Source of the DNA: a virus | Lineage: Duplodnaviria; Caudoviricetes | Virus record (IMG/VR): IMGVR_UViG_3300026549_000069 | Span: 1 to 64,000 of that record | DNA length: 64,000 nt | Direction: 5' to 3' (one strand) | Part shown: positions 1 through 64,000 of the stretch, piece by piece | How the letters are laid out: every line of letters starts with the position of its first letter | Numbering within the stretch: the stretch's first letter is position 1 | The notes under the pieces: generated by a model | Database searches by the model: none | Told to the model about the DNA's origin: nothing | What the model saw: only the letters and a program-made list of their open reading frames with translations | Position numbers and translations under genes: made by a program

Positions 1-2288
1 TACATTTGCAGCCAAACAAATCTAATCGCTTGGATAACACCTACTATTTTACCTAAACGCAAAATAGAATTTATAACCCTATCAAAGTCTTTCCAGTGCA
101 AGAAAAGTTCTTTTAATGCAACAACACTGGTAGCAAGTATTCCTTGATTGCTTTTGCCAATATCATTGAGCATATTATTCCAAGCAAGCGTAAGGTTTGC
201 CAATTGAACCTTTAGTGTGCCAGCCATCTTTGCTTGGAAATCAAAAAACTTGCCACCATCATCTGTCATCTTATTGATAACAGACATCACATCATTATAT
301 TCGATGGTCTTTTTTTTCATTCTTGTATATACATCGCCAATAGATACCATACGACCTTCAAGTTGCGTATAGTATTCAGACAATTGCTTAACAAGTGGAA
401 TGCCAGCGTTTGCAAACATTCTTGCATCACGACTATTCAAGTAGCCATAAGCCTTAATTTGACCAAGTGCGTAAGTTAATCGTTCCATAGGAATACCAAC
501 AGCAGAAGCTATATCTGCAAGTCGCCTAGTAGTGTCAACAACATCTTTTGCTGCAACATCGTATGCAATAAGTTGTTTTGCAGCATTTGACAATTCAATC
601 AAAGTGTATGGCGACACAAGAGCCATATCACTTAATTGATTAAATATTTGCGTACCGCGCTCTGCGCTGTTTATGAGGATTCCTAATGACCGCTCTGTCA
701 TTTCATATTGGCTACGAATATCAATAAGGTTCTTGACGAATTGCGTACTTGCACCAACAGTGAAATAGAATGCAAGGCGATTCTTCATATAGTTCCAAGA
801 ACGAGAAAGAGCATTGTTCGATTGCGTAAGGCGATTGTTGGTGCCGATTAAATCATCCTGTTTTTTGCGCAACCTGTCAAGTTCGTTTGATACTTGCTTA
901 ATCTCACCAGCTTGCTTGTTGACATCAAGACCACTGCGATATGATGCAAGTTGACGCATTTTGTAGGCAATATTTTCAAGAGTAGATTCATCTAAACCCA
1001 TAGCGGCCTTAAAACTAACTGGTCTTGACATTTGCGCTTGCAATTGCTGCATTGCTCGTTGCGTCCTTTGTATTTGGTCTGCAAGGTTTTTACCCATATC
1101 GGAGTTTCTTTGGTCTAAAGAAAGCCTATGGTATGCCTCTTGCATATAACGCAATGCTGGTTGCATTTTGTAATATGCAGCAGTTTCTTCGTTTACAATT
1201 TGAACCCTTTTTTTGCTTGCGGAATTAACGTGGTCTATTGCAGCTTGTAGGTTTTCAAAATCTTGAAATCTCGTTGGTTTGCTACCAGAACTTTGTGCTT
1301 GTTGTGCTGCTTGCAGAGCTTGCGCCATTTGTTGACCTGCCAATGCAGCACGCCTTGCAGCATATTCTTCCTCTTGTAATTGTTGTGCTGTTTTTTTTGT
1401 TGCACCGTGCAATTGTTCCTCTAACTTTATTTCTTCTTGTTTAATCCATACTAATTGTTCTTCAATGCTTTGCTTGCTATTTGCATACACGAAGTACTCC
1501 CTATTAGAACCATCTACTCCAGATTTGATGCTAAACATCCCAGTTTGTTGGAATTTCTCGCTTTCTCTGATAGCCTGTGCTTGTTTATTGATTTCATTCG
1601 TAACCTTGCTTTGGGCTGTTGCAAGTTGTTGAGTAACCTCAACTTGCGTTCCTAGTAAAGTGTTCCCTTGCTTATATTGCGCATTTAATGCCGCAAGTTC
1701 TGGGTTGACTTTTGTAAGGTTATCTATGTAGTTTTTGAAAGAATTTCCGGGGTTTAAAACATCAACAAGCATACCACGCTTGGATTCAAGTTGGGTAATT
1801 ACAAGCATTAGCCTTTCAGCCTCTTTTTCGGCTTGCTTTAAGCCCTCTTGACCCCAAGAAACTTGCGTAGGTTTGCCAGAACCAATTGCTTGGCGATATA
1901 AGTCAATATCTTCACGAACTTGGATAAGCCTTTGTCGTAATTGTAACAATTGGTCATCGTATTGCTTTAATACGCTCCAATTTGTTTTCACCTCTCCGCC
2001 ACCCATTGCGGTCGCCTTGGCCTTTGCTAGAGCATCATACGAATCTGCAACTTGTTTAATCGTTTGTGACTCTGATTTTGTGCCACCAATTTTTGTATCT
2101 GTTGTTACGCCCTTTAAAGCGTTTCCAAGCCGTTTGGTGGCAGCCTCCATTTTGGCAACATTTTCATCAAAAGATGTTGCCATTTCGGTAGTTTTGTCTT
2201 TTACAAAATCAACAAGACTTTTTATCGAATCTCGCAACTTGCTATCATCAAGCGATGCTGATATAACTGTTGGATTTTGAGTTGGCAT
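1..2288 (-). CDS. Tape measure protein (runs off the left edge, so absent from the ORF track)
   Basis: Manual translation from ATG at 2288 (MPTQNPTVISASLDDSKLRDS...). Long helical Q/A-rich region, then a tape-measure-type segment (SPYTLIELSNAAKQLIAYDVAAKDVVDTTRRLADIASAVGIPMERLTYALGQIKAYG). Lies directly downstream of the tail chaperone. Confidence 0.9.
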   Translation of the reverse strand, partial: MPTQNPTVISASLDDSKLRDSIKSLVDFVKDKTTEMATSFDENVAKMEAATKRLGNALKGVTTDTKIGGTKSESQTIKQVADSYDALAKAKATAMGGGEVKTNWSVLKQYDDQLLQLRQRLIQVREDIDLYRQAIGSGKPTQVSWGQEGLKQAEKEAERLMLVITQLESKRGMLVDVLNPGNSFKNYIDNLTKVNPELAALNAQYKQGNTLLGTQVEVTQQLATAQSKVTNEINKQAQAIRESEKFQQTGMFSIKSGVDGSNREYFVYANSKQSIEEQLVWIKQEEIKLEEQLHGATKKTAQQLQEEEYAARRAALAGQQMAQALQAAQQAQSSGSKPTRFQDFENLQAAIDHVNSASKKRVQIVNEETAAYYKMQPALRYMQEAYHRLSLDQRNSDMGKNLADQIQRTQRAMQQLQAQMSRPVSFKAAMGLDESTLENIAYKMRQLASYRSGLDVNKQAGEIKQVSNELDRLRKKQDDLIGTNNRLTQSNNALSRSWNYMKNRLAFYFTVGASTQFVKNLIDIRSQYEMTERSLGILINSAERGTQIFNQLSDMALVSPYTLIELSNAAKQLIAYDVAAKDVVDTTRRLADIASAVGIPMERLTYALGQIKAYGYLNSRDARMFANAGIPLVKQLSEYYTQLEGRMVSIGDVYTRMKKKTIEYNDVMSVINKMTDDGGKFFDFQAKMAGTLKVQLANLTLAWNNMLNDIGKSNQGILATSVVALKELFLHWKDFDRVINSILRLGKIVGVIQAIRFVWLQM

Positions 2289-2299
2289 AATGTATATAT

Positions 2300-2680
2300 T
2301 TATTTTTTATTTGATTTCTTTGCTTTGTTCTTTCGCACAGGAATTTCATATTCCTCCCCATCAGCCAGTTGTGGCACATTGAAACCACCAAGGAAATTGT
2401 CAAGTTTGGTTTGTGCCTCAAGTGCCTCCTTGTAGTTCGTCCAAGCCTTCTTGTCGCTACCGTGCAGGTATTTCGTATGCGTATTATCAACCGCCATGAA
2501 TTGTATTTGCGCTATAGACAGCTTGTACAAATAATCGTCAAGTGTATATTGCGTGTATGCCCTTATGAAATCTGCTGCGTCCGCAACGACAGTGCTTCCG
2601 TAAATTGTGATACTGTCTCCTCCGATTTCTTCTTCCGAGTCAGCAGAGAATCCGTAAGCATACTCACCGATTTTTTGAGT
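2300..2680 (-). CDS. Tail assembly chaperone C-terminal extension (gpT-like), reached by -1 frameshift
   Basis: The -1 frame is open from the slippery site to the stop at 2300 and includes track ORF 2300..2530. A TGA closes this frame 4 codons upstream of the slippery run. Confidence 0.8.
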   Translation of the reverse strand, partial: TQKIGEYAYGFSADSEEEIGGDSITIYGSTVVADAADFIRAYTQYTLDDYLYKLSIAQIQFMAVDNTHTKYLHGSDKKAWTNYKEALEAQTKLDNFLGGFNVPQLADGEEYEIPVRKNKAKKSNKK

Positions 2681-3156
2681 AAAAAAAAACCAGACAAGTC
2701 AATGCTTTTGATTGCACCTAGAATGATTGCAGACCACTGGTTGACATCGTATGTGCTGTTCATGACTTTCATCTTCATCACCTTAATCCACTTGTCGTTT
2801 CTCGACAATGTAGCATCAACATCTTCGTAATCCTTTATATCGTCAGGGCAAAAAAGATGATTGCAAAGTATGATTGCCATGATTTCACACATTGCATCCA
2901 AATCAGTGCATAAGGCCGTTATAATTGCGTTGTCATCGTCCATTGCAGTGTCAGCTTGTTTCATATCCATAGCCAATCTGCAAATGCGATACAGCGAATA
3001 ATAGCGCATATCTTTTACACGATATTCTTTATTTCCCAACATGACAAGTGACGGTGTGTCGTTGATTATGTCAACAATGTCACGTTTAATGTCTATCGGG
3101 AAATCTTGCAACATATTATTCTCTTGCTTGGGCTGTTCTTGTTCTTTCTTTTTCAT
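2563..3156 (-). CDS. Tail assembly chaperone (gpG-like)
   Basis: Sits between the major tail protein and TMP and contains the slippery sequence GGT TTT TTT TTA. Confidence 0.8.
   Translation of the reverse strand: MKKKEQEQPKQENNMLQDFPIDIKRDIVDIINDTPSLVMLGNKEYRVKDMRYYSLYRICRLAMDMKQADTAMDDDNAIITALCTDLDAMCEIMAIILCNHLFCPDDIKDYEDVDATLSRNDKWIKVMKMKVMNSTYDVNQWSAIILGAIKSIDLSGFFLLKKSVSMLTDSLLTRKKKSEETVSQFTEALSLRTQQIS
2680..2690 (-). promoter_or_regulatory. -1 programmed ribosomal frameshift site (T TTT TTA within G-T9-A)
   Basis: X XXY YYZ heptamer in the correct phase; the downstream -1 frame is open for about 126 codons. Confidence 0.8.
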
Positions 3157-3203
3157 TTTCGTAAACGATTTAAATTAGTATCTTTTTTTGTTTTTCGTAA
3201 ACT

Positions 3204-3242
3204 AAAAAGGGTGTGCAATGATTGTACCACCACCACACACCC
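3204..3242 (-). terminator. Intrinsic terminator after major tail protein
   Basis: GGGTGTG...CACACCC stem followed by TTTTT on the minus strand. Confidence 0.7.
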
Positions 3243-3264
3243 AAACGCTTACGAAAACGATTTG

Positions 3265-3774
3265 CTAGGGATTAGTACCGCCACCACTTGCGGCTTGGCC
3301 GACAATCTTGTACATGTGCTCTTTGTTATCTTTGTCGGTGTACACAAGTGCGGTAATGGTCACATTGTAGTTCAGTGCACCATCTGCATCCTTCTTCAGC
3401 GTGCCAATGGTAAGACCACGGGCAATAATCAGCGATGCATTGCCACGACCAAAGTCAAGTTTCCACTCATGCTCGCTAGTGAACGCATTGGTTGCGCCCT
3501 CGTACTCTGTTCCAGTAACCGTACCACCAAACAGGGCGGGCAACTCGCTCAAGTCGTAGTTTGCCAACTCAAATGTCATAGTGACAGGATTGCCGTCATA
3601 GAAAATGTCAAACGGGGCATCGTAAAATTCAGCCTCAATTTCGGTGCTTTCAGGGTCGTCCTGCGAAATGGTCAGACCTTTCAGAACACCCATCAGGCTG
3701 GTGTAAGTACCAGTCGTTGCGCCAACATCGCGATAGCCAAGCGCAATAGGCTTTACAGTTGTTTTTTTTGCCAT
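3265..3774 (-). CDS. Major tail (tube) protein
   Basis: 169 aa, beta-rich and G/T-rich, upstream of the chaperone and followed by a terminator. Confidence 0.75.
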   Translation of the reverse strand: MAKKTTVKPIALGYRDVGATTGTYTSLMGVLKGLTISQDDPESTEIEAEFYDAPFDIFYDGNPVTMTFELANYDLSELPALFGGTVTGTEYEGATNAFTSEHEWKLDFGRGNASLIIARGLTIGTLKKDADGALNYNVTITALVYTDKDNKEHMYKIVGQAASGGGTNP

Positions 3775-3807
3775 AATTTTAACTAGTATTTTAAATGGTT
3801 TCTAATT

Positions 3808-4242
3808 TTAATTTGTTGTATTGCAGATATTTACAATGAAAGATTTTACAAAGATATAAAAGTTCTCTCCAGACGATTCAAGCGAATCTGCACTTAATAT
3901 ACTACCGTCTTGAATGGAATATGTGTCATTCTGATTCATTTCCGCATTTTCAATGACATCGTTTATGGCTTGTTCGAATTGAGCATACTTGTCTTTATCC
4001 AGCCTGCCTCGCGATTTCGGCGGTATATAGGCATATATGAAAACACGAACAGAACCAAACGCATTTCTAGAAAACTCGCTTTCGTCAACAAAATCACCAA
4101 TACGGATAACGATAAAGCCGTTTTCTACATCGCTTTCTGTCATTTCCGCTGGTTCATTCATACGGTATACGTTTTGTGTTACCGTATTAAAGAACAGCGA
4201 GTACAAATAATCATAGATTGCTATGCGAGAATCGTTAAACAT
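3808..4242 (-). CDS. Putative tail terminator/completion protein
   Basis: Position immediately upstream of the tail tube gene; 144 aa. Confidence 0.5.
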   Translation of the reverse strand: MFNDSRIAIYDYLYSLFFNTVTQNVYRMNEPAEMTESDVENGFIVIRIGDFVDESEFSRNAFGSVRVFIYAYIPPKSRGRLDKDKYAQFEQAINDVIENAEMNQNDTYSIQDGSILSADSLESSGENFYIFVKSFIVNICNTTN

Positions 4243-4257
4243 AATTGATTGATTTTA

Positions 4258-4905
4258 TTAACCGTAATTTTTCTTTGCTTGCGAGAACAACGACTTGCTT
4301 GCGTATTTCGCCACACTGACATTGAAACGAATCCTAGCTGGTTTAAGGTCTGCTTTCACCTTGTCATGGAACTGGGTCATCACAGCAAATTGCAAGAACC
4401 GTTCATTTCTTTTAGCACCAAATCCAGTCCTCAATGTGAACCCTTTTTCCCAATAGCCCCAATATGGCGCAAGAATCGCAAAAAATACTTTCCACCCCTT
4501 ACTGCTTAAATTGCCAGCACGGGCGATGTACTCCTCCGCCAATTGATGACCATTAACAGGGGTGTCTGCATTTATCATTTCCAGATAATCGCCAGACTTT
4601 TTGTCACGGAAAGACGCGGTAGACCATTCGTGCAAGCCAGATTCCATGCTAGCTTGCGCAGGGCGATAAAAACCACTATCCATTAACTTGCCCTGATAGC
4701 TTACACCCCAACATAGACTGTCAAGCAAATTTCCTGTCCTATCCATGTTGTTGCGGCTATGGTAAGTCTTGATTGTGTCACCTATTTCTTTGATGGTCTT
4801 TTCGGCATAGTCAACAAACAAAGCACGCTGCTGCTTGATAATATCTTTCATCATACTATCAACCAACTTTGCGCCATTGAAACCGACTACCCTAGATTTG
4901 CCCAT
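4258..4905 (-). CDS. Putative neck/tail completion protein
   Basis: Position in the head-tail joining cluster; ATG at 4905 abuts the previous stop. Confidence 0.45.
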   Translation of the reverse strand: MGKSRVVGFNGAKLVDSMMKDIIKQQRALFVDYAEKTIKEIGDTIKTYHSRNNMDRTGNLLDSLCWGVSYQGKLMDSGFYRPAQASMESGLHEWSTASFRDKKSGDYLEMINADTPVNGHQLAEEYIARAGNLSSKGWKVFFAILAPYWGYWEKGFTLRTGFGAKRNERFLQFAVMTQFHDKVKADLKPARIRFNVSVAKYASKSLFSQAKKNYG

Positions 4906-4907
4906 TA

Positions 4908-5243
4908 CTACCAACTGTTTCTAGTACAATAAACACTTACACCACCAAGCTGCGACGGGTCGCTGTTGTCAACTGTCAGATTGAATGTTTCCTCGTAGCG
5001 AGTTATGCGAACTTTATCCCCACGATGCGGGATAACATAATTGCCGTCTGTGTCACGAACAAGCGGAATGGATATAATGTATTGCGATGTCTTTAATGTA
5101 AGACCATTATCCCAATCGCGCATGTGCTCATCCATAACGCCATCATACACGACAATTTCCGTATCATCCTCATCGCCAACACCGTGGATAATCCTAGTTA
5201 TCACACCACTATATGGGTATTCGCTTATTTCGCCACGAATCAT
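4908..5243 (-). CDS. Putative head closure protein
   Basis: 111 aa beta-rich protein, second gene after the capsid gene. Confidence 0.5.
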   Translation of the reverse strand: MIRGEISEYPYSGVITRIIHGVGDEDDTEIVVYDGVMDEHMRDWDNGLTLKTSQYIISIPLVRDTDGNYVIPHRGDKVRITRYEETFNLTVDNSDPSQLGGVSVYCTRNSW

Positions 5244-5626
5244 AATGACATCACATCTTCAATCGGAATTAACTTTATCTTCTTTGAATCAGCCAACTGC
5301 TCAAGCATATCAGCCCTATCATCCTCATAGGTATTGTAAATGCGAATGGCATACTTAATCTTTTCGGATTGATAGAAATCTTGCTCTTGACCAATTGACT
5401 TTTGATAGCCATTGTGCGACTGCGACAACGATGCGGTATTTGAAGGACTTAACAGCACAGCCATAAAGATAATGTCTGCGGTCATAAGTTCACGTTGCTT
5501 TTTTGTCACATTTGCGCCATACACATCATCATTCGGGTCGCACTCTCTATCAAGGGCAATCTTCATAAAGTTCTGCTCCTCGAAAGAATACCTAGTGGAT
5601 GCTTTAAGCCATTCAAGTACCGTCAT
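5240..5626 (-). CDS. Putative head-tail connector/adaptor
   Basis: 128 aa helical protein directly after the major capsid gene. Confidence 0.55.
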   Translation of the reverse strand: MTVLEWLKASTRYSFEEQNFMKIALDRECDPNDDVYGANVTKKQRELMTADIIFMAVLLSPSNTASLSQSHNGYQKSIGQEQDFYQSEKIKYAIRIYNTYEDDRADMLEQLADSKKIKLIPIEDVMSL

Positions 5627-5662
5627 CTTATCGCTTTTTTAAAGACTATCAATTAACAATTA

Positions 5663-6910
5663 TTAGTCAGGTTCAGTGATGTCAACCACAACGTGATACA
5701 TCGACTCGGTAAGCACGGGAGCATAACGGCCAATAACATCAGTGTGGTAAGACTTAAGCATTCCGTTAGGCGTAACCTTGTTAATCACATAAAGGAAATT
5801 CTGAACCTTTGCCAACGAGAACTGAATGCCATTATTCACCTCACCACTTTGCATCAACTGCACATCAGCGGTCTTTGCATGAACAACAACACCAGCCATG
5901 CCAAGAGGACGAAGGACAACCTTGTTCTGCGCCCATCCGCTAACGGTCGTGATTGTGGTGATGTCCTGCACAGTGCTTTGTTGCTTGACAATGCGAATCG
6001 GGGCAACTTTCGAAATGGGGCTACGACTATAAGCCATAAGCTGCTCCATCGTGATTGTGTCAATATCAGTTGACGTACCGCCACTGGTCACAACAATTAC
6101 CTTGTCGGGAGCATAAAGGCGAATATAACGATTCACCTCATTCTTGAAAGCCGCATTCTTGAGCAGCACAGTGGTGACGATATTGTAGGGAATATCCCAC
6201 TCCATCGGGAAATCATCTGCAAGACGATTGGCCTCCTTGAAGTCAGCCTCAATCTTTGCCATCTGCTCGGGAATGTCCGCATCAGCGGCAGACCAAGCCT
6301 TCACACCAGCAGACTTGAAGTTTGCTGTAGGGATGTAAGAATCCTGAATTGTATTCACACCACTAAAGCCCTTGCTGTTCGCATTGGTGTATCCACCACC
6401 AGAAGAAAGCACTTGTGCGGCCATGTACGAAAGGCGATAGTTGTGCGTCTTAATCAGGTCAGCAACACCACGAACAAAGCCAGTGACGAGGTTTTGGTCG
6501 CTTGCGTTCAGCTCGCGCAGACGTGCCTCAAGTTCCATCTTCGACATCGAAGTCTCAAACAAGCCCTTTCCGTATTGGTAGATTGAGCCATTCTTTTCCG
6601 TCCATCCCTCGTTGTCAAGTTGAGCAGTTTCCGAAAGCGGTGCCATAGCATCAGCCATAGGAACGGTGCGGTTCACCTTTTGGCGAACAGTCCAAGCGGG
6701 ATTCTTCTTCAGGTCGCCAAGGTCAATGTCATACTCATTGCCCTCAACCGTGAAATGCTCTTGCCAAAAGAAAGAATTGCTGTCAATCTCAATCGTGTTG
6801 TCAATCAACGTCTGCAAGAAATTTGCACTAGTACCCTCGGCAAAGCCGCGTTGATACAGCTTTTCGATAGCCTCATCAGGTGTCCATTGATATTTATATG
6901 CGTTTGCCAT
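5663..6910 (-). CDS. Major capsid protein
   Basis: 415 aa; follows the scaffold and decoration-like genes; codon usage suggests high expression. Confidence 0.8.
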   Translation of the reverse strand: MANAYKYQWTPDEAIEKLYQRGFAEGTSANFLQTLIDNTIEIDSNSFFWQEHFTVEGNEYDIDLGDLKKNPAWTVRQKVNRTVPMADAMAPLSETAQLDNEGWTEKNGSIYQYGKGLFETSMSKMELEARLRELNASDQNLVTGFVRGVADLIKTHNYRLSYMAAQVLSSGGGYTNANSKGFSGVNTIQDSYIPTANFKSAGVKAWSAADADIPEQMAKIEADFKEANRLADDFPMEWDIPYNIVTTVLLKNAAFKNEVNRYIRLYAPDKVIVVTSGGTSTDIDTITMEQLMAYSRSPISKVAPIRIVKQQSTVQDITTITTVSGWAQNKVVLRPLGMAGVVVHAKTADVQLMQSGEVNNGIQFSLAKVQNFLYVINKVTPNGMLKSYHTDVIGRYAPVLTESMYHVVVDITEPD

Positions 6911-6933
6911 ATTTCTTTACTTTAAAGTGATTA

Positions 6934-7611
6934 TTAAATCCAAAAGATACCGTCAATATACGAACGATTCTTTTTCAACACATACTCGGGCAGCGGTTGC
7001 ATACGGGCAATCCATGCTTGCTTATTGTACACAGTGCTAATCGAATAATTGGCATTTGTGATTCCATAACCATCGGTAGGCATCAGGTCACGGTCTGCCT
7101 CAATAAACGTGTTCGGATTGGGAACAAGAACAAATGCTTTAGCTTGTGCGGCAGTTCCAGCGGCTTCAACCAAAATAACATCAGTAGACCCTTCATTCAA
7201 ACCGAGACTAGTATCAAGTGTAATCTTAAACGTATCGCCATTAGCTGTGCTAACAAACTCAACATTCAAAACCTTTGCGGACTGACCAGACGTTCCAGCA
7301 TCCGTAGGCGCAACCATAAGCAGCATGCCAACTTCAGGGGCATCTCCATATCCGTCGGCCTTAACATGCACAACCTTATCGCCGTCACTGTTAACGACAG
7401 CAAAAGAGCGGAAAATCAGGCAACCACTGCCGGGCGTGTATTGTACAAGCTGGGCAGCATACAGGTGGTCAAAACCTTTCTTCGGGTTGAGAATCGTGCC
7501 ACCAAGCAGCACATTGCCACGCATCTCACCGTTGCTATCTTTCACCCAAACAAACTTGCCACCACGAACTTTCTTTGAACTTTCGTAGAAATAAGCCAAA
7601 TTTGTAACCAT
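6934..7611 (-). CDS. Putative capsid decoration/cement protein
   Basis: 225 aa beta-rich protein between scaffold and MCP. Confidence 0.5.
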   Translation of the reverse strand: MVTNLAYFYESSKKVRGGKFVWVKDSNGEMRGNVLLGGTILNPKKGFDHLYAAQLVQYTPGSGCLIFRSFAVVNSDGDKVVHVKADGYGDAPEVGMLLMVAPTDAGTSGQSAKVLNVEFVSTANGDTFKITLDTSLGLNEGSTDVILVEAAGTAAQAKAFVLVPNPNTFIEADRDLMPTDGYGITNANYSISTVYNKQAWIARMQPLPEYVLKKNRSYIDGIFWI

Positions 7612-7630
7612 AGTTTTTCTTTTTTATTAC

Positions 7631-8266
7631 TTAAATTTTAATTTTCGGAATCGAACCAAGATATTCCTCATCACGCTTGGCAGACACTGTAGGCGACAAT
7701 GGTTTGATGTTACCAATACTGTCTTTGAAAATGTCTTGAAATCGAGCAGTCAATTTCTTTGCTTGTGCCTCGCTTTCATCGTCCAGCGAAATCGAAAAAT
7801 CCGCGGCATACTTTTCCAACGTGCTGTGCAAATCTTGTCGAACACTTTTCTTTGCCAGAGCAAGAACCTCGTTGAACTTTTCATTTCTTTTTTGCTCATT
7901 CTTGAACTTTTCCAATTCCTCTAGTTGTTTTTTGATGTCATCGCTCAAACCACCATCAGGAGTTTGGTCGGGTTCACTGGCTGGCTTTTTTTTCGTCAAC
8001 TCTTCGATTTGTTTCTTGTATTCGCTTTCTTTCGCGTCAAATGCCTTTACCTTTGCAGTAATCCCCTTTGATGTTGCGCTGAATGCAGTGTTCAAATTGA
8101 ATTGCAAATCAGCAATAATAGCATCATCATTGATGTCACCGTCTGGGTTGCGCTTGACAAAAAAATCTGCAAATTGAGATTTAAACTCATCAGTCAGAGT
8201 TTCCGTGGTGTAACTTTTCTCGTTACAATAGTCGTTTACTTTCTGTAAAACTTCATCTTTATTCAT
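7631..8266 (-). CDS. Putative capsid scaffolding protein
   Basis: Acidic/basic coiled-coil protein of 211 aa, first gene of the head operon. Confidence 0.6.
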   Translation of the reverse strand: MNKDEVLQKVNDYCNEKSYTTETLTDEFKSQFADFFVKRNPDGDINDDAIIADLQFNLNTAFSATSKGITAKVKAFDAKESEYKKQIEELTKKKPASEPDQTPDGGLSDDIKKQLEELEKFKNEQKRNEKFNEVLALAKKSVRQDLHSTLEKYAADFSISLDDESEAQAKKLTARFQDIFKDSIGNIKPLSPTVSAKRDEEYLGSIPKIKI

Positions 8267-8296
8267 AGTTTTCTACTATTTTTGGATTTTCGACAA

Positions 8297-8327
8297 CAAA
8301 AGTAATAACAACCACAAAACACACAAA
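8297..8327 (-). promoter_or_regulatory. Bacteroidota sigma70-type promoter for the head-tail operon
   Basis: TTTG (8327-8324), 19-nt spacer, TACTTTTG (8304-8297). A divergent TAATTTTG at 8411-8418 (+) lies upstream of terL without a clear -33 element. Confidence 0.7.
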
Positions 8328-8438
8328 ACAAGTTATTTAGGCTTTTATTTTTTAATATACCAAAATACAATTTATAAAGTTTTTACACAATTTATATATG
8401 ATAATACAAGTAATTTTGTAGCGAACAAAATAAAATGT

Positions 8439-10211
8439 ATGCAACAAAAGGATGTAATATTAAAACCGCTAGAGGATGGTAACCAGAAATATGCCATTCG
8501 TTCAAATGCTGATATTGTTTGCTTTACTGGCGGCACTGGCGGCGGGAAGAGTTATGCCCTTTATTATGCACCTATTGAGTATTTGTCAACGAACGATAAT
8601 GCAAAAATCATTTGCTTTATGCGCAATGTGTCTGATTTTTGGGGCGCAGGAAAAGTAAATGACACGTTGAAAAAGATGTATCCATTGATTGATAGGTCTG
8701 TCAAGAAACAACCACATGACCCTATCGGTGAAATCATCCGAAATCAAGTTGATATGGGTATGAAACTTTACAACGGCAGTGAAATCAAATTCCAGCAGCT
8801 GGACAACGAGAATCCGATTGTGATTGATAAAATCGCAAAAGGTCTACAGGCAAAGAAACTTATCTTTGACGAATGTAATAAGTTTAGCTGGCGAACAATC
8901 ACAGCATTTATGCCACGTTTGCGTGCAGATTCAAGTGGCAAAGCACAGATATTCTTGGCACAGAACCCAGAAAGAAAGTGTTTTATGCGCAAACTTTGTG
9001 GCAAGGGCGAACATGGTGGAGGTTGGATTAATGATGATGGCACTGTAGACAAGTCAATGGACGGTGTTGTCATGTATTTCAATATGCAGGAGGGCGACTT
9101 GGAAAAGACTTATTTTGGGCGAACCAAAAGGGAGGTGTACGAAAAATGCAAAGACCACATTGATTCGCTTGTTGCACAAGACCCAACCCTAACCCCCGAT
9201 GACTTTATCCTTTCAATGGTGTTTTACACATTTAGTGTGAAAGACAACAAGAGGATGCTTTCAAAAAATGCTCGCTATCGTGGCTTTGCCGCCAACTCAT
9301 CAACTGCTGCATCTGCATATTCGGAAAATTGGAATCATTCGATTGAAGATGAAGAATTGGATGTTGAGGAATCAGCAAATATTCAAGTCACACATCGTGA
9401 CATCGAAAGAATGTTTGTAGCAGTCCCGAAACCACATAATTCTGAACTGATAAAACGTCTTATGACTGTTGATATGGCCACAAGTGGTTTTGATAATCTG
9501 GTTATCAAGTATTGGGAATTGTGGTCGCATTACGGATATATATGCCGTGATATATACTATTCAGTCAAGAATACAAATCTTGAGGCTGTAAGGATGATTA
9601 TGGCTTTCCGTGACAAGCATGGACTGAACGACAAGGATATGATTCTTGACACGCAAGGATTTCAGTTTTTGGGAGAATGTTTTCCTAGTTGTCGTGCATT
9701 TACTGGTGCAGCGCACACGTCAAACAAGGGGAAAAACCAATTCCGAGCTATGAAAGACGAAAGTGCGCATATCGCAATGCAGATGATTAAAAGCGGCTTG
9801 ATTCACTACGAACCAAGCCTTGCTGATATGCGATATACACACCAAAATATGAAACGTGATGGTGCTACAACGATATTGCGACATTTGAAATTCGAAAGTG
9901 TTATTTTTCAATTCGACAAAACGCCTAACGGGAAAATAATTGTGATTGACAAGCAAGACCAAAAAAGACTAATCAAGGGGATGTCGCCAGACTTGACTGA
10001 CAATATAATTATGCTTTGCGGTGCGACTTGCTATGATTGTTACAGAATATTAAGTTCTGATGCAGGGGCGATGCGAAAACGAATGAATATAGATGACATT
10101 GTTGATGTGTTTAATTTCAATGATGAAAACAATATTCAACAACCATACGAAAGAAAGAAATTCAAAATACATCAATCAGATAAAATTTTAAATATAATTA
10201 GTTCATTATGA
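8439..10211 (+). CDS. terL: Terminase large subunit
   Basis: Walker A GGTGGGKS, Walker B LIFDE, AQNP motif, C-terminal RNase H-like TVDMATSGFD; precedes the portal. Confidence 0.9.
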   Translation: MQQKDVILKPLEDGNQKYAIRSNADIVCFTGGTGGGKSYALYYAPIEYLSTNDNAKIICFMRNVSDFWGAGKVNDTLKKMYPLIDRSVKKQPHDPIGEIIRNQVDMGMKLYNGSEIKFQQLDNENPIVIDKIAKGLQAKKLIFDECNKFSWRTITAFMPRLRADSSGKAQIFLAQNPERKCFMRKLCGKGEHGGGWINDDGTVDKSMDGVVMYFNMQEGDLEKTYFGRTKREVYEKCKDHIDSLVAQDPTLTPDDFILSMVFYTFSVKDNKRMLSKNARYRGFAANSSTAASAYSENWNHSIEDEELDVEESANIQVTHRDIERMFVAVPKPHNSELIKRLMTVDMATSGFDNLVIKYWELWSHYGYICRDIYYSVKNTNLEAVRMIMAFRDKHGLNDKDMILDTQGFQFLGECFPSCRAFTGAAHTSNKGKNQFRAMKDESAHIAMQMIKSGLIHYEPSLADMRYTHQNMKRDGATTILRHLKFESVIFQFDKTPNGKIIVIDKQDQKRLIKGMSPDLTDNIIMLCGATCYDCYRILSSDAGAMRKRMNIDDIVDVFNFNDENNIQQPYERKKFKIHQSDKILNIISSL

Positions 10212-11737
10212 TTAGACAGCACGATATAAATTGGTTTTTGCAAGAACCCACACGATTGATGCTTATGAAACCGTTTACTAGGGGTGGCAATATGTTGTCG
10301 CATGGCTACGAAGCATCAAAGATTCAGAATAATTCTTTGATAAACACTGGGTTTGCTAACCTAGAACTTACACCTATTTCGCAAGATACATACATCACAG
10401 AATACAGACCAGACCTGCACCATATCATCTTAAACAAGGCGATACCGCACATCAAGGTTTATATCGACGGCGTGCCATTACCATTCACGGAAATTACACA
10501 AACAGCATCATTCCAAAAGCTGATACATTCTGCCCATGTAAGAAATCTTACTGCAAACCCGCTTGAATTTACATTGTGCGGCGAAAAAGCGACAGATGGT
10601 GCAAAGGGGGCTTTCAGTGCAATCAAGGAAGAATGGTTGTGGCGAGGGCTTGAATGGGATAAGTATCAATCTATCAACATTTGCAAGCAATTAGGTAATG
10701 TTGGTACATTGTTTATGTACGATTCAAAGGCAAATAGATACAGTGTAAAAACATACTCATACGAGGACGGTTATCAAATTGTGCCGAACTATGATGAATA
10801 TGGTGTTGAAGTCGCAAGGTCACTTGTGTATCAAGTTGACGGCATGGTTGTGATTGACACCTACGATGATAAAAGACACTACCATACTGTCCAAACTGCA
10901 AATGGCTGGGAAACACAAAGTGAACTGCATGGCTTTTCAAGATGTCCACTATTGCACAAACGTGGCAAGGTGGCATGGGAATACGCCCAAAGTTCCATTG
11001 AAATGTGGGAGTTGATGGCTAACATTAATGCCATTGCTCTAAAGCGATTCGGTACATTTGCACTTGTCCTTATCGGCTATATGGATAGCGAATCCTTTAA
11101 ACGTGATTCATCATCATTGGTCATCAATCTGTCAAGCGACACGACAAACGGCAGACAAGATGCAAAGGTTCTGGAATTTCCTGAACCACAGACAATGGAT
11201 GCTTACTTGAAAACACTAGAGGAAAAGATTTCATTGTTCAGTTCAACATCATTCATCACACCAAAGGATATTACTACAAGCAATAGTGGTGGTAATGGCA
11301 TTGCATTGGCTATGTCAAACGACTATTCATTGGCGACCCAAAGTGCTATGGATTGGCAAAAGTTTGTCAATGAAATGGTATATTTGCACCAAGAGGGACT
11401 TGACCTTGAAACGAATGGTATATATCATTATGCAGACCTGAAAATCGGTGCTAAAATCAATCCTTGGTCGCTTGAAACAAACAACACAAAGATTACAAAC
11501 TTGGCAATGGAGGCACCGTATCTGTCAACACAAACAATCATTGAGAAATGCCCAGATGCAGCACCAGATGAAATTGACCGTGTAGTTAGCGAACGCGGCG
11601 CTTTGGCTAGCAGGAATGATGCGGCAATTAATGCAAATGCACAAAAAGCACACAATATTGCAATCAATCGAAACGACACGATTATTGACAATATGACTAA
11701 AGTTGTCGATGTTCAACCAGTAAGTATTAATTCGTGA
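10208..11737 (+). CDS. Portal protein
   Basis: 509 aa directly after terL with a 4-bp overlap; SPP1-like features (TSNSGGNGIALAM, STQTIIEKCP). Confidence 0.8.
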   Translation: MIRQHDINWFLQEPTRLMLMKPFTRGGNMLSHGYEASKIQNNSLINTGFANLELTPISQDTYITEYRPDLHHIILNKAIPHIKVYIDGVPLPFTEITQTASFQKLIHSAHVRNLTANPLEFTLCGEKATDGAKGAFSAIKEEWLWRGLEWDKYQSINICKQLGNVGTLFMYDSKANRYSVKTYSYEDGYQIVPNYDEYGVEVARSLVYQVDGMVVIDTYDDKRHYHTVQTANGWETQSELHGFSRCPLLHKRGKVAWEYAQSSIEMWELMANINAIALKRFGTFALVLIGYMDSESFKRDSSSLVINLSSDTTNGRQDAKVLEFPEPQTMDAYLKTLEEKISLFSSTSFITPKDITTSNSGGNGIALAMSNDYSLATQSAMDWQKFVNEMVYLHQEGLDLETNGIYHYADLKIGAKINPWSLETNNTKITNLAMEAPYLSTQTIIEKCPDAAPDEIDRVVSERGALASRNDAAINANAQKAHNIAINRNDTIIDNMTKVVDVQPVSINS

Positions 11738-12213
11738 TGGAACAAGGGATAATCATAGATTGGGGTACAGTAATAGTAAGCATCGTAACGCTATTGCTTG
11801 GCGGTAGTATCGGATGGTTATTTACCATTCGTGCGATGCGCAGGAAAGCAGATGGCGAGGCGCAACAAGTTGTAGCCGATTCTTGGAAAAGTGTGCAAGA
11901 TGTGTACCAACAAACAATAGCAGATTTGAATGGGTATTGCGAGGACATCAGGAAAGATAGAAACCAATTGCGCGCCGACCGTGACCAGCATCGTGAGGAA
12001 AATGCACGATTAAGGGAAAAGTACATTGATATGGAAGAGCAGATTATGGAACTCAAAAAGATAGTCGCACGGCAAGGACGAAAGATAGAGGCGATAACAC
12101 CTTTCCTTTGCGGCGTTGTTGGCTGCGTTACACGTTCAAAGGTTGAGATTATGGAAGATGTTGACGTTCCTAGCGAAATTCAAAACGAACAGCAAACAGA
12201 AAGTGAGGCATGA
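11734..12213 (+). CDS. Membrane-anchored coiled-coil protein (holin/spanin-like)
   Basis: N-terminal TM (WGTVIVSIVTLLLGGSIGWLF) followed by a long coiled coil. Confidence 0.45.
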   Translation: MMEQGIIIDWGTVIVSIVTLLLGGSIGWLFTIRAMRRKADGEAQQVVADSWKSVQDVYQQTIADLNGYCEDIRKDRNQLRADRDQHREENARLREKYIDMEEQIMELKKIVARQGRKIEAITPFLCGVVGCVTRSKVEIMEDVDVPSEIQNEQQTESEA

Positions 12214-15200
12214 CTGGATTGAACGTAACATTCAAAATATACAACGGCGACAATGAGCCGTTCCATAATCTTGAACTAAAAAAGGCGACATACGATAGTG
12301 TGGTCATGTCTTTGGGGGATAAGATTAGCGGCGATGTGTATTATAAAGACAATTCGCTGTCTTGCACAATGCACGAATATATCGTGTACAATGGTGTTCA
12401 GTACAATCTTGTGAACCAACCGACAATTGTGCGGGAGGGGATGGTTAGTGACAATGGCGACTTGAAAGGAATGACAAAGTACTCGTTTGAGTTCTACCAC
12501 CCGATGCACATGTTGTCTAATTTCCCATTCACAGATGTCGCTGTAAGCAATGATGAATTGTTATATAAGTCACAGGACAAGGTATTTTCTTGGGTCGGAT
12601 ATTTACAAGACTATATAAACAAGTTAAACAAGAACCTGCAAGAAACGCAATGGATTTGCGATTTAAGCCCTTTGACGCAAGAGAGCACGTTAAAGAAATT
12701 CAGCGATGTACTTACTTTCGACAACAACACGATTGCAGACGCATTAAAGACTGCATTTGATACTTGGGGAGTTCCCTTTGTCATTGATGTTATATCAGTC
12801 ACAGATGAACGGTATGCGCAAGGAAAACGATTCTTGATACATTTTGGAGAACCGTCAAATGAAATTTACGAAAGCGAAGATGCAAAAGAGGCTAGCACAC
12901 CATTCGTGTTCAAGTTCGGGCAAGGTGTAGGATTAAAGAACAATAGTGCAACACCGAAGAACAACAAAATCATCACACGAATTGCAGGCTATGGCAGCGA
13001 AAGAAATATACCTTTCGGCTATCCGCAAATTGTTTGGGATGAAAATGGTGATGAAAGCGAATTGCAATATCCTTTGTATGATGGCATAGTTGGCGGTAGG
13101 TGGGTCAAGCTAATTAAGCATCCATTCACAAGAAACCACCTAATGCCAACAATCTATGCTGAAACTGTTGCAAGAAAGGTCAATCCAATGGATGCTCACT
13201 ACGACCCGAATACAACCATTATTGACTATCACGATGCACTAGACCAAAGCATTTATCAGCATACAATTAATCCAAATTCGCCGTCATACGAATCGCATGA
13301 ATTTGAAGATATATTTCCCGAACTGGGCGTAAAGAACATAGTTGCAGTCCAGCCTATCAATGACGATATGACTGATGCACAAGATTGGGATGATTCTGTT
13401 GATGACCAAGGGAACTACAAGCAAGGGTATTTTAAGCTGACATTGCCTGTTCTTGATTTTGACTTGTATGCCTGTGCTGCAATCACAGAGGAAATGCAAA
13501 TCAATATGCGCACTGGTGCTTGCATTGGCTGTACGTTTACAATACAAGTGGATTGGGAAGATTATAAGAAGAATTTCTACGATGCAGACAATAACTTCAG
13601 TCCAGATGGTAGCCAACGTGATTTAACAAAATATCCGAAAAGCCAAAACGGTCAGATAATTGTTATCTGCCAAAAGGACACAAACACATTTGGCACGCTG
13701 ATGCCAAACATATTCCAAAAGCCAAAAGGCACTATCGCAGGAGAATATGAAGGTGACGAGTTTGTTGTTCTTGGCATTTCTTTGCCCGAAAGTCACATTA
13801 TAAATGCGCAATATAGGCTTGATGCAGCAATGGATGAGTATATGTTGGAAAACAACGTGTACTACTTTGACTACCCGTTGAAATTTGACGAACATTTCCT
13901 TGCGACACACACCTATGTACTCAATCAAATAAAGAACAACACTATTGTCAGATTTGAGTTTAAGGGGGAAATTATACCGTTGTATGTAAAGCAAATCACA
14001 ATTAAATATGGTGAATCACCGCTACCGCAATACACAATCACCTTGACTGATGATGTTGATATTGTTCTGAATCAAATCGGTCAAGTAACAGATGATGTGA
14101 GCAAGATGCGTGTGCAAATATCATCATTGCAATCATATTGGTATCGTAGTGGTGCTGGTGGCAGTGGAACAGATAATACAAAACTATCGAAAGTTGTAGA
14201 TGATACAGCTAGCGGTGTAATAACGTTCTTGCAAGGATTGCTGGCAGGTAATTGGGTTGAGGATTCTAGTGGTGCTGCCATTCATCAAAACAATGACGGA
14301 AACTGGGTGATTGAGGCTGATTATTTCAATGTTCGTAAAAAGCTGCAAGCTAACGAGGTTGAAATAATGCACAGTTCACATATTGGCGGTCGCCTAATTG
14401 CCACCGCAGGTTCTATGGTTGTTACGAAAGTGCAATACATAGACAATTATCAAACAATAGTGTATTCAAACATTTGGAATGGCTCTTGCTATAAATGCTG
14501 GTTCAACACAACAGATAGTGATGGGAATGTTATCTACAATACATTTAAGGTTGGCGACCTAGCATATTGCGAAACTTTTAATTTAACAACAAGTAGCGAC
14601 GGATTGACAAACCACAGCACAGGCAATCACTTCTATTGGCGAAAGGTTGTAGAAACTGGCAGTGATTATATCATTCTGTCAAATGTATTTGGTGAATATG
14701 CGGCAGAAAGTGACTACCCTTATGTTGGCGACCATATTACGTTGTTAGGCAGTCAAGCATACATAGGTTCAGCAGGAACGCAACCGATAGGTGAAGGCGA
14801 ACAAGGTGTTCCAGCTGGTGTTGATTCTTACGAAATTGACACAAGCAGACAGAATGCAATTATAATGGCTGGTGCTGGTGCTGGCAATCCATATATCCGT
14901 GTTTATAAAGGGATTGATACTTTTGTCTTACCAAATCCTGTTGTGCAAATATCACCAAGCGGTTCGTGGATTACTGTAACTGACAATAACGGAAATGATG
15001 TAAAAATAACAGACCTTATTGATAGTCTGCAAGACCAAGTTGACCAAGTAAAAGAACAGGATGACAAGCAAATTGTTCTTTGGTTTGGGAACGAAACACC
15101 GACATTAAATAATGCCCCTGCTGTTAATTGGGAAACAGAGCAAATTCGGCACGAACACGCAAATGACATCTACTACAATCGTGATGCAGGATTGGCTTAT

Positions 15201-16442
15201 TCGTTTATTGAAACAATAACAGAAAATATTGCAAGCTATTCTTGGGATTTACTCACAGACCAAGACGTGTTGCGCTCGCTTGAACTTGCAGCAAAAGCGC
15301 AAGATACCGCAGATGGGAAAAGGCGTGTATTTGTTGCACGACCCACACAAGCACAGGCATACGACATTGGCGATTTGTGGGTTAATGCAACTTTCCCGAC
15401 CGAAATAAGCGATGGCGAAAGCACATTTGGCGATTCGACTGGAACTATACACACAATCGAAAATCCGCTATACAACAACGACATCCTGCGTTGTGTTGTC
15501 GCTAAAAGCGAGGGGGATGCATTTAATATTTCCCATTGGCAACCAGTACAAGAATTCACTACAAGTCGGATAGTTCAAAACTCCAACCAAATCAAACTTG
15601 AAGTACAGCAAGGGATGGAAACTACTGGTATTAACATCACAACAGGGAAGATTGAACTGAATGCAGCAAACACAGTCGTTTCAAATACATTGTCTGTAGC
15701 TAGATTGGAAACACACCCAGACACAAGCGTTGATGCTACGAATAAAGCAAAAGTTCAAATCAGTGGCAGTACAATGAACGTGTTTGGCGCGACTGGAATC
15801 ATGAACATACAATTTGGTGTTGATGATGACGGATATGCTGTATTGAAATACTACGACAATGATGGATTCCTTTTGTATGACCTTGGGCCGCACGGGATTA
15901 GAACTTTAGATATTAGTTCTGAAGGCTTTGATTACGATGATTTGTATGTGGTGACACAAGAAGGGGCAAACGACACAAGTGACACATTGGCCACACTAGG
16001 CAGGTATCATCCTAAAAAGATAGCGACAGTTGTTTCGGCCGGCACGATTGCGGATAATAATGATGCAATTGCAGCAGAGGCTAGTGGCAAATGGTTTACG
16101 ACAACAACGTATGGTGCTGAAATTTCAACAATAGTCGCTAATGGTGCTCTTGATACATCAATATTAGCAAACGGAACATATAGGTGGACAAACGAAATAT
16201 TTTCAATGTCAAACCTTGAATTATATGGTAATAGTGTCAGCGATGCAAAAGCGGATTTAATTCTTCAAACAGGAATATCACAAGCACAAGCAGATGCTTT
16301 TGATTGGGAGCTTAATACTTCGCAGTCAAATTTTGTACTAAAACGTACTATATATTGGCGAGAATATACTAACTTTGTCGATGGTGTCGAACAACCACAA
16401 CATATTACAGTATGGCAAACTGAAGAATATAATGAGAATTAA
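12210..16442 (+). CDS. Large tail/baseplate protein (central fibre-like)
   Basis: 1410 aa, acidic and beta-rich; N-terminal KIITRIAGYGS motif typical of phage tail hub proteins. Confidence 0.65.
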   Translation: MTGLNVTFKIYNGDNEPFHNLELKKATYDSVVMSLGDKISGDVYYKDNSLSCTMHEYIVYNGVQYNLVNQPTIVREGMVSDNGDLKGMTKYSFEFYHPMHMLSNFPFTDVAVSNDELLYKSQDKVFSWVGYLQDYINKLNKNLQETQWICDLSPLTQESTLKKFSDVLTFDNNTIADALKTAFDTWGVPFVIDVISVTDERYAQGKRFLIHFGEPSNEIYESEDAKEASTPFVFKFGQGVGLKNNSATPKNNKIITRIAGYGSERNIPFGYPQIVWDENGDESELQYPLYDGIVGGRWVKLIKHPFTRNHLMPTIYAETVARKVNPMDAHYDPNTTIIDYHDALDQSIYQHTINPNSPSYESHEFEDIFPELGVKNIVAVQPINDDMTDAQDWDDSVDDQGNYKQGYFKLTLPVLDFDLYACAAITEEMQINMRTGACIGCTFTIQVDWEDYKKNFYDADNNFSPDGSQRDLTKYPKSQNGQIIVICQKDTNTFGTLMPNIFQKPKGTIAGEYEGDEFVVLGISLPESHIINAQYRLDAAMDEYMLENNVYYFDYPLKFDEHFLATHTYVLNQIKNNTIVRFEFKGEIIPLYVKQITIKYGESPLPQYTITLTDDVDIVLNQIGQVTDDVSKMRVQISSLQSYWYRSGAGGSGTDNTKLSKVVDDTASGVITFLQGLLAGNWVEDSSGAAIHQNNDGNWVIEADYFNVRKKLQANEVEIMHSSHIGGRLIATAGSMVVTKVQYIDNYQTIVYSNIWNGSCYKCWFNTTDSDGNVIYNTFKVGDLAYCETFNLTTSSDGLTNHSTGNHFYWRKVVETGSDYIILSNVFGEYAAESDYPYVGDHITLLGSQAYIGSAGTQPIGEGEQGVPAGVDSYEIDTSRQNAIIMAGAGAGNPYIRVYKGIDTFVLPNPVVQISPSGSWITVTDNNGNDVKITDLIDSLQDQVDQVKEQDDKQIVLWFGNETPTLNNAPAVNWETEQIRHEHANDIYYNRDAGLAYSFIETITENIASYSWDLLTDQDVLRSLELAAKAQDTADGKRRVFVARPTQAQAYDIGDLWVNATFPTEISDGESTFGDSTGTIHTIENPLYNNDILRCVVAKSEGDAFNISHWQPVQEFTTSRIVQNSNQIKLEVQQGMETTGINITTGKIELNAANTVVSNTLSVARLETHPDTSVDATNKAKVQISGSTMNVFGATGIMNIQFGVDDDGYAVLKYYDNDGFLLYDLGPHGIRTLDISSEGFDYDDLYVVTQEGANDTSDTLATLGRYHPKKIATVVSAGTIADNNDAIAAEASGKWFTTTTYGAEISTIVANGALDTSILANGTYRWTNEIFSMSNLELYGNSVSDAKADLILQTGISQAQADAFDWELNTSQSNFVLKRTIYWREYTNFVDGVEQPQHITVWQTEEYNEN

Positions 16443-17014
16443 TGGCAATCACAGGGAACATATCATTTAGAATTAGCCAAAGTGAATCTGATAATGGGCA
16501 AGCAAAAAGTGCGATTGTTCACAATATAAGCGGAACACTAACACAAAATAAGGTTCATCAAAAGTATATGGCTGAAATCATTGCACACGCATTATCAACC
16601 ATTGGCATGGATATTGAAAATGAAAGATTTACTTATACATTCCCATTTAAACTAAACTAGGAAATGGATAATATAGAACAATTATACATACCTGATAAAG
16701 TCAAAGGCGACAAGTTGTCAGCGGTAGAATTTAATAAAGTGCCGTCAAAAATCAACGAAATCATTGATTGGCTTAACGCTTTTGATGAACATACTAGGCA
16801 ATTAATTGTAGAGGCAATTTCACCGTACAATAATATCCGCGTGATGACCACACAAGAATACCTTGCACAATCAACTTGGGACACACGCGTTATTTATGCT
16901 TGCGTTGACAATGGCGAATTGACTAGTGTGAATCTAGGGCTTTTTACGATAGCGACAAAACAAGGGCAAGCAATTGTTAAAGGTTTTCCGTATTCATTGC
17001 CTATTATTCTTTAA
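16442..17014 (+). CDS. Two small tail-associated proteins (16442..16660, 16664..17014)
   Basis: Tightly packed ORFs between the two large tail genes; KLSAVEFN resembles RVSAEEFN at the start of the next protein. Confidence 0.5.
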
Positions 17015-17035
17015 CTATATATAGTTTATTGATTT

Positions 17036-20000
17036 ATGACAAACATTAATGATTTATTAAACAAGATTGAAAACGAGGGCAAAACACCGTCAGGGCGTGT
17101 TTCCGCAGAAGAGTTCAATCGTCTTGTCACTGCTGTGGGAGAAAACCAAGGGGCTGTACATAAGGTGACGATTGACAATGTGGAGTTCACGCCAGATGAT
17201 GACGGCAATGTAACCCTTGTTATCGACCAAGGTGACATCACATACAGCCTTGTGCTAGAGTTTCAAAGCGCACCACAAGTACTACAAAGAAGTACAGATG
17301 TTAGTGTGAATGTCCGCGTCAAGTCTAGCTACAAACGTGAGGGCATAACAACACCATTATCAGAAGTCGCAAGGGTTGTCATCAAAACTAGAACAAGCAT
17401 TGATGGCGCATGGGTGAATGCTACGACTGTGGCAATAGGCACAAATTCAGAAAGCTACACTACAATCCCTTTGAAAAATTACTTGAATATTGGCACAAAT
17501 TATGTGCAATTCCAAGCAATCAGCGACAATACTAGGGATGTTGTGAATGAGTTTGAATTAAACGTTGTCAACCTTTCGCTTTCACCGAACAATGCATTTG
17601 AAAGGCCATTCACGGACACATTGACATTGAACTACTTGATTAGTGGTTCTTATCCAAAGCAAATGCAATTCCAATTTGGTAGTGGAAATGGCAGCTACTT
17701 TACCCCTGTGTTTTCGTATTTGACCGACAATAGGCTTATTGTTAATCTTGACAGTAGTTCCTATATGGAAAGCGGCCGTGATTTCCAATTTACGGATGCT
17801 GATATTCTAGAAACAATGTTGGCGGAGGGCGTACACACGGTTAAAGCGAGGTTGTATATTAGCGAAGATGTCAATACCGATTGGGTGGAAACTCAATATG
17901 TTGTCGCAGGTCAAATTCCTTATGTGTCACTGAATAACATTTCGCCTAATTTGACAAACTGGACTGATGTCCATTTCTTTAATTGGGCTACGACGCAAAA
18001 CATTGCCGTTGTGTTCAGATTAACAAATGAGGAGGATACATTGACCTATGCGACGTGGAACTTTGATGCTGCCGCAGAAACTAGCTATGATTTCTCAACC
18101 CAACTTGGCATTGAATTACAGGATGCAAGTGTTACGCAATTTTACGGCATCATGCATATTGAGGATATTAACGGCAATGCGCTAGCTGATAATGTCGTGT
18201 TTAATATTGCGAACAGTGCAGCTTTTGTCCCGACAAGTGGTGCTGACTTTATTATTACGCCAGCGAATAGAAACAATAGCGAAACAAATCCAGCTAGGGT
18301 TATAAATAATGCTACTGGAAGTGTTGTCAGTGCAACGTTCACAAACTTCGGTTTCTTGACAGACGGGTGGATGCCTGTCAACAAAGATGTGAATGCAATT
18401 TCGTCGAATGCAGAAACAATCCGAGCATTACATATTCCCAGTGGGCGAAAGTTGGATATTGATTACAATCCATTTGTTGATTTCACAAGCGGCAACAACA
18501 CTGGCTTGAATATGACTCTTGAATTTGATTACAGGACAAGCAATATCCTTGATGAAAACGACCCCATTATTCGCATTGGCACAACGGCTAATGACGGCAA
18601 TGTTTGGGGATTTGAAATGCTGCCAACAAAGGCATATATGTTGACAGAAAATGAACGCAATGTCGCTGACCAAGATGTTGATTGGGCAGAAGATACCAGA
18701 ATGCACTTGGCTGTCAATGTTATATATGGTTTGCGTAATGCTGCGTATGATGAACGAATCAATCTTATCCGAATATTCTTAAACGGTGTGATTGAGCGGG
18801 AATTTACATATAATTCGGATGACAGATTTACAGCTGCGAGTGGTGTGCATATCGTGTTTGGCAACAATACCAGCGACCTTGATATTTTTGGTGTTCGTTC
18901 TTATCGTAAGGCTTTGTCTGTTGATGATGTTATGCGTGACTATCGTTCATCATTAAGCACGTCAAATGAAAAGATTGCTTTCTTGGAGGCAAATGACATT
19001 ACAGAGGGCGGTGCGATTGATTTTGTGAAATGCCAAGGCAAATACAACATAATCGGTTTTACTGGGCCGACATTGCCACAATATATCAACGGGAACAACG
19101 AAACTGTCCATGGTGACTTGTATATCAATATCGTTGGCGACCCTGACCATAGCGGCACTTTGACAAATCTTGATGTAAAAGGTCAAGGTACAACAGCTAT
19201 GACCTATTTCTTTTGGAATCAGCAATACAAGATTACAGACACAACACAACACCTAGACTTGCAAGGGAACACTAGGTCTGGAATGCTTGGCAAGGGATAT
19301 GCGATTAAAGATGGTGAGGCACTTGCAAAGAAACTTGTAGGCAAGATTAACTTTGCATCGTCAATGCAGTCACACAAACTTGGCTTGACTTGGATTTACA
19401 CAGACTTGTTCAAGCAAGTGATTTCAAATGACAATCTTCCCAGTCAAATCAAACGACAATCAAATGCACGCCTTGCGGTCTATGAAAAGCCGTTCTTGTT
19501 CTTTTGGCGCACAAGTGAAAATAGCCCGTGGGTATTCAAGAACTTAATGACATTCGGCGCTGGCAAAGGTGACAAGCCAACATTTGGTTTTAGTTCAAGT
19601 GCAACACCTGATATGATGATGGTCGAGGGTGCAGACAACGACAGACCTTTGGCTTTATTCGCCATGCCATGGAATGATGATGTCGTGTACAATACATCGT
19701 CAGAGGCTTGGATGTACAACAATCAAAAACAATTAAACTTTGGCTTTGGCTCAACGACAAAGGTTAATGGCGAGGAGGTGCCGTCAAGTGAAAATGCAAT
19801 CAATGCAATGAAAGCATTTTTTAACTTTGTCTATACGCATCATTCTGGAATTAACTATTTCAATGGCACATTTTCTGAATTAAAGCGCAGCACAAGCGTT
19901 TCCCGCAGCAAGCTGTATTGGGTAACACAGGCCGAAAATGGTTCAAATATCTATGACTTGTATAGGTATGATGCTCTTGCAGCTACTTGGGTGAATGCAG

Positions 20001-22969
20001 GTGTTGACGGTGACACATTGAATATGCGTTCACAGTATGTCGCTTTTTGTTCGGACACTGGCGATACATCTAGGTCATTCGACGGCTTACTTGCAGCTAG
20101 TATTAATGAAATTTTCGCTGACGAAAGGCGCAAGCATTTCAAGCTAAATGCAAGCAACTATTTCCATGTGGATGACGCGCTTTACCATTCTTGCTTTGTC
20201 AAGTTCTTTGCGGCGACAGACAATAGAGCAAAGAACACCTATTACTACACTGACCCTGAAACATTAAAGATTCGTTGGATGCAGGATGACCTTGATACCG
20301 TTATAAAAACGAACAATGTCGGTCAAAACCGCAAGCCATATTATGTAGAAGAACACGACTTGAATGCCGCTGGTGAATACTATTGGCAAGGAGAGGCAAG
20401 CGGTTTCTACAACTTGTTGGAGGAGGCATTTGAGGTTGAAATGACAACCATGATGCGCAGGATGCTGTCAGGTATGGCGGCGATAGGCGGCAGTGTGATT
20501 GGGTTCTTGGAGCAATATCTGTTATACACACAGGACTATTTCCCCGCCATTGCGTACAACGAGCAAGCCAGCAAGGTGTATGAAACATCGGCAATCGCAC
20601 AAGAGGCTGGTGTATACACCAATAGTTCTGCACGGGCAATCAGTCAGTCATGCGGCAGTCAACGATGGTCTGAATATCAATGGCTGGTTGACAGAATTAT
20701 GTACATCAGTTCTTGGTGTGAATATGGAGAATTTGCGGCAAGTTCAAGTGCGCCCAATGCGCTTGGCTGGCGTGCAAGCGGCAAGGCTACTGGCACAAAC
20801 TACAACTTTGTTCTTACGCCTGCTAAATGGCTTTATCCTAGAGTTGGCTTTGGTGAATCAAATGTCGCACCTACAGCCATCGTTGCTGGCAAAGAAAGCC
20901 GTGTGCGTGTGCCTGCTGGACAGACATTTGCATTCCCTACTATTTCTCTTGACACCGACTCTACTTTGTCAATCAAGGGCATTAATTACTATCTTGATAT
21001 TGGCGACATGAACGTTGGTTTGTCAAGTTCACAGGGAACGTTTACTTTCGCTGGTCGAAAGTTGCAGCAAATCAATGTGAATCCTACTGGCGCAAACGAC
21101 AATGAATTTCTTGCAACAAACATCATCATAAGCAATGCCACAAATATCAAGACAATTAAAATCCGTGGTGTGAACACTTTGGCTGGTGCTATTGACCTGT
21201 CAAGATGTTCTAGACTTGAATCCATTGATTTGCGTGGAACTACCGCTACTGGTGTAAGTTTTCCAGCAAGCAATGCACTCACTGATGCCCTTATGCCAGC
21301 GACATTGACCACAATAAGCATAACGCAACAGCCCAACCTTTCTAACTTTTCCATCGAATCGTCTACAACTAGTGCAAGTGGTACGACATATATTGGTGGT
21401 GAATTGCTTACACGAATCACTGTGCTTGACAACACTGTGCTTGACACCTATAATAATATTGTTGGTTTTGCTATAAACGCAAACGCCAATCTGCAAATTG
21501 TCAATATTAACAATATTGATTGGGCATTGACTAATACTACAATACTGGAAATGCTTGCCGACATTGATAGCACATTGAAAGGTGTTATAGACATCGCAGG
21601 AACAAACAAGGTCACATTTGCAGCCAAGCGGAAATTCTACGAAAAGTGGGGCGAAATTGATGATTCTGCAAATGATTTGTATATTACATACGCAAAAGTA
21701 GCTTTAAGCGATTTTGAAATATCTGGCAATGACTATCTTGGTGAAGCACCAAAAGATTATATTATGGATGCCTATCCGACAAATCAGTATGCCAATAATT
21801 TCAAAAACATTAAGTGGTCACTTTCCGCAAATCTATATGCTACTGTCGATGAAAATACTGGTGTTGTCCATGTGACATCGCTTGGAACTGAAGAACTCGC
21901 ACCTACTGCAACTTTGACTTGCACAATCACTTTGTTGGATAACAGTACAATCACAAAGTCAAAGCCAATAGGATTCTATCTGCGTTCTGCGCATCTTGGT
22001 GACTATGTGTATTATGACGGTACCTATAGTGATATTTATGACAGGAGAAAAACAGTGGTAGGTATTTGTTTTTATATTGATAATGAATTTCCAGAATGCA
22101 GAATGATGTTGCACCCTGTACCAATTACTGCAATTGTTGGTAGATGGGGGCTAGATAATACTAATGATGGTATTCAAAACATAGCACTTGCTGACAATCC
22201 AACGTACGATGTGTATAATACTCCACTGATAGATTATGGAACAAGTACGTTTTACATAAATAATAGCACAATGAGAAATCAAGATAATACTGATTTTAAA
22301 GACATTCCAATAACTCAAAATGGAGGTGACATTGGTGTTGTAACACTTGAACAAGATTTAATGGGCAAAAGGGCTGGCGAACAAATATTTTGGGGGCAAT
22401 ACAACACTCTTTTGATAATCAAACATCGTAATACAATATTAAATGATAGCGCAATAAATCTTCCCATTCCAAGTGAAATTAAAAATGAACAAGGGAGAAT
22501 TGTTAAAACTGAAGTTGATGATTTGATTGATAAAATGGCAGCCATTGCTAGCGAAAACGAGTCAAAATATGAGGCTTTTTACTATCCATTAGTATCCTAT
22601 GCTTATGCTTTTGAACCAAATGTTTCTTCCAAAGAAACGTTAAATGATAAGTTTAAACGGCATAATTGGTGGATGTTATCACAAGGAGAAATGGCACGAT
22701 TTATATGGTACTATTGTCAAGGATTCGACATCTCAACGAATGAAAATGCAATTTTTGCAGAAGCAAGAAGAACAGGTGTTTTTCCCGTTGTTAACACTCA
22801 AACGCAATATGCCACATCAAGTGAATCCAATCAGAATAATTTCAAGTTATGTAAATATCAAGCAAGATGGTCTAGCGACAATAATAATTTGAATATTAGC
22901 GGTATGGTGAATAAAATTTCAATGAGTAATATGTACCCATCAAGACAATTTGTCGCATGTTCGTTTTAA
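17036..22969 (+). CDS. 1977-aa multidomain adhesin/tail fibre: LamG-like, CotH-kinase-like, LRR, Ig-like and lectin-like C-terminus
   Basis: LamG-like RIFLNG...LDIFGVRSYRKALS; CotH-like ATDNRAKNTY...WMQDDLDT; LRR-like IDLSRCSRLESIDLRGT; Ig-like IKWSLSANLYATVDENTGVV. Assignments are by motif recognition only. Confidence 0.6.
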   Translation: MTNINDLLNKIENEGKTPSGRVSAEEFNRLVTAVGENQGAVHKVTIDNVEFTPDDDGNVTLVIDQGDITYSLVLEFQSAPQVLQRSTDVSVNVRVKSSYKREGITTPLSEVARVVIKTRTSIDGAWVNATTVAIGTNSESYTTIPLKNYLNIGTNYVQFQAISDNTRDVVNEFELNVVNLSLSPNNAFERPFTDTLTLNYLISGSYPKQMQFQFGSGNGSYFTPVFSYLTDNRLIVNLDSSSYMESGRDFQFTDADILETMLAEGVHTVKARLYISEDVNTDWVETQYVVAGQIPYVSLNNISPNLTNWTDVHFFNWATTQNIAVVFRLTNEEDTLTYATWNFDAAAETSYDFSTQLGIELQDASVTQFYGIMHIEDINGNALADNVVFNIANSAAFVPTSGADFIITPANRNNSETNPARVINNATGSVVSATFTNFGFLTDGWMPVNKDVNAISSNAETIRALHIPSGRKLDIDYNPFVDFTSGNNTGLNMTLEFDYRTSNILDENDPIIRIGTTANDGNVWGFEMLPTKAYMLTENERNVADQDVDWAEDTRMHLAVNVIYGLRNAAYDERINLIRIFLNGVIEREFTYNSDDRFTAASGVHIVFGNNTSDLDIFGVRSYRKALSVDDVMRDYRSSLSTSNEKIAFLEANDITEGGAIDFVKCQGKYNIIGFTGPTLPQYINGNNETVHGDLYINIVGDPDHSGTLTNLDVKGQGTTAMTYFFWNQQYKITDTTQHLDLQGNTRSGMLGKGYAIKDGEALAKKLVGKINFASSMQSHKLGLTWIYTDLFKQVISNDNLPSQIKRQSNARLAVYEKPFLFFWRTSENSPWVFKNLMTFGAGKGDKPTFGFSSSATPDMMMVEGADNDRPLALFAMPWNDDVVYNTSSEAWMYNNQKQLNFGFGSTTKVNGEEVPSSENAINAMKAFFNFVYTHHSGINYFNGTFSELKRSTSVSRSKLYWVTQAENGSNIYDLYRYDALAATWVNAGVDGDTLNMRSQYVAFCSDTGDTSRSFDGLLAASINEIFADERRKHFKLNASNYFHVDDALYHSCFVKFFAATDNRAKNTYYYTDPETLKIRWMQDDLDTVIKTNNVGQNRKPYYVEEHDLNAAGEYYWQGEASGFYNLLEEAFEVEMTTMMRRMLSGMAAIGGSVIGFLEQYLLYTQDYFPAIAYNEQASKVYETSAIAQEAGVYTNSSARAISQSCGSQRWSEYQWLVDRIMYISSWCEYGEFAASSSAPNALGWRASGKATGTNYNFVLTPAKWLYPRVGFGESNVAPTAIVAGKESRVRVPAGQTFAFPTISLDTDSTLSIKGINYYLDIGDMNVGLSSSQGTFTFAGRKLQQINVNPTGANDNEFLATNIIISNATNIKTIKIRGVNTLAGAIDLSRCSRLESIDLRGTTATGVSFPASNALTDALMPATLTTISITQQPNLSNFSIESSTTSASGTTYIGGELLTRITVLDNTVLDTYNNIVGFAINANANLQIVNINNIDWALTNTTILEMLADIDSTLKGVIDIAGTNKVTFAAKRKFYEKWGEIDDSANDLYITYAKVALSDFEISGNDYLGEAPKDYIMDAYPTNQYANNFKNIKWSLSANLYATVDENTGVVHVTSLGTEELAPTATLTCTITLLDNSTITKSKPIGFYLRSAHLGDYVYYDGTYSDIYDRRKTVVGICFYIDNEFPECRMMLHPVPITAIVGRWGLDNTNDGIQNIALADNPTYDVYNTPLIDYGTSTFYINNSTMRNQDNTDFKDIPITQNGGDIGVVTLEQDLMGKRAGEQIFWGQYNTLLIIKHRNTILNDSAINLPIPSEIKNEQGRIVKTEVDDLIDKMAAIASENESKYEAFYYPLVSYAYAFEPNVSSKETLNDKFKRHNWWMLSQGEMARFIWYYCQGFDISTNENAIFAEARRTGVFPVVNTQTQYATSSESNQNNFKLCKYQARWSSDNNNLNISGMVNKISMSNMYPSRQFVACSF

Positions 22970-22986
22970 AATAAAACTATAAAACT

Positions 22987-23364
22987 ATGGAAGAAAAATT
23001 AATAGACTATATGTCGCCAGACAAGGTGACAAAAAAACGCCATCTTGGTCAACCAATCTATATCATCAACTTTGACATAGAAGAAGTTATTGTTGATGAA
23101 GTAACGCAATATGCATACTACACTGTAGAATTGCCGCCTGCTGTGTGGGATTATGGCGTTATTGTAGACAAGATTATTACAACATATTATCCGAATGATA
23201 AGATGTGGGCAATCTTGAACAACTATATGCTAGACCAAAGCGACGAACAGAATCTGCAAGAATACAATGCCATGCAAGAAAGGCGTGCTTGGGCAAAGCA
23301 GACAGCCAAAGACTTGATGGCTTATGCGGAGGAAAACGGAATCATTGAGCATTCCGAAGAATAA
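22987..23364 (+). CDS. Hypothetical protein, possibly a tail fibre assembly factor
   Basis: 125 aa acidic ORF directly after the fibre gene. Confidence 0.4.
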   Translation: MEEKLIDYMSPDKVTKKRHLGQPIYIINFDIEEVIVDEVTQYAYYTVELPPAVWDYGVIVDKIITTYYPNDKMWAILNNYMLDQSDEQNLQEYNAMQERRAWAKQTAKDLMAYAEENGIIEHSEE

Positions 23365-23401
23365 TAAATCTATTGTTTAACTTTTTAAATTAACTAAAAT
23401 T

Positions 23402-23922
23402 ATGAGAGAGTATTTTTGGAATTGCGTGATTAGCTTTGCAGCCTGTTTTCTGCTGGCATGTTTGACATTCCTTATTGGTCGTGATGGTGGTGCTGTTGCA
23501 TCTGCGGTATGCGCTGGTGCTATCTATGGCATCATCATGTCGTTGTCCTACTGCTTTGGGAATTTCTTTAGTGATGACAACAAATTTAACAAGACTTGTC
23601 TGTTGGTGATGCTAATTAGCGGTGTTGTCGGCGGCGTTCTTGGTGGATTCCTTATCAATGTAGGATGATTCGTACCGACAAAGTACAACACTTTGCTATT
23701 TGTGCTATAGCGGCGATGTGCATGATGATTCTTATGCGAATCATTTGCACATTGCCCGCTGTGGCATTTGTTTCGGCCGCCATGTCATCAATAGCACTTG
23801 GTGTTGGGAAAGAATATGGTGACCACTGTAATCCTTATAGCAATTGGGATTGGTATGATTTGCTGGCAGACACAATCGGAGCATTGGTTGGTTCTGCCAT
23901 TGGGTTGGTTCTTTGGGCTTAA
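23402..23922 (+). CDS. Two small membrane proteins (23402..23668, 23665..23922); holin candidates
   Basis: Each has 2-3 hydrophobic segments and lies just upstream of the endolysin. The second has a VanZ-like DK..HF...KE..D...D..AD pattern. Confidence 0.55.
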
Positions 23923-23933
23923 TTTACATTGCT

Positions 23934-24401
23934 ATGAAATACTTTACAATATATGAATTGACAAAATCAAGCACGGCAGAAAGGCTGAATATAAACAACA
24001 CGCCAAATTCATCAATCCGTGCTAATTTAATCGCTTTGATTGAAAAGGTGCTAGACCCATTGCGTGAAAAGTGGGGTATGCCGATTATTGTGACTAGCGG
24101 CTATCGCTGCGATGCGCTTAATCGTGCTGTTGGCGGAGCGACAAATAGCCAACATAGAAATGGCGAGGCAGCGGACATAAGAACCGTAAGCGATTCAAGG
24201 GAGGATAATATGAAACTCTTGAAATGCCTATTGCGTTCAGGTATCATCTTTGACCAAGTGATTTGTGAATATCCAGATGCGCAAGGTCGCCCAGATTGGA
24301 TTCATGTTTCATTCAAGCGCAATGGTATGAACAGGAAAAGCAAGATAACTGCAAACAGGATTGGCGGGAAAACTTATTACACCAATGGAATCGTTGTCTA
24401 G
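23934..24401 (+). CDS. Endolysin, Zn peptidase M15 family
   Basis: TSGYRC..LNRAVGGA.NSQH..GEAADI and WIHVS motifs. Confidence 0.9.
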   Translation: MKYFTIYELTKSSTAERLNINNTPNSSIRANLIALIEKVLDPLREKWGMPIIVTSGYRCDALNRAVGGATNSQHRNGEAADIRTVSDSREDNMKLLKCLLRSGIIFDQVICEYPDAQGRPDWIHVSFKRNGMNRKSKITANRIGGKTYYTNGIVV

Positions 24402-24834
24402 ATTTACCATAGTCGCATTTATCGTCATTGCGTTGCTGGGTTGCAAAACAAGACGCATTGTACAAGAAGTGCCGATAGAAATCCACGACACAACATATAG
24501 GTCAATCATACAAACAAGGATTGATACATTGTGGAAGATGGACTCTATTAGCATTATTGATACGATGTGGATTGATACCAGCACAATAGCAACACTAGGA
24601 ATGCCAGTATTGCGCCATAATCGCACCACAAGCGCACTTTCAAACCAAGGTAAGGTAAGTAATACAAATAGGGTAGACACGTTCTTACAAGTCAAGGAAA
24701 TCCCTAAAATTATAAAACAAAAAGAATATATAGAAGTTGAAAAGCCCTTATATTGGTGGCAAAAGGCATTGATGTGGATTGGCGGCATTTCTTTGGTCAT
24801 TTTGTTCGCTATTTTTATCTATAAATTGAAATAA
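24385..24834 (+). CDS. Unimolecular spanin-like lipoprotein
   Basis: Signal peptide with lipobox LLGC, beta-rich middle and C-terminal TM (WWQKALMWIGGISLVILFAIFIYKLK); overlaps the endolysin stop. Confidence 0.7.
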   Translation: MESLSRFTIVAFIVIALLGCKTRRIVQEVPIEIHDTTYRSIIQTRIDTLWKMDSISIIDTMWIDTSTIATLGMPVLRHNRTTSALSNQGKVSNTNRVDTFLQVKEIPKIIKQKEYIEVEKPLYWWQKALMWIGGISLVILFAIFIYKLK

Positions 24835-24903
24835 TAATATTACTTTTGCATACACGTTCACTCTTAACAGAAAGGGGGTAAGATTTTTTTCATGACACAT
24901 TAG

Positions 24904-24938
24904 TGCCACTTGTTCGGGAGAATAGGTGGCATTTATTA
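24904..24938 (+). terminator. Hairpin after the lysis cassette
   Basis: 12-bp stem TGCCACTTGTTC/GAATAGGTGGCA with a GGGA loop and a weak T tail. Confidence 0.55.
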
Positions 24939-25090
24939 TATACTTTGCAAGCATATTGGAAAGCAAATGGACTTGAAAAGGTACATTGTTTAAGTAGGTT
25001 TTAGGGGTAGTAAATTTGTCAAGCAATAAGTTGCAACGTATTGCGAAACTAATAAACTTATTTTGTTAAACTCTTAATCTACTTAAAATT

Positions 25091-26023
25091 ATGGCAGAAA
25101 TTTATCAATTGCCCGATAATGGTGGAAACAACAACGGAGTAAGCGGTATTCCGTTCTCTATCCCCATTGGCGGATTTGGCGGTAACGGCCTATTTGGTGG
25201 TAATGGTAATGGCTTTAACAGCATTGCTGACTTGTTTGGCCTTGCAATCATTGCATCTATGTTTGGATGGGGTGGCAATGGCTTTGGTGGAAACTGGGGC
25301 GGTGGCAATGGTGCTGCTGGATTCCTTGCCAATCAGATGAACAACGATAGCGGTCGTGAACTTATCATGAATGCTATCACGAACCAAGGCGAAGCATCAC
25401 GCACGGCCATCCAGACTTTGAGTACGATGCTTGGTCAGGACTTTAACCTTGTCAATGCTGGCATTCAGAGCGCACAGAACACGCTGAACCAGATTGCAAA
25501 CAATCAAGGCATGTCTACCTTGCAGATGATTAATGCCGTACAGGCTGGTGATGCTAACGTAATTAGCACATTGCAGAGTTGCTGCTGTCAGACACAGAAA
25601 CAGATTATGGAACAAGGTTACCAGTCACAGATTGCAACCCTCAACCAGACCAACCAACTTGGCTCACAAGCAGACCGCAACACCAACTCTTTGCTGAATG
25701 CTATCAACGCACAGACCGTTGCTATGAACGACCAGTTCTGCGCAGCCCGTGAACGTGATATGCAGGCCAAGATTGACACGCAGGCCGACATCATTACCCA
25801 ACTCCGAGGTCAGATTGACAACGCCAATCAAACCGCTCAGATTACGGGTTATGTTAATTCCCTGATTGCTCCATTGCAGGCAAAGGTTACGGAGATTGCC
25901 GATAAGCAACTTCCGACTGTACCAGTTCAATGGCCACAGATTCAGGCTGTGAATACCACACCTTACTTGGGTGGTTTCAATGGCTTCTACGGCAACGGTT
26001 TCGGTGGCAACGTAGTATTTTAA
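25091..26023 (+). CDS. Gly-rich hydrophobic N-terminus / Gln-rich helical protein with a CCCQ motif, function unknown
   Basis: Composition seen directly in the translation; first gene of the 25-28 kb module. Confidence 0.75.
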   Translation: MAEIYQLPDNGGNNNGVSGIPFSIPIGGFGGNGLFGGNGNGFNSIADLFGLAIIASMFGWGGNGFGGNWGGGNGAAGFLANQMNNDSGRELIMNAITNQGEASRTAIQTLSTMLGQDFNLVNAGIQSAQNTLNQIANNQGMSTLQMINAVQAGDANVISTLQSCCCQTQKQIMEQGYQSQIATLNQTNQLGSQADRNTNSLLNAINAQTVAMNDQFCAARERDMQAKIDTQADIITQLRGQIDNANQTAQITGYVNSLIAPLQAKVTEIADKQLPTVPVQWPQIQAVNTTPYLGGFNGFYGNGFGGNVVF

Positions 26024-26048
26024 TAATTAGCGGATAGGAGGTAAAAGT

Positions 26049-27199
26049 ATGAATTGTTGTTCATGTAATGTCACAACGAATGCAGGTGGTGTTCCGTATA
26101 TTAGTAATACAAATGTGACCGTTGGAACAGATGCAGTTGATATTGCACTTGGTTTTAGACGCATTCAACCAATAGGCTATTTTACTGTTAGGATGGCAAA
26201 TGCGATACCTGCCGATGCAACGACAACATTGCCAGTAACATTAACAATGAATGGTACTACAAGAGCACTCACATTGCCAAATGGAACTGCTGCAACCGTT
26301 GCAGACTTGGCGGACACAAATGTATTCTTGGTGTTCAATGACCGTTTTAATGGCATTCTTGCATTGATGTCTAGAACCATTGTGTAAATCAACTAACAAA
26401 GTAAATCATCATTTAAAAATAAACAACTATGGATTTTAATAGTCTTGGTAACGGCAATCCGTTTTATGTATTGCGAAAAGGCGAAAAGCCAATTCTGGAA
26501 ATTGGCGTTGTGAAATCAAAAACACAACCAAGGGCAGAATTTCCTACGCAGACACCAAACATAATGGTTGGTGTGCAAATGCAGCAAGTGATAGATATTG
26601 TCGCAACCATCAATGGTCGTGACGAAACATTCACAAACCTGCCTGTGAATATTGAGATTGCCGCTAGGGGCAATAATACGTTTAGTGGAAGCAGGGAGGC
26701 AATGTTGCAAGCTGTTGATGCGATGTTGCAAACATCAAAGAAAGCGATTGAGCAAATTCCATATCACAAGTCGGTGATTGCTGAAAGCGAAAAGATGCTT
26801 GAAACACTAAATCCGCGATATGCAGAGGAAAAGAAACAAGCTAGAACCATTAAAGCATTAGAAGAAAGACAGAGTGCTACAGATGCGAAATTGGACAGCA
26901 TTCTTTCTATCTTGCAAAAACTTGATTCGCCGACACCAAGTTCTATTTAATAATCCACTAAAAAAACAACTACAACTATGGGATGGATTTTTGTTGACAA
27001 AGACAGCGAACAAAGTCAGATGCGCCAGCAAATGCGTCGCAATATGCGTGGTGGCGGTAGCTATCGTGACGGTGGCAATTATCGTGATGAATACGAGCGT
27101 GGCTATCGTCAGGGCTATAAGCACGGCTGGGAGGACTACGAAATGGACGATGAGGAGAACTATCGTCGCCAGCGTGACAGCCGTGGGCGTTTTGTGTAA
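26049..27199 (+). CDS. Three hypothetical proteins (26049..26387, 26429..26950, 26978..27199; the last is R/G/Y-rich)
   Basis: Co-oriented ORFs with A-rich start regions, followed by a terminator. Confidence 0.7.
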
Positions 27200-27220
27200 T
27201 TAGATTTTGTTGTTTCCAAG

Positions 27221-27254
27221 GTTGGGTGGTTCTTTGTAATCACCCAACATTTTT
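27221..27254 (+). terminator. Intrinsic terminator
   Basis: GTTGGGTGGTT/AATCACCCAAC stem followed by ATTTTT. Confidence 0.7.
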
Positions 27255-27270
27255 AAATTAAATCAAAGAT

Positions 27271-28059
27271 ATGAAATACTATATTTCCGAAGGTGAAGCG
27301 ATGTATATGGACGAGAATCACGGCTTATTCAGCAAACGATTGGCAGAATGGGCTATCAGTAATATGGAAATGAAAGACCCGTCCACACACGAAATGAAAT
27401 CGATTAAAGCACCGACAATCGAAGAAACAAAGGACTTGCTAGAGAAAAACAAGATAGAATTGCCGCAAGAGTTCTTATACACTGCATGGTATTTATACGC
27501 AATGGCAATGGCTGACTATCCAAAGACACTGAAAACAGAAGAACAAAAGGCAACGTTCATAGAGGAAACGCTTTGTGACCCTGACGGTATGCCTGAAAAT
27601 GTTCTTGCTTGTTTTGTGGCCAAAATGTGTAATGCAGAAATTCCTATCTTTTGGGAAAAATATCTATAGCCTATGACAACGAAATACATCGACGTTGGTG
27701 ATGGCAAGTGGGGAATTTTGCTATGCTACGACTATTATCTGTTGGATTATGATGATATGTGGGCGATAATGCGTGCATTCGGAATGTCAAACCAAAAGTC
27801 AAACGAGGCACTAAAAGTTTTAGGCGGCTTGAATAGCGGTATGACAATTTCCAACGATTCGATTAGGATGTCTGCCGTGTTCATAAGTGACACAACAAGC
27901 GAAAGCGAATGGTGGAACACCTTGAATCACGAATTATTGCACGTTGTCACAGCGATAATAGATTATTATGGCGAACCATATTATGGCGAACCAGCTGCGT
28001 ATCTGCAAGGACACTTGATGAAAAAGATTGTTGAAAAAGTTGGTTCGCCTTGCAAATAA
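27271..28059 (+). CDS. Two hypothetical proteins (27271..27669; 27673..28059 with HELLH, a possible zincin HExxH motif)
   Basis: NTLNHELLHVV motif seen in the second ORF. Confidence 0.6.
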
Positions 28060-28115
28060 GGCATTTTAAGCGACTTTTATTCACTGAATGTGCAATTACT
28101 CACCTTGACAAAGAA

Positions 28116-28152
28116 ATAGCCGTACAAAGCAAAAGAAATGCTTATACGGCTA
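28116..28152. terminator. Hairpin between convergent transcription units
   Basis: ATAGCCGTA...TACGGCTAT inverted repeat between stops at 28059 (+) and 28181 (-). Confidence 0.55.
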
Positions 28153-28180
28153 TCCTACAACAATAGCAACAGTAACAATC

Positions 28181-28804
28181 TTAAAGTTTACTTATTTCAG
28201 GGTAGAATCTATCATCATCGTCAGACCAAATATATTTCTGCCCACAATGTTCGCAAATGCATGATAAGCCCTTGTATGCACTGATTTCGTGATTGCAATT
28301 ATTACACATTGCATTATATGGTTCATGCACTTGTATGAAATGTCGCTGGAAATCCGTAGAACTTGCATCATCTGGCAAATACGGTTGGTACATACGCAAA
28401 AGGTCAACAAGTTCTTTAACCGATGCGCCTGATGGGTCATCAATTCGGTCACGCAAGAATGACGCAAGCACCTTTTTGACATCACTGCTTGTAAGTTCTA
28501 TGTCATCCAAATGCAATGCTGCATCTTGTATCGCTTTTTTGTTCCTGTATTCAAGCTCTTCTTTCAGTTTGACAATGTGTTGTTGTTGCAATAATGATGA
28601 TGACAACTTTGCACAGTTGTTGAAAAAATCCTTTTCGCTTTCCGTATCTTTAACCCTTTGGTATTCGTCTTGGGAAAAAGATAAGGCATAGGCTATAGTC
28701 GGTCGTTCGCCTATTACAACAAGTAATGTAAAGACATATTCTTGTTGGGTGAAAAACACACCACGGGCATTGAGTGTGGACTCTATATCTCGGAATTGCA
28801 TCAT
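28181..28804 (-). CDS. Helical protein with C-terminal Zn ribbon (CxxC...CxxC)
   Basis: MCNNCNHEI...CICEHCGQKY. Confidence 0.6.
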   Translation of the reverse strand: MMQFRDIESTLNARGVFFTQQEYVFTLLVVIGERPTIAYALSFSQDEYQRVKDTESEKDFFNNCAKLSSSLLQQQHIVKLKEELEYRNKKAIQDAALHLDDIELTSSDVKKVLASFLRDRIDDPSGASVKELVDLLRMYQPYLPDDASSTDFQRHFIQVHEPYNAMCNNCNHEISAYKGLSCICEHCGQKYIWSDDDDRFYPEISKL

Positions 28805-29328
28805 AGGTTCTTTCGTCTTGCGTATTCACACAACAATGTTGCGTCAACCTTGTTATCGTCAATATTCTTTGCCCTTTCGCTTTTTCTGAAATCCATAGTA
28901 GGGAATAGCCGCTTGGCACAATTTATTGATGTCTGTTTCGTGTTCACCTCTTTCTTGCTTACTTGTTTCCCTTTTATTGTCACAGTTTTGTATGTGACAA
29001 CCATATCGCTATTTCCCCACATTTCTTTCTGCCATTCTTTGGGTGCTACAAGTGTATAGGGAATCTTGTTGGCGGCAAGTAAGCCAATTAAATATCCTTT
29101 GTTAAAACCAAACTGGAATGTTGACTTTGCGCTACTTCCATATATCGCGTGGACATCTTCTATAGCACAAGAAATCCTATTGTTGTTTGCCCGTATGTTG
29201 GAGAATAATTTGCTTAATTGATATAAGTCGCAATCTGCAATGCTAACATGCGACCATTCGCCGTCAATTTGTATGGCAACATATCCTTTTGCACCGACAT
29301 CTATTCCTATATAGCATTTATCATTCAT
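28801..29328 (-). CDS. RuvC-like Holliday junction resolvase
   Basis: YIGIDVG, CAIEDVH, FxFGFNKG, APKEWQK and VDATLL motifs. Confidence 0.85.
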   Translation of the reverse strand: MNDKCYIGIDVGAKGYVAIQIDGEWSHVSIADCDLYQLSKLFSNIRANNNRISCAIEDVHAIYGSSAKSTFQFGFNKGYLIGLLAANKIPYTLVAPKEWQKEMWGNSDMVVTYKTVTIKGKQVSKKEVNTKQTSINCAKRLFPTMDFRKSERAKNIDDNKVDATLLCEYARRKNL

Positions 29329-29539
29329 AGTCCTTGCAATGTTTCGTCAATATCTTTTAACCTTTCCGTAATCGCATTGTTTACGCTTGCCACGATTGAA
29401 ATGTCCGTCAGCTTATATTTCATATTGGTGTTTGGGTTATAGACTTGCAATTCGCACCCGCTAGACAAGCAATGAAAAGCATGACGTAATATTTTCCTTT
29501 CCTCGCCCAATTCCATCACCTTGTCAATATTTGATACAT

Positions 29540-29941
29540 TCATGCTGGTCTTTCTTTAATTTCCAACTTAACTTTATTCTTAAACCCGCGCGGAACAAGC
29601 ATTGAAATGGAGATAGAATTGTCAATTTCAATCTTTCTTGACAAGCCTAGTCTTTCGACAATCTCATCCCATCGAGATTTCCACATAGCATCTGTTGTTA
29701 TGCTGTTTAAAATTCGCACTATGGCCAATCCAACACCAGCTGCTGTGAACTTGTAGCCATTAAAAGCCGTTTCAATTGCAATCTGCTCGTTTGTATACCC
29801 ATTAGCTTTGCGCAATGAATACCAAAACAGCCCCCGTATTTGCGGCACTGGAACAGTCCTTTTTGTTGACAAAACAACAGCCTTGTCAGCACCACAGACC
29901 TCGCAAACCACATCTAATATCTTTTCTGTACTTTCACGCAT
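29540..29941 (-). CDS. DnaA C-terminal-domain-like HTH protein
   Basis: EKILDVVCEVCGADKAVVLSTKRTVPVPQIRGLFWYSLRK..GYTNEQIA resembles DnaA domain IV. Confidence 0.6.
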   Translation of the reverse strand: MRESTEKILDVVCEVCGADKAVVLSTKRTVPVPQIRGLFWYSLRKANGYTNEQIAIETAFNGYKFTAAGVGLAIVRILNSITTDAMWKSRWDEIVERLGLSRKIEIDNSISISMLVPRGFKNKVKLEIKERPA

Positions 29942-30328
29942 TGTTTATTTCTTTAAGTCTATTTACAATCTTTTGTTCACTTTCTGGCAATCTATCAACA
30001 TAGATGTCAATCCTTTTATTGTTTGTCGCAGACCACATACAAACTATAGAATACTTGAATTTAAAAAAAACAAATTCACCACGATATGATGTTTTTCCGT
30101 TGTTGACCTGTCTTTTCAGATACACATCAAACACAGGTGTTGGTGTTCTTGAATAGTATGCGCCCTTTTCAAAATCATATTCAAGTATCTTTTTCCGCTT
30201 AATCCAAAGCCATGATTTGCCTTTGTCTTTAAAAAGCAAACCAACAACAGGCGAAATGTCAACGCCATCTATAGACAGTTCGCCGACATATTCGCCTTTT
30301 GACAATTCGATATAGCCTACACCGTTAT

Positions 30329-31441
30329 TCATTCAACCAACATTGGCATCACCAAAGCTAAAACATTATCATCATTTGGATATATCAAGGCAGCACGATT
30401 CGATTTACTCATCATAATACGAATATCCTCTGATTGGAAATTTGACAAGATTGTTTGCAATGACGATGCGTTAAAGCCGATTGTAAAATCGTCACCACTA
30501 TAAGCGCAATCCACATTTTCTGTTGATGACATATTGTAATCCAAATCTTGCGTTGTCATTTCAACCATTGTCGGTGTAAAATGCAACCGAACGACTGGCG
30601 AAGTAGTAGGGGCGAACAAGATAATTCGTGCCAACGAATCAAGGAAATCCTTGCGATTGATTGTGGCTGTTTTGTCGTTGTTTGTCGGAATCACCTTTTC
30701 GTATGCCGGGAAACGACCATTGATTTGCCTAAATACGATTTCAAAACGCTCGTCAAGTTTAATCTTAACAATACTGCCATCATTGTAAATCGCAATATCA
30801 TCATCACTATTGACCTGCTCAATGAATGAACGGATAATTGTCGCAGCTTTAGCTGGAACAATAATAGGTTGCATCGCAGAACAGTCACCGATATTTACTT
30901 TTTCGCAAATCATCATTCTTGTGTCTGTTGCGACACCGGTGTAACCATTTGCATTGAAATCAAAATACACACCAGTTAATGTAGGGTGCAAGGCATCATT
31001 GCTAACCGCATAAGAAACGCTAGCGAGCGTGTTGCTGATATGTCCGACCTTTGTCATCAACATTGTGTGGTCAGGCTTAACTTCAGTAACAGGAAATTCA
31101 TCGCCATTTAAATAAGACAAATTAAACTTACCTTTCTTATGCTTGCCATTCAATGTGGCATTACCGTCAAGTTCGATGGCCAATTCTCCATTAATGCCAG
31201 AAACAATTTGCGAAAATTTCTTGGCATTCACGCAGAACTTAAACTCGCCATCGCTGGAAACAATGGGCAATGATACATTCACAAGCACTTCGTTGTCAAA
31301 TGCTGTCAATGTCATTTTTGAACCACCTGAAACGGTTATCAAGAAATTATCAAGAATCGAAATTAGATTCTTCGATGAAACGACACGTTCAGCCTTTCGC
31401 AATGTGGCGGCAATTTCATTTGGATTAATTGTTAATTTCAT
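30329..31441 (-). CDS. dnaN: DNA polymerase III beta sliding clamp
   Basis: 370 aa; NLISILDNFLI, LTGVYF, VATDTRMM, GRFPAYEKVIP, IGFNAS.L and ALVMPM motifs. Confidence 0.92.
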   Translation of the reverse strand: MKLTINPNEIAATLRKAERVVSSKNLISILDNFLITVSGGSKMTLTAFDNEVLVNVSLPIVSSDGEFKFCVNAKKFSQIVSGINGELAIELDGNATLNGKHKKGKFNLSYLNGDEFPVTEVKPDHTMLMTKVGHISNTLASVSYAVSNDALHPTLTGVYFDFNANGYTGVATDTRMMICEKVNIGDCSAMQPIIVPAKAATIIRSFIEQVNSDDDIAIYNDGSIVKIKLDERFEIVFRQINGRFPAYEKVIPTNNDKTATINRKDFLDSLARIILFAPTTSPVVRLHFTPTMVEMTTQDLDYNMSSTENVDCAYSGDDFTIGFNASSLQTILSNFQSEDIRIMMSKSNRAALIYPNDDNVLALVMPMLVE

Positions 31442-31471
31442 AGTTCTTTTTGTTTAGAAAATTATTTATTG

Positions 31472-31502
31472 CAAAGTTACTACATTATTTTTATATGGCA
31501 AA
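31472..31502 (-). promoter_or_regulatory. Bacteroidota-type promoter for dnaN
   Basis: TTTG, 19-nt spacer, TAACTTTG. Confidence 0.7.
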
Positions 31503-31512
31503 GAAATTTCAA

Positions 31513-33597
31513 TTAAAATGGCGCAGAATTTTGCTGCACAAATTCAAAATCATCATTGGCTACCTGCTGTTGTGATTGGGTTGGTTGCGGTTCTACGATT
31601 TGAACTTGCGTATATGTCGGCCTCCAAGAATAGACAACATTTTCATATTCGCTATTCTTGAACCGCCTGCTCTCTTGCTCATAGTACATACCAACCATCA
31701 AGTCTGCAACACCATACATACGATTCTTTTCTACGGCAATCACATTCCCAAATGATTCATATCTTGCTGCATTTTGCGTACCGAAAAACTCACGAATGGC
31801 ATGCAAAAAATCCTCGTTAACCCTATGTATGATGAATACGTTGTCTACTGCATTGGTTAGGTCGCTCGTTCCGCTAATGTCATTCTTGCGCAAGAAAGTC
31901 ATCACCTTTCTAGGATGGGCGACGAGAATAATATGCACTTGATTCTTTTTAGCAAATTCCTTGATTTGCAATATTAGTTCTTTCTGCTTATTGTTCTTGT
32001 CACCATCAAACAAGTCTATATCTAGCGAAAACAAGTTATCAAGAGCGAACACCTTGACACCTACTTTGAGCAATTCCTCCATATCGTTGAATATCTGCTC
32101 CCACTTTGTGCCGTATTCGTTATTGTAAATGAAAAACTTACCGTCAAGCCATTGGTCTATTTGTTCGCCTATGTGGTTCGGAACATAATATTTGCCCTCG
32201 TTGATTTTTGACGGAGTTAAGTTTTCTTTCCCAGCAGCGACCATTTGAATCCATGTCTTTAGTATGTCAGACCTTAATTCTCCTGACCACAATGCAATCT
32301 TTTTCCCTTGCTGAACTATATTTAACAACAATGTATTCAACCAAGAAGATTTGCCGCTGGCATTACTTCCAGAAAGCATCGTAACCTCCGACATGTGCAA
32401 TCCGACAATCTTTTGGTCAAGTTCGAAAAATCCAGTCTTTACACTTTCGATTTGCGACAGGTCAACTTTCTTAATATCGGACATACAAAGCCACTTGTTG
32501 CCTAGTTCTGGCAATTCATCCTTTATTTGGTATTTTTGCTTTTGTGGCGCATATCTTTGATATGGTTGTTGCGGTTGATATTGCGGCTTACTATAGGCAT
32601 CTGGCTCGTAGTGTAAACGAAAATCATGCCATGTTTTTCCTTTGCAATGACTATGTGTGCAATTGAACGTAATTTTCCCTTGTGGGTCAACAAACAACGC
32701 ACTATCCCATTTCTTTCGGTCGCTATGTGAATCTATCCACGGGCAAGATTCAAGTTCATACAATGTAGATGTACCACTTTTCTTTTCACGATATACAATA
32801 CCATGCTCATTCAACCAAGTAGGCAAATCAAATCTTTGACCACCATAGTAATTCCTGTTCGGCAAAACCTTTGGCTCTTCTTTTGGCGCAAGGTCGGCAA
32901 GTGCCTTAATTTTTTCAAGTGGGGTTGGGGTTATTTCTTTTGGTATGTAAACAATCTTTGATTGTCGCCATGGATTAGAAGGGAGATTCGCACCTTTTTT
33001 TGCGTATGTTGAATACAATTTTGTAAGTCTTGCTCTTGTATATACGGATGTGTCGAAATCTACCTTATCATCGGAAAAAACACCATTCAAGTAAGAATAG
33101 AAATCTTTTATAATTTTATCGCTTTCTTCGTTACATTGAATATCTACACACACAAGTATATGCCAACCATTCCCAGATATAGCGACAACCATATCAGAAA
33201 AACCTTTTTCTTTAAGGAAACGAAAAACATCTTGCGCTTTCTTGTGAGCCAATTCAAATTGTTCATCGGTGCTATTTGTTTGTGAAACACGAACAGGGTC
33301 AAAATCCAATAAAAGGAATTTTCGACTAATTATATTACTGTCATTTGTTGTTGCTTTCGGAGATTTTAAGAACTTTTCGCATTGAGGACGAGCGTAACAA
33401 TCAGATGATATTTCGTTCATGACGAAATATATTTGTTCATCGTCCATATTGGTATATGGTTCAAGTTGCGCACAAAGATTTTCGAAAGATTTAAAATACC
33501 CACTATATTGAAATCTGCCCAATATGCGAACTTCTGTAAAACCATTATCGCCAACAAACAAATCCCATGTTTTTTTTAGTTCTATCTTGTCAATCAT
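31513..33597 (-). CDS. Primase-helicase (N-terminal primase-like region + SF4 DnaB/Twinkle-like helicase)
   Basis: FLLLDFD and SGNGWH primase-like motifs; Walker A SGSNASGKSS, FALDNL, ILVAHPRK, DISGTSDLTNAVD. ATG at 33597 overlaps the upstream stop (ATGA). Confidence 0.85.
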   Translation of the reverse strand: MIDKIELKKTWDLFVGDNGFTEVRILGRFQYSGYFKSFENLCAQLEPYTNMDDEQIYFVMNEISSDCYARPQCEKFLKSPKATTNDSNIISRKFLLLDFDPVRVSQTNSTDEQFELAHKKAQDVFRFLKEKGFSDMVVAISGNGWHILVCVDIQCNEESDKIIKDFYSYLNGVFSDDKVDFDTSVYTRARLTKLYSTYAKKGANLPSNPWRQSKIVYIPKEITPTPLEKIKALADLAPKEEPKVLPNRNYYGGQRFDLPTWLNEHGIVYREKKSGTSTLYELESCPWIDSHSDRKKWDSALFVDPQGKITFNCTHSHCKGKTWHDFRLHYEPDAYSKPQYQPQQPYQRYAPQKQKYQIKDELPELGNKWLCMSDIKKVDLSQIESVKTGFFELDQKIVGLHMSEVTMLSGSNASGKSSWLNTLLLNIVQQGKKIALWSGELRSDILKTWIQMVAAGKENLTPSKINEGKYYVPNHIGEQIDQWLDGKFFIYNNEYGTKWEQIFNDMEELLKVGVKVFALDNLFSLDIDLFDGDKNNKQKELILQIKEFAKKNQVHIILVAHPRKVMTFLRKNDISGTSDLTNAVDNVFIIHRVNEDFLHAIREFFGTQNAARYESFGNVIAVEKNRMYGVADLMVGMYYEQESRRFKNSEYENVVYSWRPTYTQVQIVEPQPTQSQQQVANDDFEFVQQNSAPF

Positions 33598-33814
33598 TGT
33601 TTTTGTATTTCCAAATAAATCCAACATAACTTTTTTTGCTCCCACTATTTAACAATTTATGCGCAACAAGAACCTCATTACCACAATCACATACACATTT
33701 ATAAACCCTATGATAAGTATTTCTTGAAGATTGGGAACTTTTTTCAAGGATTTGTTCTACAACTACAAGTTTACCAAACCTGTCACCAACATTAATGTTT
33801 TTTCTTTTAGCCAT
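33590..33814 (-). pseudogene. Remnant of an AP2/HNH-type homing endonuclease
   Basis: GDRFGKLVV...YKCVCDCGNE N-terminal motif joined to a NUMOD-like GFIWKY end; no nuclease core; 74 aa. Confidence 0.5.
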
Positions 33815-33917
33815 ATTTTACCTATCTTTTAATTTAATGCCTATCAAATAAAAAAGTGGAAGAGGCGATAGGCTTACCTCTTGTCAGTGGGGGTACTAAT
33901 TCCACCTATCCACTTTG

Positions 33918-33949
33918 CAAAGTTAGAAAAATATATTTATATAGACAAT
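33918..33949 (-). promoter_or_regulatory. Bacteroidota-type promoter for the primase-helicase operon
   Basis: TAACTTTG at 33925-33918; partial -33 element (ATTG) at 20-nt spacing. Confidence 0.6.
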
Positions 33950-33993
33950 AGAAATTTCACCACTTTTTATGGTTTCAATATCAATCATACAAA

Positions 33994-36261
33994 CTATTCC
34001 TCCTCATATTTTTTAAGTTTTTCTTTTAGTTCATGAATACGCTTATTCAATGTAGCGATGCGTGGCAATCTCTTTGTCTTTTCTTTTAGCATTTCATTTT
34101 CTTTTTTCAGCCGCTCACATATATTGAACAATTTGCGGTTTTCATCCAATAAACGTGAATAATCCTCAACTTTTCGTTTAACCTCAACATATTCGATTTT
34201 AGATAATAGGTCGGGTTCATCAACTTTTATTAAATATTCATCTCCACGCAGATAATCAACAATTTCAGCCATTTGGTCAAAGGTTATGTAATCATCTATA
34301 TGAACCCCTTCTATTGGTGTACCGTGCCAATCTGGTTTCCACATACAAATGCTTTTTAATATAACATCCTCAATATAATCCTTTTGCTCTTCTGTTTTCG
34401 CTTTTAGTTTCGCCATAGTTAGACCTCCTCTCTTTTCTCTTTAATCCATTTAAACAAGAATGCGATATCTCCATCCAAATCGCTATCTTCTGTCTTCGCT
34501 TCTAACATATACCTTTTATTTAACCTCCGTTATTTTCTTTTTATTGTTTTGAAATATACCTCAAAATTATCATCCCAATTATTTGCCTCTGCTAATACCG
34601 AACAAATAGGTGTTCCAATAGACCAACAGTAGGCGCTATGCGTTTCGTATAACGAGCATTTAGGGCAAATCTGCTTGTGCTTACCACCGCCTGAATAGTT
34701 TTTGCACTTGCATAGATGATGATTTACTCCGTCTATTCGCAAACAAACTCTTGTATTTTTCGCCATAATCAATTATCATTTGTAAATTCATTAGTAGTCT
34801 TCGTTGTCAATATCCATATATCCAAAGAATCGGAACTTGTCGCAGTTGTACTTTTGGTGAAACACAACAGTTGAGGATTGAGTAAGATACCAATACCACT
34901 TAATTCTTTTCTTTGGAACTTTAGCAAGATATATGTTAAAGCAAAAGCATTTCCTCCCAAGCCCGATAACAAACTTGTTCATCCAGTTATATGTGAATCC
35001 AAATAGCCTAGTCATATTAAAAAGTTATTTCATAATGTTTCCTGTCCTTTGTCACAATGCGGATTGACTTTGTTTTACTACCCTCTTTGTATTCGATAGC
35101 AAGCGCAATTTGAATGCCGTAACGCATTTCAATAACCGCCAACACACTTTCGTCTGTTATAACGTTTTCTGACCAACCATAGCCTTCTTTATTAAACTCG
35201 TAGCCAGCATCTACTTGTTTTAGTTTTTCCATACTCTTGTTATTTATTCGTTCAACAAATCTTTCAGTTCTTTCTTTAATTGACAAAGCCTTTGCTTTAA
35301 ACCGCTAACAATACAGTTTCTTGTTTCTTTGTCAAGAAGCAATTTCTCTGTTTCTTTTATAGTTCCGTCACTCCACATTGGTAGTTGTTCGGAAACAATA
35401 GGTTCTTTACCATAAAGACGTGTTGTCTTTACACCGCTTTCTCGTACAGTAATACATAGTGTAGCATCTTTGTCATCCTCGTTTTCTAATGGGTGTTCCA
35501 ATGCGTCAATAAAGTCACTGATGTCGCCGACAAGTCTTGCCTTGTCCTCGAAGTTTTCTTTAATTGTTCTCATAGCCTTGTTGTTTATTTAATCCCCTTG
35601 AATATCCAATCATTTGTTGTCGTTCCGTCGGAGTATATAACCTTAAACGTATCTTCTGTATCAACGTCTATTTTCTTTTGCCCATCATTGTTTATAAAGC
35701 AGCAACTAAAAGCGGGTGCGTTCTTGCCTTTTGCAAAAGCGCAAAGACGCTTTACGCTTACCTCAACACCGTTTTGTGAATAGTAATAAGTTAGAGGTAT
35801 CACGCTGTCCCATGAACCACCCTCGCTATGGCTGTTCAGCACACCGTAAGGCAAATCACAAATGACACAATCAATCGAATTATCTGGAATGTCTTGCATC
35901 AATTCAAGGCAATCGCCCAAATAGATATTATTTGTTTCCATAATCATTTCTTGCTTTTAAACAACAACGCACTTACTTTGCTGTATATGCCAACATGGCG
36001 CAATTTCTTGATATTGTCAAATGTGCCATCATCATTGCATTGACGATAAGACTTGCCAAGCAATCTGGGAATTTCGTGCCTACCAATTCTTTCATCATCA
36101 ACCATGCGACTTAACAATTCAACCTCACTTTCAGTAGCCTCGCATTCACCACACATATTGGAATCAATCGTTTCTTGAACCCATTTGCCAAGACCGAATT
36201 TGTCGGCGATACGTTTAACTTGCGCAAGGTAGGTGCGACAAAGTTCTTGTAATCTTTCCAT
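33994..36261 (-). CDS. Cluster of small hypothetical ORFs (33994..34416, 34530..34772, 34791..35015, 35017..35286, 35244..35573, 35944..36261)
   Basis: Abutting or overlapping minus-strand ORFs in the track. Confidence 0.6.
35585..35947 (-). CDS. Chimeric ORF: N-terminal fragment of an N4/N6 DNA methyltransferase fused to unrelated sequence
   Basis: IYLGDCLELMQDIPDNSIDCVICDLPYG...WDSVIPL, then no further MTase motifs. Confidence 0.6.
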   Translation of the reverse strand: MIMETNNIYLGDCLELMQDIPDNSIDCVICDLPYGVLNSHSEGGSWDSVIPLTYYYSQNGVEVSVKRLCAFAKGKNAPAFSCCFINNDGQKKIDVDTEDTFKVIYSDGTTTNDWIFKGIK

Positions 36262-36266
36262 AACAT

Positions 36267-36818
36267 TTAGAATAGAGTTAATTCTTGATTCTCGTTTTCT
36301 GTTTCAATGAACATTTTGCGGAATATGTGGTAAAGCACATCGACAACAATGCTATTGCCAGCTAATTTGTATTGTGCGCTATTGCTTATTCCTGTTGCTT
36401 GTATGGTGTCAATGTCTTTGTCATCAACACCCATAAGGCGAAAACATTCGCGCGGAGTTAGTCTTCTAATCTTAAATTTTTTACCTTCCAATTCTTTTGG
36501 TAATTTTCCTTTCATATCAACATTGTTATATGGTTTTTCGTATATTCCAATCACATAAGGTTCTCTATCACTATAATAGTTGCAACACAGTGTCGGTGCA
36601 ATATCTAAAATACGCTTGTTGGGATTCTTGTATGGCCCCGTATTCGCAATTATTGCTTTGTATACTGTTTGACATTCTATTATTGTCGGGACAAGGTTCC
36701 CGCCAGCACTATAATCAGTAATACATGGGGAAATGCCTTGTTTGTCATAGACTACGCCTTTACTGGGTCGCATTCTGTTTGGCTTTATGTAATATCCCAA
36801 AATTTTAATCTTTCCCAT
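36267..36818 (-). CDS. C5-cytosine methyltransferase C-terminal part (TRD modules + motifs IX/X)
   Basis: IRRLTPRECFRLMGV and QYKLAGNSIVVDVL. Confidence 0.85.
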   Translation of the reverse strand: MGKIKILGYYIKPNRMRPSKGVVYDKQGISPCITDYSAGGNLVPTIIECQTVYKAIIANTGPYKNPNKRILDIAPTLCCNYYSDREPYVIGIYEKPYNNVDMKGKLPKELEGKKFKIRRLTPRECFRLMGVDDKDIDTIQATGISNSAQYKLAGNSIVVDVLYHIFRKMFIETENENQELTLF

Positions 36819-37565
36819 ATTGGATTATATTTATTTTCCCATCGGCTATTATTGTAGGAGCTATGTTTTTTGGGTCGTATATCGATTCCCCATTTGCACC
36901 TCGCTTATCCTTTGCTTGCGCCTGAAAAGCACGAATATCACCGTTAGGCATCATCTTATACTCAATCGTTCGTTTTGATTCGAAAATCGGTTCTACAATC
37001 ACAACAAAATTTGGAATAGACCTGATTGTTGGGAATGTATTGTTGCTATGCGTTTCAAGTGTAAATTCATAGTTGTAGGTACTTCCACATCGAATTGACG
37101 CAGAAAACAACTTTGTGACATCCACATTGTTAGCGATTTTCAATCTTGGTTTCTTCATATACTTCAATGATTAGAAAATCTTTTAATTGAATTGGCAATA
37201 TCGTTCCAGATTTCCCTACTTAATCCGTATGTTTCTTATCTTCATATATTTCTAAAATTCCCATTTCACGAAATCCTTGACGTGGATGTGTAATATTTCC
37301 TGCGTAATGGTGCGCACCGGTTATCGTACATGCTATCCCATTCGGCGCATTAAGCGCATATCTACCATCGCCCAACGGGTAAAATTTAGCAATTGGTGTT
37401 TGGCTGGTGATTGTCCTCTTTTTCATATTCATATATTTCTATGATTTTCCATCCGTTCCGCGATGCGAGATTGCCGAATTGTGGGGTTATTGTGCCAATT
37501 ATTTGTTGATTTTGTGGGAAACGACTGTTAAAATCATCATAAATCAACACTGCTTTGCTCGTCAT
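36805..37565 (-). CDS. Chain of short target-recognition-domain-like ORFs (37565-37386, 37432-37220, degenerate 37245-37130, 37158-36805)
   Basis: Lie between the MTase N- and C-terminal halves; contain GTIT/CTIT/PTII motifs and end in IExYE-like motifs. Confidence 0.6.
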
Positions 37566-38289
37566 TTCTTGTTGAGAAAAACTTTTCAACTCTAGATTCG
37601 CTTAAATAAAACTTTTTATCAACATTAGAATCAAGATAATCCCTTAAACGCTTTTTTAGTTCAAAGCGTTTCGGAAAATAATATCTTGGCGGATTGCTTT
37701 CATCATCAATACGAATAGACACAAGGAATATACGATTGCGATTTTGTGCAACACCATAATCTACAGCATTTAACAATTGCGGAAAATTCATATATCCCAA
37801 TCTTGCCAATTCGCTTTGCCAAAGGTTGAACATATCAATGAATTTCGATTGAACCATTGCCTCCACGTTTTCCAAACAAAGGTATTTCGGCTTTTTTGCA
37901 ATCACGGCATTGCGAACATACCAAATGATACTTGAACGTGTACCACTGCCCTCTGCGAAACCATGCTGTAAACCTGCCGCTGAAATCGACTGACATGGTG
38001 TGCTGTAAAACAACAAGTCGCAATCTGGAAAATTATCCCAATCAATCTTTGTTATATCGCCATAATTCTTATCAGCCCAATGCGGGAACAATGCTTTATG
38101 GGCAATCACCGCTGGCTGCTTGTCAATTGGTGATTTACTTTCTGGGTCAAACTCTGCCCAAGCGACAAGTTCGTAATCAAAATCAGGGAAATCACGTTTT
38201 AGCCTTTCCAATGCAAGACATTGGCTATCGTAGCCGCTGCATAACGTGGCTACCTTTAGTGGATTTTGCTTTGTGTATACCATAATCAA
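37537..38289 (-). CDS. C5-cytosine methyltransferase N-terminal catalytic part (motifs I-VIII)
   Basis: TLCSGYD (I), STPCQSIS (IV), LENVEAM (VI), YGVAQNRNRIF (VIII). Confidence 0.88.
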   Translation of the reverse strand: MIMVYTKQNPLKVATLCSGYDSQCLALERLKRDFPDFDYELVAWAEFDPESKSPIDKQPAVIAHKALFPHWADKNYGDITKIDWDNFPDCDLLFYSTPCQSISAAGLQHGFAEGSGTRSSIIWYVRNAVIAKKPKYLCLENVEAMVQSKFIDMFNLWQSELARLGYMNFPQLLNAVDYGVAQNRNRIFLVSIRIDDESNPPRYYFPKRFELKKRLRDYLDSNVDKKFYLSESRVEKFFSTRNDEQSSVDL

Positions 38290-39014
38290 AACAATGTTGG
38301 TGTAGTGTTAGGCTGTGTAATTCCTAATATAAAGTCACAGATAAAGTTCCTTGCATAGTCTGGAGAAATCATGCTACGTTCCTCGCTACATAATCCTGCA
38401 TGGTCAGCACTTTTAGACTCCCATACACGAAGTTCCTTTTTGGGCTTTTGAAACGAGCATCCAGATGTTGGTTCGCAATTAAAGAACCAATAACCAGTCG
38501 GCTTTGTGAAATAGTCGCCGCGCATTCTTCTATTTCTGTCAATCACTGATGGCTCTTTCAAAAAATTATTGTGTAGATAATGCAACGTGGAATATGGATT
38601 CTCAATGACAATTCGAAAATTTCGTAGCAAGCAAATCCCAACCATTTTGTATAGCAACTTGTAAAATTCATTCCTATTGTCAGACCGTTCCAGCATAGCA
38701 TCGAATTTTTGCTTTGTTGTCATTGCTTTATAATTTATATTTTCAAGTGTGAAATAGCAAGGATTCACTAACCCAGTAAAATAAATACAAGGGAAAAAAG
38801 CCATTATAAAATCATCGCTAGTCATTTTGTCAAAAATGCTTTCTTTACCATCATAGGCTTTGTTGATTTCGCCAAACAAGTCAATAACATGGTCGGTCTG
38901 CCCAAAATTATTTTGGATGTCGTAATCGAGAGCATCGTAGCCTAGCTTTTTAAATTCGTGCTTGAATGTGCCACTTTGCTCAAACAAACAATGTATTTTT
39001 CCTTTTATTTCCAT
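38286..39014 (-). CDS. Compact C5-methyltransferase-like protein
   Basis: HCLFEQSG (motif I-like), AFFPC (IV) and IENP (VI). Confidence 0.65.
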   Translation of the reverse strand: MEIKGKIHCLFEQSGTFKHEFKKLGYDALDYDIQNNFGQTDHVIDLFGEINKAYDGKESIFDKMTSDDFIMAFFPCIYFTGLVNPCYFTLENINYKAMTTKQKFDAMLERSDNRNEFYKLLYKMVGICLLRNFRIVIENPYSTLHYLHNNFLKEPSVIDRNRRMRGDYFTKPTGYWFFNCEPTSGCSFQKPKKELRVWESKSADHAGLCSEERSMISPDYARNFICDFILGITQPNTTPTLF

Positions 39015-39149
39015 ACTAATTTAATAAATGCCCCACACTTTCAATTGTGGTAGTGCGAGTACACACAATCTACTAATGTAGGGCAATTTAAGTTATCTTT
39101 AAAGTTTGCCTCGCACGCTAAACTTTGTTACCTAATCAAATCAACGCAA

Positions 39150-39180
39150 CAAAGATACAACAAACTTTTGAGATAACAAA
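39150..39180 (-). promoter_or_regulatory. Bacteroidota-type promoter for the methyltransferase cluster
   Basis: TTTG, 19-nt spacer, TATCTTTG. Confidence 0.75.
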
Positions 39181-39196
39181 ATATTTTAACATTATT

Positions 39197-39631
39197 TTAG
39201 AATGGCACGTTACTGTTCCCACCTTGCATTGGTGCTGGTGCTGGTTGGAATTGTTGCTGCATTGTTTGTTGGTTATATTGCTGCTGTGCTGGCTGGTAAT
39301 ATGGTGCTTGCGGCATAAATTGCTGCTGCTGGGGTTGTGGAACTTGTTGTTGTGGCACATCGGCACTTGCAGCAAAAGCAGTGGCATTAGTAAACCATTT
39401 GCCGTTCCATTCACGACTTTGTAAGTCGAAAGAAATGTTGTACACATTGCCGACCATCAATTTCATCTGTATCCACTTGTCATCGCCAAACACATCAAAG
39501 CAAATCTTTTTCGGATATTGCGCATCCAGTGTTTCGCCTACAAAAGCATGCTTGTTTGATGGTTTACCGTCACGCTTGCTGATATACTCCATCGACGGCA
39601 GTATATCCACGATTCTCAATTTGATTTCCAT
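39197..39631 (-). CDS. DUF3127-type SSB-like OB-fold protein
   Basis: QYPKKICFDVFG...SFDLQSREWNGKWFT, Q/P-rich tail ending VPF. Confidence 0.75.
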   Translation of the reverse strand: MEIKLRIVDILPSMEYISKRDGKPSNKHAFVGETLDAQYPKKICFDVFGDDKWIQMKLMVGNVYNISFDLQSREWNGKWFTNATAFAASADVPQQQVPQPQQQQFMPQAPYYQPAQQQYNQQTMQQQFQPAPAPMQGGNSNVPF

Positions 39632-39636
39632 AAATT

Positions 39637-40500
39637 CTAGAATTTGATATTGAAATAATTTTCCAAAAACTCTTTACAATTAGTTTGACCGAAAACATTG
39701 TCTTGCGGCTTAAACTTTTTCAAAAACTCATCATAAGTATATGTGAATATATTTTGAACAATCCATTCATAGACATCCGAAAAATTTGCGTGAATACTTG
39801 TTCGCTTGTGATTGGCAAGGTAATATTGCCCTCCCCTTGCATATAGTTTTAGCAAATTTGGGTATTTCAAGAATTGGTTTATCCGTTTTCTGCGACCTTG
39901 CAACGGGCAACCCAAACAACCAAGCCGCTTTGTTACATCAAACACGCCATCATTGCCGTAATACAATGGGTGGCATTTTATCCCTCGGTGTTCAATAAAT
40001 TCAGCAACATCGTTATCATTCCATTCTAATATAGGATAAAAGCATTCTACATGGTTTTTCTTTGCGCCATTATATAATTTGCATTCTGTCGGTTCTTTAT
40101 ATCGCTCTTGCCTACTCTTGGATTCGCACTTACGAATACCCATAACTACAACATTCAAAATCTTGTACTCTTTTAATACGCCGCAACAAAAACGCATCCT
40201 AGCCGTTGGGAAACCGTATTTTTTGATAAGTTCAAGAAACGAAAATCTTGGTCGCCGCACTTCAACACCATTATCTTTGCAATGTTTGGTTGTGCCACTT
40301 GGGTCTAATGTTGTCATCTTGTATATTGGAAGAAAATCAACTTTTGCCATTTTAGCCAATTCAAGTATAACATCGCTGTCTTTTCCGCCGCTATATGCTA
40401 TTTCAACTGGTTCGCCATATCTTTTGGCGGATTTTTCTGCTTGCCGAATCAACTTTATTGCAAAATCTATTTTTCTTTGCAACTCTTTACTCATTAACAT
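39637..40500 (-). CDS. PAPS-reductase family (PP-loop) protein
   Basis: AYSGGKDS, FCCGVLKE, MGIRKCES..R, PILEW and RLGCLGCP motifs. Confidence 0.85.
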   Translation of the reverse strand: MLMSKELQRKIDFAIKLIRQAEKSAKRYGEPVEIAYSGGKDSDVILELAKMAKVDFLPIYKMTTLDPSGTTKHCKDNGVEVRRPRFSFLELIKKYGFPTARMRFCCGVLKEYKILNVVVMGIRKCESKSRQERYKEPTECKLYNGAKKNHVECFYPILEWNDNDVAEFIEHRGIKCHPLYYGNDGVFDVTKRLGCLGCPLQGRRKRINQFLKYPNLLKLYARGGQYYLANHKRTSIHANFSDVYEWIVQNIFTYTYDEFLKKFKPQDNVFGQTNCKEFLENYFNIKF

Positions 40501-40503
40501 AGG

Positions 40504-41408
40504 CTAGTCAATTATATGGGTATCCCAAAATTCAACACACAGTTTGCTGAAAAAATAATCCGACAATGCCACATCCAACAATGAGCGGATATTTTTCATG
40601 CAATTAGAAATATAATCAATCGGGTCATTGACATAGCCGTTATCATCTTTCACTGGAACAACATCTTTTGGACAAGAAACAGCAAAAGCACGAATCTGCA
40701 TGAAACAATCGTTGATTTTCTGATGATTGTCACGCATACCGTCTGACGGGCTGTAATTCCACGCATAGCGATTGACACTTACACAAGGCGCAAGACCATC
40801 CGCCTCGCTGTCAAACATTTCTTTCAGCACAAAAAGATGATAATCCGATTCTGACAAATTATAGTAATCAAAAAGCAATGATTCGATATGCTTGGATATT
40901 TCATCCATATCGGCAAATGTTGCGGAAACAAATGCCAACGCATTAATCTTTTCCCAGCATTTCTCAATTTCCTTTTCAAGCCACTTGCTTTTAGAGATAA
41001 CGTCATCAACACTGGAATACTCTTTCTTGAAATCCCAATCGGGATAAATTGTGGTGTAACACGACATAGTTAAATATTATTTAAAAGATAGACATAAGAG
41101 AGAAAATAACGGGAAATCCGTTTTGGATAACATACGAAATATTTACGTTTCGCCATTTTTTTCAGCTTGCGCGGAAATTTCCAATATTTTCCATAAAATA
41201 TTCGCCTTTCTTTGTTCGTAAACTTATTTACTTTCACCTCATAAGTGATTGTATGCCCGCATTGGTTATCCCATTTTACCTTTTCGTCATCACTTTGCTC
41301 GCTCGACAAATCAAAATCAAGCGTGGCGATGGGCATTCCCGTTTCTATAGGCTTGTTGCAATAGAACAAGCTGCAATTATCAAACATCATATTATCTTTA
41401 TCTCCCAT
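40504..41408 (-). CDS. Two hypothetical proteins (40504..41067, 41070..41408)
   Basis: Abutting ORFs in the track. Confidence 0.6.
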
Positions 41409-41542
41409 AATCGTTTTATTTGCGTTTTAAGGGGCTTTTACACCCCAAGGTGAACAACTAGTCATTTTTGATATTCCACACGATTGTAGATGCCTCAAAA
41501 TGCGAAATAGGGCGATTCTGGCATACAATGCGCATCTGCAAT

Positions 41543-42520
41543 TCATTTCTTCTCCCATTTTTGACGTTCTTTCGACCAGACAACAGTACCACGGCCATTG
41601 TTCATCTTGATTTCAGCCCCGTCAGGACGATTGTTGTTGTCATAGCCATCGAAGATATAATTCTCGTCAACACCAGTAAAAATATAGCACCCGTAATGCT
41701 CATTCCAATGAATGTTGCCAGTGGTGTCAGGACGATATTGCGTTTCACCAAACAAGCAGCCATAAACCTTGGACGGGTCATAGACAATCTTGCCACCGTC
41801 AAATATCACGTCATCGAAAAGGCGGTCACGAAGATAACGCTCAAAATCCCGCTGGTAGCACAATTCCCGTGTCGAAACATAAGCATGAATATGGCCTAGC
41901 ACCCGAGAACGGTCATCAACAGACAGACGTTCCCACTGCTCACGCGACTTTTTCTTGCTGCCCTTGCGATTGTAGGCAACCCAGCATTTTTCAAACATTT
42001 CGTCTTTTTCTTTTTTTTCTTTTTTGGATAGTTTTTTTCTTTTATTTTCTTTTTCTACAACATCATCTTGTTGTTGTATACTATCAGCATCTATGTGTAG
42101 TATACTAGTATCAGTATCTAGTATTGTAATATTATTATAGTATTGCCGATTTTCAACCCGTGTAGGAGTTTTTCCGATTCGGGTTTTTTCCGAGTCAGGT
42201 TTTTCCCCACACGGCTCAGATTCACAACAACGAAAAGCCTTGAGCACATATTTCACATTGCCAAAACAACCCTTGCCATCCTTGGACTGACCAACACGAA
42301 CCAACCAACCAGATGACATCAACTCTCCTACATACTTGCGAAAGGTGTCCGCACTGTAACCCAATTCAGAACACATCGTTTTCTGGTCGAAATTCCAGCC
42401 CGGTTCCTTGCAAGCCATGTAAACATACATGAACCTAGCACGGTCACTCAACGCAACATCAAATACCAAATCTTTCGGTATCGACTGCAAACCACATAAT
42501 TCACTTGAAAAATTACCCAT
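41543..42520 (-). CDS. Replication initiator-like protein (N-terminal wHTH)
   Basis: IPKDLVFDVALSDRARFMYVYM...GWNF...ELGYSADTFRKYVGELMSSGWL, then a low-complexity linker and FEKCWVAY domain. Start placed at ATG 42520, downstream of the structured leader. Confidence 0.7.
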   Translation of the reverse strand: MGNFSSELCGLQSIPKDLVFDVALSDRARFMYVYMACKEPGWNFDQKTMCSELGYSADTFRKYVGELMSSGWLVRVGQSKDGKGCFGNVKYVLKAFRCCESEPCGEKPDSEKTRIGKTPTRVENRQYYNNITILDTDTSILHIDADSIQQQDDVVEKENKRKKLSKKEKKEKDEMFEKCWVAYNRKGSKKKSREQWERLSVDDRSRVLGHIHAYVSTRELCYQRDFERYLRDRLFDDVIFDGGKIVYDPSKVYGCLFGETQYRPDTTGNIHWNEHYGCYIFTGVDENYIFDGYDNNNRPDGAEIKMNNGRGTVVWSKERQKWEKK

Positions 42521-42733
42521 AATACAAACTTTTTTATCATACCCACAACCAAACATACATACAAAAAACAACCACTGGCAATCAAACAATATTGTCTTCC
42601 ACTACAATCCGTCTAATCACCAGCGGCCGAAAAAAGTTTGTATATATGCTGAGGAGCGAAGTAATCCGAGATTTATTATACAAAATTGCCAATTGAATGT
42701 GGAAGATTTAGCAACATTTCAAAAATCACAGTG

Positions 42734-42765
42734 CAAAGGTAGTAGCTTTTCTTGAAATACACAAA
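42734..42765 (-). promoter_or_regulatory. Bacteroidota-type promoter (leftward)
   Basis: TTTG, 20-nt spacer, TACCTTTG. Confidence 0.75.
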
Positions 42766-43139
42766 TTTTTTCCCAAAAAAATGACAAAATTGATTTTAAA
42801 GCGCATTTAAGCACGTCAAACAAGCAAAATGAACAACTATACTACACAACACACAAAAACGTAACACAGGGCAATTGTGGACGTTTTAGGGGCATTATAG
42901 AATTATAAGTACAATATAACTTGATTTTTTCAAAAATTTTTTTCGTTTTTTCGAAAAAAGGGTTTGCACCACACGAAATCCACGTCCCTATCTCCCCCTC
43001 CCCCTCGGCCTAAAAGCTAGCTGAAACGCCCCTAAACACGCAAAACGCAAATATATTTGTATCAAACGAACAATTAACTTGAATATCAAACAATTGCACA
43101 CAAAATCACCTTAAACGCTAGCTTTTTGGGCGAAAATAC

Positions 43140-43460
43140 ATACAATCTAATTTAATATACAATAATTTCATTTTTCTGCAAATATATCTACTTTTCATAA
43201 ATTTTTGCTATTTTGCCCTAATATTAATATAATTATTACATAACTTTAATAACTTTACAGTATAAACTGTATAATACTACACTAACAGATAATACTAGCT
43301 AATAAACAGTAGTATACTAACAGTTTATATATCAACTAAATAACAGTTAATTAGTTAATTATTATAGATATGCTTAAATAGTATGATTATAATATTACTA
43401 TTAATAAATATCCATTTGGCTAGTATTTCCTTTTGGACTAGTCTAATTTGCTTTAATAAT
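43140..43460. other. Very AT-rich tract in the divergent intergenic region
   Basis: Strong AT enrichment with recurring TAACAG/AACAG words and an imperfect inverted repeat (TATAAACTGT at 43261 / ACAGTTTATA at 43320). Confidence 0.6.
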
Positions 43461-43591
43461 GTACCCACACGAAAGGGCTGGATTTAGTTAACAAACCTTT
43501 AAAAATAGGCTTATTTGTGAAAATATCTTTCGCCTATATATATGTACACACGAAATAATGCAGTTAACAGGCGTTAAAAAAATAGGAAAAA

Positions 43592-43623
43592 TTTGGTCAA
43601 TCCAGAAGGTGGGTGTACTTTTG
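43592..43623 (+). promoter_or_regulatory. Bacteroidota-type promoter (rightward, early region)
   Basis: TTTG 43592-95, 20-nt spacer, TACTTTTG 43616-23. Confidence 0.8.
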
Positions 43624-43628
43624 CAGTG

Positions 43629-44345
43629 TCGAAAGGGACAAAGGAACAACCCGCCACCGTAACGCGGCGCCCCACGTCCGAACAACCAAACAAGTTAGAC
43701 TAACGTTGTATGTTAGTTGAAGAGCACCTTGAAATGATGACAAACGGCATTGTACCGGATAGGTCGGAGCCAACCGTGAAAAGCTATTTAGCTCGTTGGT
43801 CCAGGAATTGACAATTCCCCACCTTCGTTAACACTTCTGGCAAAGGTGTAAGCGGTTGAGTTTTTAGACTAAAAGCGGTAACAAAGAGCCGAAGCGGGAA
43901 GGTATGCACAATGTACCGAGCTTAAAAACGTGTGAATGAATTGAATTAGCTAGTAAATTGTTCCACGTAAAACAATTGCGACGCAAAAAGCAAAATAAAT
44001 GATTTTTGAGCAAATTTGCAAAGCTATCTTTATAGCATTTAATTGCAGTGAGTCAATTGCAAGTGCAGCACACAATTAGCTATCATTATAGCACTTTTGA
44101 TTGTGTGCAGCGCTAAAGCAAAAATCATTGACTTTTGCCGGTTGCGGCAGCCTGAAAAAATAAGGGCTGCAGCGCCGCAATTGTTATTAGCCAGATTAAG
44201 CAACAAAAAACACTGGCGGACGACAGATGAGGAGAATAACAGAGTCGTTTTTTAGGAGCCTTCTCGGGCTCCCCGCCAACAAATTTAATTCACTAACCTA
44301 CTTAAAGCGCTTTTCGGTTGCAGGCCTCGGCCGTGGAACCGTGTA
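43629..44345 (+). ncRNA. Candidate large structured ncRNA or long leader
   Basis: No convincing ORF between the promoter and ATG 44350; many nested stems (see findings). Confidence 0.5.
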
Positions 44346-44349
44346 TATT

Positions 44350-44910
44350 ATGGCTACAACAAACAATGCTACCGCAATCCGCATCGACAACATGAGTCTG
44401 TTTCTCCTCGGCGAGAAAAAGGTCAACTTTAAGAACGTCCTTAAAGCAACGAAGGACGGCATGACTCTTAACCGTGTTATTAGAATGATGGCGAGCAAGG
44501 ATTGTTATCCCACACTCGCCGAGGACTTGAAGCTGTGTGGCATCAACTCTGCCGCCGAGCTCACGCTAAAAAATGTTAAGTCGTTGGTTGCGCCCGAGCT
44601 AAAGAAGGTGGAGACGGTAAAGAACGAGAACGGCACCGAGCGTGAGGTGGAAGTGCTTTGCACCGTCCGTCGCGTTTTTGAAACAGAGGAGGTACAATTG
44701 TACCGTGACGGCATGCCCTTGTGCAAAGCTGGCAAACCACTCACGCAAAAGCGTGCAAAGGAGGACGAGGACGGCGAGAAGGTTGTCAAGGAGTACAAGC
44801 TGTGCAAGGTGTCTGCATGGAGCATCGGCCTCCTCATGAACTTGCTTGCACAGTCGAAGGCTGCAAACGAGGAGCGTGCTCGCATTGCAGCTATGCAGGC
44901 TGCAAAGTAA
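44350..44910 (+). CDS. First early-region protein, hypothetical (basic)
   Basis: ATG at 44350 after an A/T-rich start region; GC-richer codon usage. Confidence 0.65.
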   Translation: MATTNNATAIRIDNMSLFLLGEKKVNFKNVLKATKDGMTLNRVIRMMASKDCYPTLAEDLKLCGINSAAELTLKNVKSLVAPELKKVETVKNENGTEREVEVLCTVRRVFETEEVQLYRDGMPLCKAGKPLTQKRAKEDEDGEKVVKEYKLCKVSAWSIGLLMNLLAQSKAANEERARIAAMQAAK

Positions 44911-45479
44911 TATACGGCAACAGACAACCCGTCCGAGCGGGGCCGTTGGGTAGGGAGCGGCAAAGGTAGTTAGGCTCGGAGCGTTTGCCCGTCACAGTGG
45001 GGAGGTGGCGGGCGAGGTCTACACAAAAAAGTTTGTAATATGGTAAATGTTTTTCACACAAGCGGGCTGTATTTATTCAGTGCCGCAAGCATTGCCGATG
45101 CACACAAAAAGTGCATCGAGCGGGGATTAAAAACATTTACGCAGTCAATGCGTAACGGCATACTAACTTTATATGTTACAGAGGTATGAGCGACAAAATT
45201 ACATTGGCATGCGTGATTAGTTTCATGCTATCGATTTGCGCTATGTGTGGTGCGTTTATCTGCATCGATATGGGAATTGTGGACGGAAATAACGTTTGGG
45301 CTCAGGTTGCATATACGAGCCCAGCAATTGTCTTCGCCCTATCATTGTGGGCAATCGAAATTGCCGAGACCATAGAGAGAAAACGCAACAATAACTAAAC
45401 AATAATAACTCCTGCCGCAAAAGGTGGGCGCAATCCTTTGCTACTTTGGCGAGCGAAAGAGCGAAAGTAGCGGTTTATT

Positions 45480-46793
45480 ATGGCAAAGATTAAGAATTTG
45501 CAGACAGGTGAGGAGATGACCGTTAATAACAGTGTGATTCGTAACGGCCAATTGTGGGTGTTCAACAAAACGCCAAAACTTGGCGAACGTTGGTTCGCAA
45601 AGCGTCCGATGTTGTCGCAAGACGGCACGGTCGAAGGCACCGCGCCAAACCTTGCGCTCCGTATGACCATTGCGGAGCCGTGGGTGCTTGACACAAGCAA
45701 GCCCGAGAGAAAACAGCGTACGCCCAAGGTACGCCAACCCGAGCCCGAGCAGCCGAAGGAAACAGAAGTGCCAGAGCAACCGATACCGCAGCCAGAGCCC
45801 GAACAGCCGCAACCGACACCACAACCCGTGCAACCTGCTCCGGCATTCAACGTCACAGGTCTTGAAGGCGGGTTGGCGCAGGTGTTCGCACCTGTGTTTC
45901 AACAGGTAGCGGCACAGATAGAGGAAAACATCCGCGCAAAAGTGGCCACAGAAATTGCCGACTTGAAGCGTGTCGCCGAGGAAAAAGCGCGGACGCTCCG
46001 CATTGAGCTGCCAGATGGAACAAAGACCAAGGTCGAAGGTCTGACAATGGACGGTTTTGATGATATGGTGCGAGATTTAGCTGCTGGCTATGCCGTGTAT
46101 ATGTACGGCCCCGCAGGAACAGGCAAGTCACACACAGCAAAGCAACTTGCGGCCGCACTTGGTTTGCCATACTACGAACTTAATCAGGTTGAGTTCGCAC
46201 ACGAGGTTGCCGGCTATGGCGATGCAAGCGGCAAGTATGTGCCGACACCACTTTACGAGGCGGTCACAAAGGGCGGCTTGCTGTTCTTTGACGAGTTTGA
46301 CCGCAGCGCACAAAGTGCGACAACTATTGTCAACACATTGTTGGCAAATCGGCGTTTTACATTCCCTGTCGTTGGCAATGTTGAGGCACACCCGAATTTC
46401 CGTGTGGTTGCCGCAGGTAATACGACTATGACTGGCGCAAGTAACGAGTATGTTGCCGCCAACGTGATTGACGCATCAAGTCGTGACCGATTTGTGTTTT
46501 ACAAAACGTATTACGACGAGCGCATTGAGCTGCCTGTTATGGCTGGCGGTGATAAAGAACTTGTGGATTTCATGCAAGACTTGCGACAATCAATTGAGAA
46601 ATCGCACATCTCGCTTGTTGCAAGTATGCGTGCAACCAAGTACTTGCACACGCACGACAACAACAAGCGCACCGCACTTGAGCGCGGTTTGTTCAAGGGC
46701 ATGGATGCCGAGGACATTCGTGTGCTGTACAACAATCTTTCGAGCAAAGGTCTGATAACGAGCTGGGCCGATGCAATGCAAGAATTGTGCTAA
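45480..46793 (+). CDS. MoxR/CobS-like AAA+ ATPase with a P/E/Q-rich linker
   Basis: GPAGTGKS, LLFFDEFDR, HPNFRVVAAGNT and SRDRF motifs. Confidence 0.88.
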   Translation: MAKIKNLQTGEEMTVNNSVIRNGQLWVFNKTPKLGERWFAKRPMLSQDGTVEGTAPNLALRMTIAEPWVLDTSKPERKQRTPKVRQPEPEQPKETEVPEQPIPQPEPEQPQPTPQPVQPAPAFNVTGLEGGLAQVFAPVFQQVAAQIEENIRAKVATEIADLKRVAEEKARTLRIELPDGTKTKVEGLTMDGFDDMVRDLAAGYAVYMYGPAGTGKSHTAKQLAAALGLPYYELNQVEFAHEVAGYGDASGKYVPTPLYEAVTKGGLLFFDEFDRSAQSATTIVNTLLANRRFTFPVVGNVEAHPNFRVVAAGNTTMTGASNEYVAANVIDASSRDRFVFYKTYYDERIELPVMAGGDKELVDFMQDLRQSIEKSHISLVASMRATKYLHTHDNNKRTALERGLFKGMDAEDIRVLYNNLSSKGLITSWADAMQELC

Positions 46794-46812
46794 TCTTTTA
46801 ACACTAACGACT

Positions 46813-47619
46813 ATGAACGTATTGTTTCAAAAATTCGCCAACATGAGCGAATACCACAACTATCTTGAGAGCGGGAAAGTTCAGCCCGCTTTCAAGAGTG
46901 GGCAAGCGTCAAAGACTGGATTTAAAAGCTTTACAGGTACGGAGTCCTATGAAGAGGCTGACAAGCTATATTTGTGGGGCGATGAAGAAATCGCAAAGAA
47001 ACTTGACGGGTCTTATTCAATCAAGACTATGATTCGCAAATATGCTGCGATGAAACCGACAACAAAGAAATTTGTCAGCGTGTGTGGTGCTGTTCCCCAT
47101 GTGCCTAACTATATCGCTGGCATTCCGACAAACATGATTGCAATCCGCCGAACAAAAGTCAGAGAGCGTGTTATGGATGTGTTCTTTAACATGTGCATAT
47201 CATGCGATGTTAGCACAGAGGAAATAATTGAAACGACAATAGAGTTATTTAAGGCGATTATGACAATCGAATCTAGCGGAACACGGGTCAATCTGTATGC
47301 TGGCGAGGCTGTGATAAACAAAAGTCACACGCAGGTTGCTGGAATGGCGATAAAGATTAAGAATGCAACACAACCGATAGACATTGTAAAGATGGTCTAT
47401 CCGCTGGTCAACCCGTCAATGTTGCGCCGCCACCATTTTCGCTGGCTTGAAGTGACAAAGGGAATCGAAAAAGATTTCCATAACGGATATGGCCGTGTCC
47501 GTGATGACCTTACGATGCCATACGTTCGAAAGGAAATGCGCAATTGTCATTGCGTATGCTTTAATGAAATCCGTAAGATGACGTGCGATAGCATTGTCCG
47601 CACAATTCTTGACAACTAA
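46813..47619 (+). CDS. vWA-like partner of the AAA+ ATPase
   Basis: Directly follows the ATPase; DVFFNMCISC...IESSGTRVNLY segment typical of phage AAA partners. Confidence 0.6.
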   Translation: MNVLFQKFANMSEYHNYLESGKVQPAFKSGQASKTGFKSFTGTESYEEADKLYLWGDEEIAKKLDGSYSIKTMIRKYAAMKPTTKKFVSVCGAVPHVPNYIAGIPTNMIAIRRTKVRERVMDVFFNMCISCDVSTEEIIETTIELFKAIMTIESSGTRVNLYAGEAVINKSHTQVAGMAIKIKNATQPIDIVKMVYPLVNPSMLRRHHFRWLEVTKGIEKDFHNGYGRVRDDLTMPYVRKEMRNCHCVCFNEIRKMTCDSIVRTILDN

Positions 47620-47668
47620 TATAAACCACGGGGCGGTATCATCCGCCCCACTAAAACAAATAAACGAC

Positions 47669-50245
47669 ATGAAAAAGAATAGTTTTGACAACACATTTAC
47701 ATTTGTGCAAATAATTGCTGGCAAGCACGCTGGCGAGTACGGATATATCGAAGGAACATTCGGCAAAAAGATTGCCGTGGTAAGCGGCAAGCCTGATGGC
47801 GAACGCTTTGAATGCCTTGTTTCTTATGCTGACGTAGAGCGTGGCCTGTCAGATAACGAGATGCACATTGCAAAAGAATGTGCATTGAACTTCTATAATT
47901 TTGACATCAAAAGCAAAATTGAATACATTAATGCTTGTGATGATGCAGCGGAAATAGAGAGAGTTGCGGTGATAGCAAGAGACCGCATAATCAAGATGTC
48001 GAACATTGAAAACATTGTATTATAATGGATAACATTCAATTCAACCGCAAGTGCCGACAGGAAATTCAATGGCGGTACATATTGAATGCCATCCAGATGG
48101 CAAACCCAGATGCGATATTTGTTTCGCACAAAGAAATGCTCAAGTATATCATCTATGAATTTCATTGGGACAGCAACGTGGAATTAACCGCAACGGCTTT
48201 TGCGAAATGGCTAGAACAAAAACAAATCTGCATCGCCATTCCGCACGACAAAGCCACAATCATTGCAATTGGCAAGGCATGGGGATTTTGTCGAACGAAG
48301 AATTCAACTGACAGATTCGTTGAGACATGGTATGAGCGAATCGCGCAGAAATTTATTCAGATGTGTAACAAATTAAATGTAGAACTATGACAAAGAAAGA
48401 TTTAGTTGGTGCATTGCTTGTGTCGCACGGCGTTCTTAATAGCATCTTTGGTAATGCGCTTGAAAGTGCAAGCGGGATTATCATTGCAGCCATCTGCATT
48501 GTGGTTGGCTGTGTTGTACTTAATTTCGAAAGCGAAACAAATATTAATAGTAATATATAAATTAAACAATAGATATTATGAAAGTACTATCAAGAAAACA
48601 ATTACTTGCACTCCCGTATGACAAACAATTGCATGGACTTAAAGATTTTAAATCCGTGCTTGTTGTTCCGACATCTATCGTGTTCGATGAAATGCCGAAG
48701 TATCAATGGTTTGTCCTTGTTGGCTGTGATAAAAATGGTGATGCTTTAGCAAAGGTTGGCTACTGTGACGTGCTTGATATTGAGGGTGGCCACCCGGTGA
48801 TTGATGTGCTAGAAAACGGCATTACGCGAATCCATGATATGGGATGGCGCAAAATGAATGTATTAGATAATTCAGGTGCAACAATTATAATCGACAAAAA
48901 AGTATGACAATAATTATTATATTCGGACTTTTAGGCGCAATATTAAATGGTGACCTGTTGAAAATTGGTGGCCGTGGAATGAGAAAATAACTAACAAAGG
49001 CGGGTTCAAGTTGACCAGTGTAGTGGTAGTGGAAACCACACCCGCCACACAACAAACAATTAACATTATTCACTTTTAAACTTTTTAGATTATGAAAAAG
49101 CAAGAGTTTATCCAGCGTGTCAAGGACATAAAGAACAACATCGAGATTATTCCAGAGCCTTTGCGAGCAGAAGAGTTGAAAAAACGCGGATGCACGAATC
49201 CGATTGTGTATGGGATGTGGTGCGAGCGTAATATGGAGCGCAACTTGCGAGAAGATACAGAACGCAAGTTCACGTTTACAAGCGATATGTCAATCGCCGA
49301 GTGGTTCTTGCCGACAGAAGGTATTGCCGCCACATACGACACCATCGAGCGCGAGTTGATTGATTGGTGCTACGATAATTATGAGGCTTTTGCCGAGTTA
49401 ATTATTTCGATAAACCTCAAGGCTTGGGAACACGCTGCACGGAAGAATGAAACGTGGGCTATGTGGTACAGCGATATGTATCTTGCCGTGAAAGATTTGT
49501 ACTTCGACCACTTTACTGGAAACGAGGATGCAATCAACTACTATTTCGATTACGTTGACTAAAACTAATTCAATATCACCAGTCGCTCGCCGTGGGTTTG
49601 CTTGCGGCGGCGGCGATAAAAACAAACACTACTATGACACTAACGGAACTTGAATATTACAACGCACTTAATGCGCAAATAGGCGACTTGTGCGACAAGC
49701 TGATGGGCAATGCAGATTTGCAACTTGTATTAGAAACTGAAAACGAGCAGCAATATTGGCTTGCCAACCACTTAAATACGAATAACGGTGTTCCTGTATT
49801 ACTTTGGTGTTACGAAGAAGAGCGTGGAGATGGCTTTGACATCGATGATATTCACGACTGGTACGACTTTCGTGACAAGGTATTTGAACTTGTAACAAGC
49901 GGCAAAGTGACAGAATATTATCTGGAACATATTTAATCATTTAAAATTAAAACAACAATGGCTAATTTACAATACAGAATCGGTGGCTCACCTTATGTGT
50001 GGGTGGTGAAAGGAGAATGTGGATGCGATGTGTTTTTCGATTTCGAAAATGCACTTAATAGATACAATGAGGAATTTAAGAAATTGCAACACGATAAAAA
50101 TTGCAAACTTTGCATCAATGTTGCGGAAGATGCGGAAAAGTTGTATTACGCAGTTTTCATTAGAAACGAATGGTGTGGCATCAAAAGGATTTACCTCACA
50201 CTAGATGATAAGACTATTATTGACGGTAGAAAATTGAAAGAATAA
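47669..50245 (+). CDS. Cluster of small early hypothetical ORFs (about 47669..48025, 48025..48390, 48578..48907, 49092..49562, 49634..49936, 49958..50245)
   Basis: Co-oriented ORFs, several preceded by GC-rich hairpins and A-rich start regions. Confidence 0.6.
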
Positions 50246-50246
50246 T

Positions 50247-51023
50247 ATGAAATACGTTACATACTTGCGTGTATCAACGCAGAAACAAGGGCGGTCAGGG
50301 CTTGGTCTTGAGGCGCAACGAAAGATGTGTGCTGCATTTATTGAACAACATCACGGAGAACTTGCAAAAGAATTCGTTGATGTCGAAAGCGGAACACACC
50401 GTGACCGCAAAGGATTGTGGGCGGCTATTGATTATTGCAAGTCAAACAATATGCAACTTGTAATTGCAAAGCTCGACAGGTTGGCCAGAGACGTTGAATT
50501 TACATTTAAGGTAATCAACACTGGTATTCAAATCCATTTCACCGATATGCCGCTTGTTAATACAATGATTCTTGGTGTGTTCGCTGCTGTCGCTCAATAC
50601 GAAAGAGAGTTGACAAGCAAGCGCACAAAGGATGCACTTGCAGCGAAGAAAGCAAAGGGCGAAAAGATTGGTGCAGCCAGCGACAATTACCACATCACAA
50701 AAGAAAAGAAAGCCGAAAGCGCAAGCAAGGCAGGAGCGACTAGGACACGGCGGGTGCTTGAAAATCGTGATACGCAAGTACTCATTCAGATTATGAAGAA
50801 AGTATTTCCGAAGTGTCGCACAACCGAGGAAAGCAGATGGTGTTCTACATTTGTTTCCGTAAATTTGAAATCACGCAAGCAATTCTTTGATGCAATGGTT
50901 GAATACCAAAGTATCGACAATGATTTGTTCAGAACTTGGGATTTGTCAGACTTTGACAATCCAAAGCTGATTTCAAAGCTAACAAGTAAATTACAATCAA
51001 TCGTTAAAATGCTAACAAGATGA
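50247..51023 (+). CDS. Small serine recombinase (resolvase/invertase family)
   Basis: YLRVST.KQ..SGLGLEAQ, DVESG...R.GL, LVIAKLDRLAR and ERELTSKRTK motifs; 258 aa, no large-integrase domains. Confidence 0.9.
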   Translation: MKYVTYLRVSTQKQGRSGLGLEAQRKMCAAFIEQHHGELAKEFVDVESGTHRDRKGLWAAIDYCKSNNMQLVIAKLDRLARDVEFTFKVINTGIQIHFTDMPLVNTMILGVFAAVAQYERELTSKRTKDALAAKKAKGEKIGAASDNYHITKEKKAESASKAGATRTRRVLENRDTQVLIQIMKKVFPKCRTTEESRWCSTFVSVNLKSRKQFFDAMVEYQSIDNDLFRTWDLSDFDNPKLISKLTSKLQSIVKMLTR

Positions 51024-54000
51024 GAGCAAAGTATTGTGACACATTTCGTGGACGGTTATACGGCGAAAACGAAAAAGAAGTCTTTGTGATAACAGACAAT
51101 GGATTTACAAAGATTTCTGAAATGATTGGTCAAACCATTCACCGCTATGGCAAACCAGTCAACTATAAATATCAAGTTGAAATTACCAAACTTGACACAG
51201 AGGAACATGGTTGGTATAGCATCAAAGGGCGCAAGATTAACTAACACAATTAAAAATTAACATTATGAAGTTCGATAGTAAGAAATTCGCAAAGTGGGAA
51301 AATGAAACACATATCCCGAAAGAAATCATGGACATCGTAAATGCTGTTGCCGAAAAGATTGGTTGCGGTGAAGTTGAGGAAAGTACAATTGCTATTTACA
51401 ATCGTGGTGGCCAAGTTATTGGTTGGGCAAAGGGGTTCAGCCTGACGCACTGCACAAGTTCATACGAAACAGGACCGACACCAGACTATTCAAGCGCAAT
51501 GGCAAAATGGTTAAAGGGTCTAGGTTTTACGATTGAAAATTCTTACGGCGACAACGGCATGGATAGTGCAACGAATTGGCACGATACATTCTGGACACAC
51601 GATTTCACTTACAAGCCGACAGAGGTTTGGGAAGAAAGTTTTATAATTTGGGAAAATAAAGATTATATTGAATGAAATTATGAAACAGATTAAAGGTTAC
51701 ATGGCAACATTCAGACGGCGGATGACACCGTACTGCATTGAATTTGATGATTGCTATGATATTGTCAAGCGTGATGGCGGCTGGGCTATCAAGAAAGATG
51801 GCGAGTTTATGAACGATTATATCTATCATTCGAAATGGGCGGCAGCGTCTAGAATCGGTAAATGGGTTAAGTGATGACGCTTCAAATACTACAAAGATTG
51901 AACGTATTATGAACTGGCAATACAACGATGGCGGCAGGTCAAAGTATTTTGCAGCACGAAAGGTTGGCGACTGTGTTACTAGGGCAGTCGCCATAGCAAC
52001 AGGTCGTGACTACAAAGAAGTGTACAATGAAATAAAGACTGTCGTTGGTTATACACCACGCAATGGCATCTACAAAAAAGACACAAAGAAAGTGATGGAA
52101 CATTTCGGTGGCGTCTGGGTTGCTTGCAGTGGGATTGGCATAAAAGAAAGGGTACACCTAAATGACGCAGAAATGCCACTACAAGGACTTTTTGTGTGTA
52201 ACTTGAGCAAGCATGTCACCTGCGTAATTGATGGTGTTATAAATGACACCTATGACCCGTCAAGAAATGGAACACGAATGGTTTACGGATATTGGAAATT
52301 TTAAAAGTTATGGAAACAAAGGAAAAACAAATTCAGGCAATTAAAGATGCATTCGAAAGGGCTATGGCCGAAATTAACGAGAGAAGAGAATACAGGATGC
52401 GTAACTACTATGATTGCATTGATGATTATTCTTTCGGTGGTATTTGCGACAAAGCAGACAATGAACTTGAAGATATGTTGCGTATGCAACGTGACATCAA
52501 AATAGAGCAAGTTGAAAATGATGGTTTCTATTTTAGGACATCGATGTTCTATCGGTTGTGTGACAATGACGGCAATGCCGCTTTAGGCACAAAACACGGA
52601 CAATGGGGAGAGTTCTTTGTTATCAATGACAAGTGCGTCAGTGTGCCAAAGCGATTAGCCACACTAACAAAGAAAGGCTATAAACTTGAACAAGTAATAC
52701 GGACATATAAGTGCGAACTTAAAAGCATTAGAAACGGGCATGCCATAAACAAGTCAATGACTGTTATCGAAGAAAAAGTTATTGACATTACGCAAGACTC
52801 TATGCCTGATTACATCGGTGGCTTGCCATACATCGATTGGCAATATGAAAGTTATTTTAAAAATTAAGAGATATGGAATTTGAAAAAGATTTTATTCCTC
52901 GCCCTTACGAAGTAAAGGCAAAGGAGCATGTAAACAAAGTGTGCCGTGAGGATGAAATATCTTTCGGTTTTCATTATAACGAATGCGAACAAAGTCACCG
53001 GTATAGCGGTTTCACGAATGGGTATACGCAAGCAATTACAGATGCTATATCATTCCTGAAAAGCAAAGGAATGACGGACATGGCGGTAAGAATGCAGGAG
53101 GCTTTGCTATACGGAATAACAAACAAATAACTAAAACAATGCGACTATGACAAAGAAAGAAAAAGTACAGATTGACAACATTCTGTTTAGACTTAACACA
53201 ATTCTAGAATGTGCAGATGCAGACAATACGCTGTGCGTTGATGCCGATGGTGCATACACACATAATGCAATGGTATTGCGCAACCACATCCACGCAATCA
53301 TAAAGGATTTGCAAGTTTCTATTGAAAACGATTGTTTACTAATCAAAGATTATGTAAGTTAGTTATGGCAAACAAAGTAATTGTCCGCGACACCAAAAGC
53401 GGAGACGAAAAAGAGACGATGATTTATGACGCACGATTCAGTGCCGAATACACTCTGCAATTAGTGTGGTGTAGCGCACATCGTGTGAACGTGTTTGACA
53501 AGAAGATGCTTGAACGAGCAAAACTTGATTTCAATTACGAAACTGATTTTGTCTGGTTTGAAATAGGCGATGAAACTTATTCATGCGCAAAGCAAAGCGA
53601 CAGGGTAGATGTCTATGATGGCATCAATTCAAGCCCGCTGGATTTCTAATAACCGTGGCGGCGGTTCACTATCACCACCCGCCGCCGCAAACAACGACAA
53701 CGACAGCTATGACACAACTTGAACAAAGAATGTACAATGCTATCGCATCGGCTTGCGCAAAATACATTGCAAACGAAAGCATTGATTGGGAACAACGCAA
53801 ATATGAATGCGCAAAAGATTATGCCATTGGTCTTATGACATCAAAATGGTATGACGGCACGGAGCAACAAGCCATTGAACGTGGCATGGAATTTGCGGAG
53901 AACTTCATTGAATTGTACAAAAAATAACGACTATGAGCAAAAAGAAAGTGTGCTGCATTTGTGGCATTGAATTTAATGGTCGTGGCAATAATCCTCGACC

Positions 54001-54258
54001 TGTCAAAGATGACGGTGAATGCTGTGATAAATGCAATTATGCCTATGTGCTGCCAAAAAGAATTGAAAACGTAATTAGCAAAGTACGAAAATGAAAACTT
54101 TTGATGTATTCGCCATTGTTGTTTTTGGCATCATGGCATTGGTGACTTTTGTTGCTGGATTCTACAACCCGATTCATTTCCTTTTCAGTGCTTGTTGCGT
54201 GGCAATGGTTGTGATTGCTTACAAGGAATTGGAAAGTGAAAATGATAAAGAATGTTAA
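51020..54258 (+). CDS. Cluster of small hypothetical ORFs, including Zn-finger 53933..54094 and membrane peptide 54091..54258
   Basis: Track ORFs plus manual translation (MSKKKVCCICG...CCDKCN). Confidence 0.55.
51909..52304 (+). CDS. Papain-fold-like hypothetical protein
   Basis: GDCVTRA...SKHVTCVIDG..NDTYD, a putative Cys-His-Asp set. Confidence 0.45.
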   Translation: MNWQYNDGGRSKYFAARKVGDCVTRAVAIATGRDYKEVYNEIKTVVGYTPRNGIYKKDTKKVMEHFGGVWVACSGIGIKERVHLNDAEMPLQGLFVCNLSKHVTCVIDGVINDTYDPSRNGTRMVYGYWKF

Positions 54259-54262
54259 AATA

Positions 54263-54294
54263 TTTGGTGGGTTCAAAAAAACTATGTACTTTTG
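54263..54294 (+). promoter_or_regulatory. Bacteroidota-type promoter
   Basis: TTTG, 20-nt spacer, TACTTTTG. Confidence 0.8.
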
Positions 54295-54449
54295 CATCGC
54301 AATCGAATAACGGCGGTCGCAAGGACATAGTGGATTGACTTGTGGATTACATCCACACTCAATATATACCAACAAAAAGGAACATCCCTGCAACCTTCCG
54401 TTATAACTCAGAGGAGTTTGGTTGCAGGGAATGTTCTTTTTTGTTGACT

Positions 54450-55181
54450 ATGGCACAATTACGAAGAAAAATAATGACCGAATGCAAAGGACAACCACGA
54501 CTACAAAAAGCCGTGGCATTTGCTGTTTTTCTAAAATACAAACTCGGTCAATCTTCCATGATGCGCAATTATTCTGTCAACAAGATTCATACTTTGACAA
54601 AGATTTCAGCAACTACTATCAAAAAATATCTACCAATCTTGAAACAATGCGGATTTGTCGCTTTCTGCGGCAAAAACAATCAACACCTGATTGTGTCAAA
54701 ACTTTGTTCTCATACAAAGGGGCGCAATGTAAAGATTGATGATTTTTGCTTTGATTCATACAAAGATGTTTATAGGTCGTTGCGTGCTTATTTGGCATTG
54801 ATTATACAATCGCATAAAGATTTTGTTAAACGCTCGATTCAAATTGTTGCAAACCCAAAAAATTGGGAAGAATTTAAAGCAGCAAGAAGAAATGTGAAAC
54901 GACTCGTCAAGCAAGGTGTCTTATGTGGATTGTGTGATAAATACAAAGAGTATGGATTAAGTTTTAAGCGCATTGCTAGTGAAACTGGCAATTGCGCAAG
55001 AACTGCACAAAGAATTATGAACTATGCCATCAAAAAAGGTTGGGTATCTAAAAAAAGAAATTTCAAAAAGATATTCACACCAAAAATTAATCGTAGGCAA
55101 TCAGATATGTTTACTTTCTCAACTTTGAACAACATATACATTGTCTACGCTAACACATACGAATTGAACATTCTATTGTAG
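54450..55181 (+). CDS. Basic protein with two wHTH-like segments (DNA-binding/replication-associated)
   Basis: SVNKIHTLTKISATTIKKYLPILKQCG and LSFKRIASETGNCARTAQRIMNYAIKKGW; start set at ATG 54450 after the leader hairpin. Confidence 0.6.
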   Translation: MAQLRRKIMTECKGQPRLQKAVAFAVFLKYKLGQSSMMRNYSVNKIHTLTKISATTIKKYLPILKQCGFVAFCGKNNQHLIVSKLCSHTKGRNVKIDDFCFDSYKDVYRSLRAYLALIIQSHKDFVKRSIQIVANPKNWEEFKAARRNVKRLVKQGVLCGLCDKYKEYGLSFKRIASETGNCARTAQRIMNYAIKKGWVSKKRNFKKIFTPKINRRQSDMFTFSTLNNIYIVYANTYELNILL

Positions 55182-55224
55182 TGGTATGGTATTATATTAG
55201 TTGGTAAAAAATAAAGGCGCATTT

Positions 55225-55734
55225 ATGACTTACAAAGGTGACAATATTATCGGAAAGCCATCACTAGGTTTAATTCAAGTTTATATTGAAGAAAAAAGCC
55301 TAGGGTTAATTACACCGCAAGAGGTTTTTGATTATTGGGATAAAAAAGATTGGTTGACAAAGAAAGGTTCTGAAGTCAAAACTTTAGAGTCGGCTATCAA
55401 TGTGTATAATAGTATTGTCGTACAAAAAGCATTAAAGGGGAACAAAAAAACAAGGAAAGAAATAAAAAGTGCTTTTACTGCAATTAAAAAGAAAAACAAA
55501 CAACCTAAAAAGCATTCAGAATATTCAGAACAATTAAAAGATGAAAGATGGAAAGCATTTAGGTGGTTTGTTATGAAAGTTCGTGGTAACGAATGTGAAA
55601 TATGCAAATCTACAAATAACTTACAAGTACACCATATTGAATACATTAAAAACGCAAAAGCATGGGAATATAATGTAAATCAAGTAATAGTTGTTTGTAG
55701 GGAATGTCATAAGAAAATACATAATATTAAATAA
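55225..55734 (+). CDS. HNH endonuclease
   Basis: CEICKSTNNLQVHHIEY...VVCRECHKKIH. Confidence 0.85.
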   Translation: MTYKGDNIIGKPSLGLIQVYIEEKSLGLITPQEVFDYWDKKDWLTKKGSEVKTLESAINVYNSIVVQKALKGNKKTRKEIKSAFTAIKKKNKQPKKHSEYSEQLKDERWKAFRWFVMKVRGNECEICKSTNNLQVHHIEYIKNAKAWEYNVNQVIVVCRECHKKIHNIK

Positions 55735-55753
55735 GATAATTTAAATTGGAACA

Positions 55754-56620
55754 ATGAAATCAAACGAGGTAACAAAATTCATGTGGTATATGTGCAACAA
55801 GTGGTCGCTTGACGAGGCACGGGAATTGTTCGGTGACAATCTTGGAGCACATATCTACCAAAAGAAATTGCATCTACAAGGAATTGGCTACGACACGCTG
55901 TACTGGTATGGTGACCTAGATGAAACGTGCCGGCAAAAGATTGTTGACCGCGCAAATGAAATCTACAAAAACGCGTAGAATTTGATTCTAGCGGCTTTAA
56001 TCCACAAAGCTGATTAACTTATCATTTCACAAACAAAAGTCGAACACGGGGCAAATAAACCACTAAATTTTCAAGTTATGGACAATACGAATGACAACAA
56101 GAAATCAAGTGCATCGCAGAATGCGATGATTCTCGCCTATATGCAGGACGGAAACAAGATAACATCTTTGCTTGCTTTGAAGCTTTTCGGCTGTATGCGT
56201 CTAGCATCACGAATCTGTGATTTGCGGGAACGTGGATATGACATCAAGGCTGAAAAAATCCAAGTGCCTAGCGGTAAATATGTGACAGAGTATTCACTCA
56301 ATCAATAATTAATAATATGGCTTATGGAAACGAAAATTTGTAAATGCTGCGGGAGAGAACTTCCAATTGATGATTTCCGTGTTACGAAATTGGGTCGCAG
56401 AAACACTTGCAACGAATGCGTAAGCAAGAAAATAGCGGATGCTAAAAAAAGAAAAAATGACGGATTGACATTTGAGGAGGAATTGGAAAGAGCAAAGACA
56501 TTGCGGCTGCAAGATTTCACACCGCGTGAATTGATGACCGAATTAAAGCGCCGTGGTTACGATGGCAAGCTGACATTCACACAGGTGATTGAAATAGATA
56601 TTAGCAAAATTGGGGAATAA
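55754..56620 (+). CDS. Small ORFs: hypothetical 55754..55978, wHTH 56078..56308, Zn-finger 56324..56620
   Basis: RLASRICDLRERGYDI (wHTH); KICKCCGRELP...TCNECV. Confidence 0.6.
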
Positions 56621-56650
56621 GAACAATCAAGGTTAACAAAGGTTAAACAT

Positions 56651-56681
56651 TTTGCAATATCAAAAATAACTTGTATCTTTG
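56651..56681 (+). promoter_or_regulatory. Bacteroidota-type promoter for the tRNA/ThyX-like unit
   Basis: TTTG, 19-nt spacer, TATCTTTG. Confidence 0.8.
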
Positions 56682-56775
56682 CATTGTAAAACAACCAAGG
56701 TTGGCGTTTAACTTAATTATTAACAATATGGGGTGGTTTTACACTAAATTTGCGTAACTTGGTTGTTTTACATTT

Positions 56776-56847
56776 TGGCGATTGGTGTAATGGTTTGCAC
56801 GTCAGTTTTTGGCACTGAAAGGGCAAGTTCAATTCTTGCATCGCCAA
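56776..56847 (+). tRNA. trnQ: tRNA-Gln(UUG)
   Basis: Acceptor TGGCGAT/ATCGCCA, D arm GTGT/GCAC, anticodon stem TCAGT/ACTGA with loop TT-TTG-GC, T arm GCAAG-TTCAATT-CTTGC; CCA not encoded. Confidence 0.92.
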
Positions 56848-56965
56848 CAAGTTGAAAGGTTTTCGTTAATGGTGAATGATTGCCGGGCGTGCAGTGTAAC
56901 AATTACAAACCATTAAAAATACATTGCAGCCCGACTTTTTACTAACATTTAAAAGAATTGTATAT

Positions 56966-57520
56966 ATGATTGAGATTGAATTATTGGAAATTTCTGGCAT
57001 CGTTGGCGCATTGCGTGCATTACGTTTGCCGTATGGAAAAGAATGTCGTTCAAAAATTGACGGTGGCGGCAATCTTACACTTGATAGTAACAATAAAATC
57101 GTTTTTCATTCAAATTGGTTTATTAACATAGATGAAAATGATTTAAACCTACTGACACGTCTTGTTTCTGCTGGCGATGAACACGCCAAGGTTATGCGTG
57201 GTGTAGTCGCTTATTTTGAAATCAATGCGCCACGTTTTTGGTGGCAAGAATTTGACACATACAGAATCGGCTGTGAAAAACTTTCTAGCGAATCCACAAT
57301 GCACATACAAGGCAAAGGACTTTCAGAAAAAGAACTTGTTGAAACGAAAAGCAAGTTATGTGAGGGAACGATGCAAAAAAGAGTTGTGATGATTTCTTAT
57401 CAAACATTGCGGAGAATCTATAGGCAAAGGAAAAATCACAGGTTGCCGCATTGGCGAATGTTCTGCGAATTTTTAAAAAACGAATTGCCATTACAAGAAC
57501 TTATAACTGCACAATCGTAA
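56966..57520 (+). CDS. ThyX-like (flavin-dependent thymidylate synthase-related) phage protein
   Basis: HAKVMR, APRFWWQEFDTYRIG, SESTMH and QRKNHRLPHW motifs. Confidence 0.6.
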   Translation: MIEIELLEISGIVGALRALRLPYGKECRSKIDGGGNLTLDSNNKIVFHSNWFINIDENDLNLLTRLVSAGDEHAKVMRGVVAYFEINAPRFWWQEFDTYRIGCEKLSSESTMHIQGKGLSEKELVETKSKLCEGTMQKRVVMISYQTLRRIYRQRKNHRLPHWRMFCEFLKNELPLQELITAQS

Positions 57521-57521
57521 T

Positions 57522-60500
57522 ATGAGAGAATCAGGCTATTATCCGCCAGGGGCTGAATTTGACCCGAACGCTCCATATAATCAGGTGGAGCCGGAGGAAA
57601 GAGAGTACAACATTGAGGCGGTGTTTGAACTTCGCAGAACCGATGAGCTGTGGTCGAATGACTACGACGAGTTCGACAACATGAACAACCCGCAGCGGGA
57701 GTGGACGAGCATCCACATGACCCCGCTGGAGCTGATTGCCGAGTGCAAGCAGCTGGCGAGGACGATGCTCGACAGCATCAAGGACACGGCCACACCGATG
57801 GGTGCGAGAGCAAAGCAGCACTTGTTGCATATTATCGCCGAGTGCGATGGCTGGGAGAATACGTTTAACGAATTTAACCAAGAGTAGTATGAATTGTGTG
57901 AATTTATCATGGACACTGGCTCGGCAGTATGAGCCTGCACCCGCCAGCGAGGACTTGAGCGCGCCGCTTGTGCGCTTGGCTTATGCGACAGGATTTGAGC
58001 GAATGGCAGATATTGCCGAGCAGCAGCTGCGTGCCACGCTTGAGGCGCACGGATGCAAGATGGACGAGGCGTGGGACATCATGCATCAGTGGGGCAAGCG
58101 CATTGAAGCACTGACCGGCGACGAGCACAAGCGTGTGGGTTGTAACGACCCGCGAGGCTACGACAAGGAAGGAGATATACGATAGCAACAAAGCCGCCGA
58201 GGCGCAAGTCAATTCTTGTCCGTAAGGTGGTGTAATGAAGCACGCGGCGGCTATTTAAAAAAACTACAAACTATGACACAAGAACAAATATCACAGACAA
58301 AGGTGTGGCGAATCAATGAATCTACACTTGTAGTTGCTGGAACTATACCTATAGCAATAGAAATATATGAAACCCGTTACCCGTTTGAAAGAGTTGAAAA
58401 AGTTGAGCTCGTTAAAGGTAAATGGGATAGCGAATACGCATTAATATTAGAAAATCACAATGAACTATGACACAAGAAGAAAAAGACTATTGCGAGACTT
58501 GCTTCATATATGATGTCTGCGGTTACGCTAATCGAGGGCTTCAGCGTAAATGCAAGAGAATGAAAACATTTGCTGATGGTTTTGATGCCGCTGTCGGCAA
58601 AGCAAAAGAATGGCTTTGCGAACTCACACCAGAACAATTGTCAGATGTTGATTTTGACGATTTTGAAAAAGCAATGTACAAATGACTCGAGAAGAAGCAA
58701 AGGAAATTGCACCAAAGATGTGCAAAGACAGTATAGAAAAATACGGTGAAGATGCTATCTATGTTCAGTCTCCGTGTTACGGAAAATGCTCATGGACATA
58801 TAAAGAAGCACTTGAGTCGATACTAAACGATACTGTCCTAGAGAATACCAATGAGAATATCATAGATTCTGTTCTTGAGTATTACGAATATCTTAACAAA
58901 ATGTAGTATGACACAAGAAGATAAACAACTGCTTTTGGCTGACCTTTGTGCAAGGTTGCCATATGACGTGAAAGTTAAATATGATAATGGAATATATAAC
59001 ATTGATTATATTTCCGCATTATATGAAGAAATTGAACTAGATACTCCTGACAATTATACTATCGGAATATCTGAAATTAAACCATACCTCCGTCCGATGT
59101 CTTCAATAACTGAGGAAGAAAGACTTGAACTATCAACTGCTCTCATTTATGCAAATATGATAGACAACACTCGTGTACAAATTGATTGGTTAAATGCTCA
59201 TCACTTTGACTACCGAGGACTAATCCAGAAAGACCTAGCAATATCTACGGAAGAGTTTAATCCATATAAAGACTGAAAACATGAGAGGGACAGAATATAA
59301 ACATGTTTATGCCCTGCGAAACAAAGACACTGGGAACTACTTGCTGACCTACTGGGCAAGCAGTCAAAAGCATAAGGCACTGTTCTCTTCTCGCAAGAAA
59401 GCAGAGGAGGCAGTTAAAGGAATAGACGCAAACATTGAAATTGTTGAATTATGAAAGCATACACTGACCTAGAGCAAAGTCGAAAGTTGGCAGAGATACT
59501 GCCACTCAAAACCGCTGATATGTGTTATAGAATTGTAGCATATAATCCTAATGATACGCAAGAATATCAAGCATATTGTTTTGTCGGAACATTAGAGAGC
59601 GATATTCCTTGCTGGTCGCTTGATTCGTTGCTTAACTATTTTCGTGAGATTGATTTCTTCCCCGAGATAGATGCAGACGAGTGTTCAGTGACAATGAATA
59701 TCAATTACTATGACGAGGAAGAGGCGAGGTTATTAGCCCCTATACATAACATCAAGGTTAAAGCAGAGAGTTTTATTGATGCTTGCTATGAAATGATTAT
59801 CAAACTGCACGAACAAAAAGTTTTGTGATTATGAAAATAACAGCAGGTAAAATATTTGAATGTTTTGTATTCCTCCCATCATTAAATTTAAGTTGGGTAA
59901 GAGTTTCCAAAGGGAATATCTATTTTCTCCAATTTGGGTGGTTATTATGGTATATACAAGTACGACTGAATTATGGACTACGAAGAAAAAGTTATCGCTC
60001 TGTTAAATGGTAAAGAACTATCGCAAGAGCAAAAAGAAAAATTAGAGGAAATCTTCCCCGAACTTGCAGAGAGCGAGGATGAAAAGATGAGGAAATCTAT
60101 CATTTATGCTTTGCAAAATGGAGGATTTTATTCTAGCGATAAAACGGACGAGGCTATTGCTTGGCTTGAAAAGCAAGGCAAACAGAAGACTGACAAAGTT
60201 GAACCGAAGTTTAAGGTCGGTGATTGGATTGTACTCCCCTTGGGGATAATTGCTCATATTGAAAGCATAAATTCAACTGACTATCAAGTCACAACAACTG
60301 ATGGGAAGATTTGCGATTTTAAGATTTCAAAGCAAGATAATTATCGTCTTTGGACTATCGAAGACGCGAAGGACGGTGATGTGCTTGTCGCTTCTGACGG
60401 CTCAATCTTTCTTTTTGCAGGCGTTGATGATTGTGCTTGTAAGTATTATGTTGCACTTACAACCGACAACTATATCGAAATCAATAAAGAAGCAAAAGGT

Positions 60501-62903
60501 GGCTATTGGGAAACATCAAGAGCAGTCTATCCAGCAACCAAAGAACAGCGTGATACTCTCGAGATAGCTATGGCAGACGAAGGTTACGAATGGGACGCTG
60601 ATAAGAAAGAATTGTTGCATAAACAGTCATAAAACTATGAAAATTAGAAAAATCATTGAACAGGTGGAAGAACTAAGTATCGCTTCTTATGTCAAGCCAC
60701 ATCAGATAACAATCGACACAATTGAAGATGTTATCGAAGAATTGCAAACAGACGAACTTTCCTCGTATGAGGCGATTATCGGTTCGTGCGCCTATAAAGT
60801 GAATAACTTAATAGAGGTCATGAATCCAGAATACCATTACGACATCGAAGTTCTAACAGAACTCCAACACATTCTGAACAGTTATCAAAAATAGAAGTGG
60901 TAAGTAAAGAGAGCGAGGACGAGCAGATAAAACGAGAACTTCGCAACGATTTATTGCTTTATGTCCCTACCCCAGAAAGGTATATTTCATGGATTGAAAA
61001 GCAAGGCCACATGCTTGACACCGACAAGGTGATTGAGTGGCTTTACGACCAAGCGTGTCAGGGCTGGATTGAAGATGTTGAGGTTGATAAATTTGTAGAC
61101 AAGTTCAAAAAAGATTTCGGACTATGACAAGAGAAGAAGAATTAAATGAAGCATGGTGCAATTACAGGGGCAAGTGTAGCACCGAGATAATGCAGGCACT
61201 TGCGTTTGCATTACGTTGGTGTGACAAACATCCAAATTGGATAAGCGTTGAGGACGAGCTGCCTGAGGAAAATAAGTGGGCACTTACATACAACGGAACG
61301 TCTATTAACTTACTCATGCTTGCTGGTAACGGAGGCTGGTACGACCATAGTGTTGTCAAACATCTTAACATCACCCACTGGATGCCGACTCCGCAACCAC
61401 CGAAGAAAGGAGGCAAAAAATGAAACGATTATTTTCCAAATTTAAATGCGACAAATTAGATTGGCATATACCAGAAAGTAAAGTTACTTGGTTAGGTTAT
61501 GACAATTTTGCAACAAAGTGCAAGTATTGTGGAAGACGTATTCTTTGGAGTAGTGGGGGATGGTTTTCTTGTAGTTCAAAGAAAGTAGATAAGCAATGAC
61601 ACGACGCAACAATGACATAGCAGCGTGCGGCCACGCAACATGCCCAATCCGTCACACCTGCCTGCGCTGGCAGCTGGGGCAACAGATGTCCGACTATCAA
61701 TGGTGGGCGAACTTTAAACCCACAAACGGTGGATGTAAGTTTTACATGCACAACAAACCAAATAACGACAACGATAATGAGCGAGAAGATTGAGCCAACC
61801 TACCAAGTCACGATGACCAAGCGACAAGTTCAACTACTGTCTTATGCGTGCGACCAATTCAGCCGATTGATATGCGGCCAAGATTGGTCATTCCGAGAAC
61901 TGCTGGAGGCTGCATGGGAGAAACGATGCAAGGAGGCAACAGGCAAGATGATAGACAAGGAATGGGATGGCGGCTGGCGCAATATGCGTGCCGAGGCAGA
62001 ATGCTTGTGTGAGTACATTAAGCGCAGGTTTTGGGGGCTGGAAAGTAGTGCGCAATACGGCATCTACTACGATGCGACAGCCGACATATTGTGGGATATA
62101 CACCAAGTACTTCGACATCAGTTGTGGCTGGATAGACCAGATGATGACAAATCAACCATAACGGTTGATGCGGGCAAGGCAATGCGTGTGGGTAATGAGC
62201 CATTAATTGAAATTAAAAAAATAAACAATGAAAGATAAAAGAGTTTTTCAATTTAAAGCTGTCATTGAGGGTGCGTTAATTGCGGACGAAAAAAAACGGC
62301 TTGAAAGGATTCGTGAAACATTAATTAATTGTGGGCTTGACAAAGAGGCATATAATGTACAACGAGATATAAACAAGTGCGTGGATGAACAAAAGAAAGC
62401 AATGGAGAAAGCGAAAAAGCAAAGGCTTAAATTGGTTCGTGAAATGTTGCTTTGTTTTGCAGCCGCAGATATTGCAACAGAATGCGCAGACAATGTAGCT
62501 TATGCATTTGATGATGTTGCTTATGGCAAAGAGAAAAGCGACGGTAATTCGTTTGCAGAATTATTCAGACTGCAAGCAAAGGATTTGAATAAGTGCGTAC
62601 AGCTTGTTGATGGACAATGTGGCGATGATAGAGTTTCGTACTTATATGCTGATATGGCAGAGGAAATAAACAATAAGGTTATCCCTATAATGTACGAAAT
62701 TATTGACAAATATATGGATAGTGAAAAAGGAAAGAAAATCTTATAAGGGTTCTAATCAAAAAAAAGGCATTGAAAGGTCTTGCTCAAATTGCAGCAAATA
62801 TCCCTGTTTTACGGGTATAGAAAATTTGGAAAGCGATTTTGGCAAAGAGGGATGTAGGAACTATTTTGTAAAAGATAACAACAATGGACATAAATCGTGT
62901 TGA
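57522..62903 (+). CDS. Cluster of accessory hypothetical ORFs (including DUF551-like 61124..61423)
   Basis: Co-oriented abutting ORFs; NWISVEDELPE...ITHWMPTP for the DUF551-like protein. Confidence 0.6.
58192..58252 (+). ncRNA. Circularly permuted tRNA-like element
   Basis: Intergenic; order is outer stem, T-like arm, GNRA-capped mini acceptor, D-like arm. Arms closely match tRNA-Gln at 56776. Confidence 0.5.
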
Positions 62904-63276
62904 ATTAAAAGGCCGTGTGGCGACAGATGTTACCGTAAGAAAGACAGCTACTGGCGGAGAATGGCTAGCATTCGCAGTGGCCACAAACGAATACAACCCA
63001 GCAGCAGCAGTCGAAAAAGATAAGTCTGTTGCAACATTTATACAAGTGGCGGTATTCAATCCGAATATAGTAGAAAGGATTAGAAAAATCGGGATAAGAA
63101 TTGGAACACATGTGTGGTTGCTTGGTAAGATTATTGTGCGAGCGGTAGAAAACCACGGCAGGTCAATTGTGTACACAAGTGTTGCTGTTAGCGAAATAGA
63201 AGTACTACAAAGGAAAAAATCAAATTCCGATTTGCAAGCACCAAACGAACAAAATAATAATGATAATGATTTTTAG
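62884..63276 (+). CDS. ssb: Single-stranded DNA-binding protein
   Basis: INRVELKGRVATD...FAVATNE...VWLLGKI, acidic tail ending DNDF. Confidence 0.85.
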   Translation: MDINRVELKGRVATDVTVRKTATGGEWLAFAVATNEYNPAAAVEKDKSVATFIQVAVFNPNIVERIRKIGIRIGTHVWLLGKIIVRAVENHGRSIVYTSVAVSEIEVLQRKKSNSDLQAPNEQNNNDNDF

Positions 63277-63278
63277 TT

Positions 63279-64000
63279 ATGTACGAACACAAGAATGAAA
63301 TCCTATCCAGCAGGGTAGGTTGCTTGGGAGCAAGTGATGGGAATATTATTGCCTATGCAGCGACAAATAATGAAGTTCAAAAAAGCGCATTAAAGCGTTT
63401 GGCTGTAGTAAAAGGTCTGATTGAGCCGCAAGACGGGTTAACAACAGCTGCTATGCGATTGGGTGATGACATTGAAATGCTAATCTTTGAAAACCTGAAA
63501 TTGTCCGATGAAAGATGGCAATCAAACTATCGTTTTGACAGTGTAAGATATAGCAGAAAGAATGTCAAGCTAATTGCCCACATCGACTTTTTCTTAAAAG
63601 ATGATGAGAACCAAGTATTGCGATTGATTGAATGCAAAGCAACAAAGAATGGCATTAATGCTGCAAGATATGAATATGCCAATCAATTGTACATCGAATA
63701 TTCACTGGCAAAAGAATATGCAGCAACACTCGGCAAGAAATGGAAAGTGGAATTAATGCTATGCCACTATGACACAAATGGCTATGTTGATTTTGACCCA
63801 AGTAAAATCGTAACGAAAAAAGTAGCTTTCAAGACAAAGCCGTTTGACATTGATTTTGGCATGGATGTTATTGACAAGAAATTGGAGTCGCTTAATGAAT
63901 TTTATGAAGATGGCGACATTGACGCAGATGCATTGCCTATTGCGGTCAAAAAGGATTTTGACTTGATGACAAATGTCATTCGTGAAATAGAAACACGACA
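63279..64000 (+). CDS. YqaJ/lambda-exonuclease-like recombinase (runs off the right edge)
   Basis: Manual translation: RVGCLGASDG...MRLGDDIE...AHIDF...LIECKAT...QLYIEY. Confidence 0.8.
   Translation, partial: MYEHKNEILSSRVGCLGASDGNIIAYAATNNEVQKSALKRLAVVKGLIEPQDGLTTAAMRLGDDIEMLIFENLKLSDERWQSNYRFDSVRYSRKNVKLIAHIDFFLKDDENQVLRLIECKATKNGINAARYEYANQLYIEYSLAKEYAATLGKKWKVELMLCHYDTNGYVDFDPSKIVTKKVAFKTKPFDIDFGMDVIDKKLESLNEFYEDGDIDADALPIAVKKDFDLMTNVIREIETR

Follow-up and report, generated by a model that had tools for sequence, protein, structure and literature searches.

On balance, we favor the view that four leaders in this viral genome (S1 to S4) are structured 5' RNAs of replication-module genes in which the loop of a hairpin pairs in cis with a complementary word. 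Their likely role is that of a cis-acting RNA switch gating the start of translation and/or read-through, by a mechanism that we infer. Comparison with related leaders indicates that the loop pairing has very probably been selected as an RNA feature at S3, at S4 and in the loop of S1.

A preliminary description had proposed that five leaders of unrelated sequence share one plan, in which a short upstream word, X, finds its complement, anti-X, within the loop region of a long hairpin located shortly before the start codon. The shared plan holds for several replication-module leaders, which are indeed unrelated in sequence, and is not supported at the fifth site, S5. The parts of the five leaders are given below; coordinates are positions in the window, the 64,000-nt stretch IMGVR_UViG_3300026549_000069:1-64000 that was analyzed. 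The X and anti-X words are present at all five sites.

33812-33925, minus strand: S1, primase-helicase operon leader of the family 2 type
33925-33918, minus strand: S1 -7 box; upstream X at 33910-33905, ATG at 33814
33882-33877 / 33865-33860, minus strand: stem of S1 hairpin B; loop 33876-33866, anti-X at about 33873-33867
33855-33850, minus strand: S1 U tract; X'' at 33845-33839, X' at 33826-33821
39012-39157, minus strand: S2, leader of the DNA methyltransferase cluster
39157-39150, minus strand: S2 -7 box; hairpin 39150-39127, ATG at 39014
39126-39101, minus strand: S2 hairpin P1; its 7-nt loop is X, 39116-39110
39090-39025, minus strand: S2 long hairpin P3; its 7-nt loop is anti-X, 39059-39053
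42520-42741, minus strand: S3, leader of the replication-initiator gene
42741-42734, minus strand: S3 -7 box; P1 42712-42688, with X in its loop at 42706-42699
42629-42569, minus strand: S3 P3, with anti-X in its apical loop at 42602-42595; U tract 42568-42563
42556 and 42520, minus strand: S3 candidate ATGs, the latter more likely
54287-54476, plus strand: S4, leader of the HTH_36 protein gene
54287-54294, plus strand: S4 -7 box; P1 approximately 54299-54320, with X (54307-54313) mostly inside its loop
54333-54363, plus strand: S4 P2; P3 54370-54446, with anti-X in its loop at 54398-54404
54450 and 54474, plus strand: S4 candidate ATGs; the T tract pairs with an upstream A tract
56849-56968, plus strand: S5, spacer 3' of tRNA-Gln (56776-56848)
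56866-56873, plus strand: S5 X; hairpin 56882-56935, whose 21-nt loop holds anti-X at 56909-56916
56966, plus strand: S5 ATG; a T tract follows the hairpin

Homologs of the S3 gene begin at the 42520 ATG. TAnnTTTG boxes lie upstream of S1, S2, S3 and S4, the four leaders described as following a Bacteroidota-type promoter, and tRNA-Gln precedes S5. Genome-wide, approximately eight long leaders (at least 100 nt) are found behind such boxes; four of these carry the plan and all four belong to the replication module. The U tracts vary: S3 has a U6 tract, S4 a T6 run within 54439-54446 and S5 a T5 tract, while S2 has only AUUUAUU.

The long hairpins are real at four sites, with energies of -25.6 (S2), -30.8 (S3), approximately -42 (S4) and approximately -20 kcal/mol (S5), whereas the S1 hairpin is short (6 bp). 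The stems of S3 (about 25 bp) and S4 (about 33 bp) are nearly perfect. Whole-leader folds gave z-scores of -1.1, -3.1, -3.1, -7.7 and -1.6 for S1 to S5, respectively. The S3 fold is specific to the sense strand (-39.2 kcal/mol, z -3.1, versus -22.4 kcal/mol, z +0.1, for the antisense), the antisense strand of S2 also folds more weakly than the sense, and S5 has a z-score of -1.6 on either strand. The minimum free energy folds put both X and anti-X in hairpin loops at S3, at S4 and at S2, where each of the two loops has 7 nt; this placement is weak at S5 and does not apply to the upstream X of S1. X is complementary to loop nucleotides only and never to the terminator stem, which speaks against the earlier suggestion that X acts as an anti-terminator.

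Within this genome alone the pattern is not clearly above chance. Shuffling of the upstream segment gave p = 0.005-0.08 per site, and there is no genome-wide excess: a loop-to-upstream match of at least 7 nt occurs in 7% of 57 intergenic hairpins, compared with 12% in the downstream control and 9% in the reversed control. A scan for loop-loop complementarity returned two pairs of at least 7 nt versus 0-1 in controls. These statistics are weak; it falls to the relatives to decide whether the pairing is real.

At S3 and S4 the relatives show compensatory changes between X and anti-X in independent lineages, the outcome anticipated in the preliminary description if the pairing of X to the loop were selected. 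In S3-type leaders from six independent lineages the words differ, yet plan and complementarity are preserved, and X is located at +23 to +40 relative to the -7 box. For each of the seven leaders of the S3 subfamily (six lineages), an upstream word at constant position is complementary over 6-9 nt to the loop of its strongest 3' hairpin, with per-leader p values of 0.0003-0.025 and a Fisher combination, by our own arithmetic, of approximately 1e-9. Relatives of S4 (L192, L185, L189, L197/L188, L186 and L187) likewise retain a complement of 7-16 nt made of entirely different words, in about five to seven lineages, and here X is located at +9 to +15 relative to the -7 box. Eight of the ten S4-family leaders have such a loop-upstream complement of 7-16 nt (combined p ~3e-6), and in the remaining two anti-X is in the loop of the preceding hairpin. 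Since a small upstream hairpin carries X in its loop at each of S2, S3 and S4, we predict a loop-loop (kissing) interaction at these sites and not the invasion of a hairpin by a free strand. The U tract of S4 is itself paired with a co-varying A tract, and for this reason its long hairpin may have been selected as a helix and not as a terminator.

The most extensive comparative evidence comes from an alignment of 21 replication-initiator (Rep) leaders, A6, which defines core family 1. All of its helices are supported by covariation: 94% of the cells are paired and 27 pairs have changed on both sides, a level of pairing that none of 500 shuffles reached and that compares with 31-48% in slid controls. 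These leaders contain three co-varying copies of the word: the P1 loop holds X, the P3 loop holds anti-X, and X' is located at -5 to -12 relative to the AUG. Pairing reaches 92% for X:anti-X, where five of eight pairs are doubly changed, and 92.5% for anti-X:X', where five of seven are doubly changed and some G-U pairs occur; X' occasionally differs from X in a wobble-compatible manner. The start-adjacent X' is present in 20 of the 21 leaders. In the same number of loci X (counting X') occurs twice and anti-X once, with no arrays nearby and no further word copies within 1.5 kb; the exception, L123, has X once and lacks X'. S3 also has X and anti-X without X', as do L114, L116, L155 and L121. 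Given the many G-U pairs within the stems, the sense-strand fold, the location of the words in loops, their copy numbers and the independence of the loop word from the type of N-terminal domain in the downstream protein, the element appears to act as RNA rather than as duplex DNA.

A covariance model built from A6 (R1), which scores P1, P2, and P3 with its GAAA / GAGUA internal loop, found 38 matches at E <=0.1 in the fetched loci, 36 of them clear (E 6e-30 to 8e-12). The bridging leaders L114/L115 were marginal (E 0.06). A search of the window with filters off gave no match at S2, S3 or S4, the best window matches having E >1 and lying elsewhere. As R1 misses S3, the link of S3 to core family 1 rests on the shared plan and the intermediates.

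The S1 leader belongs to a different family, and here the preliminary description was right about the loop and wrong about its partner. The S1 loop co-varies with two downstream copies, 33845-33839 and 33826-33821, the latter beside the ATG; the upstream X is not among its conserved partners. The loop word and the two downstream copies have changed in concert in L005, where the upstream X is unchanged, and an alignment of S1, L005 and L065 (A1) contains compensatory changes in both hairpin stems. In each of the 12 family 2 leaders, a word of 6-10 nt that matches the loop ends 2-6 nt short of the ATG (X' of S1 is 6 nt before it), usually accompanied by a second matching word about 20-24 nt before the ATG.

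The loop pairing of S2 is probably a selected feature as well. Two complete 7-nt loops are exact complements of each other, and the leader is 96% identical to that of L112 over the alignment (97/100 in the leader bin), while neighboring coding DNA is 45-95% identical. Against L112, the S2 and S3 leaders are conserved islands (96% and 93%; 100-nt bins 86-97%, with most coding bins at 45-90%). The S2 words are identical in L112, the sole relative found, and no diverged homolog of the S2 leader was recovered. For S5 selection of the pairing is doubtful: the shuffle p value is approximately 0.06, the loop is also complementary over 10 nt to the D-arm region of the tRNA, and no conserved counterpart was found; L102 has the tRNA-Gln without such a hairpin, and in its other relatives the downstream gene lacks any leader. 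S5 is not supported as an element of the same kind, and the gene that follows it, previously called ThyX-like, is not ThyX-like by Pfam or PHROGs. S5 is most likely, on the simplest reading, the terminator of the tRNA unit.

In the model that we favor for S1 to S4, transcription would start at the Bacteroidota-type promoters, and the apical loop of the long hairpin (anti-X) would pair with a 7-8-mer in the same leader. At S2, S3 and S4, with X in a small upstream hairpin loop, this would create an intramolecular kissing complex; the long hairpin resembles a terminator in that a U tract follows it near the start codon. At S1 and in most S3-type relatives the loop would also, or instead, engage a matching copy 2-12 nt before the AUG. 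X and the start-proximal X' could then compete for pairing with anti-X, their common partner: pairing of the loop with the start region would mask ribosome entry, and pairing with X would leave the start region free. We regard competition in this exact form as tentative, and are slightly more doubtful than confident of it. Because S2 to S4 have no copy near the start codon, the part of the model that concerns translation does not directly apply there; at these sites the kissing contact may lock the terminator-like hairpin and thereby restrict read-through into the replication genes, until the contact is broken by a protein or RNA. As a separate structural point, an 8-nt loop that is fully paired is sterically demanding.

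Several other explanations deserve consideration. The leaders could be classic transcription attenuators, in which the hairpin and U tract terminate most transcripts and X invades the hairpin or a phage antitermination factor reads the kissing complex. A hairpin with a U tract does lie 100-150 nt after the promoter at S3 and S4, less clearly at S2, and the core family 1 stem ends in G-G-U followed by U4-5. However, X has no complement to the stem beside the U tract and, being complementary only to the loop, cannot prevent the terminating helix from forming; the paired U tract of S4 and the conserved X' at the start codon of most relatives, which points to translation, make this reading quite unlikely. 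We find it improbable, too, that the 25-35-bp hairpins are RNase III-type cleavage sites or 5' stabilizers of early mRNAs for replication, with a loop contact that only aids folding. The near-perfect stems of S3 and S4 are directly 5' of start codons, and RNase III sites this large are present in phage early transcripts, among them the lambda N leader and the T7 early RNAs, but processing leaves the second and third complementary copies, co-varying at fixed positions, unexplained, and hairpin B of family 2 has just 6 bp.

A signal at the level of DNA, with X, anti-X and X' as operators or iterons that co-change with the specificity of an initiator or repressor, would account for a 7-8-bp word present in three copies, two in direct and one in inverted orientation, inside some 120 bp beside a replication-initiator gene, and for words that fall into few discrete types. 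It is nevertheless very improbable, as one word type occurs with unrelated N-terminal domains and one domain type with different words, the 1.5-kb surroundings hold no additional copies, the words always sit in loops of strand-specific folds whose stems co-vary with G-U pairs, and X' sometimes departs from X in ways that wobble pairing tolerates. That the complementarity arose by chance beside ordinary terminators or hairpins, and regulates nothing, we hold to be extremely improbable overall. It would fit the in-genome controls, the p value, missing counterpart and rival tRNA match of S5, and the invariance of the one S2 relative, which offers no comparative test. Covariation across many lineages excludes it for S3, S4 and the S1 loop, and the exact complementarity of two complete loops within a conserved island speaks against it at S2.

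The loop words might also act as specificity determinants comparable to plasmid incompatibility determinants, a speculative idea that we consider unlikely. Leaders whose backbones are 92% identical differ in X, anti-X and X' all at once, and the words fall into only about seven discrete types, which reappear in leaders of unrelated backbone and before proteins with unrelated N-termini. If the idea were true, the words would be private RNA-RNA addresses, for example for a trans-acting RNA or for leader-leader contacts between co-infecting phages; they would set the rate of replication initiation and amount to a programmable, phage-borne copy control in Bacteroidota phages.

Bacteroidota phages are abundant in the gut and rumen. 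Both the promoters and the ribosome binding of their hosts are non-canonical, and, to our knowledge, regulation in these phages is little charted. At least three separate, covariation-supported leader RNA families precede replication-module genes and are confined to them, in place of the phage-wide system envisaged earlier. None is in Rfam: in the window only tRNA reached the Rfam 15 threshold, and E-value scans of the leader regions and 12 related loci returned nothing relevant. We read the families as a real RNA control element, of which the literature searched made no mention. A survey of IMG/VR intergenic regions mined 10,006 candidate structured RNAs from viruses and phages, hundreds of them within 25 nt upstream of genes; its text describes no replication-initiator leader or loop-loop pairing (PMC10690425). 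Common to the families is a simple design in which a single hairpin loop is matched by one to three complementary words, each in a fixed position, and this design suggests a way for phages to meter the synthesis of initiator, helicase and methyltransferase. Words that switch rapidly and yet always match constitute a natural set of orthogonal RNA-RNA pairs.

Among known systems, intrinsic-terminator attenuators and riboswitch platforms share the order of promoter, structured leader, strong hairpin with U tract, and gene, and here too, at S3, S4 and S5, a G+C-containing hairpin is directly followed by a U tract. In contrast to them, our leaders have no alternative helix overlapping the terminator stem, and no ligand-binding fold or Rfam match. 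Antisense loop-loop kissing controls plasmid replication in ColE1 (RNA I/RNA II) and R1 (CopA/CopT). As in those plasmids, fully complementary 7-nt loops would make the first contact and loop words define specificity classes; there, however, two molecules from opposite strands meet, whereas both loops are on one transcript here. A close parallel is the pseudoknot reportedly formed in the rep mRNA leaders of ColIb-P9 repZ and pMU720 repA (Asano and Mizobuchi 1998; Athanasopoulos et al. 1999; both cited in PMC10724649). In the IncI-alpha, IncB and IncL-M plasmids, as in the phage leaders, the loop of an initiator-leader hairpin pairs with a start-adjacent word, the pairing serves as a translation switch (for the phages, our inference), and the loop sequence sets specificity. 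The start-adjacent word is present at S1, in all family 2 leaders and in 20 of the 21 core family 1 leaders, and absent from S2 to S4. In the plasmids, pairing activates translation, an antisense RNA from the opposite strand blocks it, and a leader peptide is involved; the phage leaders are not known to have either an antisense RNA or a leader peptide, and no separate small ORF stood out in them. Unlike those plasmids, the present hosts are Bacteroidota-type phages that do not rely on Shine-Dalgarno pairing, and their leaders carry a cis copy of the word (X) in the loop of an upstream hairpin.

The window covers bases 1-64000 of the 76,423-bp IMG/VR record. The genes that concern us, and the leaders (S1-S5) that precede them, are as follows.

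Coding blocks of the window and genes downstream of the five leaders
~28.2 to 42.6 kb, minus strand: genes diverging from a 1.6-kb non-coding region
44.2 kb onward, plus strand: genes diverging from the 1.6-kb non-coding region
S1, downstream: HNH-like 74-aa ORF, then a DnaB-type primase/helicase
S2, downstream: DNA methyltransferase (PHROG 757), adjoining a C5 methylase
S3, downstream: replication initiation protein, Rep (PHROG 270 and others)
S4, downstream: HTH_36 protein
S5, downstream: 56966-57520, PHROG 6721, function unassigned

The preliminary description had proposed a single plan for all five leaders, in which a short upstream word (X) is complementary to a word (anti-X) in the loop of a long hairpin before the start codon. 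All ten words of the five pairs lie where it placed them, with duplex energies of -8 to -13.5 kcal/mol, and Bacteroidota-type promoter boxes (TAnnTTTG) were found before S1-S4, the four leaders for which it had named such a promoter. Folding reproduced the long hairpins at S2, S3, S4 and S5, but at S1 the hairpin is short. Folding also showed that at S2, S3 and S4 a small hairpin displays the upstream word in its loop; in S2, two whole 7-nt loops are exact complements of each other.

The proposal that these matches exceed chance fared unevenly within this genome. Shuffling of the upstream segments gave p = 0.005-0.08 per site, but a census of 57 intergenic hairpins revealed no excess over controls, with loop-to-upstream matches of at least 7 nt in 7% compared with 12% for downstream and 9% for reversed controls. 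A loop-loop census returned two pairs of at least 7 nt versus 0-1 in controls. About eight leaders of at least 100 nt follow a TAnnTTTG box and four carry the plan, which is above expectation, the count being post hoc. Because the shuffle and census results are weak and the leader count was made after the fact, the window alone is insufficient to settle selection versus chance.

Related loci were sought through Rep homologs, taken both from viral contigs and from a large protein collection. Megablast with a 24-kb region found nothing similar in the phage collection, and a single-protein scan of viral contigs with Rep returned no locus. In a close relative (L112, Rep 80% identical), identity over the aligned leader is 93% for S3 and 96% for S2, and the 100-nt bin holding the S2 leader is identical at 97 of 100 positions where most coding bins reach 45-90%. 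Both leaders are conserved islands in L112, but uninformative as to covariation. More distant loci (L114/L115, L116, L155, L121 and L123; Rep 40-48% identical) share the plan of S3: a promoter box, the word at 23-40 nt, some 100 nt of spacer, a long hairpin and the ATG. The upstream word varies by lineage, and the apical loop of the long hairpin contains its exact complement; the L114 pair includes two G-U pairs. For an automated test, a seed-and-extend picker selected each leader's strongest 3' hairpin, and the longest loop-to-upstream complement was sought. It recovered a complement of 6-9 nt in all seven leaders of the S3 subfamily (each p = 0.0003-0.025; Fisher combination over six lineages ~1e-9). 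The covariation anticipated for homologous leaders is therefore present at S3, with the complement kept and the words changed in six lineages. As to the gene itself, the longest Rep ORF begins at TTG 42589. The 337-aa query begun at ATG 42556 is covered to 96% by homologs of 320-325 aa, which indicates ATG 42520 as the real start.

Of the Rep-type genes retrieved by protein alignment, most carry a TAnnTTTG box ~150 nt before the ATG and a well-alignable leader. The larger family of these leaders, core family 1 (21-sequence alignment A6, covariance model R1), has the following parts.

Elements of core family 1, 5' to 3'
P1: hairpin showing X in its loop
P2: small palindromic hairpin
P3: long hairpin with a conserved internal loop, GAAA / GAGUA
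P3 cap: 4-bp stem closing an 8-nt loop that contains anti-X
3' end: U-rich stretch, then a second copy of X (X'), roughly at -5 to -12 relative to the AUG

Across the 21 sequences covariation was observed in every helix, including X:anti-X and anti-X:X'. In 20 of the 21 loci there are exactly two copies of X and one of anti-X; L123 is without X'. R1 recovered 38 instances at E <=0.1 in the fetched loci, 36 of them clear and several outside the seed. It did not find the window's own leaders, and bacterial genomes gave no match in a pattern scan for the apex of core family 1. The words fall into about seven types. Leaders with 92% identity in the backbone can differ in type, and the type is independent of the N-terminal domain of the downstream protein. 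A reading of the words as binding sites suited to that domain of the initiator was rejected, since the words do not follow it. At L110/L117-L183, a family-1 leader precedes proteins with a common C-terminal domain and at least five unrelated N-terminal domains; the leader travels with the C-terminal module or the locus and not with the N-terminal domain. The asymmetric internal loop of P3 (e.g. L130:945-1092), GAAA opposite GAGUA, is nearly invariant. It resembles a loop-E or sarcin-ricin type motif and could be a protein-binding site.

The same behavior is seen at S4. A single-protein scan of viral contigs with the HTH protein returned one locus only. HTH_36 homologs at 50-91% identity have the leader backbone of S4, and the nearest (L191, L194-196) keep the window's word pair. 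In L192, L185, L189 (16 nt) and L197/L188 the words are entirely different, still complementary and in the same places, with X 9-15 nt past the promoter box and anti-X in the P3 loop. Complementarity was tested per sequence in this alignment (A8), as the loop words are in shifted register and column-wise pair counting is unsuited to them; the combined p for the family is ~3e-6. Here, too, the expected covariation of X with anti-X was borne out. L186 and L187 (the latter overlapping L003 on the same contig) carry pairs of 8 and 12 nt, with anti-X in the loop of a hairpin before a separate terminal hairpin. Two in-frame ATGs of the HTH_36 gene, 54450 and 54474, are conserved, and the closest homologs are annotated from the second, giving 235 aa.

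At S1 the loop pairing stands, but with a different partner from the upstream X named in the preliminary description: the loop co-varies with downstream copies. The leaders of L005/L096 and L065 align with S1 and show compensatory changes in both small hairpins. In L005 two positions of the hairpin B loop are altered and both downstream copies change to match, while the upstream X is unchanged. The plan also precedes Rep-type genes in L124, L128, L131, L134, L136, L145, L150, L157 and L164. These S1-type leaders (family 2) consist of a closing stem and U tract, hairpin A, hairpin B and two downstream words, the second usually 20-24 nt before the ATG. In all 12 leaders examined, the hairpin B loop has a match of 6-10 nt whose end lies 2-6 nt ahead of the ATG, and it matches upstream sequence only in the window and L065; the selected partner of the S1 loop is therefore the translation start region. 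The upstream X was rejected as functional partner, being absent in that role from L005, L134 and the core family-2 leaders.

Family 2 (L131:1400-1539, L136:1130-1323 and others) further has a conserved 5' G-rich word with two possible partners, a mid-leader C-rich word or one past hairpin B with a U tract behind it, which suggests putative alternative terminator and anti-terminator folds. The X 8-mer of S3 recurs at 33863-33856 (minus strand), in the 3' strand of the S1 closing stem before the U tract, so that a terminated S1 leader RNA would end complementary to the S3 hairpin loop. Its 7-nt core, CTTCCAC, is kept within the stem in S1 relatives with the first base varying, and the recurrence may be coincidence. 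Downstream of S1, the 74-aa HNH-like ORF (33590-33814, PHROG 374) shares ~56 nt with the start of the primase/helicase ORF, and the L005 homolog of this 74-aa ORF forms the N-terminus of a 376-aa ORF; the window phage may carry a split or frameshifted gene.

S2 has the clearest geometry of the leaders. Methyltransferase relatives (80 loci, viral contigs) lie mostly within operons and show no comparable leader, a pattern scan for the S2 P1 stem with free loop gave six chance matches in coding DNA, and a metagenome scan with the PAPS-reductase neighbor gave just one 1.4-kb fragment, without leaders. On balance, we consider the S2 kissing leader probably real.

S5 found no support as a fifth site. 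It is preceded by a tRNA, not a promoter, its hairpin loop is 21 nt and A/U-rich, and shuffling gives it a p of about 0.06. The loop (56905-56916) has a 10-nt complement in the D-arm region of tRNA-Gln (56785-56800; duplex -12.1 kcal/mol), stronger than its match to the X first proposed, and the single relative keeping the tRNA is without the hairpin. Relatives of the downstream gene (10 loci, viral contigs) are mostly within operons and show no comparable leader. S5 is probably the ordinary terminator of the tRNA unit. The ThyX-like label given to the downstream gene is unsupported: the gene has no Pfam match and belongs to PHROG 6721.

Between the divergent operons, the non-coding region (42559-44226) has G+C-rich hairpins around 43608-43679 and, on the plus strand, two strong hairpins at 44057-44121 (-23.5 kcal/mol) and 44129-44186 (-26). 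When 42500-45500 was scanned against Rfam with E-values as high as 10, just three weak and unrelated matches came up, none of them to a pistol ribozyme at 44926-45023. The region may serve as an origin or encode a long structured RNA.

The words might instead act as DNA-level operators. The stems are rich in G-U pairs, S3 folds far better on the sense than the antisense strand, the words sit in loops with no arrays of them near the loci, and they are independent of the N-terminal domain; on these grounds structure at the transcript level is favored over protein-binding sites in duplex DNA. Within a transcript, one loop would have up to three alternative partners, one of them where the ribosome lands. 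Competition would be the simplest interpretation, with the loop on the start region being off and the loop on X being on. At S2-S4, where only X is present, contact would lock a terminator-like hairpin near the start codon. Classic attenuation and RNase III-type processing are the alternatives to such competition at the RNA level.

As the preliminary description had suggested, we compared the leaders and their relatives with Rfam 15, and no family matched; full-text literature searches found no description of these leaders. They could be among the unnamed entries in a catalogue of about 10,000 viral RNA candidates (PMC10690425). Among published systems, the nearest to these leaders is the pseudoknot in the repZ/repA leader of IncI-alpha, IncB and IncL/M plasmids (references in PMC10724649), which differs in that it uses an antisense RNA acting in trans and also a leader peptide.

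Follow-up and report, generated by a model that had tools for sequence, protein, structure and literature searches.

A phage DNA cytosine methyltransferase locus with a two-part catalytic core and apparently free-standing TRD mini-genes

On the minus strand of the window, i.e. the whole stretch of 64,000 nucleotides of DNA of a gut or rumen phage that was analysed (IMG/VR virus record IMGVR_UViG_3300026549_000069, positions 1 to 64,000), motifs I-VIII (38283-37537) and motifs IX-X (36818-36267) of a DNA cytosine-5 methyltransferase bracket the open reading frames in between. The two catalytic halves lie 720 bp apart, with TRD-only genes in the gap. A split of this kind around TRD-like mini-ORFs had been proposed from the sequence alone (hereafter the sequence-only reading), and its coordinates hold. 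Both halves match Pfam PF00145: the first at 38289-37537 (E 1.4e-41, profile 2-216 of 324, corresponding to motifs I-VIII), the second at 36818-36267 (E 1.4e-11, profile 256-322, corresponding to motifs IX-X). The motifs of PF00145 are not found on a single chain here, where five open reading frames follow each other in successive frames. The N-terminal catalytic gene (37537..38283) encodes 248 aa with the TPCQSIS, ENV and QNRNR motifs and no TRD. The sequence-only reading let it start at 38289, which would be an alternative TTG start; the ATG at 38283, 2 nt after the TGA of the upstream gene, is more likely, as it gives the length of the closest homologues. This upstream neighbour (38286..39014, minus strand, 242 aa) resembles a DNA methyltransferase (PHROG phrog_757 'DNA methyltransferase', E 5.8e-23) and has no Pfam match. 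From this gene through 36267 no terminator-like site is present, which backs the view that the locus may be one operon.

Between the two halves I count six intact TRD units and one relic, spread over five separate open reading frames, three of which are devoid of any catalytic motif; each unit has homologues in the variable region of relatives that are either continuous or have TRDs fused to the C-terminal gene. All these frames are on the minus strand. Mini-gene B (37386..37565, 59 aa) holds one TRD of the 'YDDYN...IGTxT...RNGWKIIE' type and starts in the +1 frame, with an overlap of 29 nt, stop included, with the upstream gene (dN/dS 0.20). Mini-gene C (37220..37432, 70 aa, dN/dS 0.05), also with one TRD, starts in the +1 frame with a 47-nt overlap. 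Mini-gene E (36805..37158, 117 aa, dN/dS 0.10-0.14) consists of two TRDs fused in frame, in the +1 frame and with a 29-nt overlap with respect to the relic that precedes it. The C-terminal gene F (36267..36818, 183 aa, dN/dS 0.17-0.20) again starts in the +1 frame, with a 14-nt overlap, and encodes two in-frame TRDs, a linker and motifs IX-X. With two TRDs in cis in F, the free ones are not strictly needed in the window. An internal ATG of F (36513..36515, Met102) lies 15 residues ahead of motif IX, and a C-terminal core without TRDs could be started from it.

The ATGs at 37565, 37432, 37245, 37158 and 36818 are all in the +1 phase with respect to the preceding frame, just as first noticed, and the stop codon of that frame ends 14-47 nt further downstream. 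The recurrent junction peptide is likewise seen, as IEIYE, LEIYE, IEVYE and IQYG before four junctions, and in the last such motif, IGIYE, the tyrosine is encoded by TAC and the frame reads on into motif IX. Three junctions (37439-37428, 37252-37241 and 37165-37154, within 37154..37439) have the 12-mer GAARTATATGAA in common, which by 12-mer count occurs three times in the locus and once elsewhere in the 64 kb, against 0.03 expected by chance. The ATGs of the small genes stand in AT-rich context without a Shine-Dalgarno sequence and overlap the end of the gene before, a hint at translational coupling. A Shine-Dalgarno sequence precedes only 1 of 46 genes of this phage, while a T at position -1 is found in 74%, as at the junction ATGs.

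The third module, reported as broken, indeed is, though more precisely it has suffered an internal deletion that left its two ends. The first is the junction ATG followed by nine codons and a TAG (37216..37245, minus strand), the second a C-terminal relic of 29 codons ending in IIEVYE (37130..37219, minus strand), the codons of which (37219-37133) continue in the frame of mini-gene C directly past its TAA. The opening MKI of the lost module is the start of the 'MKILSCAMRGRS...' family in the related locus L005, and the relic resembles the end of the '...TSVLKDCLVLEIYE' family. I read 37245 as a true junction whose module was internally deleted. The relic is absent in L002, a locus 94% identical to that of the window, in which a stop, a 15-nt gap and an ATG are found instead.

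Related loci were found by alignment-based scans of viral contigs, a single-protein scan having returned nothing, and the 43 loci that have motif IV and, further downstream, motif IX were compared. In 40 of these 43, at 57-98% identity, the same kind of split is present, which is not the picture of continuous homologues with breaks at random positions that would have spoken for decay. The N-terminal gene has 2370 homologues, the best 120 of which are all 239-358 aa long, and its dN/dS is 0.06-0.11. The split layout is conserved in thousands of uncultured phages. The 90%-identity cluster of mini-gene C has 16 members; among the 15 listed, all but one have a length of 51-70 aa (JGI, ENA, Logan and NCBI assemblies), and the cluster of mini-gene E has six members of 117-119 aa. 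The modules are under purifying selection, the dN/dS of B, C, E and F being 0.05-0.20, much as in the N-terminal gene; in distant pairs dS is saturated, with dN at 0.1-0.5. A search of cultured phage records gave one weak match only at the DNA level and nothing above 51% identity at the protein level, so that no isolate of this clade is at hand.

The locus could in principle be the decaying pseudogene of a once continuous multispecific methyltransferase, or the product of assembly indels. The deletion relic in the window would fit such a scenario, as would the continuous multi-TRD relatives (P0163, P0198 and P0228) and the modules broken at runs of G or C in the related arrays L009, L022 and L032; broken modules are indeed present in many related arrays, indicating that some turnover or decay is going on. 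However, the split points are the same in the 40 loci mentioned above, the start codons are conserved, selection on the modules is purifying, and the window locus has no run of G or C of five or more. The exact C, E, F and N-terminal proteins also recur in independent JGI, Logan and ENA assemblies. I regard this explanation as already contradicted by the comparative data and give it hardly any credence.

The phase of the junctions in the relatives bears on a second question, i.e. whether the modules are joined during translation or made separately, both of which had been proposed from the sequence alone. Among 168 non-redundant junctions, which share ancestry and are therefore not independent events, the +1 overlaps number 115 (68%) and the -1 junctions 44, and the other nine keep the phase but have a stop and a gap; of all 209 junctions, 54 are in the -1 phase, 32 of them as 4-nt ATGA overlaps. 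Programmed +1 frameshifting or quadruplet decoding could join the modules, up to one large multispecific enzyme, and the +1 phase of five out of five junction ATGs in the window and of the majority in the relatives would be in line with that. However, no +1 shift can bridge the junctions in the -1 phase or the stop-gap ones, which make up about a third of the homologous junctions, and in L002 such a gap takes the place of a +1 junction of the window. A conserved shift site is absent, and the codons that precede the stops in the window (TTA, TGC, GAT, CGC and GAT) differ and allow no +1 re-pairing. In 67 of 110 junctions the new frame is closed by a stop at most five codons upstream of the ATG, and a shift near the stop of the preceding frame would remove the conserved N-terminal strand of the next module. 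Moreover, the yield after four or more shifts in succession would be negligible. A quadruplet or suppressor tRNA was considered and rejected, as the only tRNA in the genome is a normal tRNA-Gln. Genes with prfB-type +1 frameshifts have a conserved shift-prone site and do not need an independent start, whereas at this locus the sequence before the stop is variable and the ATG is conserved. Recoding is accordingly a very improbable explanation.

Separate translation, the other of the two proposals, fares better. The tyrosine codon of the junction motif is TAT in 39 cases and TAC in two, against a background of 58% TAT, and it is the TAT that preserves the ATG; an open reading frame of at least 35 codons in the +1 frame follows 36 of the 39 TAT junctions. 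The conserved ATGs, the ATGA and gap junctions in the relatives, the purifying selection, and the occurrence of the same TRD types free, fused and elsewhere all speak for it. The profile of the B-type TRD finds 329 clusters, and in the best 150 of these it is a stand-alone open reading frame of at most 80 aa in 65, is part of one of 81-130 aa in 25, is fused to motifs IX-X in 48, and lies inside whole enzymes in at least four. In P0351 and P0364 the B-type TRD is inserted right after motif VIII, the TRD type of mini-gene C sits directly before motif IX in L094, and the TRD pair of E, fused in the window, is split by an ATGA in L032. The three largest families of free modules occur in 30-35 of 40 loci, hardly ever in fused form. 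In L022 and L015 both the N- and the C-terminal genes are devoid of TRDs, so that their only TRDs are free ones. A methionine 9-28 residues before motif IX is found in 30 of 34 non-redundant loci, and in 22 of the 25 where a TRD is fused upstream; as TRD-less C-terminal genes begin at that methionine, I infer that it, Met102 in F, may be used as a start.

I consider it probable that the locus consists of a two-part core, similar to M.AquI, and separately translated TRD mini-proteins. The operon would then encode a multi-part, multi-specific DNA cytosine-5 methyltransferase, in which the 248-aa N-terminal protein would be the catalytic and AdoMet-binding part, and the 183-aa C-terminal protein, with its two TRDs, would pair with it as a heterodimer. 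B, C and E, with one, one and two TRDs, would each be translated from their own ATG, and the E-I/V-Y-E peptide is no more than the upstream-frame reading of the start region of the next gene (GAA rTA T|ATG AAr). The modules have probably spread along with the junction, which would explain the uniform +1 phase, and the junction would double as a repeat for gain and loss of modules. The free TRD proteins are inferred to act in trans, docking non-covalently on the two-part core as tethered TRDs must, and this core may include a TRD-less C-terminal protein begun at Met102. With each free TRD one more methylation specificity would be gained, and the protection from host restriction would become wider; such a layout probably allows the phage to withstand many restriction enzymes with a single enzyme core. 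I also lean slightly towards the free-standing TRD proteins of 45-70 aa being interchangeable specificity subunits on this core, in the manner of HsdS, i.e. a plug-in library of mini-genes gained and lost singly by way of a portable junction that would be start site and recombination repeat in one.

The free peptides could be made and yet have another function, either as regulators or competitors, for instance by blocking the TRD docking site, or in the service of the neighbouring phrog_757 methyltransferase. That they are conserved and apparently translated would suit this as well, and so would the TRDs that the C-terminal protein of the window already has and the methyltransferase-like gene directly upstream. 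However, the free modules belong to the same families as the TRDs in the normal position of fused relatives, the upstream gene is not conserved beside the array in L004 and L005, and loci without a TRD in cis would be left with no specificity, which makes such a role rather improbable.

Alternatively, only the TRDs covalently attached to the N- or C-terminal gene may be in use, the free modules being an archive from which TRDs are swapped in by recombination between junction repeats, like silent pilin or hsdS copies. The repetition of the junction 12-mer agrees with such a reservoir, as do the TRD types that are found in free form as well as in fusions to motifs IX-X. Close phages, moreover, differ by whole modules, as L006 has one module more than L005, and L002 is without the relic of the window. 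Silent cassettes, however, need no start codons, yet the TAT, on which the ATG depends, is retained in 39 cases against two, and many junctions are ATGA overlaps. Recombination between junctions would also keep the +1 offset, so that a cassette would be expressed only after recombination with the last, in-frame junction. As the largest module families are almost never fused, and some loci are without any fused TRD, I hold the archive to be unlikely, and separately translated TRD proteins that act on the core remain the preferred reading.

Multispecific C5-methyltransferases with tandem short TRDs are known as single chains from Bacillus phages (M.SPRI, M.Phi3TI, M.Rho11sI and M.H2I, from the work of the Trautner laboratory, the papers of which are cited in PMC8936443). 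The present locus is similar in architecture, in that a phage C5-methyltransferase has several short TRDs one after the other between motifs VIII and IX and presumably serves against restriction, but its TRDs and catalytic motifs do not form one chain. It speaks against detached TRD proteins that no solved C5-methyltransferase is known to have its TRD on a polypeptide of its own. In M.AquI, subunit 1 contains motifs I-VIII, and subunit 2 the variable region and motifs IX-X (PMC3404938). The N-terminal gene without a TRD and gene F with two TRDs and motifs IX-X repeat this two-part split, and the comparisons with SPR/phi3T and M.AquI were apt. However, the two genes of M.AquI make up the whole enzyme, whereas here additional TRD-only genes lie between the halves, and in relatives the C-terminal subunit can be without any TRD. 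In M.EcoHK31I, the TRD and motif IX are located on different polypeptides encoded in overlapping frames (PMC3404938; PMC2836561), and hence a TRD need not be covalently linked to motif IX; there, the small subunit carries motif IX alone and is nested in the large gene, while at the present locus one piece follows the other and it is the TRDs that are detached. The position of the B-type TRD after motif VIII in P0351 and P0364 has a parallel in a single-polypeptide enzyme with position-independent TRD function. In Type I restriction-modification, HsdS is a separate specificity protein plugged into the methyltransferase core (PMC3874165), a logic shared by the proposed arrangement; the Type I systems, however, act on N6-adenine and are unrelated in fold and chemistry, and HsdS is one large subunit with two TRDs, in contrast to an array of 45-70-aa proteins. 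The locus also differs from phase-variable methyltransferases with repeat tracts, as its only homopolymer runs of note are four A6 runs.

A literature search, the scope of which did not extend to the early papers of the Trautner laboratory, gave no description of free-standing TRD genes, and the layout with detached TRDs is apparently undescribed. If the free modules work in trans, a textbook enzyme family would have a subunit organisation that is new for it, and the TRD would be shown to be a recognition unit that is autonomous and can be detached. This would account for the ability of gut and rumen phages to change their anti-restriction repertoire quickly, and it would supply small natural parts for programmable cytosine methylation. 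In thousands of phage records a 'truncated' methyltransferase is followed by unnamed mini-ORFs, and the two should be read as one system.

As to the shape of the modules, B, C and E have no match in Pfam or PHROGs. The AF2 model of B (pLDDT 79) contains only two strands, residues 3-10 and 40-46, which would have to pair and so bring the termini together, like those of an insertable cassette; neither Foldseek (E 0.001 or better) nor VIA (Z>=2) finds a match for it in the PDB, which counts against the preferred reading. For F the AF2 model (pLDDT 50) is too poor for use. Its sequence matches in the PDB are confined to motifs IX-X, where residues 105-173 align to the C-terminal regions of M.MpeI (4dkj), M.HaeIII and M.HhaI.

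The cytosine methyltransferase locus lies on the minus strand of the window, which forms the first 64 kb of an IMG/VR record of 76.4 kb that is rated 96% complete. As the sequence-only reading had claimed, two catalytic halves flank a row of mini-ORFs: the N-terminal ORF (38283-37537, 248 aa, with TTG 38289 also possible as a start) matches PF00145 over motifs I-VIII (E 1.4e-41), and the C-terminal ORF, F (36818-36267, 183 aa), matches over motifs IX-X (E 1.4e-11). Between them, on the same strand, are B (37565-37386, 59 aa), C (37432-37220, 70 aa), a 9-codon ORF that starts at 37245 and opens the third module, a 29-codon open stretch (37219-37133) in the frame of C immediately past its TAA, and E (37158-36805, 117 aa). 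The third module is indeed broken, as its ATG and last 29 codons are retained and its middle is gone. Each of the five ATGs named earlier (37565, 37432, 37245, 37158 and 36818) stands at +1 relative to the preceding frame, with overlaps of 14-47 nt, and the junction 12-mer GAARTATATGAA is present in three copies in the locus and one in the remainder of the window, with 0.03 expected by chance; the regular pattern is therefore real. No terminator-like site was found within the locus.

In the searched length range, 2370 homologues of the N-terminal protein were found; the best 120 are 68-98% identical and all 239-358 aa long, and the contigs carrying N-terminal homologues have the same order of N-terminal gene, row of small ORFs and C-terminal gene. 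Alignment-based scans gave about 100 further loci, from viral contigs, gut and rumen-type metagenomes and five MAGs, three of these binned as Bacteroidales. A single decaying gene, or an assembly error, would be favoured by close homologues that form one continuous ORF; among loci with motif IV and a downstream motif IX, 3 of 43 are continuous and 40 are split. JGI, Logan and ENA data also contain the window's C, E, F and N-terminal proteins in exact form, and 14 of the 15 listed members of the 90%-identity cluster of C are 51-70-aa ORFs. Measured against relatives at 84-94% identity, dN/dS was 0.05 for C, 0.06-0.11 for the N-terminal gene, 0.10-0.14 for E, 0.17-0.20 for F and 0.20 for B; module pairs further apart are saturated in dS, with dN at 0.1-0.5. 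These comparisons show, at the level of sequence, a conserved architecture and purifying selection on the modules and both core genes. The split loci, the recurrence of the same ORFs across databases and the low dN/dS speak strongly against decay and assembly artefact, and the regularity is, as first thought, unlike random decay.

The alternative of +1 recoding, by which ribosomes would pass from one frame to the next, depends on the phase of the junctions. I followed these between homology-supported ORFs of split loci, and with near-duplicate loci taken out, 115 were +1 overlaps, 44 were in -1 phase and 9 stayed in phase, separated by a stop and a short gap, so the phase seen in the window is shared by many junctions but not by all. 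In the full set of 209 junctions, 54 are in -1 phase and 32 of these show the classic 4-nt overlap ATGA, and one junction in L002, a 94%-identical relative, is a stop, a 15-nt gap and an ATG. A +1 shift fails for the -1 and in-phase classes, which argues against recoding. The tyrosine codon of the junction motif hhE-h-Y-[EDG] is TAT in 39 cases and TAC in 2, against 58% TAT in the background of the same ORFs, and 36 of the 39 TAT motifs lead into a +1 ORF with a minimum of 35 codons; selection is therefore on the ATG rather than on the tyrosine. One of the two TAC cases is an in-frame junction homologous to IGIYE of the window, where TAC had been noted to remove the ATG and the frame reads on. 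A Shine-Dalgarno sequence was seen in 1 of 46 of the phage's own genes, whose leaders are AT-rich with T at -1 in 74%; the junction ATGs are alike, and such leaders fit a Bacteroidota-type host. Furthermore, the codons ahead of the five stops all differ and allow no re-pairing at +1, a shift close to the stop would cost the next module its conserved first strand, which again speaks against recoding, and the 76-kb genome yielded a single tRNA gene, for an ordinary tRNA-Gln (TTG) (56776-56848, plus strand). On these grounds recoding is very unlikely, and the conserved start codons point to separate genes.

By homology and position the modules are shown to be target-recognition domains (TRDs). 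The continuous relatives P0163, P0198 and P0228 carry four or five module-like units between motifs VIII and IX, all in frame, with unit boundaries that read h-h-E-P. A B-type profile gave 329 clusters among 1.84 billion representative proteins; among the best 150, 65 are stand-alone ORFs of at most 80 aa (63 begin with Met), 25 measure 81-130 aa, 48 are joined to motifs IX-X, and at least 4 lie inside whole enzymes. P0351 and P0364, both whole enzymes, carry the B-type TRD as an insertion directly past motif VIII, before the usual 'FP.P..L' segment, and the module thus seems to act from another point of attachment. In two-part relatives a C-type unit (L094) or a B-type unit (L011, L082) abuts motif IX on its N-terminal side. 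The AF2 model of B (62 sequences, pLDDT 79) contains only two strands, residues 3-10 and 40-46, which must consequently pair with each other, so that the modelled ends meet, a shape that would suit an insertable cassette. PDB searches with this small model gave no match.

Each TRD in the continuous relatives terminates at h-h-E. The residues past this point in split forms (I/V-Y-E-E) arise where the start region of the next gene, GAA rTA T|ATG AAG AAr, is read in the upstream frame; in the new frame it encodes M-K-K. The phase may be uniform by descent, because modules would spread along with their junction sequence. The junction behaves, to judge from related loci, as a recombination repeat as well: L006 equals L005 plus one module, set between duplicated junctions, and the relic third module of the window is absent from L002.

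Linkage of the modules looks nearly neutral across these relatives. In the window the TRD pair of E is an in-frame fusion and the B type is free. In L032 an ATGA overlap splits that pair and the B type follows another TRD as a fusion, and in L011 and L082 the B type is joined to the C-terminal core. Natural circular permutation is seen in P0131 and P0140, where motifs IX-X precede I-VIII in frame and the TRDs stand at the C-terminal end. The free module ORFs, 204 across 40 loci, fall into about 26 families, the three largest of which occur in 30-35 of the 40 loci and are almost never fused. In L022 and L015 both core genes are TRD-less, so all their TRDs are free. A Met 9-28 residues ahead of motif IX is present in 30 of 34 non-redundant loci and kept in 22 of 25 with a TRD fused upstream, and TRD-less C-terminal genes start exactly there. 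Its equivalent in the window is Met102 of F (ATG 36515), where internal initiation could give a TRD-less C-terminal core.

By analogy, the N-terminal protein and F would form an enzyme like M.AquI, and the free TRD proteins B, C and E would dock non-covalently on the same core, each adding one specificity. This would be akin to multispecific enzymes, in which each tethered TRD must dock non-covalently in turn. No description of free-standing TRD genes was found in the literature searched.

Directly upstream, a 242-aa ORF (38286-39014, minus strand) matches PHROG phrog_757 'DNA methyltransferase' (E 5.8e-23) and no Pfam family, and at least three methyltransferase-type genes therefore stand in a row. 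On the other side, a 120-aa ORF (35585-35947, minus strand) has the opening of an N6/N4 DNA methyltransferase, with a DLPYG motif. L004 and L002 have enzymes of 254-259 aa in the corresponding position, and the ORF matches these over its first ~60 residues only; the remainder is unrelated, and the gene has been truncated or replaced. For the C-terminal part there is a second weak match at genome position 68430-68618, outside the window. The neighbourhood has been rearranged, as L002 carries a 451-aa DUF723 ORF (6191-7546) between the C-terminal gene and an intact N6 methyltransferase, with no counterpart in the window. In L009 (~6130-7200), L022 (5770-6165, for example at a run of ten G) and L032 (6456-7261) several modules are broken internally at G or C homopolymer runs, for which phase variation and sequencing error are both possible causes; the locus in the window contains no such runs. 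An intein with Hint, intein-splicing and LAGLIDADG domains interrupts the catalytic half in many homologues of the N-terminal gene, of 590-750 aa, among P0121-P0240.
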